From contig NZ_CP080507.1 in assembly GCF_019464535.1 (NCBI RefSeq), forward strand, positions 2,310,001-2,342,000: DNA of 32,000 nt, in the 5' to 3' direction. The position numbers and the translations under genes are program-made. How positions within the stretch are numbered: the first letter of the stretch is position 1; the number at the start of each line of letters is the position of its first letter. The stretch is from Horticoccus luteus (GTDB lineage: Bacteria; Verrucomicrobiota; Verrucomicrobiia; Opitutales; Opitutaceae). Below, piece after piece: positions 1 through 32,000 of this stretch. The notes beneath the pieces are model-generated. The model had not been told where the DNA came from, made no database searches, and worked only from the letters and a program-made list of their open reading frames with translations.

Positions 1-2485
1 CGAGGGTGAGTTGATCTTCAACAATCTCGCCCAACTCGCGAAGAACAAGCACCCCGTGAAACGCCTCTGGCTCTCGTCGATGACCAACGAGGGCATTCGC
101 GAGGCGTTCCGCCACCTGCGCGACGGCGCCGAGATGCAGGGCCTCGCCGATGCCGCCAAGTGCCGCAGCGAGAGCGATTGGCTGATCGGCATCAACGGCA
201 CCCGCGCCATCACCAAGCGCATGTTTGGCTCGCGCGCCGGCAACGTCGCGTCCGTCGGCCGCGTCCAGACGCCCACCCTCGCCATCGTTTACGCCCGCGA
301 GCTGGAAATCCGCAATTTTGTGCCGCGCGGCTACTGGCGCGTCACCGCGAAGTTCGGCGTCGCCAGCGGCAGCTACGAAGGCGTTTACCAACGTCCGCAT
401 TTTAAGAAGAGCAGCGACGAACACGACCGCGTCGACCGCATCTGGGAAAAAGCTCACGCCGAAGCCGTGCTCGCCGCCTGCCACGGCCAGCCGATGGCGT
501 CCGTCTCCGAAGAGAAGAAGGCCAGCACGCAAATCGCGCCGCGCCTCTACGACCTCACCACGCTCCAACGCGAGGCGAACGGCCGCTACGGCTTTTCCGC
601 GAAACGCACCCTGCAGATCGCGCAGGCGCTCTACGAAAAGCACAAGATGATCACCTACCCCCGCACCGACTCGCGGGCGCTGCCGGAGGATTATCTGCCC
701 GTCGTGCGGGAGACGCTCTCCAATGTGTCCGGCTCATTGCAGACCCACGCGCAAAAGGCCCTCGATCGCGGTTGGGTGCAGCTCAACAAACGCATCTTCA
801 ACAACGCCCAGGTCTCGGATCACTTCGCGATCATACCCACCGCCTACGAGGCCAAAAAACTCGACGAAGCTGAAACGAAGCTTTTCGACATGATTGCGCG
901 GCGCTTCGTCGCCGCCTTCTACCCGGCCGCAGAATTCGACGTCACCACGCGCTTGAGCGTGGTCGCCGATCACACGTTCAAGACCGAAGGCAAGGTGCTT
1001 ACCTCCGCCGGGTGGCTCGAGGTTTACGGCAAGACCTCGATCGACGACCGCGAAGATGCCGCCGCGCCCAACGCGAAATCCTTGCCCGCCCTCTCTGCCG
1101 CCGATGGCGGGCAGGCGAAAACCGAATCCGCCACGCTCCACGAGGAATCCACCAAACCGCCGCCGCGTTACACGGAAGCGACCCTCCTCTCCGCCATGGA
1201 AACCGCCGGCAAACTCGTCGACGACGAGGAACTCGCCGAAGCGATGAAAGAGCGCGGCCTCGGCACGCCGGCGACCCGCGCCGACACGATCGACGGGCTG
1301 ATCTACCAGAAATACATCGACCGCAATCAGCGCGAACTCGTGCCTTCCGCCAAAGCCGAGCAACTCATCCAGTTTCTCACCGCCGTGAAAGCCACCGACA
1401 TCACCAGTCCGGCGATGACCGGTGAGTGGGAATTTCAGTTGCGCGAGATGGAGCACCAGAAATTCTCCCGCGAAAAATTCATGGCGGAAATCGTCGCGAA
1501 CACCCGCGGGCTGGTGGAACGCGTCAAGGGTTTTGAAGAAGACGACTCCGTCGCCCGCGTCACCGACATCCCCTCGCCCACCGACGGCAAACCGCTCCGC
1601 GAAACGCTGCGCGGTTACAAATCCCAGGACGGCGAGTTCATGGTTTACAAGATCGTGGGCGGCCGCCGTCTCGAAGAATCCGAAATCCGCGAACTCGTCA
1701 CCCACGGCAAAGTCGGCCCGCTCGACGGCTTCGTCTCCGCGAAAACCCGCAACCGTTTTTCCGCCCTGCTGAAACTCGTGAAAGACGAGGAAGCCGGCAA
1801 ATGGAAGACCGAGTTCGACTTTGGCGACAAAGCCAACATCGGCGAACTCGTGCCGTTTTGGACCGACCCCGTGACCGGCGCCGAGCTTTGCGAAAACGGT
1901 TCCAGCTTCATCGTGCGCGAACGCGATCCCTCGTCGGAGAACGGTTGGAAGCAAACGTTTCGCGTCGGCCGCATCATGTGCCAGAAGACCATCACCGAAG
2001 AGATGGCCGTCGACCTGATCGCCAACGGCAAGACCGGCCTCATCCAGGGTTTCATTTCCAAGAAGGGCCGGCCATTCGACGCGTTTCTGAAACGCGAAGG
2101 CGCCCGCATCGCCTGGGAATTTCCGCCCCGCGCGCCGAAAATCGGCAAGGACGGCAAGCCCGTCGAGCGCAAGGCGCGCGCGAAGGTCAACCTCGCCGAC
2201 GCCCCCGTGCTGGGCCCAAGTCCCGCGCACGAAGGCGGCGAGCTCGTTGAACTCGACGGCACCTATTACGTCCGCAAACCCGATCAGGACAACCGGCAGG
2301 TGTTCAAGTTGACGAAGAAGCTCTGCGAACAGGAAATCAGTCCGGAGCAGGTCAAACAATTGCTGGCGGACGGAAAAACCGGTCTCATCGAGGGCTTCAC
2401 CTCGAAACGCGGCAACAAGTTCTCCGCCTACCTCGTGCTTTCGGCCAAGAAGGACAAAGCGGAGTTCGAGTTCCCGCCCCGGTAA
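1..2485 (+). CDS. topB: DNA topoisomerase III (type IA), 5'-truncated by the window edge
   Basis: The frame is open from the window edge (codons from nt 2); the ORF-track start at 11 is only an internal TTG. The translation has type IA core motifs: GRVQTPTL, MITYPRTDS (catalytic Tyr region), TKPPPRYTEATLL and GLGTPATRA. It also has three ~45-aa C-terminal repeats (GKxGxLxGFxSxxxxxFxAxL). The Toprim domain (~100 aa) must lie upstream. Stop is TAA 2483-2485. Confidence 0.9.
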   Translation, partial: EGELIFNNLAQLAKNKHPVKRLWLSSMTNEGIREAFRHLRDGAEMQGLADAAKCRSESDWLIGINGTRAITKRMFGSRAGNVASVGRVQTPTLAIVYARELEIRNFVPRGYWRVTAKFGVASGSYEGVYQRPHFKKSSDEHDRVDRIWEKAHAEAVLAACHGQPMASVSEEKKASTQIAPRLYDLTTLQREANGRYGFSAKRTLQIAQALYEKHKMITYPRTDSRALPEDYLPVVRETLSNVSGSLQTHAQKALDRGWVQLNKRIFNNAQVSDHFAIIPTAYEAKKLDEAETKLFDMIARRFVAAFYPAAEFDVTTRLSVVADHTFKTEGKVLTSAGWLEVYGKTSIDDREDAAAPNAKSLPALSAADGGQAKTESATLHEESTKPPPRYTEATLLSAMETAGKLVDDEELAEAMKERGLGTPATRADTIDGLIYQKYIDRNQRELVPSAKAEQLIQFLTAVKATDITSPAMTGEWEFQLREMEHQKFSREKFMAEIVANTRGLVERVKGFEEDDSVARVTDIPSPTDGKPLRETLRGYKSQDGEFMVYKIVGGRRLEESEIRELVTHGKVGPLDGFVSAKTRNRFSALLKLVKDEEAGKWKTEFDFGDKANIGELVPFWTDPVTGAELCENGSSFIVRERDPSSENGWKQTFRVGRIMCQKTITEEMAVDLIANGKTGLIQGFISKKGRPFDAFLKREGARIAWEFPPRAPKIGKDGKPVERKARAKVNLADAPVLGPSPAHEGGELVELDGTYYVRKPDQDNRQVFKLTKKLCEQEISPEQVKQLLADGKTGLIEGFTSKRGNKFSAYLVLSAKKDKAEFEFPPR

Positions 2486-2514
2486 CAAACCTGTCGGCCG
2501 TTATTCTTCCAACT

Positions 2515-2538
2515 CCCGCGCGGGTCACCCTGCGCGGG
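2515..2538 (+). terminator. GC-rich hairpin 30 nt after the topB stop (10-bp stem with one G-U pair, 4-nt loop), no U-tract
   Basis: cccgcgcggg-tcac-cctgcgcggg, read directly from the sequence. It lacks a trailing T-run, so an intrinsic-terminator function is uncertain. Confidence 0.3.
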
Positions 2539-2732
2539 AAGCGGCGACCACCCTCGGTTGCCGTGGCCAAAACCTCGCGAACATGGGCGACAGGCTCACT
2601 CATGCGTCTTGCACGGGATCAGCGCGGGCCGCGCGAATGTTCTTCGCGCAAACGACGACGAAAGCACGTGGTTTCGCGGCGCCCAGCGAAGCTTGAGTAA
2701 CTGGCGGCCGCAGCTTACGTCATCACCCCACC

Positions 2733-3719
2733 GTGAAATCCGCTAAAAACTACGTCCTCGTCCTGCTTCTCTTGGTCAGCATCGCCGGCGGATACGTTTC
2801 GTGGCGGGAATACAACGACCTTATTTCCCTGCGCGCCTCCGTCGCGGCCGCCCAGCAACGCGAAGCCTGGCAGAAGCGCGCCGCCCCCGCCACCGCCGTC
2901 GCCGCGCCCGCCGCCGCGGTGGCGCAGAAGGACTCGCCGGCGGAAGAGCCCGACGACGCCGGTTCCGCGGAGGACCACCGTCCAGACCGCCGCGGATCGC
3001 GCCGGTCCAGTATGCGCAGTTTCTTCGACAATCCCGAGGCGCAGAAGCTGGTCGCCATGCAGCAGCGCGCCGCCCTCGACGGGCATTACGCGACGCTTTT
3101 CAAGAAGCTCGCCCTCACGCCCGCCCAACTCGCGCAGTTCAAAAACCTGCTCGTCGAAAAGCAAAGCGCCTTGATCGATGTCGCCGCCGCCGCCCGGGCC
3201 CAAGGAATCAATCCCCGCACCGATCGCGATGAGTTCCGCCAGATGGTCACCCAGGCTCAGACGGAGGTTGATAACAACATCCGCTCCGTCCTCGGCGATG
3301 ATGGTTACGCCGATTATCAGCAGTATCAGAAAACGCTTCCCCAGCGCACCGCCGTCGACCAGTTCGCGCAGCGCCTGAGTTATACGTCGACTCCGCTCAC
3401 CGACGCCCAAACCGACCAACTGGTGCAGATTCTCGCCGACACCGCCGCGACCAATGCCAATCCCGCGTCCGGACTCTCCGCCCGCGGAAACATGCTCGCC
3501 TCGATGGGCGTTTCGATGGGCGGCGCTCAAATCTCCAACGAAGCCCTGACCCGTGCCCAAGGCGTGCTCTCGCCCGACCAGCTGACCGCCTTGCAAAACT
3601 ACCAGCAGGAGCAACTCCAGCAGCAGGAGCTCATGCGCTCCCTTCGCCAGCAACGCGAAGGCGCCGGCACCGCGCCGCCTCGGCCTTCCCCCAATGCCAC
3701 GGCACCGGGCGGCGGCTGA
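2733..3719 (+). CDS. Hypothetical membrane-anchored or secreted helical protein with three LTxxQ-like motifs and a Q-rich C-terminus
   Basis: GTG start. The N-terminal hydrophobic segment is MKSAKNYVLVLLLLVSIAGGYV. An A/P-rich linker follows, then helical sequence with LTPAQLAQF, LTDAQTDQL and LSPDQLTALQ. No enzyme motifs were recognised. GC3-rich codon usage matches the neighbouring genes. Confidence 0.6.
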   Translation: MKSAKNYVLVLLLLVSIAGGYVSWREYNDLISLRASVAAAQQREAWQKRAAPATAVAAPAAAVAQKDSPAEEPDDAGSAEDHRPDRRGSRRSSMRSFFDNPEAQKLVAMQQRAALDGHYATLFKKLALTPAQLAQFKNLLVEKQSALIDVAAAARAQGINPRTDRDEFRQMVTQAQTEVDNNIRSVLGDDGYADYQQYQKTLPQRTAVDQFAQRLSYTSTPLTDAQTDQLVQILADTAATNANPASGLSARGNMLASMGVSMGGAQISNEALTRAQGVLSPDQLTALQNYQQEQLQQQELMRSLRQQREGAGTAPPRPSPNATAPGGG

Positions 3720-3786
3720 CGTAAGTCAGGTTAAAAGCTTGTTCCAGCCGCGGGCGGGGCGAAGGATGTAGCCGCTTAATCTCACC

Positions 3787-4737
3787 ATGATCGTCACGAC
3801 CGCCCAACTCTTCAAGCATGCCTACGGCAAGTATGCCGTCGGCGCCTATAACATCAACAACGCCGAGCAGGCGATGGGGCTCTTCAAGGGAGCGATCCAA
3901 TCGCAGGCGCCGTTCATCATCCAAATCTCGAAAGGCGCGCGCAAATACACCGATAAACGGATGCTCGAAGCCGTCATCCGCGCCGCCGCCGAGATCTTCC
4001 CGGACGCGATCTTCGCCGTCCATCTCGATCACGGTGACGAGGAAACCTGCTACGATTGCATCAATTCCGGCTTTTATTCGTCGGTGATGATCGATGCCTC
4101 GCACGACCCGTTCGACGAAAACGTCGCGATCACCAAACGCGTCACCGACGCCGCCCACGCCAAAGGCATCTCCGTCGAAGCGGAGCTCGGCATGCTCGGC
4201 GGCGTCGAAGAAGATATCAAAGTCGAAGAGGGCAACGCCTGCCTCACCGATCCGGCCGAAGCCGAAAAATTCGTCAAGCTGACCGGCTGCGATTCCCTCG
4301 CCTGCGCGATCGGCACCTCTCACGGCGCGTTCAAGTTCAAGGGCAAGCAGTCCCTCCACTTCGACGTCCTGCAAAAAATCAAGAGCCGCCTCCCCGGCTT
4401 CCCGCTCGTCATGCACGGCTCTTCATCGGTGCCGAAGGACGAAGTCGATCGCATCAACGCCGCCGGCGGCCAGATCGCCGGCTCCATGGGCGTCGATCCC
4501 AACGAATATCTGCCCGCCGCCAAGCTCGGCGTCACCAAGGTCAATATCGACACCGATGGCCGCCTCGTTTGGACGCGCGTCCACCGCGAATTTTTCCGCG
4601 ACAAGCCGGGTGATTTCGACTTCCGCCCGCCGGGCAAAATCTTCATCGAGGAATACGCGAAATTCATCGCTGGTCGCAACGTCCTCCTCGGCAGCGCCAA
4701 TCAACTCGCCGACCTCCGCCAATCGCTCGCCAAGTAA
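3787..4737 (+). CDS. fba: Fructose-1,6-bisphosphate aldolase, class II
   Basis: 316 aa with class II FBA motifs: GAYNINN, PFIIQISKGARKY, VHLDHG, SVEAELG, AIGTSHGAFKF, LVMHGSS and NIDTD. Confidence 0.92.
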   Translation: MIVTTAQLFKHAYGKYAVGAYNINNAEQAMGLFKGAIQSQAPFIIQISKGARKYTDKRMLEAVIRAAAEIFPDAIFAVHLDHGDEETCYDCINSGFYSSVMIDASHDPFDENVAITKRVTDAAHAKGISVEAELGMLGGVEEDIKVEEGNACLTDPAEAEKFVKLTGCDSLACAIGTSHGAFKFKGKQSLHFDVLQKIKSRLPGFPLVMHGSSSVPKDEVDRINAAGGQIAGSMGVDPNEYLPAAKLGVTKVNIDTDGRLVWTRVHREFFRDKPGDFDFRPPGKIFIEEYAKFIAGRNVLLGSANQLADLRQSLAK

Positions 4738-4763
4738 GCGCGCCCGATTACTCTGCCCTGCTC

Positions 4764-4792
4764 AACCGGCGGTGACTCCCGCCGGTTTTTTT
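4764..4792 (+). terminator. Rho-independent terminator after fba
   Basis: aaccggcgg-tgactc-ccgccggtt forms a 9-bp stem. A T-run (ttttttt) follows immediately, 27 nt after the fba stop. Confidence 0.65.
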
Positions 4793-4803
4793 GCGCCCAT
4801 CGT

Positions 4804-5316
4804 CTAAATCAACGGCCAAAGCGCGGCGGCGAGATGCAGCACTACGCAGGTGGCCAGCGCGGCGGCGACATCGTCGATCACCACGCCCCATCCACCGACC
4901 AAGTGCTGCAGGCGCGCGATCCCGAATGGCTTCGTGATATCAAACACGCGAAACAAACCAAACCCAAGCACGGCCACGACCCAAGGCGGGAAAATGTGGA
5001 TCAGTTGAAACCACCCGAGAAAACACAGCGGCATCGCGACGAATTCATCCAGAATCACTTCGCCGGGATCTTTTCGCCCCATGCGCAATTCCGCTTCACC
5101 GCAAAGCGCGACCGCAAAATAGATCCCTATCACGCTCAAAACCACTGTGCCGAACAGGCCCAGCGAATAGAAGAAGACGACGAAATATAGCAGTCCCGCG
5201 ACCGAGCCCCACGTCCCCGGCGCCGGCAGCCGCTGGCCCAGCGCGCCCAACGTCGCACAATTGATCACCGTCCGCGTAGGCAGGAACCGCGGCCAAAGCG
5301 GTTGCTGGAGCTTCAT
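4804..5316 (-). CDS. pgpA: Phosphatidylglycerophosphatase A
   Basis: PgpA-family motifs are present: PGTWGS, DEFVAM, RVFDITKP and GVVIDDVAA. I chose the start ATG at 5316-5314 (MKLQQPLWPRF...). It overlaps the pgsA stop as ATGA. The longer ORF-track version (to 5472) would run 160 nt into pgsA. Confidence 0.8.
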   Translation of the reverse strand: MKLQQPLWPRFLPTRTVINCATLGALGQRLPAPGTWGSVAGLLYFVVFFYSLGLFGTVVLSVIGIYFAVALCGEAELRMGRKDPGEVILDEFVAMPLCFLGWFQLIHIFPPWVVAVLGFGLFRVFDITKPFGIARLQHLVGGWGVVIDDVAAALATCVVLHLAAALWPLI

Positions 5317-5903
5317 TCGTTGGCCCCGTCGAAAAACACGCCGCGATAACGGCTGATGTAACGCCCGCCTGACCACACCGCGAGAAACGTGCCGACGATG
5401 AATCCAAACAAGCCGATCTTTTGCACCCATTCCGTGAACACGCTTAAATCCTGCGGCCAAAAGTAAGCCCAATCCTGGGCGACCATCGGCGCGCCCAATA
5501 AAAACCCAAGCGCGATGAGCTGCGTCGCCGTCTTGCTCTTCCCGCCCTTGTCCGCCGCCACGATGACGCCTTTCGACGCCGCCACCATCCGCATCCCCGT
5601 GATGATAAACTCACGACAGAGCGTGATCAACGCGAGCGGCACCGGTATCTCGTGCTTGTCGACGAATGCGATGACCAGGCCGATGACCATGATCTTGTCG
5701 GTCAACGCGTCCATCAACTTGCCGAAGTTCGACACCAAACCCAGCCGCCGCGCCAGATAACCATCCAGCCCGTCGCCAATCGCGCAGGCGATGAACAGCC
5801 AGAACGCCAGCGACGCCGCCCCCAGCCACTCGCAATACATCAAACCCACGATGACGAACATCAGCGGTATGCGTGATAGCGTGATTAGGTTCGGAAGATT
5901 CAT
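5313..5903 (-). CDS. pgsA: CDP-diacylglycerol--glycerol-3-phosphate 3-phosphatidyltransferase
   Basis: The CDP-alcohol phosphatidyltransferase signature D-x2-DG-x2-AR-x8-G-x3-D-x3-D is present (GDGLDGYLARRLGLVSNFGKLMDALTDK). I chose the start ATG at 5903-5901 (MNLPNLITLSRIP...), a typical PgsA N-terminus. The upstream 51 codons of the track ORF look non-coding. Confidence 0.85.
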   Translation of the reverse strand: MNLPNLITLSRIPLMFVIVGLMYCEWLGAASLAFWLFIACAIGDGLDGYLARRLGLVSNFGKLMDALTDKIMVIGLVIAFVDKHEIPVPLALITLCREFIITGMRMVAASKGVIVAADKGGKSKTATQLIALGFLLGAPMVAQDWAYFWPQDLSVFTEWVQKIGLFGFIVGTFLAVWSGGRYISRYRGVFFDGANE

Positions 5904-6085
5904 CCGCAAAAGCGCCGTCACGAGACACAGCCCCGCCTCGAAATGCAATCTGGAACCCGCCCACCCCGTGCCTTCCACGCGGTCCCCGCCACCCGCCGTG
6001 TCGTTTCTCGCCCCCACGGGATTTCTGTTGTCATGTCTCCGCGCCACCGCGTCCATACCGGCGCCCCTCGTCCGCCTTTTCTTCC

Positions 6086-6565
6086 ATGCGCCACTGCATC
6101 TATCCCGGCACGTTCGATCCGATCACCTATGGCCATCTCGATGTGCTCGAGCGGGCCACCCGGCTCTTTGACCGCGTGACGGTGGCCATCGCCGATAATC
6201 CAGGGAAAAGCCCTCTGTTCACCGCCGCTCAACGCGCCGCCATGATCGCCCCGGTGGTGGAACGCTTCCCCAATGTCAGCATCGCGACCTTTGGCGGCTT
6301 GCTCGTGGAATTCGCCATCGCTCAAAAGGCCCAGGCCATCATCCGGGGATTGCGCGCCCTCTCCGATTTCGAATTCGAGTTCAACATGGCGTTGATGAAT
6401 CGACACCTCGAAGAACGCCTCGAAACGATTTTCGTCATGCCCAACGAGCAGTTCAGCTACACCAGCTCGTCGCTCGTCAAACAGGTCGCCCGCTACGGTG
6501 GCGATGTGTCGAAATTCGTGCCACCTCACGTCGCTGCCGCCCTGCGCCAAGCGTTCGGCCCCTGA
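6086..6565 (+). CDS. coaD: Phosphopantetheine adenylyltransferase
   Basis: 159 aa. The sequence MRHCIYPGTFDPITYGHLDV carries the T/HxGH nucleotidyltransferase motif. Length and the remaining sequence are typical of CoaD. Confidence 0.92.
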   Translation: MRHCIYPGTFDPITYGHLDVLERATRLFDRVTVAIADNPGKSPLFTAAQRAAMIAPVVERFPNVSIATFGGLLVEFAIAQKAQAIIRGLRALSDFEFEFNMALMNRHLEERLETIFVMPNEQFSYTSSSLVKQVARYGGDVSKFVPPHVAAALRQAFGP

Positions 6566-6786
6566 CGTTTGCGGCGCTCGCGTGTAGGGTCGGCGGCCCG
6601 GCTCGTCGCCTCTGCCGACGCCACCGCCTGCGTCGCCGTCCACCGCGCTTGGCCGCGTTTTCCGCAAAACTTGCCGTCACTTTTGGCGGCGACTGACGTC
6701 AACGACCAGACCGGCGCCTCTGCAACACAGCAGGCCGCATCGTTTTGGTTCGCCAGTCTTGAATCCTCACACTCTCTCTTCTTCTC

Positions 6787-8172
6787 ATGGCCAAATCGCA
6801 TAGCTCAGGCGGGATCGTTCTCGCCGTCGTGATCGTCGCGCTGCTTGCCGCCGGCGGTTGGTATTGGTTCAGCCACCGCGACTCCGCCCCGCCGGAATAC
6901 GCCACGGCCAAAATCGGCCGGGGCACCGTCACCCAGACGATTACCGCCACCGGCGGATTGCAACCGGTCACCAGCGTCGACGTCAGCAGCCAGATTTCCG
7001 GCCTCATCAACTCCGTGCAGGTCGATTTCAATTCGCCCGTCAAACAAGGCCAGGTGCTCGCCACCATCGATCCCGCCACCTACCAATCCCGGTTGCGTCA
7101 GGCCGAAGCCGACCTCGCCAACACCACGGCCAATCGCACGCTCGTCCGCCTCAACACCGAACGCACCCGCGAACTGCGCACCAAGAACCTCGTCACCCAA
7201 CAGGACCTTGACCAAGCCGAGGCCTTGCTCGCCCAAGCCGACGCTCAAGCGCAGATCAAGCAAGCGCTCGTCGATTCCGCCCGCGTCGATCTCGATCGCT
7301 GCACCATCAAATCGCCCATCGATGGCATCGTGATCGATCGCCTGGCCGAAGTCGGCAAGACCGTCGCCGCGAGCCTCAACGCCCCCACCCTCTTCACCAT
7401 CGCGAACGATCTTTCGAAAATGCAGATCAACGCCAACGTCGCCGAGGCTGACATCGGCAGCGTGGCCGACGGGCAGGACTCCACGTTCACCGTCGATGCC
7501 TATCCGGGGCGCCAGTTTCACGGCCGCGTTTCGCAGATTCGCAACGCGCCGATCACCGAGCAAAACGTCGTCACCTACATCACGCTCATCGACGTCAGTA
7601 ATGCCGATCTGAAACTCAAGCCCGGCATGACCGCCAACGTTTCCATCATCATCGCCAGCCGGCCCGATGCGCTGCGCCTCCCCAACGCGGCCCTGCGCGT
7701 CCGGATTCCCGACGACATGCTCGCGCCTGCACCCGCACCCGAGCCAGGCACGGCGCCCGCGCCCAAACCTCTCACCGACGACGAGCGCAAAGCGCAAATG
7801 GCGCAATTGATGCGCGATGCGGGCTTCACGCCCGGCAGCGGCCCGCCCTCCACCGAAGTGCGCGAGAAAATGCGCCAGCTCGCCAAAGAACGCGGGATCG
7901 ACCTCAGCGCGCTCCGCGGCCATCGCGGCGGCCACGACGCCACTCCCACCGGCCCCGTCACGCGCACGGTTTACCGCTTGGTGCGCCGCGGTAACGAGCC
8001 GCCGCAACCGCAGGCGCTCACCGTCAAACTCGGCATCAACGACGGCTCCTACACCGAAATCATCGACGGGCTGAAGGAAGGCGACGAGATCCTCACCAGC
8101 GCTTTCTTTCCCGAGGCGCAAGCCAGCGCACCTTCGTCGAGTCCCTTCGGCGGCGGTCGTCGCCGGTTTTAA
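6787..8172 (+). CDS. macA: Efflux periplasmic adaptor (HlyD/MFP family, MacA-like) with a P/A-rich insertion
   Basis: Evidence includes an N-terminal TM anchor and the lipoyl-like hairpin VSSQISGLINSVQVDFNSPVKQGQVLATID. A coiled-coil region, IKSPIDGIVIDRLAEVGKTV and the C-terminal GINDGSYTEIIDGLKEGDEI are also present. The gene lies directly upstream of MacB-type ATPase and permease genes. Confidence 0.85.
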   Translation: MAKSHSSGGIVLAVVIVALLAAGGWYWFSHRDSAPPEYATAKIGRGTVTQTITATGGLQPVTSVDVSSQISGLINSVQVDFNSPVKQGQVLATIDPATYQSRLRQAEADLANTTANRTLVRLNTERTRELRTKNLVTQQDLDQAEALLAQADAQAQIKQALVDSARVDLDRCTIKSPIDGIVIDRLAEVGKTVAASLNAPTLFTIANDLSKMQINANVAEADIGSVADGQDSTFTVDAYPGRQFHGRVSQIRNAPITEQNVVTYITLIDVSNADLKLKPGMTANVSIIIASRPDALRLPNAALRVRIPDDMLAPAPAPEPGTAPAPKPLTDDERKAQMAQLMRDAGFTPGSGPPSTEVREKMRQLAKERGIDLSALRGHRGGHDATPTGPVTRTVYRLVRRGNEPPQPQALTVKLGINDGSYTEIIDGLKEGDEILTSAFFPEAQASAPSSSPFGGGRRRF

Positions 8173-8182
8173 ATCTCCCGCC

Positions 8183-8950
8183 ATGCCCGCGGTCGTTCAA
8201 CTCGAAGAGATTCACAAGACCTACGACTCCGGCGAGGTGCAGGTCCGCGCCGTGCAAGGCGTCTCGCTGGCGATCGCCGCCGGCGAGTTCGTCGCCATGA
8301 TGGGCGCCAGCGGTTCGGGCAAGTCCACGCTCATGAACTTGCTCGGCTGCCTCGATCGGCCCACCAGTGGCCGCTACCTGCTCGACGGCGTCGATGTATC
8401 CGACCTCGGCCGCAACGAACGCGCCGATATCCGCAACCAGAAACTGGGCTTCGTCTTCCAAGGGTTCAACCTCCTCAGTCGCACGACCGCGCTCGAAAAC
8501 GTCGAACTGCCGCTTCTCTACGGGCCGCGCCGCGTCACCGGCCGCGCCCTGCGCGATCGCGCCCTGAAATGCCTCGACATCGTCGGCCTCGCCAATCGCG
8601 CCGGTCATTTTCCCAATCAACTCTCCGGCGGACAACAACAGCGCGTGGCGATCGCGCGCGCCCTCGTCAACCAGCCGCAGATCCTCCTCGCCGATGAACC
8701 GACCGGCAATCTCGACAGCAAAACCTCCGTCGAGGTCATGGGCGTTTTCCAAAAGCTCAACGACGAGGGCATCACGATCGTGATGGTCACGCACGAACTC
8801 GACATCGCCCAATATTGCCGTCGCAACCTCGTGATGCGCGACGGCCGGATTGTCAGCGATGCGCCCGTCGCCGCCCGGCTTCTGGCCGAAGATGAGATGC
8901 GCAAACTCCGCGAGGCCGAAACCGCCGCGAAACTCACCAGCCACGACTGA
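8183..8950 (+). CDS. ABC transporter ATP-binding protein, MacB/LolD type
   Basis: Walker A is GASGSGKST, the signature is LSGGQQQRVAIARAL, Walker B is ILLADEPTGNLD and the H-loop is VTHE. 255 aa. Confidence 0.9.
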   Translation: MPAVVQLEEIHKTYDSGEVQVRAVQGVSLAIAAGEFVAMMGASGSGKSTLMNLLGCLDRPTSGRYLLDGVDVSDLGRNERADIRNQKLGFVFQGFNLLSRTTALENVELPLLYGPRRVTGRALRDRALKCLDIVGLANRAGHFPNQLSGGQQQRVAIARALVNQPQILLADEPTGNLDSKTSVEVMGVFQKLNDEGITIVMVTHELDIAQYCRRNLVMRDGRIVSDAPVAARLLAEDEMRKLREAETAAKLTSHD

Positions 8951-8955
8951 CCGCC

Positions 8956-10164
8956 ATGCGCATCGGCTCCACGTTCACCGTCTCGTTTCGCGCTCTGCGG
9001 CGCAACATCCTGCGCTCCTGCCTCACGGCCCTCGGCATCATCATCGGCGTGGGCGCCTTTATCGCCACGGTCAGCATCGGCACCGGCGCCAAGGCCCAAA
9101 TCGAAGCGCAGGTGGCCAGCCTCGGCCAGAATATCATTTCCGTTTTTCCCGGCAGCATGACCTCCGGCGGCATGCGCGGCGGCTGGGGCTCCGCGAGCAC
9201 GCTGACGCCCGAAGATGCCCAGGCGATCGCCCGCGAAATCAACGGCGTCGTCGCGGTCAGTCCCGAGATGCGCGACCGCTCCCAAGTCCTCGCCAACGGC
9301 CTCAACTGGAACACACAGATCATGGGCGAGGGCCCCGACTACACGTCAATCCGCTCGTGGCCCGTCGTCGATGGCGCCATGTTTTCGGAGCAGGATGTTC
9401 GCAGTTTCGCCAAAGTTGCCGTCATCGGCAAAACCGTCGCGGACCAACTTTTCCCGGGCACCAGCCCGGTCGGCCAGACCATTCGCATCCGCAATATTCC
9501 CTTCAAGATCGTCGGTCTTCTCGCGTCCAAGGGCTTCAACTTCTTCGGGCAGGATCAAGACGACATCGTGATCATTCCCTACTCGAGCCACATGCGCCGC
9601 GTCTCCCGCCGCACCAATATCAACTCGATCCTGATTCAGGCGGTCAGCACGCAACAAATGCCGCGCATCCAGCAGGAAATCACCGATCTCCTCCAGCAAC
9701 GCCGCGACGGGCGCGAACCCGATTTCACCGTGCGCAACCAGGTCGAACTCGCCCAAATGGCCACCGCGACGTCGAACACCATGACCGCGCTGCTCGCCAT
9801 CGTCACTGGCATTTCCCTGCTCGTCGGTGGCATCGGCATCATGAACATCATGCTCGTCAGCGTCACCGAGCGCACACGCGAGATCGGCATCCGCCTCGCC
9901 GTCGGCGCGCACGGCCGCGAGATTATGCTGCAGTTTCTCACCGAGGCCATCGTGCTCAGCGGTTTGGGTGGTGCCATCGGCGTGGTCCTCGGCATTGGCG
10001 CCTCGAAAATGCTGCCTCACTTCACCAACTGGGCCGTCCTCGTGTCGCCGCTTTCCATCGTGATCGCGCTCGGCGTGAGCGGCACGATCGGCGTGTTTTT
10101 CGGGTTTTACCCCGCCCGCAAGGCGGCTCAACTCGATCCGATCGATGCGCTCCGCTACGAGTAA
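8956..10164 (+). CDS. ABC transporter permease, MacB/FtsX type (periplasmic MacB_PCD plus FtsX 4-TM domain)
   Basis: 402 aa. The layout is an N-terminal TM segment, a ~220-aa periplasmic domain and a C-terminal FtsX-like region (LVGGIGIMNIMLVSVTERTREIGIRLAVGA). It starts 5 nt after the ATPase gene. Confidence 0.88.
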   Translation: MRIGSTFTVSFRALRRNILRSCLTALGIIIGVGAFIATVSIGTGAKAQIEAQVASLGQNIISVFPGSMTSGGMRGGWGSASTLTPEDAQAIAREINGVVAVSPEMRDRSQVLANGLNWNTQIMGEGPDYTSIRSWPVVDGAMFSEQDVRSFAKVAVIGKTVADQLFPGTSPVGQTIRIRNIPFKIVGLLASKGFNFFGQDQDDIVIIPYSSHMRRVSRRTNINSILIQAVSTQQMPRIQQEITDLLQQRRDGREPDFTVRNQVELAQMATATSNTMTALLAIVTGISLLVGGIGIMNIMLVSVTERTREIGIRLAVGAHGREIMLQFLTEAIVLSGLGGAIGVVLGIGASKMLPHFTNWAVLVSPLSIVIALGVSGTIGVFFGFYPARKAAQLDPIDALRYE

Positions 10165-11026
10165 AGCACGCTTCCCCATTCTGCTCCTCACCCTGCTGGT
10201 GAGTATTTCCGCCGCCGCGGGCGAAAAACTCACCGCCCTTCAGCTCTTCCAAGCCAAGCGCTACGCCGAGGCGCAAATCGCCTACGAGCAACTCGCCGCC
10301 GCCGACCCCGGCAACGCCGAGACGCACTTTCATCTCGGCCTGCTCGCCCTGCGCCGCAACGCCACCGATACCGCCATCGCCGAGCTCGAACGCGCCGTCG
10401 CGTTGGACGGAAAAAACTCCGACTACTTTGCTCAACTCGGCAGCGCTTACGGCGCCGCCGCGCAAGCCGCGGGTCTTTTTAGCAAGGCCGGCCTCGCCCG
10501 GAAATGCCGCGTCGCACTCGAGAAAGCCGTCGAGCTTGACCCCGACAACCTCGACGCCCGCGAAGGCCTCGTCGCGTTTTATCGGCAAGCCCCGGCCTTC
10601 GTCGGAGGCGGGATCGAAAAGGCCTACGCCGAGGCCGAAGAAATCAAAAACCGCGATGTCCTCGCGGGCTCCCTGCTCCTCGCGCAACTCGCCACCGGCG
10701 AGAAAAAATACGACGCGGCCTTCGCCACGCTGGATCGCGTGCTCGCCGACCACCCCGATGCCTACCTCGCGCTCTACGCTTACGGGCGCATCGCCGCCGA
10801 AAGCGGATTGCGCCTCGATGTCGGCGAACGCCACCTGCGCCGCTGCCTCGAACTTCCTCCACCCGCCCGCGCGCCGGCCCACGCCGCCGTCCAATGGCGC
10901 CTCGGTCTCATCGCCGAGAAACGCCCCGACCTCCCCGCCGCCCGCGCCGCTTACGCCGCCGCTCTGGAACTCGATCCGGCGTTTTCGCCCGCCCGCGACG
11001 CGCTCGCGCGTTTGCCGAAACCCTGA
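10145..11026 (+). CDS. Secreted tetratricopeptide-repeat (TPR) protein
   Basis: The signal peptide is MRSATSKARFPILLLTLLVSISAAAG. Repeated TPR-like helices follow (YAEAQIAYEQLAAADPGNAETHFHLGLLAL..., AAYAAALELDPAFSPARDALARL). The start overlaps the permease 3' end by 20 nt, so the start codon is less certain than the frame. Confidence 0.7.
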   Translation: MRSATSKARFPILLLTLLVSISAAAGEKLTALQLFQAKRYAEAQIAYEQLAAADPGNAETHFHLGLLALRRNATDTAIAELERAVALDGKNSDYFAQLGSAYGAAAQAAGLFSKAGLARKCRVALEKAVELDPDNLDAREGLVAFYRQAPAFVGGGIEKAYAEAEEIKNRDVLAGSLLLAQLATGEKKYDAAFATLDRVLADHPDAYLALYAYGRIAAESGLRLDVGERHLRRCLELPPPARAPAHAAVQWRLGLIAEKRPDLPAARAAYAAALELDPAFSPARDALARLPKP

Positions 11027-11071
11027 CGCGCCACCCGCCGGCCTGCCCGCCGCCGCGACCTACGTTCCCGG

Positions 11072-11893
11072 ATGCGGCTTGCTTCACCGGCGGCTGTCAC
11101 TCTGTTTTCCCGGCGCATGGTCCCCTCGCCGCCCATCGTCGAATGTCGCGACGTCGAAAAACGTTTCGGCTCCGGTCCGCTCGTGCTCGACCGCGTCACG
11201 TTCACCGCGCAAAGCGGCGACTTCATCGGACTCATCGGCCCCAGCGGTTGCGGCAAGTCCACGCTCCTGCGCCTGCTCGCCGGGCTCAGCCCCGTTTCCG
11301 CCGGCCACCTCCGGATCGGCGCGCGTCCACCCACCGAGGCGAGCGCCGAACTGGCGTTCGTCTTTCAGGAGCCGACTCTTCTCCCGTGGCGCACGGCGGC
11401 GCAAAACGTCGAGCTCCCGCAGCAATTGCGCGGCGTCGCGCCATCGGCGCGGGCCGCCGCGCGCCAGCACGCCCTCGCTCTCGTCAACCTCGGCGACCGC
11501 GGCGCCGCGTATCCCCGCCAGCTTTCCGGCGGTCAGAAAATGCGTGTTTCCCTTGCCCGCGCGTTCACGTTGTCGCCCCAAATCCTCCTGCTCGACGAGC
11601 CGTTCGGCGCGCTCGACGAAATGACCCGCGAGCACCTCAACGAGGAGTTGCTCACCATCCGCGAATCGCAGGCTTGGACCGCATTCTTCGTGACCCACTC
11701 GGTGGCCGAAGCGGTTTTTCTCTCGAACCGCATTTTCGTCTTCGCGGCGAATCCCGGCCGATTGCACCGCGAAATCCGCATCGACCTGCCCTATCCGCGC
11801 ACCGCCGCGACCCGCCGTTCCCGCGCCTATCAGGATCTCGTCGCCGAAATTTCCCATCTGTTGCGCAACGTCGAAACCGGCGCGCCTGCCTGA
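11072..11893 (+). CDS. ABC transporter ATP-binding protein (nitrate/sulfonate/taurine-type, SsuB/TauB-like)
   Basis: Walker A is GPSGCGKST, the signature is LSGGQKMRVSLARA, Walker B is LLLDEPFGALD and the H-loop is VTHS. An alternative and perhaps more likely start is ATG 11117 (MVPSPPIVECRDVEKRF). Confidence 0.88.
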   Translation: MRLASPAAVTLFSRRMVPSPPIVECRDVEKRFGSGPLVLDRVTFTAQSGDFIGLIGPSGCGKSTLLRLLAGLSPVSAGHLRIGARPPTEASAELAFVFQEPTLLPWRTAAQNVELPQQLRGVAPSARAAARQHALALVNLGDRGAAYPRQLSGGQKMRVSLARAFTLSPQILLLDEPFGALDEMTREHLNEELLTIRESQAWTAFFVTHSVAEAVFLSNRIFVFAANPGRLHREIRIDLPYPRTAATRRSRAYQDLVAEISHLLRNVETGAPA

Positions 11894-11894
11894 C

Positions 11895-12686
11895 ATGAAA
11901 TTTTCGCTTCAACGCATTCTGCTGCCCGCGCTGACCGGCGTGCTCATGATCCTCGTGTGGTATGCGATCCGCCTCGGACTCGCCGACGATCTGCGTTTCC
12001 TCCTGCCGTCGCCCGGTCAGGTCTTGATGGCGCTCCGCGAAAACGCCGCCCCGCTCGCCCGCGCCACCCTCAACACCGGCGAGGGCGCGCTCCTTGGTTT
12101 TCTGGCCTCGATCGTGATCGGCGCCGTCCTCGCCCTGCTCCTCGCGTGGTCGCCGCTCGTGCGCGTCAGCCTTTATCCGTATTTGATGATGCTGCAGATG
12201 ATGCCGGTCATCGTCGTCGCGCCGATTCTCGTGCTCTGGGTGGGGCCCGGCTTGAAGAGCGTCGTCATTGTCACGTTCCTCATCTGCTTTTTTCCGATCG
12301 TGGTCAACGCCACCCAGGGGCTCGTCTCCGCCGATCGCACTCTCGCCGAACTCTTCCGCATGTATGGCGCCACGCGTCTGCAGGAGACGCGGCTCCTGCG
12401 CATTCCCGCGGCGCTGCCGTATTTTTTCACCGGCCTGCGCATCGCCGCGGTGCTCGCCCCCATCGGCGCGCTCGTCGGCGATTACACCGCCGGCTCTTCC
12501 GCGGGCGACGGTGGCGGACTGGGCTTTCAAGCCATCATCTACAGCAGCCAAGCCCGCTACCCCGCGCTCTTCGCCACGGCTGCGATCACGTGCGTGCTTG
12601 GCTTTGTGTTTGTCGCGGTCGTGCTCATTCTGAGCTGGCTCGCCCTTCACCGCTGGCACGATTCCTATCAACGTCGCGATCTCTGA
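11895..12686 (+). CDS. ABC transporter permease (binding-protein-dependent, SsuC/TauC-like)
   Basis: 263 aa with multiple TM segments. It has the conserved cytoplasmic loop typical of this family (RMYGATRLQETRLLRIPAALPYFFTGLRIA). The ATG lies 1 nt after the ATPase stop. Confidence 0.85.
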   Translation: MKFSLQRILLPALTGVLMILVWYAIRLGLADDLRFLLPSPGQVLMALRENAAPLARATLNTGEGALLGFLASIVIGAVLALLLAWSPLVRVSLYPYLMMLQMMPVIVVAPILVLWVGPGLKSVVIVTFLICFFPIVVNATQGLVSADRTLAELFRMYGATRLQETRLLRIPAALPYFFTGLRIAAVLAPIGALVGDYTAGSSAGDGGGLGFQAIIYSSQARYPALFATAAITCVLGFVFVAVVLILSWLALHRWHDSYQRRDL

Positions 12687-12693
12687 TCCTCCC

Positions 12694-13659
12694 ATGAAAC
12701 GTCTTGCCCTCATCGCCTTGTTCCTCGCCGCCGCGGCTGTCCTCGCCGCCGCGGATTCGCCGCTCTTCAAGCTCACCGTGCAACTCGATTGGGTCGCGGA
12801 GCCCGAGCATGGCGGCTTTTACCAGGCGCAGGCGCGCGGCTTTTTTCGCGACGAAGGACTCGACGTCACGATCATCCCTGGCGGCCCCAATGCGTTTGTC
12901 ATGCCCAAGATCGCCACCGGGCAGGCCGACATCGGCCAGGCCGACAGCACCAACACCCTCCTGCAAGTCGCCGAAGGCCTGCCCATCCTCCAAATTGGTG
13001 CGGTGTTTCAGGACGATCCTTCCGGCCTGCTCGTCAACGCCGACAGCAGCGTCCACCGCTTCGAAGATCTCGACGGCAAGACGATCATCGCGCGTCCCGA
13101 GTGGGCGTTTCTCAAATTCCTTCGGCAGAAATATCATGTCTCCTTCAACATCGTGCCGCAGAATTTTTCCGTCGCCGCCTTTCTCGGCGACAAGGAGGCG
13201 ATTCAACAAGGCTACTTCATCGCCGAGCCCTACCACATTGTGAAAGCCGGCGGCAAAATGCCGCGCTTTCTCTCGACGTGGGACGCCGGATTCCGCTCCT
13301 ACGCCGTCCTCGTCACCAACCGTCGGTTCGCACGCGAGCACCCGCAGGAATTACGCGCGTTCCTCCGCGCCTACATCCACGGCTGGAGCGATTACCTCAC
13401 CGGCGACCCCACGCCCGCCAACAACGCCATGAAAGCCGCGAATCCCAACAACACCGACGACTTCCTCGCGTTCTCCCGCCAAAAGATCATCGACGAAAAA
13501 CTGGTCACCGGCCGCGATGCCGACGGCGGCCCGCAACGCATCGGCCGCCTCGATCCCGCGCGCTATGAAACGCAGATCAAGCAGCTCGAGGCTCTGGATA
13601 TTTTGAAGCCCGGCAAAGTCACCGCCGCGCAAGCGATGACGACCAAGTTTCTTCCCTGA
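12694..13659 (+). CDS. ABC transporter substrate-binding protein, NMT1/THI5-like (SsuA/ThiY-type)
   Basis: A signal peptide (MKRLALIALFLAAAAVLAAA) is followed by FKLTVQLDWVAEPEHGGFYQAQARGFFRDEGLDVTIIPGG, characteristic of the NMT1/THI5-like binding-protein fold. It starts 7 nt after the permease gene. Confidence 0.8.
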   Translation: MKRLALIALFLAAAAVLAAADSPLFKLTVQLDWVAEPEHGGFYQAQARGFFRDEGLDVTIIPGGPNAFVMPKIATGQADIGQADSTNTLLQVAEGLPILQIGAVFQDDPSGLLVNADSSVHRFEDLDGKTIIARPEWAFLKFLRQKYHVSFNIVPQNFSVAAFLGDKEAIQQGYFIAEPYHIVKAGGKMPRFLSTWDAGFRSYAVLVTNRRFAREHPQELRAFLRAYIHGWSDYLTGDPTPANNAMKAANPNNTDDFLAFSRQKIIDEKLVTGRDADGGPQRIGRLDPARYETQIKQLEALDILKPGKVTAAQAMTTKFLP

Positions 13660-13663
13660 CCGC

Positions 13664-14863
13664 ATGTCGCTTCCCGCTACGGCGTCCGCCCGCGATCGCT
13701 TCCTCGCCGCCCTGCGCGCCGCCGTGGCCGACGGCACGCTCACGAAGCTCACCCTCGGCAAACACCGCGGCGCGGACGCCACGCTCAAAAACATTTTCGT
13801 GCGTCCCGTCGCGCTCAAGGCTGGTCCGAATCTCGCGTTCGTTTACCGCCACGCCACGCGCGACATCACCAAAAATCTCCCGCCCTCCGCCGCGCTCGCC
13901 ACGCTCGAACGGCTCATCGGCGGCGATTTTCTCGACGCGCATCTCTTCACCACCGCGCAAACCGCCCAACTGGAAACGCAACCCGACGGCTCATCGCGTC
14001 TGCATCTCAAACTCGCGGCCGGCCCAGCGGCGCCGCTCGTCGCTGCGCACGATCGCGCCAAAACGCGCCTGATTTCCCCCGACGCGCCCTGGCTCCGCGC
14101 CCTCGGTGTGACCAACGACCGCGGCCAGCCCCGCGAAGGCATGGCGGCCAAATTTCGCCAGATCGAAAAATTCGCCGAATTGCTCTCGCACCTTCTCGCG
14201 GAGGCGCCGTTGCCCACCGACCGCGCCCTCAACATTTGCGACATGGGTTCCGGCAAAGGCTATCTCACGTTCGCGATCAGCGCCCTCCTCGGCCCGCGAG
14301 CGCATGTCACCGGCATCGAATCCCGCCCGGAATTGGCGGCGTTTTGCAACGACGTCGCGCGACAGCACGGCTTCGACCGTCAACTCGCGTTCCACGCCGG
14401 CACCATCGCCGACGCGACGCCCGCTTCCGTTGATGTGCTGATTGCCCTGCACGCCTGCGATACCGCCACCGACGACGCCCTCGCCCGCGGCCTCGCCGCC
14501 GGCGCCACGCTGCTCGTCGTCGCTCCGTGCTGTCAGAAGGAACTCCGCCCGCAACTCACCCCGCCGCCGATCCTCGCCGACGCGTTGCGCCACGGCATCT
14601 TTCAGGAACGCCAGGCGGAATTCGCCACCGATGCATTGCGCGCGCTCCTGCTTGAGTGGGCCGGTTACCGCACGAAGGTCTTCGAGTTCATCTCGACCGA
14701 GCACACCGCGAAAAATCTAATGATCGCCGCGATCAAGTCGTCCGCCCCCGCGCCGAATCCCGCCCTCGCCGACCGCGTGCGCGCCTTCGCGGCCTTCTAC
14801 GGAATCAAACACCAACACCTCGCCGCCGCGCTCGGTTTCCCCCTCCAGCCCAACGCGTCATGA
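13664..14863 (+). CDS. SAM-dependent methyltransferase (Methyltransf_32/METTL25-like core) with an uncharacterised ~185-aa N-terminal domain
   Basis: Motif I is ICDMGSGKGYLT (14231-14269), followed by IALHACDTATDDAL (14441-14479) and LLVVAPCC. It starts 4 nt after the binding-protein gene. Confidence 0.75.
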   Translation: MSLPATASARDRFLAALRAAVADGTLTKLTLGKHRGADATLKNIFVRPVALKAGPNLAFVYRHATRDITKNLPPSAALATLERLIGGDFLDAHLFTTAQTAQLETQPDGSSRLHLKLAAGPAAPLVAAHDRAKTRLISPDAPWLRALGVTNDRGQPREGMAAKFRQIEKFAELLSHLLAEAPLPTDRALNICDMGSGKGYLTFAISALLGPRAHVTGIESRPELAAFCNDVARQHGFDRQLAFHAGTIADATPASVDVLIALHACDTATDDALARGLAAGATLLVVAPCCQKELRPQLTPPPILADALRHGIFQERQAEFATDALRALLLEWAGYRTKVFEFISTEHTAKNLMIAAIKSSAPAPNPALADRVRAFAAFYGIKHQHLAAALGFPLQPNAS

Positions 14864-15482
14864 GCGTCCGGCTGGCGATAGCGACGGCAAGTCTGCTGCC
14901 TGACCACTCTTTGCGTAGCATTAGATCTTTTTAAGCGCTTTCTGCCCACCTGGGCTCACCGAACGCGCATGCGGCCATGGTGCGAAACTCATGACGCGCC
15001 GCCAACGCCGCCCCACGTTCGGCATACGTTCGCACCTCTCCCGTGCCGGCGTTTTTGCTCAAGCGTTTCCGTCTTCCCCTCCTTCGCTGTCGCGAAGCAT
15101 TTGCATCGACGAGCCCCGCCCCGTGCTCGCGCTACCGGGCCGCGCTCGGCGCTCAACCCGATCGATCCCACGCGGCGCGTTCCACTTCCTCCGCTGGCAG
15201 GTTTAAAGTGCATTCGCGCCCTCAACCTCGACCCCGACTTGCCCCCCGAGCTGACCTTCCCATCCACACAAGCGCAACCGGTTGGACGTAAGCAGTGAAA
15301 TCGAAGAAACTTATAACCCCCGCCGCCAATTCTTCGGGCTCGCATCGGCAAGGGTCCCTCGGGCTTCATCAACGGCGCTACTTTGGTTCATGGGCGCGAC
15401 CGTGGGCTTCCCAGCCTCCGGACCACGGTTTTATGAACCCGGTAGACGTCAGCCTCGTCCGTCCACTTCAATACTCCGGTCC
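14864..15482 (+). promoter_or_regulatory. 619-bp non-coding region upstream of the giant gene (promoter and leader presumed, elements not identified)
   Basis: No ORF here has coding-like composition, and the region is visibly less GC-rich than the flanks. All other same-strand gaps from 8172 to 14863 are 45 nt or less or overlap. I could not identify a convincing -35/-10 pair. Confidence 0.35.
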
Positions 15483-15566
15483 ATGGTCCGTCGTGCTCGC
15501 GCGCGCCTCGCTCTCTTGGTTTTGGCCATCACTATGTCGGTGGCCATCGCTCGCGCCGCGCAGACA
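15483..15566 (+). other. Signal peptide of the giant protein
   Basis: The n-region is RRARAR, the h-region is LALLVLAITMSVAIA and an A-x-A-like site (ARA|AQT) follows. Confidence 0.7.
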
Positions 15567-18500
15567 CTCTACGTGCGCGCCGACGCCACCGCCGGGGGCA
15601 ACGGAGCCTCTTGGGCGACGGCTTACAACGATCTTCAGACTGCCATCGCCGCCGCCTCGCCTTCGAACAGCAACCCCGTCGAAATTTGGATCAAGACAGG
15701 CGTCTATAAGCCCACCACCGGCACTAACCGCGCCACCCGGTTTGAACTGAAGAGCTACCTCACGCTGCGCGGCGGTTTTGCCGGCACCGAATCTGCAGCG
15801 AGTCAGCGCACGGCTTCGGCGAGCGCCACGACCTTCACAGTCCTAAGCGGCGACATCGGCACCCCCCAGCCCGACGCCATCACCGCCACGACGAACGTGA
15901 ACGACCTCGCGGGGCGAACGTTCGATTTCTCCACCGCCGGCCTAAAGGACAACTGCTACAACGTCGTGCACGCTTACGGCGTGTCCTACGCTTTCCTCGA
16001 CCGCGTCGTCATCGCCGGCGGCTGCGCGGACTCGACCGCCGTTTCGCAGTCCCAGATCGAAACCATGCTCCAGCCGACGACGGCCGACGGCAGCGGTTTC
16101 CGCCAAGGGATTGATGACCGTGTCACCGGCGGCGGCCTGTTCATGGGCAATGCCGATGTCGTGCTCACCGATTGCTGGGTCATCGGCAACTACGCGAAGG
16201 GCATCGGCGGCGGCATCGTGGTGCGCGGTGGTTCGCTCAACCTCCAAAACAACCGCATCGCCCGCAACGTCAGCGGCTATGCCGGCGGCGGCGTCAGCGC
16301 CCAGCAGACCACCATCGCCGCCCTCAACGGTAATTATTTCTACGGCAACTCCACTCCCTTCCTCGGCGGCGGACTCTTTCTGCAGGCGGATACCGGCAAC
16401 AAATACGTCAAAGCCTACGAAGCCACCCTCCTCGCCACCCTCGCCGGCGTCACCGTCGACGATTCCATCACGCTGCCCGCGCTCGTCTCCCAGCCTCTGC
16501 ACTTCGATCCGAGCATCCTCTACGACAAGCTCTCGGAACAGAAAACGCAGTTCAAGATCGCGAAGACCATTGCCAAAAAAGCGGCGGAGAAAGCCGGCCT
16601 GATTGCCCCGCAGAAACTGCTGACCAACCCGCTCACGGCCTATGCCACCAAGGGTTTTGGCGCCGCCCTCGGCTCCTCGTATAATTGGGTCAGCACCGCC
16701 GTCACCGCCGTGGATATCGGCGTGCAACTCGCGGTCCTGCTCGGCGCCGATCCGAATGATCCCTTCATCCGCGGCTGGTCGACCTTCAGCGCCGGCTTCG
16801 CGGCCTACGCCACGCCCTCCGGGCTCGCGTTTACAATCCGGGATTTCTTCGTCGATCTCTTCGCCTACCACCCGAGCTTCGAAGAACGCGCCACCAAGCT
16901 CCGCAACCAGGATTACACCGACCACCAAAACACCGCGACCCGCACCGAGATGCTCGACAACCACTTCGAGCATAATTTCTCCGGCGGCTACGGTGGCGGC
17001 GCAGTCTTCCTGCGCGCCAATGTCCTCTTGCACCGCTGCTGGTTCGTCGAAAACGAGGCCACCTACGGGGGCGGCGGCGCCGCGGCGTTCGCCTACAATA
17101 ACGTCGATTTTGAAAACAGCGCCGTGCTGCGCAACCGCTCCGCGTTCGGTCATCCCGGTTTCACCTTCGCGTTCCGTTCCGTCGCCCGCCTCGTCAATCT
17201 CACCATCACCGGCAACTACGGCGCCACCGCCAGCGGGTTCGCCGTCGGCGTCGATGCCGGCGCCGACGCCAGCCTGATCAATTGCGTGTTGTGGGACAAC
17301 ACCAACGCCCAGCTCACCAAGGGCGGCGCCGACCTTTTCGCGACCCGCCTGGCCGATCTGGATGACGCCGGCGTGAAAGCCTACAACGACGCCGGCGATT
17401 CTCACGGCCTCTTCACCGGCACGCTCGATTTCCAATACTGTGATGTGCAGGGCCTCAGCACGCTCACGTATGGCACCGCGCTTTTCTGGCCCACGGTCGC
17501 TTACTGGGAGACCAACGTCGACCCCTACGGCATGAACGTCGCGTCCGCCTGCCCCGACGTGGGCGAAGGCATTCGCCCCGGAGCCGTGGTTTTGTTCGGT
17601 GCCGGCGTCGGCACCCGCGGGAACTTCTCCCGCGCCCCCTACCTTTTGCAGGACGTTTATCCCCATCCCTCCTCGCCGCTCATTAACGCCGGCAGCCCCG
17701 GCACGTATTTTCACAACGGCACCGAGGACGACCTCGTGCGCCACTATCGAGGCACGCAGAACGGTCGGATCGACGTCGGCGCGGTCGAAGGCAACGGCCT
17801 GCTCCCCCCCGGCACCATCGTTTACGTCAACTCCGCCGCCTCAACGTCCGGCGATGGATTGTCCTGGGCCGGAGCGAAGAAGACCCTCGCTGAAGCGCTC
17901 GCCCTCCCGCTCGCCACGGGCAACCAGGTCTGGGTCACGGCCGGCACCTACTACGCCACCCCCGGCGTCGACCGCAGTGTCTCCATGCATCTCCCGCCCG
18001 GCTGCATTCTCGTCGGCGGCATGCCGTTCGGCGCAGCGTCGATCGACGCCAGTGATCCGGTCGCCAATCCGACGATCGTCAGCGGCAATATCGGCAATCC
18101 CGCCTCCGCCGCCGACAACACCTCCTGCCTCCTTTCCGCCCACGACCTCGCCGACGGCCAGGAAACCCTCCCTCGCATCATCCGCGGCATCCGTTTCACC
18201 GCCGCCAATTCCACCTCCGCCGCCGTCTGGGTTTGCACCCCCGTCGTCATCCAGTCGTGCCGCTTCGATAACAACGCCGGCGGCCGCGCCCTGCAGATCT
18301 CCGGCACCAGCGTCAACAACGTCGCGGCCGTCGGTCAGGTCTTCGACTGCGTTTTCGAGAGCAACGCCGCCGGCGGCCTCGCCTGCTCCGCGCCCCGCCT
18401 GGACGTGATTCGCACGAATTTCTTCGATAACACCGCCCCCGCCAGCGCCGGCCTCCTCCACACCTCCAGCTACTACGAATCGGAGCTCAAACTGGAACGC

Positions 18501-21500
18501 TGCCTCTTCTACCACAACACCGCCACCGCCGGTCGCGGCGGCGGCGCCGGCTTCAACGGCCGCTCACTGATCATCGCCCACACCGTCTTCGCCGACAACA
18601 CCGCCACGCCGGCCACCGACGACAATTCCGTCCGCGGCGGCGCGGGCTTCTATTGGACTTTCATCGATTCCAACGCCGCCTACTCCGCGCCGTGGATCAC
18701 CGTTAACTCGATCTTTTACGGCAATCGGCTCACCGGCACCTTCGCCCCCACCACGCTCGAAAACCAGCAGTTCGGCCTCTCCCTTGATCTGCCGGCTTAT
18801 TACCCGATCTGGAGCCTGCGCAAATTCGCCGGCAACGACATTGAAGGCCTCACTCGCCTCGCCACCCGCAACGGTGCCGAGGGCAACGTCGACTACGATC
18901 CATTCTTCGTTTCGCCGACGTCCCATAATTTCTCGCTCAGCGTTGACTCCCTGCTCCTGAACGCCGGCTCCGCCTACAGCTCCGGCACCGACACGACCAC
19001 GATCGTCGGCGGCTTCGCCGACATCGGTGCCATCGAAAGCACGGCCACTTCCTCCTTCGTCCCGTTTGCCCTCACGTTCACCGCCCTGCCCGCCACCGCC
19101 AACGGTCGAAACTACACCCTCACCACGTCGGCCAATCCCACCGCCACGTCCTTCATTTGGGAGGTTCGCCGCCCCGGCGCCACCGAATGGACCACCGTCA
19201 CCAACGACGCCTACACCACCGGCGCCGGCACTCGCACGCTCACCCTCACGACGCCGCCGCACACGTGGAACGGCAGCATCTACCGGCTCCGCCTCGTCGC
19301 TTACGGCCTGCGTTATTACAGCCTCGAGCAGACGGTCGCCATTCTCCCGTCGTTCCTCTTCGTCAAGCCCACCGCCACCGGCACGGGCGACGGCACCTCG
19401 TGGACCAACGCCTGCACCCTGCCCACCGCCCTCGGGCTGGCGGTCAACTTCACCCAAATCTGGATCGCCCAAGGCACCATTCCGCTCTCGCCGAGCTACC
19501 CCAACCGCATCCGGATTCCCACCGGCGCCCGGCTCTACGGCGGCTTCGTCGGCACTGAAACCTCGCTCGCGCAGCGTCCCGGCGTCGGCTCCGCTGTCAC
19601 CCACATCAAGTCGGCCAATGGCGAACCGCTATTCCAAGTCATCGGCACGAACCCCGCGACCGACACGCCGACGCTGATTGACCGCGTCACGGTCGAAAGC
19701 AACAGCCCTTCCACCTACACCCGCGGCCCCGGTTTCCAGCTCGAAAACGCGAACTGCGCCTTCACCGACGTCACGTTTTCATACCTCTGGCAAGGCGCGC
19801 GCATTCGCAACGGCGGCCAGATTTCCTTCACCAATCTCACCGCCACCTTCTGCGGCACCGCGCTCGATATCGACAGCGCCGCTGTCCAGATCACCGGCAG
19901 CCAGTTCGAAAATTGCGGCACCACGCAGAACACCGACATCTCGGCCGGCGCGATCCAGAATTTCCGCGGCACCGTCACGATCGCCGACTCCACTTTCTCC
20001 AGTAATGGCGGTTACTATGCCGGCGCGATTTATTCTGCCGGCGGCAGCGGCTCCATCGACCTGCAGCGTTGCCGTTTCCTCGATAACCGCGGCTGGCGGT
20101 GGGCCGGCGCGATCTTCGTCAGCCATGATTCCGGCACCCGCATCGCCAATTCCCTCCTCGCCCGCAACCAGGTCGTTTCCGGCAGCGGCAACGGCGGTGC
20201 CATCCTGAACTACGGCAGCCTCTCCATCGTGCACTGCACGCTCGTGGCCAACCGCGCCGCCTACGACAGCGCCATCTCCGCCGTCGGTCCGACGTCGCTC
20301 ATCAACTCCATCGTGTGGGGCAACACATTCCCCGACATCGGCCATCCCGAACTGCAACGCGTGATCGGCAACACCTCCGCGTCCAACTCCCTTGTCCAAG
20401 GCGGCGGCGCCTACGATCCTTTCTTCGATCCCGCCAGCGCCGACTACGCCCTGACCGCTTACTCGCCCGCGCTCAATCGCGGCGGCACCGACGACGCCCT
20501 CGCCGGCACGCTCGATCTCGCGGGTCACGTCCGCCGCTATTCCGGCGGCGCCGCCGATCTGGGCGCCAGCGAGTTCGCCGGCCCACCCGGCACGCCTGTC
20601 TATCTCACTTCGCCGATCTCCGACCAGACCGTCTACGTCGAGCGCACCGCCACGTTTACGTTGACGGGCACCATCGGCTCCACCGTCAGCTCCACGGCGT
20701 TCACCTGGGAATACAAGAATGGCGCCTCCTGGGCACCGATCGCCGGTATTCCCAACGCCGTCATCACGTCCTCGACCACGGGCAGCACGCTCACGTTGAC
20801 GAACGTCACGACGTCGCAAAACGGTCTCCAATTCCGTGCCACCGCCCCCGGCGTCGGCAGCCTCGGCACCGCCACGCTCACCGTCAAAAATCGCGTCATC
20901 CTTTACGTCGACAGTCGCGTCGCCACCTCCGGCAACGGCCTCACCTGGGCCACCGCCCTCAAAACCATCACCGAAGCGATCACCCGCGCCACCGCCGACA
21001 CCGACATCTGGATCGCCACCGGCGACTACGCTGATGCCGGCATCACGCCGCCTCCCGAGGCCCGCGTTTACATCGGCTTCTCCGGCAACGAAACCTCGGT
21101 CGATCAGCGCGATCCTGCCGCCAACCCGATCCGCGTCGGCCAACCGCTCGCCGACGTCACGCTCGTCGTCGACGACGTCACCACGCTCGTCCCACCGTTG
21201 ACGCTCGCCGCCGGGCAGAGCGCGCGTTGGCAGGTCGACACCGGCGGCGGCAATTTCGTCGATCTCGTCGCCGACGCCGATCGCACCATCAGCCTCGTGA
21301 AAGGTGTTCCCGGCCTCAGCCTACACGCGAACCTCGCCCTCACCGGCTACCGTTATCGCGTCGTCGTCTCGGATAACACGGGCGACCTTTTCACCTCCGA
21401 CAGCGCCCAGATCACCGTCATCCCGCGCCCGACCGTCTACGTCGATGCCGCTGCCGCCAGCGGCGCCCACACCGGCGCTGATTGGGCCAACGCCTTCAAC

Positions 21501-24500
21501 GACCTCGCCGCCGCCCTCGCCGCCTACCCCGCTTTTGCCGATTTCAAAATCGCCGAAGGCACCTACACCGCGCCCGCCGGCACGAGCTTCCAGCTCCGCC
21601 GCAGCCTCACGCTCACCGGCGGCTACGTCGCCGGCACCGCGACCCGCGATCCCGCCGCGCATCTCACCATCCTGCAATCCGCCGACGGCACCGTTGCTTC
21701 CTCCACCGCGCTCAAGGTCAACGCCGACCGCGGCATCGTCGACGCGCTCACGGTCCTCGACGGCTTCACTTTCCGCCACGCCGGCACCGGCCTCTCCCTC
21801 CGCGACGCCTCGCCGCAGCTCCGCAATTGCCGTTTCGAAAACCTCATCACCGGTCTCTCCGCCGCCTCTTCGACATTCACGATCGAGGACAGCGCGTTCA
21901 CCGGCCAGACGCTCAGCGCCATCCGCACGAGCAACCAGTCCGCCCTCACGGTCCTGCGCTGCACGTTCACCAATAATTCCGCCGGCACCGATGTCTACGT
22001 CGGCGGCGGCGCGATCGGCCTGGGCGATGGCGGCACTCAGCCCGGTCCGCAATCGCTCGTCGTCAACGACAGCACGTTCATCGGCAACTCGGCTTACGTG
22101 GGCGGCGCGATTTCCGTCCGCAACTTCGGCAGCACGGTCACCCTCACTCGCTGCCGCTTCGACGGCAACACCGCCAGCGACACCGGCGGCGCGCTCACCT
22201 GTGTCTCCGGCGGCTCCGTCACGGTCCGCGATTCCGCCTTCGTCCGAAATCAGTCCGCCCGCTTCGGGAGCGCCATCGTGAGCGACGCCCCGCTCACCCT
22301 CGCGTTCGTCACCGTCGCTGCCAACGTCGCCGGCGCTCACCCGAGCAACGCCGCCATCTCCACCGCCGCGCCCCTCACTGTCCGCGACAGCATCATTTGG
22401 GGCAACACCAACGCTGGCGTCAGCCAGGGCGAATACGGCCAATACAGCACCAACAACGTCACTCCGACGTTCTCTGATTCGATCGTCGATGGCCTCCTCC
22501 GCACCGCCGGCGCCCGCCTCCTGCCCTTCGACCCGCGCTTCGTCGACGCCGCCCACGGCGATTTCCGCCTCGCCCCCGACTCGCCCGCACTCGGCCTCGC
22601 GCAATCCGCCGATCTTCTGGCCGACGAAACCGATCTCACCGGCGGCCCGCGTCCCGCCGGCGCCGCGCCCGACCTCGGCGCCTACGAATCCGCCGCCGCG
22701 CCCGCGCCCGTCTACACGTTCACCCATCTCCCGACCGCCCTGTCCGGTTACTCCGGCAGCGATCTGCCTGCACTCAGCCAAAGCATCCCCGTTGGCTACA
22801 GCGGCGCGTGGCAATATAATAGCGGCTCCGGTTGGGTCACGCTCCCCTCATCCTCCAGCACCGCCCTTCCCGGCGCGCGCAGCATCTTCGTCAATTCCCA
22901 ATCCAGCTCCCTCTTCACCCAGCTCTCGATTTTTGGCCTCTCCTCCGCGCTCGACGCCACGAACCTCCGCTTCGTCCTCACCGCCGGATCCAACACCTAC
23001 CCATCGCCGGCCATCCCGATCACCGTCCTGCCGTTCGCCACGCTCTACGTTGATGCGAGTCGGGGGTCTTCCGGCGATGGTGCGTCGTGGGCCACCGCGT
23101 TCAAAACCCTCGACGAAGGCCTCGCCGCCGTCGACGCCGGCCATCGCGTCCTTTACGTCGCCGAGGGCAGCTACCGCGGACCGTTTGTCCTCCCGATGCG
23201 CTTTGAGATCTACGGCGGATTTCCGACCGGCGGCAGCGACTTCCCTTCGCGCGATCCCTCCGCGCACCCGACGATTCTCACCGGCCTCGCCGCCAACGGC
23301 ACCGATCGCACCGACGTCGTCCGTCTCGCTTACAGCGGCAACAACTACAGCCAGCCGATCGTCGACGGCTTCGTCATCGAAAACGGCCACACCGGCCTCT
23401 CTGCCGATGTCGGCGTCGCGCCCACGCTCCGCCACCTCGTCGTTCGCGGCCACGATGCCACCGGCCTCGTCCTCAACCAAAGCAGCGGCGCCTCCCTCAC
23501 GGATTCGCTTTTCGAAAACAACGCCGGCACCGACGGCGGCGCGATTCGCACCATCAACTCCTCGCAGACCACGCTCGAACGCGTGATCGTCCGCGGCAAC
23601 TCCGCCACGCGCGGCGGCGGCCTCTACCTCGCCGACAGCGCCATTCTCCGCTCCGTGCTCGTGACCGGCAACGTCGCCGACACCGGCGGCGCGATCTACT
23701 TCGCCGGCTCCTCGCCGCTCCTCACGCAGGTCACCCTCGCCGGCAACCGCGCCACCACCGCCCCCGCGATCTACACGCGCTACGCCCCCGTTGCGTTGCG
23801 CAACAGCATCGTCTGGGGCAACCGCGCCACGTCCGGCGACGCCCTCGTCCAATTCGGCTCCTTCGATAGCGGCACGTATTTCATCTTTGACCACGTCACC
23901 GCCGAGCAGGCGCCCACGACCACCGGCATCCTTCGCGCCGATCCGCTCTTCATCACCGCCGTCGATCCGTCCGCCGCGCCGACCACCACCGGCGATTATC
24001 GCGTCCGCGCTGTCTCGCCCGCGATCGACGCCGGCGCCGACGCCTTCGCCACAGGCATCACCCTCGATGTCGCCGGCCAGCCGCGCGTCGTCGGCCCGGT
24101 CGACGTGGGCGCCTACGAATCCACGACGACCGGCATCACCCCGCTCGCCATTGCCGCCCCGCCCGCCGCGCTCGCGTTTCACCGCAGCGGCTCCGGCAAC
24201 ACCTTCTCCATTTCCGCCACCGGTGCCGCCTCGATCCTCTGGCAATCCGCCGCGCCCAACGGCGCCTGGACTTCCCTCGACGGCGCCCCCGGTTTCTCCG
24301 GCGCCACCACCGCCACGCTCACCGTCACCGCCGCTACGCCCGCGCTCAACGGCTATCGGTTCCGCGCGCTCGTCACCGGCACCGACGGAAGTGTCGTCAC
24401 CTCCGACGCCGCCACGCTCACCGTTTACGTTTCCCGCCTCTACGTAAACGCCGCGCGCGCCGGCTCCGAAACCGGTGACGGCCTCACCTGGGCCACCGCG

Positions 24501-27500
24501 TTCCACGCGCTCGACGACGCGCTCGCCGCCGCCCCGCTCGATCCCGAAGGCACCGAAATCTGGATTGCCGCCGGCACCTACCCGCCCGCGACGGTTTACA
24601 CGGCGCGCAGCGGCCTCGCGTTCTACGGCGGTTTCGCCGGCACCGAAACTTCGCTCGGCGAACGCGACCTCTCCGCCCACGTCACCGCCTTCACCGCCGC
24701 CGCCGGCCAGTCGTCGATCTTCACCACCGCGTCCACGCCGGCCTACGCGCTTCCAATTCGCTTCGACGGCCTCACGTTCAACAACAGCGCCTCCGCCACC
24801 GCCGTCACCAACGCCGGTCGCGCGCTCGATTTCGATCGCGTCCGCTTCACCGGAGTCGCCGCCGCCCTTTCCAGCCTCTACGCGCCCGTCACCCTCCGCC
24901 GCGTCGAGGTGCGCGGCAATGACAGTGCCTCGATCCTCGTCTACGTCCTCGGCGGCTCCGCCCTCGTCGAAAACTCTCTCTTCGCTGGCAACCGCAGCAG
25001 CGGCTCCGGCCAGCTCACATATTTCGCCGCGCCCACCATCATCCGCCACAGCACCTTCGCCAGCAACCGCGGCGACCATCCGCCGTTGTCTTTCGGCGAC
25101 GCCAACAACCAAACCTACAACTCCATTTTCTGGGGCAACCGCCAGCTCTCGTCGCCCGCCACCGCCACCAGCCTGAACGGCGCCGCCCGCCTCTACGTTG
25201 TCTGGAACAGCGTCGTCGAAAACCTCACCGACCTCACCCGCGTTGCGACTTCGCTCCAAAATAACACCGCCGCCGACCCGCGCTTCGTCGCCCCGCTCGC
25301 CGCCACCGCCACGCCGTTCACCGCCGGCGATTTCTCCCTCAGCAGCGCGTCGCCTGCGATCGACCTCGGCAAAAACGACCAGACTTCCTCCGACGCGATC
25401 GACCTCGCCGACCACGCGCGCCAGCACGGCCTCTACGTCGATCCCGGCGCCTACGAATATCAGGCTGACGACATCTACGCGCTCACCACGCAGCCCGCCT
25501 CGACCTACGCCTCCGCCGTCACTCCCGCCACGTTCACCGTCGCCGGCTCGCGCGCTGCCACCTTCGCCTGGGAGGTCAGCGCCGACGCCGGCGCCCACTA
25601 CACCGCGATCCCCGGCGCGACCACCGCCACGCTCACGGTTCCCGGCGCCGCCGAAGTCGATGGCAACCTCTACCGCGCCCGCGTCCAGTTCGTCACCGGC
25701 CCCGAACTGGTTTCGTCTGCCGTCACACTCTCCTTCCTGAACCCCGTCGTCACCGCCTCCGCACCCGCCGGGTTTGCCACGCCCGCCTCGTTCTCCGCCA
25801 CCGCCAACCAATCCGTCACCGCGTGGCAATGGCAGGTGAGCACCGGCGGCGGCGCGTTCACCGATGTCCCGGGCGCGACCTCCACCGCGCTCGACGTGTC
25901 CGGCGACGCTTCGTTCGCCAATCGCACCTACCGCGTCCAGGCGACCTTCGCCGCCGGCCCCGTCGTCACGTCCAACACCGTGGCCTTTGTTTACGCCGAC
26001 GCCGTGCCCGCCTCCACCTCGCCGGCGCAACTCGCGTTCTCAGTCGCCGGCGGTGTGCAACCCGCCTCGCTCACCGACGCGAACTTCGCCGTCCTCCCGC
26101 AGTTCTCCGGCCGTCTGTCCCTCACCGCCGGCGATCTCACGCCCACGTTCAACGGCGCCGCCGTCTCCTTCTCCTTCGCCGAACCACTTCCCGCCGGATC
26201 ACGCGTCTTCGTCACCACCACCGCCGCCCTCCGCCGTGCCGACGGCGTCGGCGCCCGTCCGCAAGTCTGGGAATACCGCGTGCCCACCATCAGCGGCGCC
26301 GGCGCCTTCGCTCTGCCCACCACCCTCTCCCTCGCCACCGCCACCACCCTCACCGCCGGCGACGTCGATGGCGACGGCACGCCCGACCTTCTCGTCGCCG
26401 ACACCGACGGTCTCCGCGTCTGGCGCAACGACGGCCTCGGCGCCTTCACCGCCGACGCCTCCGCCTTCGGCTCCGCGAATGCCAAAGCCCTCGCTCTCGG
26501 CAGCCTCTCCGCCAACGCCACCCTCGACGCCGTCGTCATCACCGCCACGGGCGATGTCGAAATCTGGACCAACGACGCCGCCGGCCACTTCACCCTCGCG
26601 CAAACCCTCCCCTCACTCTCCGCCCGCGCCATCGCCCTCGGCGATCTCGATGCGGACGGCGACCTCGATCTCGTCGTCGCCACCGCCACCGGCAATCGCG
26701 TTTACCTTAACAACGGTTCCGCCGTCTTCACCCCTGGCGCCACCTTCGGCTCCGCCGCCGCCACCTCCGTCGCCCTCGCCGACTTCGACCTCGACGGCGA
26801 TCTCGACGTGATCGTCACGAGCACAACGAACACGATCATCTACTCCAACAACGGCTCCGCTGCCTTCACCGCCGCGCTGACCAGCGCCACACCCGCCGAC
26901 CGCGTGACCACCGCCGATCTCGACGCCGACGGCCGCCTCGACGTGATCCTCACGCGCGCCGATCAGCCGGCGCGCCTGTGGCGCAACACCGGCGCATTCC
27001 AGTTCACCACGCTCGCCGCCGCGCCCGGCGGCGGCACCCTCGCGACCCTCGCCGCAGGCGATATCGACGGCGACGGCCGCGCCGACCTGATCCTCACCGA
27101 CGCCGTCGGCACCACCTCGCCGTGGCTCACCGCGCCCGATCTCGCCAGCGCGCCGCTCACCGCCCAACCGCTCCTCAATCTCGGCGCCGACGTCACGCTC
27201 GCGGACCTCGATGGCGACGCCGCTCTCGATCTCGTCGGCCTCGATGCGGCCGGCCATCCGATCGCCTCACTCTATCATCGCACCGCGACGCAACTCGACG
27301 AAGGGACCACCGCCTCGCTCGCCGCCGCCGGCTTCACGCCCGCGCCGACCACCGTTCACCTCGCGTCGCTCCCGGCCCATGGCACGCTCCTGAACGGCGT
27401 CACGCCCGTGCAAATCGGGGACACCTTCCCGCTCGCCGCCGCAGCCTCGCTCACCTATTCGCCGGCGGCCCATTTCAACGGCCTCGATTCGTTCACGTGG

Positions 27501-30500
27501 AGCGACACCGATGGTGGTGCTCCGCGCACCTACTGGCTGCTCGTCAAACCTGTCGTCGACAGCATCACCGCGACTGACGACACCCTCACCGTCGCCCAAG
27601 GCGGCACCGCCACCACGCTCGATGGCGCCATCGCCAGCGTCCTTGCCAACGACATTAACGAGGACGACGGCGCCTTCGTCGCGTTCATCGTCACCCGCCC
27701 CGCGCACGGCACACTCACGCTGAACTCGGACGGCACGTTCAGCTACGTCCACGACGACTCCGAAACACGCACCGACTCGTTCACCTACCGCGCCAAGAAC
27801 CTCGTCACCGGTGCCTATGCCGACGCCACCGTGGCGATCACGATCCAAAACGTAAACGCCGCTCCCACCGCCATCGCCCTTGCACCGGCTTCCGGCACGC
27901 ATTACACCGGCCAGCCCGCCGGCGACACGGTTGCGCTCCTCTCCGCCAGCGATCCCGACCCGGAAGATGCCGGGCTGCTCACGTTCACGCTCGTCACCGG
28001 CACCGGCGATACCGGCAATGCCGACTTCACCCTCTCGGGCACGTCGCTCGTCACCGCCGGCCCCATTGATTCTTCGCTCGGCCTGACGCGCTCCCTCCGC
28101 GTTCGCGCCACCGACCCCGCCGGGCTCTGGTTCGAGCAAACGTTCACGGTTTCATTCACCCAGGCCCCGACGCCGCTCGCCGCCAGCGCCACCCTCGACG
28201 AAGACACGCCCGCTGCGCTCACCCTCTCCGCCGCCGGCGGCGCCGCCGCGCTCACCTACGAAATCGTCTCCGCTCCCGCCCACGGCTCGCTCACCGGCAC
28301 CGCGCCCAATGTCACTTACACGCCGTCCGCCGACTACAACGGCAACGATTCCTTCACGTTCCGCGTCACCGATGGCACAGTCACGTCGGCGCCCGCGACC
28401 GTTTCGCTCACGATCAACCCCGTTAACGACGCCCCCACGCTCGCCACGCACGAAATCACGACCGACGAGGACACGCCGGTCACCTTCACCCTCGACGGCT
28501 CCGACGTGGAAAACGACCCGCTCACCTACCACATCTACACCTCTCCGCGCCTCGGCAGCCTCGTCATCAACGGCTCCTCTGCCACCTACACCCCGAGCCA
28601 CCTCGGCGGCCAGTTCGGCACCGAAGACGCGTTCCTGCTCTACGTCGACGACGGCTCGCCGCTCGGTTTCTCCTCGCCCGTCCTTTTCACCGCCCACGTC
28701 GCCGCCATTCCCCACGCGCCTGTCCTCGACGCTCTTCCCGGCGGCGGCTTTGGCGGTAACAAAAACGAGCCGATCACCTTCACCGTTCACGCGACCGATC
28801 TCGACGGCGGCTTCATTAGCTACCGCGTCGGCACCGCGCCCGCGCACGGCAGCGTTCGCTTCAGCGGCGCCGATGTCACCTACGTGCCCGCCTACAACTT
28901 CTCCGGCGCCGACTCGTTTACCATCGTCGCCACCGACGGCGCGCTCGATTCCGCGCCCCTCACCGCGATCGTCGCGGTCGCCGACCCCGTGCCGGGCGCG
29001 TTCGATCTCTCGTTCACCGGCGCCCAACACACCACGCTGCACGGCTACTTCCAAGGCAGCGATGCGCAGAACGACCCGCTCACCTACCAAGTCCTCACCG
29101 CGCCTGCCCATGGCTCGATTGCCCAACGCACCGAAGTTGTGACCGTCGATTCGATCTCCGCCCTCACCTCCTGGGTCGACTACACGCCTGACGCCGCCTT
29201 CAACGGCACCGACTCGCTCACCTACGTCGCGATCGATCCCGCCGGCCAGGTTTCTGATCCCGCCACGATCACGTTCAACGTCACCGCCAACAATCTCGCG
29301 CCCGTCGCCACCGACGTCTCCGTTTCCCAACTCGGCCTCGCGTCCACCGCCGCCGTCACGCTCGCCGCGACCGACGCCGAGGGCGATGCCCTCACCTACC
29401 GCATCGTCACGCCGCCCACGCACGGCCAGCTAACCGGCGATGGCTCCGCCGCGGTCACCTACACGCTCGCCGCCGCGCCCTTTGTCGGCACCGACACATT
29501 CACCTACGTCGCCAACGACGGCTCGCACGACTCCGCACCTGCCACGGTCACGCTCAACTTCACGAAGGACGTTCGCGCCGCCCACACCGTTGGCGACCTC
29601 GTCGACGTCTATCGCGGCCTCGGCACCGACATCGACGTCCTCGCCAACGATCACGACGACTGGGGCGATCCGATGTTTATCTTCGAGGTCACGCAGCCCG
29701 CCCACGGCACCGTCACCAAATTCAGCGACCACGTCTATTACGCCCACAACGGCGACTCCGCCACCGACGACGAGTTCACCTACACCGTCTCGAACTTCAG
29801 CGGCCTCACCGTCACCGAACACGTTTTCATCACGGTCAAAGATTACGTCATCAACGTCACCTCCAACGCCGACTCCGGCGAGGGCACCCTCCGCGCCGCC
29901 ATCGACACCGTCAACCGCTACGCTTTCACCCCGCTCACGCCCTCCGGCGACCGCGCCGAGTGGACGATCAACCTGCTCCTCGCCGCCGACAGCAGCATCA
30001 TCAACGCCCTGACCGCCGGCGCGAGCAACGACATCGCCCCCGCTGTCCCCGACCACGATACGCTCGGCGCCTCCGCCTACGAAATCCAAGGCCATGTCAC
30101 CATCCGCGGCGCGGCGCCCTCCGGCCGCGTCACGCTCAACCCCATCGCCGCCGGCGGCCGCCTCCGCGCGTTCTACATCGACCCGCGCGCCGTGGTCACG
30201 TTGCAGGACATCGACGTCACCGGCGGCACCGCGCACCTCGGCGGCGCCATTCTCAACGACGGCGCACTCACACTCGAAAACGTCACCCTCTCCGCCAACA
30301 CCGCCGACGCCGATGCCGACGCCCCGGGTCGCGGCGGCGCGCTCTACAACCGCGGCGATTTCGCGCACTTCAATACCATCGCCACCCTCTCGCTCACCAA
30401 CGTCGCCTTCACCGGCAACGTCGCCACCGAAGGTGCCGGCCTCTATCAGGCCAACGGCGAAATCACCGCGCACAGCGTCACCTTCTCCGGCCACGATGCC

Positions 30501-32000
30501 ACCGCGCGCGATTACCGCCTCGCCGCCGGCACGTTCACCGCCGAGTCGCTCACCGCGGATACCCCGGGCGCGCCGTGGTTCGGTCCGCTCACGCCCGTCA
30601 CTATCCGCAACCGGTTCACGCAGACGATCCCCGTCGATCTTGCCGCCGGTGATTCCTTCGCGGTCACGAGCCAGATCCCGTGGTCTGGCGACGCCAACAT
30701 CCTCGTCGCCGGGCCATCGTTCACCGTCAGCGGCCGCGGCGACACGCGCACCATCACCACCGATCTCGGCGCCTCGCCGACCGCCGGCCCCGTCTATCTC
30801 ACCGCCACCGCGACCGGCCATGGCGCCACCTTCATCCGCAAGGCCCAGGTCACCGTCGACCCCGCCGTCGTGCGCACACCAGTCGCGCGCGACGACTACA
30901 TCACCTCCCCCGCGCAAGGCAGCACGATCCCCGTCCACGATCTGCTCCTCGCCAACGACTCCGACCCCGACGGCCTGAATCTCTACATCAACGACTACAC
31001 GCAGCCCCAATACGGCACCGTTTCCGAGGTCGGCGGCGTTCTCTCCTACTCCTCGCCCAACGCCGCGAACGGCTACGAAGACTCGTTCACCTACACGATT
31101 ACCAACGGCACCCACACCGCGACCGCCACGGTGCACGTTCTCCATATTCCCAACCGTATCGTTGCCGTCACCTCCGCCGCCGATTCCGACAGCGGCACGC
31201 TCCGCGCCGCGCTCGCCCAAGCCACCCAATATTCCGCCCAAGCCTGGACGCTCTCGCCCATCGGACTTTCCTCGCCCTCGCTCACGCTCGCCACCGCCGC
31301 TGAAAACGACCCCGAACTCGGCGCCTCCGCCCTCGTCATCACCACCGATGTCACGATCGATGGCAGCGGCGTTCCCAATCTCGTCGTGAGCCCGGATGCC
31401 AATGCCGCGCCCATGCGCCTCTTCCGCATCGCCCCCGGCGGCAAGCTCACGCTGCGCAACCTCACCGTCTCCGGCGGCTCCGCCCATCTCGGCGGCGCGA
31501 TCTACAACGAGGGCAAGCTCGTCCTCGATCACGCCACGCTTTCCAACAATACCGCCACCGCTCCCGACGCCGCTACCGCCGGACTCGGCGGCGCGATCTA
31601 CAACGCCGGCGGCTCGGTCACCCTCACCGGCTCCCACCTCGAAACGAACACCGCCGCCGACGCCTCGGGCACCGTTTTCGGCCTCGGCGGTGCGATCTAC
31701 ACCCGCGACGGCGCGGTCACGCTCACCGACTCCGCCCTCGCCGATAACATCGCGCAGAACGGCGCCGGCCTCTACGCCGAAGGCATCACCGGCGCCACCG
31801 CCACGTTCATCACCAGCGTGCTCGACAATCCCGATGGCGTCGCCGACCTCGCCGGCACCGGCAACGTCGCGTTTCACCGCACCCGCAGCACCATCGTTCG
31901 CATCGACGGGCCTTCCGTCGGTTCACTGATCGATCAAACCATCGATCGCAACGACTTCACCGGCGACACCACCGGCGCCGTCGCCTTCACCGCCAGCGAC
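15483..32000 (+). CDS. Giant secreted mosaic surface/adhesin-like protein (beta-helix x7, Ig-like, FG-GAP propeller, cadherin-like repeats, Pmp-like beta-helices); 3' end beyond the window (>=5,506 aa)
   Basis: The frame with codon starts divisible by 3 is stop-free from 15255 to 32000; I checked every stop trinucleotide by hand. ATG 15483 gives the Sec signal peptide MVRRARARLALLVLAITMSVAIARAAQT. The translation is domain-like throughout. The ORF is not in the supplied track, and no listed + ORF uses this frame across the 16.5 kb. Confidence 0.88.
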   Translation, partial: MVRRARARLALLVLAITMSVAIARAAQTLYVRADATAGGNGASWATAYNDLQTAIAAASPSNSNPVEIWIKTGVYKPTTGTNRATRFELKSYLTLRGGFAGTESAASQRTASASATTFTVLSGDIGTPQPDAITATTNVNDLAGRTFDFSTAGLKDNCYNVVHAYGVSYAFLDRVVIAGGCADSTAVSQSQIETMLQPTTADGSGFRQGIDDRVTGGGLFMGNADVVLTDCWVIGNYAKGIGGGIVVRGGSLNLQNNRIARNVSGYAGGGVSAQQTTIAALNGNYFYGNSTPFLGGGLFLQADTGNKYVKAYEATLLATLAGVTVDDSITLPALVSQPLHFDPSILYDKLSEQKTQFKIAKTIAKKAAEKAGLIAPQKLLTNPLTAYATKGFGAALGSSYNWVSTAVTAVDIGVQLAVLLGADPNDPFIRGWSTFSAGFAAYATPSGLAFTIRDFFVDLFAYHPSFEERATKLRNQDYTDHQNTATRTEMLDNHFEHNFSGGYGGGAVFLRANVLLHRCWFVENEATYGGGGAAAFAYNNVDFENSAVLRNRSAFGHPGFTFAFRSVARLVNLTITGNYGATASGFAVGVDAGADASLINCVLWDNTNAQLTKGGADLFATRLADLDDAGVKAYNDAGDSHGLFTGTLDFQYCDVQGLSTLTYGTALFWPTVAYWETNVDPYGMNVASACPDVGEGIRPGAVVLFGAGVGTRGNFSRAPYLLQDVYPHPSSPLINAGSPGTYFHNGTEDDLVRHYRGTQNGRIDVGAVEGNGLLPPGTIVYVNSAASTSGDGLSWAGAKKTLAEALALPLATGNQVWVTAGTYYATPGVDRSVSMHLPPGCILVGGMPFGAASIDASDPVANPTIVSGNIGNPASAADNTSCLLSAHDLADGQETLPRIIRGIRFTAANSTSAAVWVCTPVVIQSCRFDNNAGGRALQISGTSVNNVAAVGQVFDCVFESNAAGGLACSAPRLDVIRTNFFDNTAPASAGLLHTSSYYESELKLERCLFYHNTATAGRGGGAGFNGRSLIIAHTVFADNTATPATDDNSVRGGAGFYWTFIDSNAAYSAPWITVNSIFYGNRLTGTFAPTTLENQQFGLSLDLPAYYPIWSLRKFAGNDIEGLTRLATRNGAEGNVDYDPFFVSPTSHNFSLSVDSLLLNAGSAYSSGTDTTTIVGGFADIGAIESTATSSFVPFALTFTALPATANGRNYTLTTSANPTATSFIWEVRRPGATEWTTVTNDAYTTGAGTRTLTLTTPPHTWNGSIYRLRLVAYGLRYYSLEQTVAILPSFLFVKPTATGTGDGTSWTNACTLPTALGLAVNFTQIWIAQGTIPLSPSYPNRIRIPTGARLYGGFVGTETSLAQRPGVGSAVTHIKSANGEPLFQVIGTNPATDTPTLIDRVTVESNSPSTYTRGPGFQLENANCAFTDVTFSYLWQGARIRNGGQISFTNLTATFCGTALDIDSAAVQITGSQFENCGTTQNTDISAGAIQNFRGTVTIADSTFSSNGGYYAGAIYSAGGSGSIDLQRCRFLDNRGWRWAGAIFVSHDSGTRIANSLLARNQVVSGSGNGGAILNYGSLSIVHCTLVANRAAYDSAISAVGPTSLINSIVWGNTFPDIGHPELQRVIGNTSASNSLVQGGGAYDPFFDPASADYALTAYSPALNRGGTDDALAGTLDLAGHVRRYSGGAADLGASEFAGPPGTPVYLTSPISDQTVYVERTATFTLTGTIGSTVSSTAFTWEYKNGASWAPIAGIPNAVITSSTTGSTLTLTNVTTSQNGLQFRATAPGVGSLGTATLTVKNRVILYVDSRVATSGNGLTWATALKTITEAITRATADTDIWIATGDYADAGITPPPEARVYIGFSGNETSVDQRDPAANPIRVGQPLADVTLVVDDVTTLVPPLTLAAGQSARWQVDTGGGNFVDLVADADRTISLVKGVPGLSLHANLALTGYRYRVVVSDNTGDLFTSDSAQITVIPRPTVYVDAAAASGAHTGADWANAFNDLAAALAAYPAFADFKIAEGTYTAPAGTSFQLRRSLTLTGGYVAGTATRDPAAHLTILQSADGTVASSTALKVNADRGIVDALTVLDGFTFRHAGTGLSLRDASPQLRNCRFENLITGLSAASSTFTIEDSAFTGQTLSAIRTSNQSALTVLRCTFTNNSAGTDVYVGGGAIGLGDGGTQPGPQSLVVNDSTFIGNSAYVGGAISVRNFGSTVTLTRCRFDGNTASDTGGALTCVSGGSVTVRDSAFVRNQSARFGSAIVSDAPLTLAFVTVAANVAGAHPSNAAISTAAPLTVRDSIIWGNTNAGVSQGEYGQYSTNNVTPTFSDSIVDGLLRTAGARLLPFDPRFVDAAHGDFRLAPDSPALGLAQSADLLADETDLTGGPRPAGAAPDLGAYESAAAPAPVYTFTHLPTALSGYSGSDLPALSQSIPVGYSGAWQYNSGSGWVTLPSSSSTALPGARSIFVNSQSSSLFTQLSIFGLSSALDATNLRFVLTAGSNTYPSPAIPITVLPFATLYVDASRGSSGDGASWATAFKTLDEGLAAVDAGHRVLYVAEGSYRGPFVLPMRFEIYGGFPTGGSDFPSRDPSAHPTILTGLAANGTDRTDVVRLAYSGNNYSQPIVDGFVIENGHTGLSADVGVAPTLRHLVVRGHDATGLVLNQSSGASLTDSLFENNAGTDGGAIRTINSSQTTLERVIVRGNSATRGGGLYLADSAILRSVLVTGNVADTGGAIYFAGSSPLLTQVTLAGNRATTAPAIYTRYAPVALRNSIVWGNRATSGDALVQFGSFDSGTYFIFDHVTAEQAPTTTGILRADPLFITAVDPSAAPTTTGDYRVRAVSPAIDAGADAFATGITLDVAGQPRVVGPVDVGAYESTTTGITPLAIAAPPAALAFHRSGSGNTFSISATGAASILWQSAAPNGAWTSLDGAPGFSGATTATLTVTAATPALNGYRFRALVTGTDGSVVTSDAATLTVYVSRLYVNAARAGSETGDGLTWATAFHALDDALAAAPLDPEGTEIWIAAGTYPPATVYTARSGLAFYGGFAGTETSLGERDLSAHVTAFTAAAGQSSIFTTASTPAYALPIRFDGLTFNNSASATAVTNAGRALDFDRVRFTGVAAALSSLYAPVTLRRVEVRGNDSASILVYVLGGSALVENSLFAGNRSSGSGQLTYFAAPTIIRHSTFASNRGDHPPLSFGDANNQTYNSIFWGNRQLSSPATATSLNGAARLYVVWNSVVENLTDLTRVATSLQNNTAADPRFVAPLAATATPFTAGDFSLSSASPAIDLGKNDQTSSDAIDLADHARQHGLYVDPGAYEYQADDIYALTTQPASTYASAVTPATFTVAGSRAATFAWEVSADAGAHYTAIPGATTATLTVPGAAEVDGNLYRARVQFVTGPELVSSAVTLSFLNPVVTASAPAGFATPASFSATANQSVTAWQWQVSTGGGAFTDVPGATSTALDVSGDASFANRTYRVQATFAAGPVVTSNTVAFVYADAVPASTSPAQLAFSVAGGVQPASLTDANFAVLPQFSGRLSLTAGDLTPTFNGAAVSFSFAEPLPAGSRVFVTTTAALRRADGVGARPQVWEYRVPTISGAGAFALPTTLSLATATTLTAGDVDGDGTPDLLVADTDGLRVWRNDGLGAFTADASAFGSANAKALALGSLSANATLDAVVITATGDVEIWTNDAAGHFTLAQTLPSLSARAIALGDLDADGDLDLVVATATGNRVYLNNGSAVFTPGATFGSAAATSVALADFDLDGDLDVIVTSTTNTIIYSNNGSAAFTAALTSATPADRVTTADLDADGRLDVILTRADQPARLWRNTGAFQFTTLAAAPGGGTLATLAAGDIDGDGRADLILTDAVGTTSPWLTAPDLASAPLTAQPLLNLGADVTLADLDGDAALDLVGLDAAGHPIASLYHRTATQLDEGTTASLAAAGFTPAPTTVHLASLPAHGTLLNGVTPVQIGDTFPLAAAASLTYSPAAHFNGLDSFTWSDTDGGAPRTYWLLVKPVVDSITATDDTLTVAQGGTATTLDGAIASVLANDINEDDGAFVAFIVTRPAHGTLTLNSDGTFSYVHDDSETRTDSFTYRAKNLVTGAYADATVAITIQNVNAAPTAIALAPASGTHYTGQPAGDTVALLSASDPDPEDAGLLTFTLVTGTGDTGNADFTLSGTSLVTAGPIDSSLGLTRSLRVRATDPAGLWFEQTFTVSFTQAPTPLAASATLDEDTPAALTLSAAGGAAALTYEIVSAPAHGSLTGTAPNVTYTPSADYNGNDSFTFRVTDGTVTSAPATVSLTINPVNDAPTLATHEITTDEDTPVTFTLDGSDVENDPLTYHIYTSPRLGSLVINGSSATYTPSHLGGQFGTEDAFLLYVDDGSPLGFSSPVLFTAHVAAIPHAPVLDALPGGGFGGNKNEPITFTVHATDLDGGFISYRVGTAPAHGSVRFSGADVTYVPAYNFSGADSFTIVATDGALDSAPLTAIVAVADPVPGAFDLSFTGAQHTTLHGYFQGSDAQNDPLTYQVLTAPAHGSIAQRTEVVTVDSISALTSWVDYTPDAAFNGTDSLTYVAIDPAGQVSDPATITFNVTANNLAPVATDVSVSQLGLASTAAVTLAATDAEGDALTYRIVTPPTHGQLTGDGSAAVTYTLAAAPFVGTDTFTYVANDGSHDSAPATVTLNFTKDVRAAHTVGDLVDVYRGLGTDIDVLANDHDDWGDPMFIFEVTQPAHGTVTKFSDHVYYAHNGDSATDDEFTYTVSNFSGLTVTEHVFITVKDYVINVTSNADSGEGTLRAAIDTVNRYAFTPLTPSGDRAEWTINLLLAADSSIINALTAGASNDIAPAVPDHDTLGASAYEIQGHVTIRGAAPSGRVTLNPIAAGGRLRAFYIDPRAVVTLQDIDVTGGTAHLGGAILNDGALTLENVTLSANTADADADAPGRGGALYNRGDFAHFNTIATLSLTNVAFTGNVATEGAGLYQANGEITAHSVTFSGHDATARDYRLAAGTFTAESLTADTPGAPWFGPLTPVTIRNRFTQTIPVDLAAGDSFAVTSQIPWSGDANILVAGPSFTVSGRGDTRTITTDLGASPTAGPVYLTATATGHGATFIRKAQVTVDPAVVRTPVARDDYITSPAQGSTIPVHDLLLANDSDPDGLNLYINDYTQPQYGTVSEVGGVLSYSSPNAANGYEDSFTYTITNGTHTATATVHVLHIPNRIVAVTSAADSDSGTLRAALAQATQYSAQAWTLSPIGLSSPSLTLATAAENDPELGASALVITTDVTIDGSGVPNLVVSPDANAAPMRLFRIAPGGKLTLRNLTVSGGSAHLGGAIYNEGKLVLDHATLSNNTATAPDAATAGLGGAIYNAGGSVTLTGSHLETNTAADASGTVFGLGGAIYTRDGAVTLTDSALADNIAQNGAGLYAEGITGATATFITSVLDNPDGVADLAGTGNVAFHRTRSTIVRIDGPSVGSLIDQTIDRNDFTGDTTGAVAFTASD
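15567..25457 (+). repeat. Seven tandem beta-helix units within the giant CDS, six complete and one cap-only, most followed by an Ig-like spacer
   Basis: Cap motifs (L/V)(Y/F)V...G.G.(S/T)W..A...L..A(L/I)...W(I/V)..G.Y start at 15567, 17820, 19356, 20901, 21435, 23043 and 24438. Closing D.GA.E motifs end at 17789, 19037, 20573, 22688, 24119 and 25457. Confidence 0.75.
26290..27275 (+). repeat. Seven FG-GAP/VCBS-type repeats (predicted 7-bladed beta-propeller) within the giant CDS
   Basis: The repeats read GDVDGDGTPDLLVAD, (degenerate) ANATLDAVVITATGDVEIW, GDLDADGDLDLVVAT, ADFDLDGDLDVIVTS, ADLDADGRLDVILTR, GDIDGDGRADLILTD and ADLDGDAALDLVGLD. Several are followed by (W/Y)xN(D/N/T)G.(A/G).F. 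Confidence 0.75.
27276..29845 (+). repeat. About nine cadherin-like/'tandem-95'-type ~90-100-aa repeats within the giant CDS
   Basis: Recurrent signatures are (D/E)EDTP..(L/F)TL, P.HG(S/T/Q)(L/V), Y.P...(F/Y)(N/S/V)G.D.F.(Y/F/I)...D and the junctions NPVNDAP, NVNAAP and NNLAP. Confidence 0.7.
29847..32000 (+). repeat. Two Pmp-like 'GGAI' beta-helix modules, separated by an unassigned segment and one cadherin-like repeat, within the giant CDS
   Basis: The caps are INVTSNADSGEGTLRAAI (29850-) and VAVTSAADSDSGTLRAAL (31159-). The coils are HLGGAILND, GRGGALYNR, GAGLYQA, HLGGAIYNEG, GLGGAIYNAG, GLGGAIYTR and GAGLYAE. Confidence 0.7.

Follow-up and report, generated by a model that had tools for sequence, protein, structure and literature searches.

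Bacterial genes of more than 15 kb have been read as adhesin genes in Planctomycetes (PMC7717043) and across bacteria (bioRxiv 10.1101/2023.11.21.568195), their products of 5,000-14,000 aa sharing a vocabulary of cadherin-like, Ig-like, pectin-lyase-fold beta-helix and calcium-binding annotations with the protein described here (PMC7717043 Table 2; bioRxiv 10.1101/2023.11.21.568195). Adhesion is the role proposed for these proteins from annotation, and it is by annotation, not by full-length homology, that they can be set alongside the present one; bacterial giant genes are also treated by Reva and Tummler 2008, as far as the papers citing that work relate. Two further groups of surface adhesins offer a comparison, namely the chlamydial Pmp proteins, which are type V autotransporter adhesins with a Sec signal peptide and GGA[ILV] repeats in the beta-helix passenger, and the type I-secreted RTX adhesins (LapA, SiiE, MpIBP, BapA/LapF type), which are giant, acidic, calcium-binding chains of Ig- or cadherin-like domains projecting from the Gram-negative surface. 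The RTX adhesins lack a Sec signal at the N-terminus, and their C-terminus bears RTX repeats and a type I signal.

The window, which is the whole stretch of 32,000 nt analysed here, contains a plus-strand frame (codon starts divisible by 3) whose final stop is TGA 15252 and which is then stop-free to base 32000, over 16,749 nt. The original prediction had claimed this frame and its absence from the list of ORFs; the stop scan bears out both, the frame being absent from the list because it runs off the window end without a stop codon. Positions 15483-32000 comprise exactly 5,506 codons, in agreement with the predicted minimum of 5,506 aa from ATG 15483, and the encoded part of the giant protein has a mass of 567 kDa, a pI of 4.6 and 24 Cys. 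From the regional base composition, ~98 stops would be expected in 5,582 codons (P(none) ~2e-43), and the longest stop-free run in 200 shuffles was 703 codons. The other two plus-strand frames hold 43 and 59 stops in the same stretch, and, across all frames of the window, the second-longest run without a stop is 3,192 nt, on the antisense strand. GC content at codon positions 1/2/3 is 0.62/0.55/0.86, uniform across every 1.5-kb slice, compared with a GC3 of 0.67-0.84 in the neighbouring genes. Against the orthologous locus described below, differences at the three codon positions were 0.24/0.16/0.34, which is a coding pattern, and 1,169 codons differed only synonymously.

Long spurious ORFs do arise in high-GC DNA, antisense ORFs here reach 1,060 aa, and in one relative (L052, 3.6x coverage) the homologous region is split by a frameshift, all of which would suit an artefact, whether a chance stop-free frame, the shadow of an antisense gene or several genes joined through errors of assembly or sequencing. 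This explanation is refuted by the stop statistics and shuffles given above, by the GC3 of 0.86 in the giant frame as against antisense ORFs whose GC peak sits at codon position 1, by strong curated domain matches confined to the giant frame, and by intact colinear orthologues of 6,105-6,961 aa from independent assemblies, an isolate genome among them. The long ORFs on the antisense strand are rich in G/A/R/V/E/D (glycine 18-26% in the four whose composition was computed), as expected from their earlier description as low complexity; none of the nine ORFs of more than 300 aa in other frames matched a curated Pfam domain model, so that the domain search proposed as a check scored strongly on the giant frame and not at all on the antisense ORFs. 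Collapse of repeats in the assembly was rejected as unlikely, because self-comparison revealed no long near-identical DNA repeats in the giant gene (identity between internal repeats is 60-86% across 31-76 nt as DNA and 22-54% as protein). Positions 15483-32000 are a real single gene, the first 5,506 codons of ~6,400 (the 5′ 86% of ~19 kb), and the claim that half of the window is one gene holds for a single ORF colinear in one block with an independently assembled orthologue of 6,382 aa. An ORF caller needing a stop codon misses this gene, and the overlapping 300-1,060-aa ORFs are shadows that should be dropped from the annotation. The features of the locus, with residue numbers of the giant protein, are:

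14864..15482, plus strand: non-coding gap, 619 nt upstream of the giant gene
15483..32000, plus strand: 5′ part of the giant gene, 16,518 nt, 5,506 codons, open to the window's last base
15483..15557, plus strand: start codon and Sec-type signal peptide (aa 1-23/25), read from sequence and hydropathy
15567..17792, plus strand: beta-helix module 1 (aa 29-770), Pfam Beta_helix 34.3 bits
16395..16925, plus strand: helical insert in module 1 (aa ~305-481, ~175 aa), predicted helical, pLDDT 25-45
17820..19313, plus strand: beta-helix module 2 (aa 780-1186) and Ig-like domain (aa 1209-1277)
19356..20879, plus strand: beta-helix module 3 (aa 1292-1698) and Ig-like domain (aa 1721-1799)
20901..21407, plus strand: short module 4, N-cap only (aa 1807-~1890; weak DUF1565), and Ig-like domain (aa 1904-1975)
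21435..23027, plus strand: beta-helix module 5 (aa 1985-2403) and divergent Ig-like region (aa ~2410-2515), choice_anch_Q
23043..24413, plus strand: beta-helix module 6 (aa 2521-2880) and Ig-like domain (aa 2904-2977), NosD and DUF1565
24438..25982, plus strand: beta-helix module 7 (aa 2986-3326) and two Ig-like domains (aa 3347-3414, 3433-3500)
25995..26282, plus strand: linker domain of ~95 aa before the propeller (aa ~3505-3600), 76% identity with the 6,382-aa orthologue
26298..27275, plus strand: seven FG-GAP blades of ~47 aa each (aa 3606-3931), integrin-alpha-like beta-propeller
27258..29795, plus strand: cadherin-like / Big_9 / tandem-95 repeat array (aa 3926-4771), 8 copies by our own HMM
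29841..30782, plus strand: PMP-type beta-helix A (aa ~4787-5100), GGAI/GGAL motifs
30876..31109, plus strand: ninth Big_9/cadherin-like domain (aa 5132-5209)
31155..32000, plus strand: PMP-type beta-helix B (aa ~5225-5506+), Chlam_PMP 24.1 bits (cutoff 20.6), three GGAI

ATG 15483 translates to MVRRARARLALLVLAITMSVAIARAAQTLYV, with four Arg in a basic n-region, a 14-residue hydrophobic core (LALLVLAITMSVAI) and an AxA site, the candidate cleavage sites lying between AIA and RA or between ARA and AQ. Judged by eye and by hydropathy, this is the textbook Sec signal peptide that had been predicted, and orthologues P0241 and P0001 begin at the equivalent Met with the same pattern. Its hydropathy peak is at aa 14-20, only one other hydrophobic window occurs in the 5,506 aa, and it is not a lipoprotein signal because it contains no Cys. 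An in-frame ATG at 15390 is unsupported by orthologues. No Rfam match, riboswitch, sigma-70-like promoter or Shine-Dalgarno sequence was recognised in the 619-nt leader.

Every domain type that the original prediction had read from the translation was recovered. Beta-helix coils were detected by Pfam Beta_helix (132.5 bits, 1e-38), the best stretch being module 5, and choice-of-anchor Q (NCBIfam NF041518) gave 49.8 and 44.5 bits (cutoff 25), with two stretches per half; six module ends of the D[LV]GA[YV]E type are present, and an HMM built for this analysis found six Ig-like units. Beta-helices with this fold frequently turn out to be enzymes such as lyases, epimerases or hydrolases, so the present ones may be catalytic too. 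The family-defining module 1 extends from an N-cap motif, LYV..G.G.SWA.A, to a choice-of-anchor-Q end, DVGAVE. Its beta-helix coils reached pLDDT 80-90 in an AlphaFold model and its Foldseek matches include AlgE4, tailspikes and the PfbA adhesin; as modelled, module 1 is a right-handed beta-helix resembling carbohydrate-binding or -processing proteins as well as PfbA. The model of its insert is unreliable (pLDDT 25-45). The insert contains the conserved motif FAAYATPSGL at aa 439, present once in 17 of 18 family members, and the sole hydrophobic stretch beyond the signal peptide (aa ~411), and it had no sequence match in Pfam, NCBIfam or the PDB.

No Pfam match occurs over 25401-26300, which takes in the unassigned linker; downstream of it, FG-GAP_3 scored 116 bits (1e-33; cutoff 26.9) and FG-GAP 49 bits. 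Our own HMM found seven copies, five of the blades carry a DxDxDGxxD calcium-loop motif and the DNA has a 141-nt periodicity; by sequence, the region belongs to the FG-GAP or integrin-alpha-like beta-propellers and would form seven blades. The cadherin-like repeats were matched by Big_9 (242.5 bits, 5e-73), Cadherin_5 (140.6 bits), Cadherin_4 (113.4 bits) and the tandem-95 repeat (NCBIfam NF012211, tand_rpt_95; 223 bits, cutoff 90, eight stretches within window 23001-31998), and nine tandem-95/Big_9-type copies were counted with our own HMM; aa ~4110-4225, amid the array, reads like a classical cadherin domain. The GGAI repeats of the original prediction correspond to 13 GGA[ILVF] motifs overall, and Chlam_PMP exceeds its Pfam cutoff. 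PMP-type beta-helix A is self-similar to aa 5238-5442, and the window ends soon after beta-helix B, at the equivalent of residue 5476 of the 6,382-aa orthologue. In contrast to the Pmp proteins, the giant protein has only one FxxN (with five GGA[ILVF]) in its two PMP-type modules, its PMP-type part is about the last tenth, and a C-terminal autotransporter beta-barrel is absent from the orthologues tested. It is also about six times larger than a Pmp protein. Rhombotarget A (TIGR04212, GlyGly_RbtA), which matches partially in PMP-type beta-helix A, was rejected as an assignment at 40.5 bits against a cutoff of 295, with profile positions 135-224 alone covered, and a hydrophobic tail as in GlyGly-CTERM is absent from orthologue C-termini.

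Orthologues were found by an exhaustive search of representative proteins. The closest, MBS0630910.1 (P0241), is a 6,382-aa 'tandem-95 repeat protein' of a Verrucomicrobia MAG (GCA_018239845.1, contig JAFEGO010000025.1; locus L056). It aligns by blastp over aa 1-5476 with aa 1-5506 of the giant protein in one HSP (67.7% identity), and blastn of the loci likewise returned one HSP of 16,578 columns (75.2% identity over 16.4 kb). The two share the signal peptide, the order of all modules and the insert motif FAAYATP.GL; they differ in genome and surroundings, with no homology upstream of the signal peptide (none at the DNA level upstream of 15554 by blastn) and with GSDH/cytochrome c and GH130 genes as neighbours of MBS0630910.1, the last 906 aa of which have no counterpart inside the window. 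WP_200351924.1 (P0247), a 6,105-aa 'tandem-95 repeat protein' of Luteolibacter yonseiensis, is colinear over aa 2-5492 at 42% identity, and its ORF, with the same architecture, is intact in two assemblies of this cultured bacterium, which sits in a different order of the phylum from the window's host. WP_200351924.1 matches the giant protein in domain order, ends in an 'FYRL' C-terminal domain and is followed by a P-domain protein gene whose product bears a PEP-CTERM-like tail; it differs in a variant insert motif (FNTYLSPTGW) and in a GerE-type regulator upstream; coming from a cultured strain, it offers a natural experimental model.

The giant protein adds a member to a widespread, wholly uncharacterised verrucomicrobial family of surface proteins of 5,000-7,800 aa, with which it shares the signal peptide, a module 1 whose helical insert carries F-x-x-[YW]-x-T-P-x-G, and a colinear domain order throughout. 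Planctomycetota and Verrucomicrobiota routinely carry genes this large and similarly composed, and GenBank already contains close relatives. Among the best 150 matches, ~40 clusters at 50% identity align with the N-terminal module of the query from a point close to their own N-terminus. A homology search with a 1,200-aa query returned a longest match of 2,083 aa, and the index searched seems to miss giant proteins; in JGI metagenomes and GTDB genomes, the last 399 aa matched nothing but relatives at 27-45% identity. No experiments on any family member were found. The N-terminal module with its helical insert and the RFYR terminal domain are, in these comparisons, specific to the verrucomicrobial family.

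As predicted, the 3′ end lies outside the window, and alignment with the orthologues puts an estimated ~900 aa (2.7 kb) beyond it. Going by the orthologues only, this part would add another PMP helix and additional cadherin-like repeats and end in the 'RFYRA' beta-sandwich of ~75 aa; the next gene would be a small one encoding a protein with a PEP-CTERM-like tail. A C-terminal domain of ~75 aa ending in RFYR[AL], which carries no annotation, was present in 11 of 12 full-length relatives. A profile search with it returned only short unnamed fragments, and its model had no significant fold match, a T9SS cargo CTD (8gl8_D) appearing at E 0.46. Of the sorting signals suggested by the original prediction, none was found at the C-termini of the orthologues tested, as neither PEP-CTERM (TIGR02595, at least 16 bits) nor LPXTG matched, the T9SS CTD models (TIGR04183 / PF18962) gave no family match, and autotransporter models matched neither the last 943 aa of P0241 nor the terminal domains of P0242 and P0247. 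A small-protein gene with a PEP-CTERM-like tail lies directly downstream in five of five orthologue loci for which downstream DNA exists (at most 30 nt away or with a 4-nt overlap). Four of the five products are full-length homologues with a P-domain-like part, Pfam P_proprotein reaching threshold in three of these four and giving a faint precomputed match only in the fourth; the small protein of L056 matches in its C-terminal part only and has no P_proprotein match. Against TIGR02595, two of the five tails scored above cutoff (24.6 and 19.5 bits) and two more scored 14.7 and 14.1. A TIGR02597 protein is encoded next door in one orthologue locus, and in another it forms a fusion with the giant protein.

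Taken together, the adhesin-like make-up of the protein, namely DxDxDG loops, a low pI, 24 Cys and curated-threshold matches to Beta_helix, FG-GAP_3, Big_9, Cadherin_4/5, tand_rpt_95, choice_anch_Q and Chlam_PMP, suggests a secreted, Ca2+-stiffened surface adhesin fibre that binds polysaccharides or cells, a reading to which we give a probability of about two in three; location, calcium dependence and adhesive function are all deduced from domain content. The ~6,400-aa product would cross the inner membrane by the Sec pathway with its N-terminal signal peptide cleaved, and would finish up at the cell surface or beyond it, forming a long, acidic multidomain fibre stiffened by calcium. Along this fibre, seven right-handed beta-helix modules with Ig-like spacers would be followed by the seven-bladed FG-GAP propeller, about nine cadherin-like domains and the PMP-type beta-helices, and its most likely job would be adhesion through multivalent binding of polysaccharides, particles or other cells. 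Giant proteins of this kind are probably among the largest single-protein investments of such cells and likely govern attachment to particles, polysaccharides or hosts. A mainly extracellular enzyme array, in which all nine beta-helix modules, or some of them, would cleave or modify polysaccharides, with the Ig, FG-GAP and cadherin-like parts serving as spacers and substrate binders, is unlikely. The best fold matches of module 1 are indeed AlgE4 mannuronan C5-epimerase (E 2e-5), alginate epimerase/lyase, GH87 glucanase and phage tailspike depolymerases, and Pfam NosD and DUF1565 also match, but identity to those enzymes is 7-11% with query-normalised TM-scores of 0.2-0.26, and the PfbA adhesin and pertactin share the same fold. 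Opitutaceae are polysaccharide degraders, which would suit such an array. Similar giant proteins carry the annotation 'glycosyl hydrolase activity' (PMC7717043), yet no glycoside-hydrolase or polysaccharide-lyase family model reached threshold here.

Less probable still is a structural component of a surface layer or sheath, or one half of a two-part anchoring system in which the small protein encoded downstream would offer a docking site to the terminal 'RFYRA' domain or to the N-terminal module. The constant adjacency of that gene, the absence of a known anchor on the giant protein itself in the orthologues tested, and the TIGR02597 protein that is a neighbour in one locus and fused in another all fit such an arrangement; adjacency, however, is not interaction, the supporting genes all lie outside the window, only two of five tails reach the curated PEP-CTERM cutoff, and the fold of the terminal domain has no significant match. 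We regard as similarly doubtful the more specific proposal of a conserved verrucomicrobial two-gene system, in which an anchorless fibre of ~6,400 aa with an N-terminal beta-helix ('YATPxGL' insert) and a terminal 'RFYRA' beta-sandwich would dock onto a small P-domain protein that has a PEP-CTERM-like tail and is exosortase-anchored, the product of the next gene downstream and at times accompanied by a TIGR02597 protein; if true, it would be an undescribed way to tether giant adhesins.

Type I secretion was also rejected. The HlyD/ABC genes 5-9 kb upstream of the giant gene encode a MacAB-type exporter (MacB_PCD, FtsX) and the giant protein has a Sec signal, both in contrast to the RTX adhesins, and adhes_GNV_Cterm scored 17.5 bits against a cutoff of 180 on an orthologue C-terminus. 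No secretion system is encoded adjacent to the giant gene, whose neighbours in the window include a methyltransferase and an ABC transporter, and PADLOC defence-system models had no match. In relatives no giant gene lies within 10 kb of the aldolase locus, where the order topA-hypothetical-aldolase is conserved and the downstream genes differ. Judging by sequence likeness, the giant gene belongs to an Opitutaceae-like member of the Verrucomicrobiota; the fructose-bisphosphate aldolase of the window is 94% identical to its best match, and its matches at 91-92% are named Opitutaceae, Opitutus or Verrucomicrobia.

In the + frame with codon starts at multiples of 3, the final stop is at 15252 and the 16,749 nt behind it are stop-free; the ATG at 15483 opens exactly 5,506 codons up to 32000, confirming every detail of the frame from which the original prediction had derived a secreted protein of at least 5,506 aa. 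Given its base composition, this stretch of 5,582 codons should contain 98 stops, so that the probability of finding none is about 2e-43. In the same stretch 43 and 59 stops interrupt the two remaining + frames, no other frame of the window stays open for more than 3,192 nt, and the stop-free maximum in 200 shuffles was 703 codons; an artefact as the explanation of the open frame was excluded. Third-position GC of the giant gene is 0.86 and even across all 1.5-kb slices (0.67-0.84 in the upstream genes), and in the long antisense ORFs the GC peak falls, shadow-like, on the first codon position. None of the nine ORFs of more than 300 aa in other frames gave a match in family-model searches, and the four antisense ORFs with computed composition contain 18-26% glycine, the remainder being mostly A, R, V, E and D, in agreement with the low complexity previously ascribed to them. 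C exceeds G on the + strand throughout the window (1-32000; GC skew -0.08 to -0.32), most markedly from 18 kb on inside the giant gene (-0.23 to -0.32), as fits codons for Ala, Thr, Gly and Ser that end in C. The internal repeats are old: as protein they share 22-54% identity, as DNA 60-86% over a few dozen bases, and repeat collapse in the assembly is therefore no worry at such low identity. The gene is real, intact and under selective constraint.

The N-terminus of the product is a Sec-type signal peptide. Another in-frame ATG at 15390, 31 codons 5′ of ATG 15483, would add a non-hydrophobic extension ahead of it, and is not supported as the start, since orthologues begin at the position equivalent to 15483. 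Besides the signal peptide, one hydrophobic 19-residue window occurs near aa 411. Using the curated cutoffs of the Pfam and NCBIfam models, matches far above threshold were obtained in the giant frame only: Big_9 (242.5 bits, 8 stretches), the tandem-95 repeat model (223 bits), Cadherin_5 (140.6 bits), Cadherin_4 (113.4 bits), Beta_helix (132.5 bits), FG-GAP_3 (116 bits), choice-of-anchor Q (49.8 and 44.5 bits) and Chlam_PMP (24.1 bits). These matches bear out repeat types read earlier from the translation, and the original prediction as a whole is supported. The encoded part (567 kDa, pI 4.6, 24 Cys) has the following architecture.

Features of the giant protein (+ strand; aa 1 is ATG 15483)
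aa 1-23/25: signal peptide
aa 29, 780, 1292, 1807, 1985, 2521 and 2986: starts of seven modules opening with the motif LYV..G.G.SWA.A
aa 764, 1180, 1692, 2397, 2874 and 3320: choice-of-anchor-Q closing motif D[LV]GA[YV]E, in six of the seven modules
between the last Ig-like domains and the FG-GAP blades: domain of ~95 aa without assignment
aa 3606-3931: seven FG-GAP blades, five with DxDxDGxxD calcium loops
aa 3926-4771: eight cadherin-like/Big_9 domains and a classical-cadherin-like stretch
aa ~4787-5100: first PMP-type beta-helix (GGA[IL]-type motifs)
aa 5132-5209: ninth Big_9 domain
from aa ~5225: second PMP-type helix, soon after which the window ends

Module 4 consists of the N-cap alone, and one or two Ig-like domains, six of which match a purpose-built HMM, stand behind each of modules 2-7.

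Module 1 carries an insert of ~175 aa (aa ~305-481; window 16395-16925) with no Pfam match, no PDB sequence match and no known family. AlphaFold models the beta-helix coils of the module confidently (pLDDT 80-90) and draws the insert, at low confidence, as helices (pLDDT 25-45). The motif F-x-x-[YW]-x-T-P-x-G-[LWI], FAAYATPSGL in the window, occurs once per protein within this insert (aa 410-507) in 17 of the 18 members examined and is kept among members down to 27% identity. Foldseek placed the module 1 model in the right-handed beta-helix class, with AlgE4 epimerase (2e-5), the CBA120 tailspike and the PfbA adhesin as neighbours, all at 7-11% identity. Domain content and the parallel with other giant proteins of bacteria (PMC7717043; bioRxiv 10.1101/2023.11.21.568195) suggest that the giant protein would be extracellular or on the surface, stiffened by calcium and adhesive. 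The main alternative to an adhesin is that the beta-helix modules are catalytic, which we consider unlikely.

A word-indexed protein search returned fragments only, none longer than 2,083 aa; an exhaustive representative search later gave many relatives of 5,000-7,800 aa, and the former seems to miss giant proteins. The exhaustive search yielded 18,038 matches, 499 of them at <=1e-30, the best being full-length giants: P0241 (6,382 aa; MBS0630910.1, a 'tandem-95 repeat protein' from a Verrucomicrobia MAG), P0242 (6,332), P0243 (6,961), P0246 (6,386), P0247 (6,105; WP_200351924.1 from cultured Luteolibacter yonseiensis) and further proteins of up to 7,792 aa. A partial protein from Opitutus sp., P0245, was also among them. 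The giant protein belongs to a verrucomicrobial family that is widespread, and adhesin-like genes of giant size are commonplace in the superphylum. None of the collections searched contains the exact window sequence; one orthologue at 68% identity and many relatives have already been deposited under automatic names, the family being known but uncharacterised. Blastp aligned window aa 1-5506 with P0241 1-5476 in a single HSP (67.7% identity), and the DNA comparison likewise gave a single HSP of 16,578 columns (75.2% identity), beginning just past the signal peptide, with differences of 0.24/0.16/0.34 at the three codon positions and 1,169 codons differing synonymously only. P0247 is colinear at 42% identity, and the fragment P0001 (contig coverage 3.6x) matches aa 3-1786 colinearly, though a frameshift interrupts it. 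At L052:4904-4933, on a 6.7-kb ENA contig (3.6x), a frameshift splits the homologous gene into two called genes, and homology to the window protein runs on in another frame until the contig stops. A sequencing error is the probable cause; possibly the copy is a pseudogene.

By these alignments, the window carries ~86% of a gene of ~6,400 codons, ~906 aa (2.7 kb) being absent. The missing end probably resembles the remainder of P0241, in which sequence reading and family matches revealed two Big_9 domains, with a third beta-helix of the PMP type between them, and then three repeats of ~100 aa. P0241 finishes with a terminal domain of ~75 aa ending RFYRA, common to 11 of 12 full-length family members. 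The RFYR[AL] form was found at the C-termini of P0241, P0242, P0243, P0246, P0247, P0250, P0251, P0257, P0266, P0292 and others, and frequently as short metagenome fragments (P0385-P0430). No Pfam or NCBIfam model fits this domain, and a profile search returned short unnamed fragments only; its model, a beta-sandwich of six strands (pLDDT 73), gave no structural neighbour at a significant level. The anchors earlier put forward as candidates (PEP-CTERM, T9SS, autotransporter, LPXTG) found no model match at the orthologue termini tested, nor did RTX.

Five orthologue loci with DNA past the giant gene were compared. In all five the next gene 3′ lies 2-30 nt off or overlaps by 4 nt, and its product is small and secreted, with a tail made up of [IV]PEP followed by a hydrophobic stretch and a basic cluster.

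Small-protein loci beside the orthologues
L056:29161-30890
L057:24348-25040
L059:20988-22199
L060:24888-26087
L061:22085-22807

Four of the five small proteins are homologous to one another over their full length (1e-19 to 1e-132) and contain a proprotein-convertase P-domain-like part, with Pfam P_proprotein at threshold in three of those four; the L060 protein has no P_proprotein match on record. Among the five tails, two score at or above the curated cutoff for PEP-CTERM. At L056 a TIGR02597 protein (1e-73) is encoded between the giant and small-protein genes, and the family member P0258 carries this domain as a C-terminal fusion (aa 7206-7537). A putative two-part display system, in which the giant protein would act with the downstream partner bearing the PEP-CTERM-like tail, is attractive, and we regard it as improbable, more so than the catalytic reading. 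The upstream contexts of the orthologues are not conserved. In two relatives (L052:114-1175 and L060:1271-3891) genes for 7TMR-DISM sensors stand divergently 5′ of the giant gene; L060 has a histidine kinase plus a GerE-type response regulator, and L057 a GerE-type protein upstream. Such neighbours may regulate family members. The window copy is not adjoined by any gene of these kinds, and the 619-nt gap ahead of it contains no recognised promoter or RNA family.

Genes upstream of the giant gene
2-4737: topA, a conserved hypothetical gene and class II fructose-bisphosphate aldolase
minus strand: pgpA and pgsA
6787-8172: MacA-like membrane-fusion protein
8183-8950: MacB-type ATPase
8956-10164: MacB permease
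10145-11026: TPR protein, overlapping the MacB permease by 20 nt
also upstream: NMT1-type ABC importer and SAM methyltransferase

The exporter at 6787-11026 is MacAB-type, and a type I secretion system was rejected there. The best match of the aldolase is 94% identical, and matches at 91-92% carry the names Opitutaceae, Opitutus or Verrucomicrobia. The order topA-hypothetical-aldolase is retained in L054 and two further loci with 93-94% identical aldolases; the genes downstream of the aldolase in those relatives are all different (ECH, Kup and others), indicating a different location in this genome for the block that runs from pgpA to the giant gene.

What the first reader, a model, noticed from the sequence alone, without database searches (positions are those of the whole stretch)
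15567..25457. Seven tandem copies of a cap-to-'DxGAYE' beta-helix unit that I know mainly as a once-per-protein domain
- **Opening cap.** Each unit opens with the same motif: TLYVRADATAGGNGASWATAYNDLQTAI...IWIKTGVYKP, VYVNSAASTSGDGLSWAGAKKTLAEAL...VWVTAGTYY, LFVKPTATGTGDGTSWTNA...IWIAQGT, LYVDSRVATSGNGLTWATALKTITEAI...IWIATGDY, VYVDAAAASGAHTGADWANAFNDLAAAL, LYVDASRGSSGDGASWATAFKTLDEGL and LYVNAARAGSETGDGLTWATAFHALDDAL...IWIAAGTY.
- **Shared late motif.** The six complete units share N(S/C)(I/V)(I/V/L/F)(W/Y)(G/D)N: NCVLWDN, NSIFYGN, NSIVWGN, DSIIWGN, NSIVWGN and NSIFWGN.
- **Closing motif.** They end in D.GA.E: DVGAVE, DIGAIE, DLGASE, DLGAYE, DVGAYE and DPGAYE.
- **Interpretation.** This matches the right-handed parallel beta-helix ('choice-of-anchor Q'/pectin-lyase-fold-like) surface domain. 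Seven concatenated, well-diverged copies in one polypeptide is unusual and suggests an extended multi-headed binding or enzymatic stalk.
Basis: partly seen in the sequence, partly recalled or inferred. Interest (0 to 1): 0.62.

Follow-up and report, generated by a model that had tools for sequence, protein, structure and literature searches.

The report
Tandem beta-helix heads in giant protein
The seven repeated units are real beta-helix modules inside a 6,421-residue secreted, adhesin-like protein of a Verrucomicrobium, but proteins with seven or more such units turn out to be common, so this is an ordinary member of a poorly studied family of giant surface proteins.

Summary
Window 15567-25457 encodes six complete cap-to-DxGAxE units and one cap-only unit (U4). 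They form the N-terminal half of one gene (15483 to about 34748, 6,421 aa, Sec signal peptide).

- **Sequence relationships.** The units are 24-30% identical to each other. Pfam Beta_helix passes its cut-off for U1, U5 and U6; choice-of-anchor Q passes for U5-U7; Chlam_PMP repeats are found in U5 and U6.
- **Fold.** An AlphaFold model of U5 (pLDDT 85.8) is a right-handed beta-helix. Its best PDB match is pectate lyase Pel9A, followed by Rhombotarget A.
- **Spacers.** Ig-like modules of about 100 aa separate the units.

The "unusual" claim fails.

- **Global survey.** A profile search of 1.84 billion representatives lists 150 proteins of 1,861-7,792 aa, and 72 of them carry seven or more caps.
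- **Own family.** In 301 genomes, 71 of 101 caps lie in nine 6,400-7,160-aa frames with 7-10 caps each.
- **Orthologs.** Orthologs named "tandem-95 repeat protein" (Opitutus sp., Luteolibacter yonseiensis, MAGs) keep the same unit order. Units cluster by position in a tree.

Function is inferred only: most likely a multi-headed glycan-binding surface fibre.

Other points:
- U1 carries a conserved helical insert.
- The cap-only U4 is strongly conserved.
- A TIGR02597 gene is conserved directly downstream.

Other first-reader notes of this scan on the same window had already flagged the U1 insert, the cap-only U4 and the Ig-like spacers.

The parts
15483..32000 (+). Giant gene. Start at ATG/M68 of the open frame; continues beyond the window to genome position 2344748 (window-equivalent 34748). 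6,421 aa. N-terminal MVRRARARLALLVLAITMSVAIARA-AQ looks like a Sec signal peptide.
   Evidence: ortholog P0027 aligns end to end from residue 68; highest Kyte-Doolittle hydrophobicity in the protein is at ORF residues 76-94
15567..17789 (+). Unit 1 (741 aa): cap, beta-helix coils, a ~194-aa non-beta-helix insert, more coils, NCVLWDN, an enlarged tail, DVGAVE
   Evidence: Pfam Beta_helix 34.7 bits vs cut-off 25.9; AF2 coils pLDDT 70-88
16389..16970 (+). Insert within unit 1. Predicted all-helical at low confidence. Core motif VDIGVQ..PNDPF..GW..F..Y.TP.GL is nearly invariant in 13 homologs.
17820..19037 (+). Unit 2 (406 aa), joined to unit 1 by only 10 residues
   Evidence: Beta_helix 21.2 bits, below cut-off; full-length homolog of U5, E 3e-17
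19038..19355 (+). Ig-like spacer (106 aa)
   Evidence: spacers are homologous to each other; only weak Ig V-domain matches in PDB, E 0.006-0.1
19356..20573 (+). Unit 3 (406 aa)
   Evidence: E 2e-29 to U5; choice_anch_Q 20.4 bits, below cut-off
20574..20900 (+). Ig-like spacer (109 aa)
20901..21158 (+). Unit 4: cap only (~86 aa), with no helix body or tail. It is one of the two best-conserved segments of the protein among orthologs, the other being the Ig-like module after it.
21159..21434 (+). Ig-like spacer following the cap-only unit
21435..22688 (+). Unit 5 (418 aa), the best-characterised unit
   Evidence: Beta_helix 49.6 bits, Chlam_PMP 39.6, NosD 25.8; choice_anch_Q 28.1, POMP_repeat 29.5; AF2 pLDDT 85.8, pTM 0.90; Foldseek top match 1ru4, E 6e-5
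22689..23042 (+). Ig-like spacer (118 aa)
23043..24119 (+). Unit 6 (359 aa)
24120..24437 (+). Ig-like spacer (106 aa)
24438..25457 (+). Unit 7 (340 aa)
   Evidence: choice_anch_Q 25.7 vs cut-off 25; Beta_helix 19.6, below cut-off; E 4e-27 to U6
25458..32000 (+). Rest of the protein inside the window: 2-3 more Ig-like modules, an FG-GAP/VCBS repeat region, cadherin-like 'tandem-95' and Big_9 repeats, and PMP/RbtA-like beta-helix segments of a different type

Best explanation
The region is the N-terminal half of one giant secreted protein of a Verrucomicrobium (probably Opitutaceae). The protein is built as a fibre.

**Architecture (shown).**
- After the signal peptide come six right-handed parallel beta-helix 'heads' of the Pmp-like / choice-of-anchor-Q type, plus one cap-only module. 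Most are separated by ~100-aa Ig-like spacers.
- These are followed by an FG-GAP repeat region (probably a propeller), about a dozen cadherin-like 'tandem-95' and Big_9 repeats, and further beta-helix segments.
- The heads are old paralogs (24-30% identity). Each is kept as its own ortholog group at a fixed position in related giant proteins.

**Mechanism (inferred).** The protein most likely works as an extended, multivalent surface or extracellular adhesin. Each head offers a different ligand-binding groove, probably for glycans. The Ig-like spacers act as hinges or spacers. Whether any head is catalytic is unknown.

**Shown versus inferred.** The fold, the repeat architecture, the positional conservation and the commonness of such arrays are shown. 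Secretion, surface location and binding function are inferred from domain families and the signal peptide.
For: - **Motifs and unit homology:**
- **Family matches:** Pfam and NCBIfam hits (Beta_helix, Chlam_PMP, NosD, DUF1565, choice_anch_Q, POMP_repeat).
- **Fold:** U5 model has pLDDT 85.8 and pTM 0.90, all-beta with coil periodicity. Foldseek PDB matches are Pel9A 1ru4 (E 6e-5, TMq 0.55), Rhombotarget A 9cdu/9cdv, PL6 alginate lyases, tailspikes and AlgE4.
- **Adhesin-type context in the same polypeptide:** FG-GAP, Cadherin_4/5, Big_9, tandem-95 and BapA/LapF-like matches.
- **Orthologs:** 42-75% identical over about 6,000-6,400 aa, with identical U1(insert)-U2-U3-U4(cap)-U5-U6-U7 order.
- **Positional orthology:** the tree of 64 units groups them by position, not by protein.
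- **Selection:** every segment is conserved at a similar level, and the cap-only U4 and its Ig module most of all.
- **Background (established knowledge, not tested here):** Pmp-type GGA[ILV]/FxxN beta-helices are adhesins in Chlamydia.
Against: - No binding or localisation data exist for this protein or any ortholog; the paper searches I ran turned up no study of it, and 'choice-of-anchor Q' and 'TIGR02597' each returned zero papers.
- No recognised C-terminal anchor was found (no PEP-CTERM, T9SS, LPXTG or autotransporter barrel). How or whether the protein stays on the cell is unknown.
- The best structural neighbours include enzymes (lyases, epimerase, depolymerising tailspikes), so catalysis is not excluded.
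- Only U5 was modelled with confidence. The U1 model is poor (pLDDT 53.8).
- Pfam/NCBIfam support is sub-threshold for U2 and U3.
Confidence: 0.55

Rival explanations
1. Multi-enzyme array. Some or all heads are polysaccharide lyases, hydrolases or epimerases with different specificities, strung on one polypeptide like a single-chain cellulosome (CASH-type domains).
For: - The top Foldseek neighbours of U5 are Pel9A, PL6 alginate lyases, lacto-N-biosidase, AlgE4 and depolymerising tailspikes.
- NosD/CASH-type Pfam hits occur in U5 and U6.
- A PVC giant protein with several tandem CASH domains plus a PL6 domain was interpreted as catabolic (PMC12057145).
- A hexuronide-type MFS transporter, a LacI regulator and UxuA lie 2-6 kb downstream.
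Against: - No unit matches a Pfam model of a catalytic beta-helix family (pectate lyase or glycoside hydrolase) above its cut-off. The only hit of that kind is a weak 15.4-bit match of U3 to Pect-lyase_RHGA_epim.
- Structural similarity is at fold level only (TM 0.3-0.55, 10-15% identity).
- The repeats are of the Pmp type associated with adhesion.
- The uronate genes are on separate transcription units, and the upstream neighbourhood is not conserved with the gene. The downstream uronate genes were not checked in orthologous loci.
Confidence: 0.22
2. Mainly structural stalk. The beta-helices are rigid rods whose role is to project the distal FG-GAP and cadherin-like part away from the cell, with no ligand specificity of their own.
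For: - Beta-helices serve as rigid shafts in autotransporter passengers and in FHA (established knowledge).
- Heads alternate regularly with Ig-like spacers.
- The number of heads varies from 7 to 10 or more among homologs.
Against: - Each head is maintained as a distinct ortholog group at a fixed position over large distances, including Opitutaceae-like MAGs and Luteolibacter.
- Heads are conserved as strongly as the rest of the protein. A pure spacer would be expected to tolerate homogenisation, shuffling and faster drift.
Confidence: 0.15
3. Contact-dependent weapon or predation factor, as proposed for giant genes of Omnitrophota and other PVC lineages.
For: Giant PVC proteins have been proposed to act in cell-cell recognition and cell-wall degradation (bioRxiv 10.1101/2023.11.21.568195; PMC12057145).
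Against: No toxin, Rhs, peptidase or peptidoglycan-hydrolase domain was detected anywhere in the 6,421 aa. No immunity-like gene is evident downstream.
Confidence: 0.05
4. Artefact: a misassembled repeat, or a pseudogene whose long frame is open only because of high G+C.
For: High-GC DNA gives long spurious frames; several overlapping antisense ORFs are listed.
Against: - The genome is a single closed contig, 100% complete.
- Units are only 24-30% identical, so no repeat collapse is possible.
- GC3 is 0.86 in this frame.
- Collinear orthologs of 6,100-6,450 aa occur in at least seven other assemblies.
Confidence: 0.01

Closest known systems
'Tandem-95 repeat protein' giants of Verrucomicrobiota (PGAP name). 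Examples: Luteolibacter yonseiensis 6,105 aa (P0054); MAG Verrucomicrobia SZAS-20 6,382 aa (P0027); Opitutus sp. partial 4,083 aa (P0048).
   Same: Orthologs, 42-75% identical and collinear over the whole length. They have the same seven-unit array, including the U1 insert and the cap-only U4.
   Different: Nothing essential. Some relatives (P0042, P0050, P0175) have extra cap-only or truncated units, and others (P0044, P0066, P0177) have 8-9 units.
Choice-of-anchor Q domain proteins (NCBIfam NF041518), usually 400-700-aa surface proteins
   Same: Same C-terminal DP.F....GD..L...SPAID.G......D..G..R.....D.GA.E tail (U5-U7 at or above cut-off). Same cap plus beta-helix body. Single-unit relatives were found at 26-36% identity.
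   Different: Here there are six full units in tandem and no recognisable C-terminal sorting anchor. Multi-unit members do exist, e.g. Litoribacter WP_213946759.1, 6,886 aa with 10 units.
Chlamydial polymorphic membrane proteins (Pmp; PF02415 / TIGR01376)
   Same: GGA[ILV]/FxxN coil repeats in a right-handed beta-helix. U5 and U6 pass the Pfam and TIGRFAM cut-offs.
   Different: Pmps are type V autotransporters with one passenger helix and a C-terminal beta-barrel. No barrel is present here, and the helices are multiple and separated by Ig-like modules.
Pectate lyase Pel9A (PDB 1ru4), PL6 alginate lyases (7dmk, 7o84), Rhombotarget A (9cdu/9cdv)
   Same: Same fold. These are the best Foldseek matches of the U5 model.
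   Different: Only 10-15% identity and TM 0.3-0.55. No sequence-family membership, and catalytic residues were not assessed.
Giant PVC extracellular proteins with tandem CASH beta-helix domains (Ca. Menyafoubacter, PMC12057145); AlgE mannuronan epimerases with repeated A-modules
   Same: Several pectin-lyase-fold modules in one secreted polypeptide.
   Different: Different accompanying domains (Rhs, PL6 and disaggregase there; FG-GAP and cadherin-like here). No sequence comparison was made.

Membership tests
Right-handed parallel beta-helix / pectin-lyase fold (Pfam PF13229 Beta_helix, clan CL0268) | HMM score above the gathering cut-off (25.9 bits) | tested here: met
   U1 34.7, U5 49.6 and U6 33.1 bits are above the cut-off. 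U2 21.2 and U7 19.6 are below it, and U3 has no hit. The whole array scores 143 bits. U2, U3 and U7 are tied in by full-length BLASTP homology to U5 and U6.
Right-handed parallel beta-helix / pectin-lyase fold | Three-dimensional fold: stacked coils of three short strands, right-handed | tested here: met
   U5 AF2 model has pLDDT 85.8 and pTM 0.90. Foldseek gives probability 1.00 to Pel9A, RbtA, PL6 lyases and tailspikes. The coils of U1 are modelled at pLDDT 70-88. The other units were not modelled.
Choice-of-anchor Q domain (NCBIfam NF041518) | HMM score at or above the curated cut-off (25 bits) | tested here: met
   U5 28.1, U6 32.9 and U7 25.7 bits meet the cut-off. U3 at 20.4 is below it. 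U1 and U2 have no hit at E <= 1. The whole array scores 92.6 bits.
Choice-of-anchor Q domain (NCBIfam NF041518) | Co-occurrence with one of several alternative C-terminal sorting anchors (PEP-CTERM, T9SS, LPXTG, ...) | tested here: not met
   No anchor model hits the last 916 aa. A separate 225-aa PEP-CTERM protein is encoded two genes downstream.
Chlamydia Pmp repeat (PF02415 / TIGR01376) | Repeat HMM above cut-off | tested here: met
   U5 scores 39.6 (Pfam) and 29.5 (TIGR). U6 scores 28.7 and 24.0. The other units have no hit.
Type V autotransporter (the usual Pmp context) | C-terminal translocator beta-barrel | tested here: not met
   No autotransporter model hits anywhere in the protein.
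Tandem-95 repeat protein (NCBIfam NF012211; the PGAP product name of the orthologs) | HMM score at or above 90 bits | tested here: met
   220.5 bits for window residues after the array, and 106 bits for the C-terminal 916 aa. This model names the cadherin-like part of the protein, not the beta-helix units.
Polysaccharide lyase or glycoside hydrolase beta-helix enzymes (PL1/3/6/9, GH28) | Family HMM match and conserved catalytic or Ca2+-binding residues | tested here: inconclusive
   No Pfam enzyme-family hit above cut-off; only U3 vs Pect-lyase_RHGA_epim at 15.4 bits against a cut-off of 27. Similarity is at fold level only. Catalytic residues could not be mapped, and dbCAN models were not available.

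The most novel reading that the evidence does not exclude
The seven-position array, its conserved helical insert in head 1, the strongly conserved cap-only module and the always-adjacent TIGR02597 gene might together form a distinct two-gene cassette. Its patchy distribution (about 3% of genomes in this family, plus Luteolibacter and an Acidobacteriota MAG) would fit horizontal mobility. In this reading each head is a different polysaccharide-active or glycan-specific module: in effect a single-polypeptide, position-coded 'glycan toolkit', with the TIGR02597 protein as its anchoring or export partner.
Probability: 0.12. Interest if true: 0.55.

Novelty: new member of a known kind. Interest (0 to 1): 0.27.

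Why it matters
It matters only modestly. The work shows that the choice-of-anchor-Q / Pmp-like beta-helix is not mainly a once-per-protein domain. In this lineage most copies sit in giant proteins with 7-10 heads whose positions are individually conserved. That gives a concrete, testable picture of position-specific heads on a fibre for a widespread class of uncharacterised giant surface proteins in Verrucomicrobiota, Acidobacteriota and Bacteroidota. It also points to a culturable carrier (Luteolibacter yonseiensis) for experiments.

Tried and rejected
- **Synteny.** I looked for conserved upstream synteny (MacAB-like pump, TPR, ABC importer, methyltransferase) with orthologous loci L007 and L008. 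None was found, only generic ABC similarity. The upstream genes are therefore not part of the system.
- **Ig fold of the spacers.** A profile search of the PDB gave only weak Ig V-domain matches (E 0.006-0.1). The Ig-like label stays an inference.
- **Unit 1 structure.** The model built from a 7-sequence alignment was poor (pLDDT 53.8). The insert is predicted helical at pLDDT 26-50, which is too weak for fold search.
- **Literature.** 'Choice-of-anchor Q' and 'TIGR02597' each returned zero papers. The Rhombotarget A structure comes from a peptide-design paper and gives no functional insight.
- **Scans for U1-insert homologs.** The genome contigs and metagenome-contig scans returned only three loci each, because the back-translated patterns were narrow.
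- **Correction.** I first placed the U1 insert at ORF residues 441-640. One search corrected this to 370-563.

Full report
**1. What is in the sequence**

The window holds one very long open frame on the + strand, from 15282 to the window end. In the genome it runs for 6,488 codons and stops at window-equivalent 34748. Orthologs align from M68 onward, so the gene most likely starts at 15483 and encodes 6,421 aa. It begins MVRRARARLALLVLAITMSVAIARA-AQ. This is a typical Sec signal peptide and the most hydrophobic 19-mer in the protein.

- seven caps at ORF residues 96, 847, 1359, 1874, 2052, 2588 and 3053;
- six N(S/C)xx(W/Y)(G/D)N motifs;
- six DxGAxE ends, the last finishing at 25457.

**2. 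The units are homologous repeats, not chance**

Pairwise BLASTP between units gives E = 1e-14 to 2e-29 over their full lengths, at 24-30% identity. They align from cap to tail.

- **Unit 4** is only the cap (about 86 aa) and passes directly into an Ig-like module.
- **Unit 1** carries an insert of about 194 aa (window 16389-16970).
- **Spacing.** Between U2/U3, U3/U4, U4/U5, U5/U6 and U6/U7, and after U7, lie modules of about 100 aa. These are homologous to each other and share a W..G..W/F....TL......G..YR pattern. A PDB profile search gives only weak immunoglobulin V-domain matches, so 'Ig-like' is an inference. U1 and U2 are joined by just 10 residues.
- **Rest of the genome.** A profile of the six full units finds no other convincing copy in this 4.32-Mb genome.

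**3. Fold and family**

| Unit | Pfam Beta_helix (cut-off 25.9) | choice-of-anchor Q (cut-off 25) | Other hits |
|---|---|---|---|
| U1 | 34.7 | none | |
| U2 | 21.2 | none | |
| U3 | none | 20.4 | |
| U4 | none | none | DUF1565 15.7 (below its 20.3 cut-off) |
| U5 | 49.6 | 28.1 | Chlam_PMP / POMP repeats, NosD |
| U7 | 19.6 | 25.7 | |

Sources.

An AlphaFold2 model of U5 was built from a 23-sequence alignment of paralogs and single-unit relatives. It has mean pLDDT 85.8 and pTM 0.90, and shows the short-strand periodicity of a beta-helix. Foldseek against the PDB returns pectate lyase Pel9A (1ru4, E 6e-5, TMq 0.55), Rhombotarget A (9cdu/9cdv), PL6 alginate lyases, phage tailspikes and the AlgE4 epimerase.

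Sub-threshold units are tied in by homology to U5 and U6.

**4. The rest of the protein and its neighbours**

After U7 come:
- more Ig-like modules;
- an FG-GAP/VCBS repeat region;
- many Cadherin_4/5, Big_9 and 'tandem-95' repeats;
- further PMP/RbtA-like beta-helix segments;
- a C-terminal part with BapA/LapF-like similarity.

No C-terminal sorting signal or autotransporter barrel was detected.

Upstream genes are topA, fba, a MacAB-like pump, a TPR protein, an NMT1-type ABC importer and a methyltransferase. They are not syntenic with orthologous loci.

Ten bases after the stop lies a 357-aa secreted protein of family TIGR02597 (236.9 bits). It is found directly downstream of the giant gene in five loci of four other genomes. 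A 225-aa PEP-CTERM protein follows it. Next come a LacI regulator, a hexuronide-type MFS transporter and UxuA.

**5. Is a seven-unit array unusual? No.**

*Global survey.* The six-unit profile was run by HMMER over 1.84 billion representative proteins. It found 184,469 hits at E <= 1e-3 and 26,199 at E <= 1e-30. All of the best 150 are proteins of 1,861-7,792 aa with 6-31 matched stretches. I re-scanned those 150 with the same HMM and counted stretches that start at the cap. 72 have seven or more caps, and the maximum is 14. Each entry stands for a separate cluster at 50% identity, and only the top 150 were visible, so 72 is a lower bound. One of them is an annotated 'choice-of-anchor Q domain-containing protein' of the cultured Bacteroidota genus Litoribacter (WP_213946759.1, 6,886 aa, 10 units).

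*Survey of the window's own family.* A cap-only profile was run over 301 genomes from 63 genera.

| Caps per frame | Frames | Notes |
|---|---|---|
| 7-10 | 9 | 6,402-7,162 aa, in 8 genomes; hold 71 of the 101 caps found |
| 2 | 6 | |
| 1 | 18 | many on short contigs |

In total, 23 genomes have a cap. The U1-insert profile marks the same eight genomes.

So the gene is patchy (about 3% of the sampled genomes). Where the domain occurs in this lineage, though, the 7-10-unit giant is its main context.

The literature has also described PVC giant proteins with several tandem CASH beta-helix domains (PMC12057145) and giant genes in PVC phyla (bioRxiv 10.1101/2023.11.21.568195).

**6. Orthologs and history**

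Full-length relatives are:
- P0173: 75% identical, from a MAG labelled Verrucomicrobiota;
- P0174: 66%;
- P0027: 64-68%, 'tandem-95 repeat protein', MAG Verrucomicrobia;
- P0048: 46%, Opitutus sp.;
- P0176: 44%;
- P0054: 42%, Luteolibacter yonseiensis.

All six keep the order U1(with insert)-U2-U3-U4(cap only)-U5-U6-U7. Three relatives have extra cap-only or truncated units around position 4 (P0042, P0050, P0175). More distant ones have 8-9 units; one of these comes from a Candidatus Acidoferrum MAG of the Acidobacteriota.

In a maximum-likelihood tree of 64 full units from ten proteins, units of the eight closer proteins form six clades by position, not by protein. The array therefore predates the divergence of these lineages, and each head has been kept separately.

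Per-segment identity shows even conservation along the protein. The cap-only U4 and the Ig module after it are the best-conserved parts: 62-64% and 55-72% identity to the two most distant orthologs, against 38-50% elsewhere. The cap-only unit is therefore a selected module, not a decaying remnant.

The U1 insert is less conserved overall (33-35%). It does contain a nearly invariant core, VDIGVQ..PNDPF..GW..F..Y.TP.GL, including a borderline-hydrophobic helix. Its predicted structure is all-helical but of low confidence.

**7. How it probably works**

*Shown:*
- a secretion signal;
- a string of six beta-helix heads plus one cap module, separated by Ig-like spacers;
- adhesin-type domains downstream;
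- positional conservation of each head.

*Inferred:* a long, beaded surface or extracellular fibre that binds several different ligands, most likely glycans, through distinct heads (confidence about 0.55).

*Rivals:*
- The heads are enzymes (0.22). The structural neighbours are lyases, but similarity is only at fold level, and no catalytic family model matches.
- The heads are merely a rigid stalk (0.15). Position-specific conservation argues against this.
- A contact-dependent weapon (0.05). No toxin or lytic domain was found.
- An artefact (0.01). Excluded by the collinear orthologs and the closed genome.

**8. Verdict**

The rarity claim is refuted. This is a new, unstudied member of a known and widespread kind of giant multi-domain surface protein, already named 'tandem-95 repeat protein' in orthologs. 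Interest is low to moderate.

Four details are worth keeping:
- the position-coded heads;
- the highly conserved cap-only module;
- the conserved insert in head 1;
- the conserved TIGR02597 partner gene.

Noticed in passing
window-equivalent 34758-35831 (L013:2761-3834, genome 2344758-2345831, + strand): A 357-aa secreted TIGR02597-family protein with an internal duplication starts 10 nt after the giant gene's stop. It lies directly downstream of the orthologous giant gene in G095, G096, G106 (twice) and G162. This makes it a likely functional partner of unknown role. No paper in the library mentions TIGR02597.
   Followed up: partly
window 16389-16970: Head 1 carries an insert of about 194 aa that is present in all 13 homologs examined. 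Its core is nearly invariant (VDIGVQ..PNDPF..GW..F..Y.TP.GL) and includes a borderline transmembrane-like hydrophobic stretch (Kyte-Doolittle 1.70). It is predicted helical but at pLDDT 26-50.
   Followed up: partly
window 20901-21434: The cap-only unit 4 and the Ig-like module after it are the most conserved segments of the whole 6,421-aa protein among orthologs. Relatives P0042, P0050 and P0175 carry two to four consecutive cap-only or truncated modules, so the cap appears to function as a domain on its own.
   Followed up: partly
L013:3831-4508 (genome 2345828-2346505, + strand): A 225-aa PEP-CTERM protein overlaps the TIGR02597 gene's end by 4 nt. The giant protein itself has no recognisable anchor.
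   Followed up: no
genome 3354413-3412060 (-), 4259903-4301386 (+), 4301488-4320198 (+): The same 4.32-Mb genome has stop-free frames of 19,216, 13,828 and 6,237 aa. The last one runs to the end of the linearised contig. The gene studied here is only the third-largest frame.
   Followed up: no
genome 2837948-2838946 (+): A second TIGR02597 paralog (216.6 bits) lies about 4 kb upstream of a 2,778-aa frame (2842854-2851187).
   Followed up: no
L009 (DATMRF010000044.1, Candidatus Acidoferrum MAG) and L012 (Ga0210409_10000041): A homolog with 8-9 units and the head-1 insert occurs in an Acidobacteriota MAG. Together with the patchy distribution in the family (8 of 301 genomes) and the lack of upstream synteny, this suggests horizontal transfer of the giant gene.
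   Followed up: partly
L013:4574-9298 (downstream of the giant gene): A LacI-family regulator, a GPH/MFS_2 sugar (hexuronide-type) transporter and a UxuA mannonate dehydratase lie 2-6 kb downstream. This may be a coincidental link to uronate-polysaccharide use.
   Followed up: no
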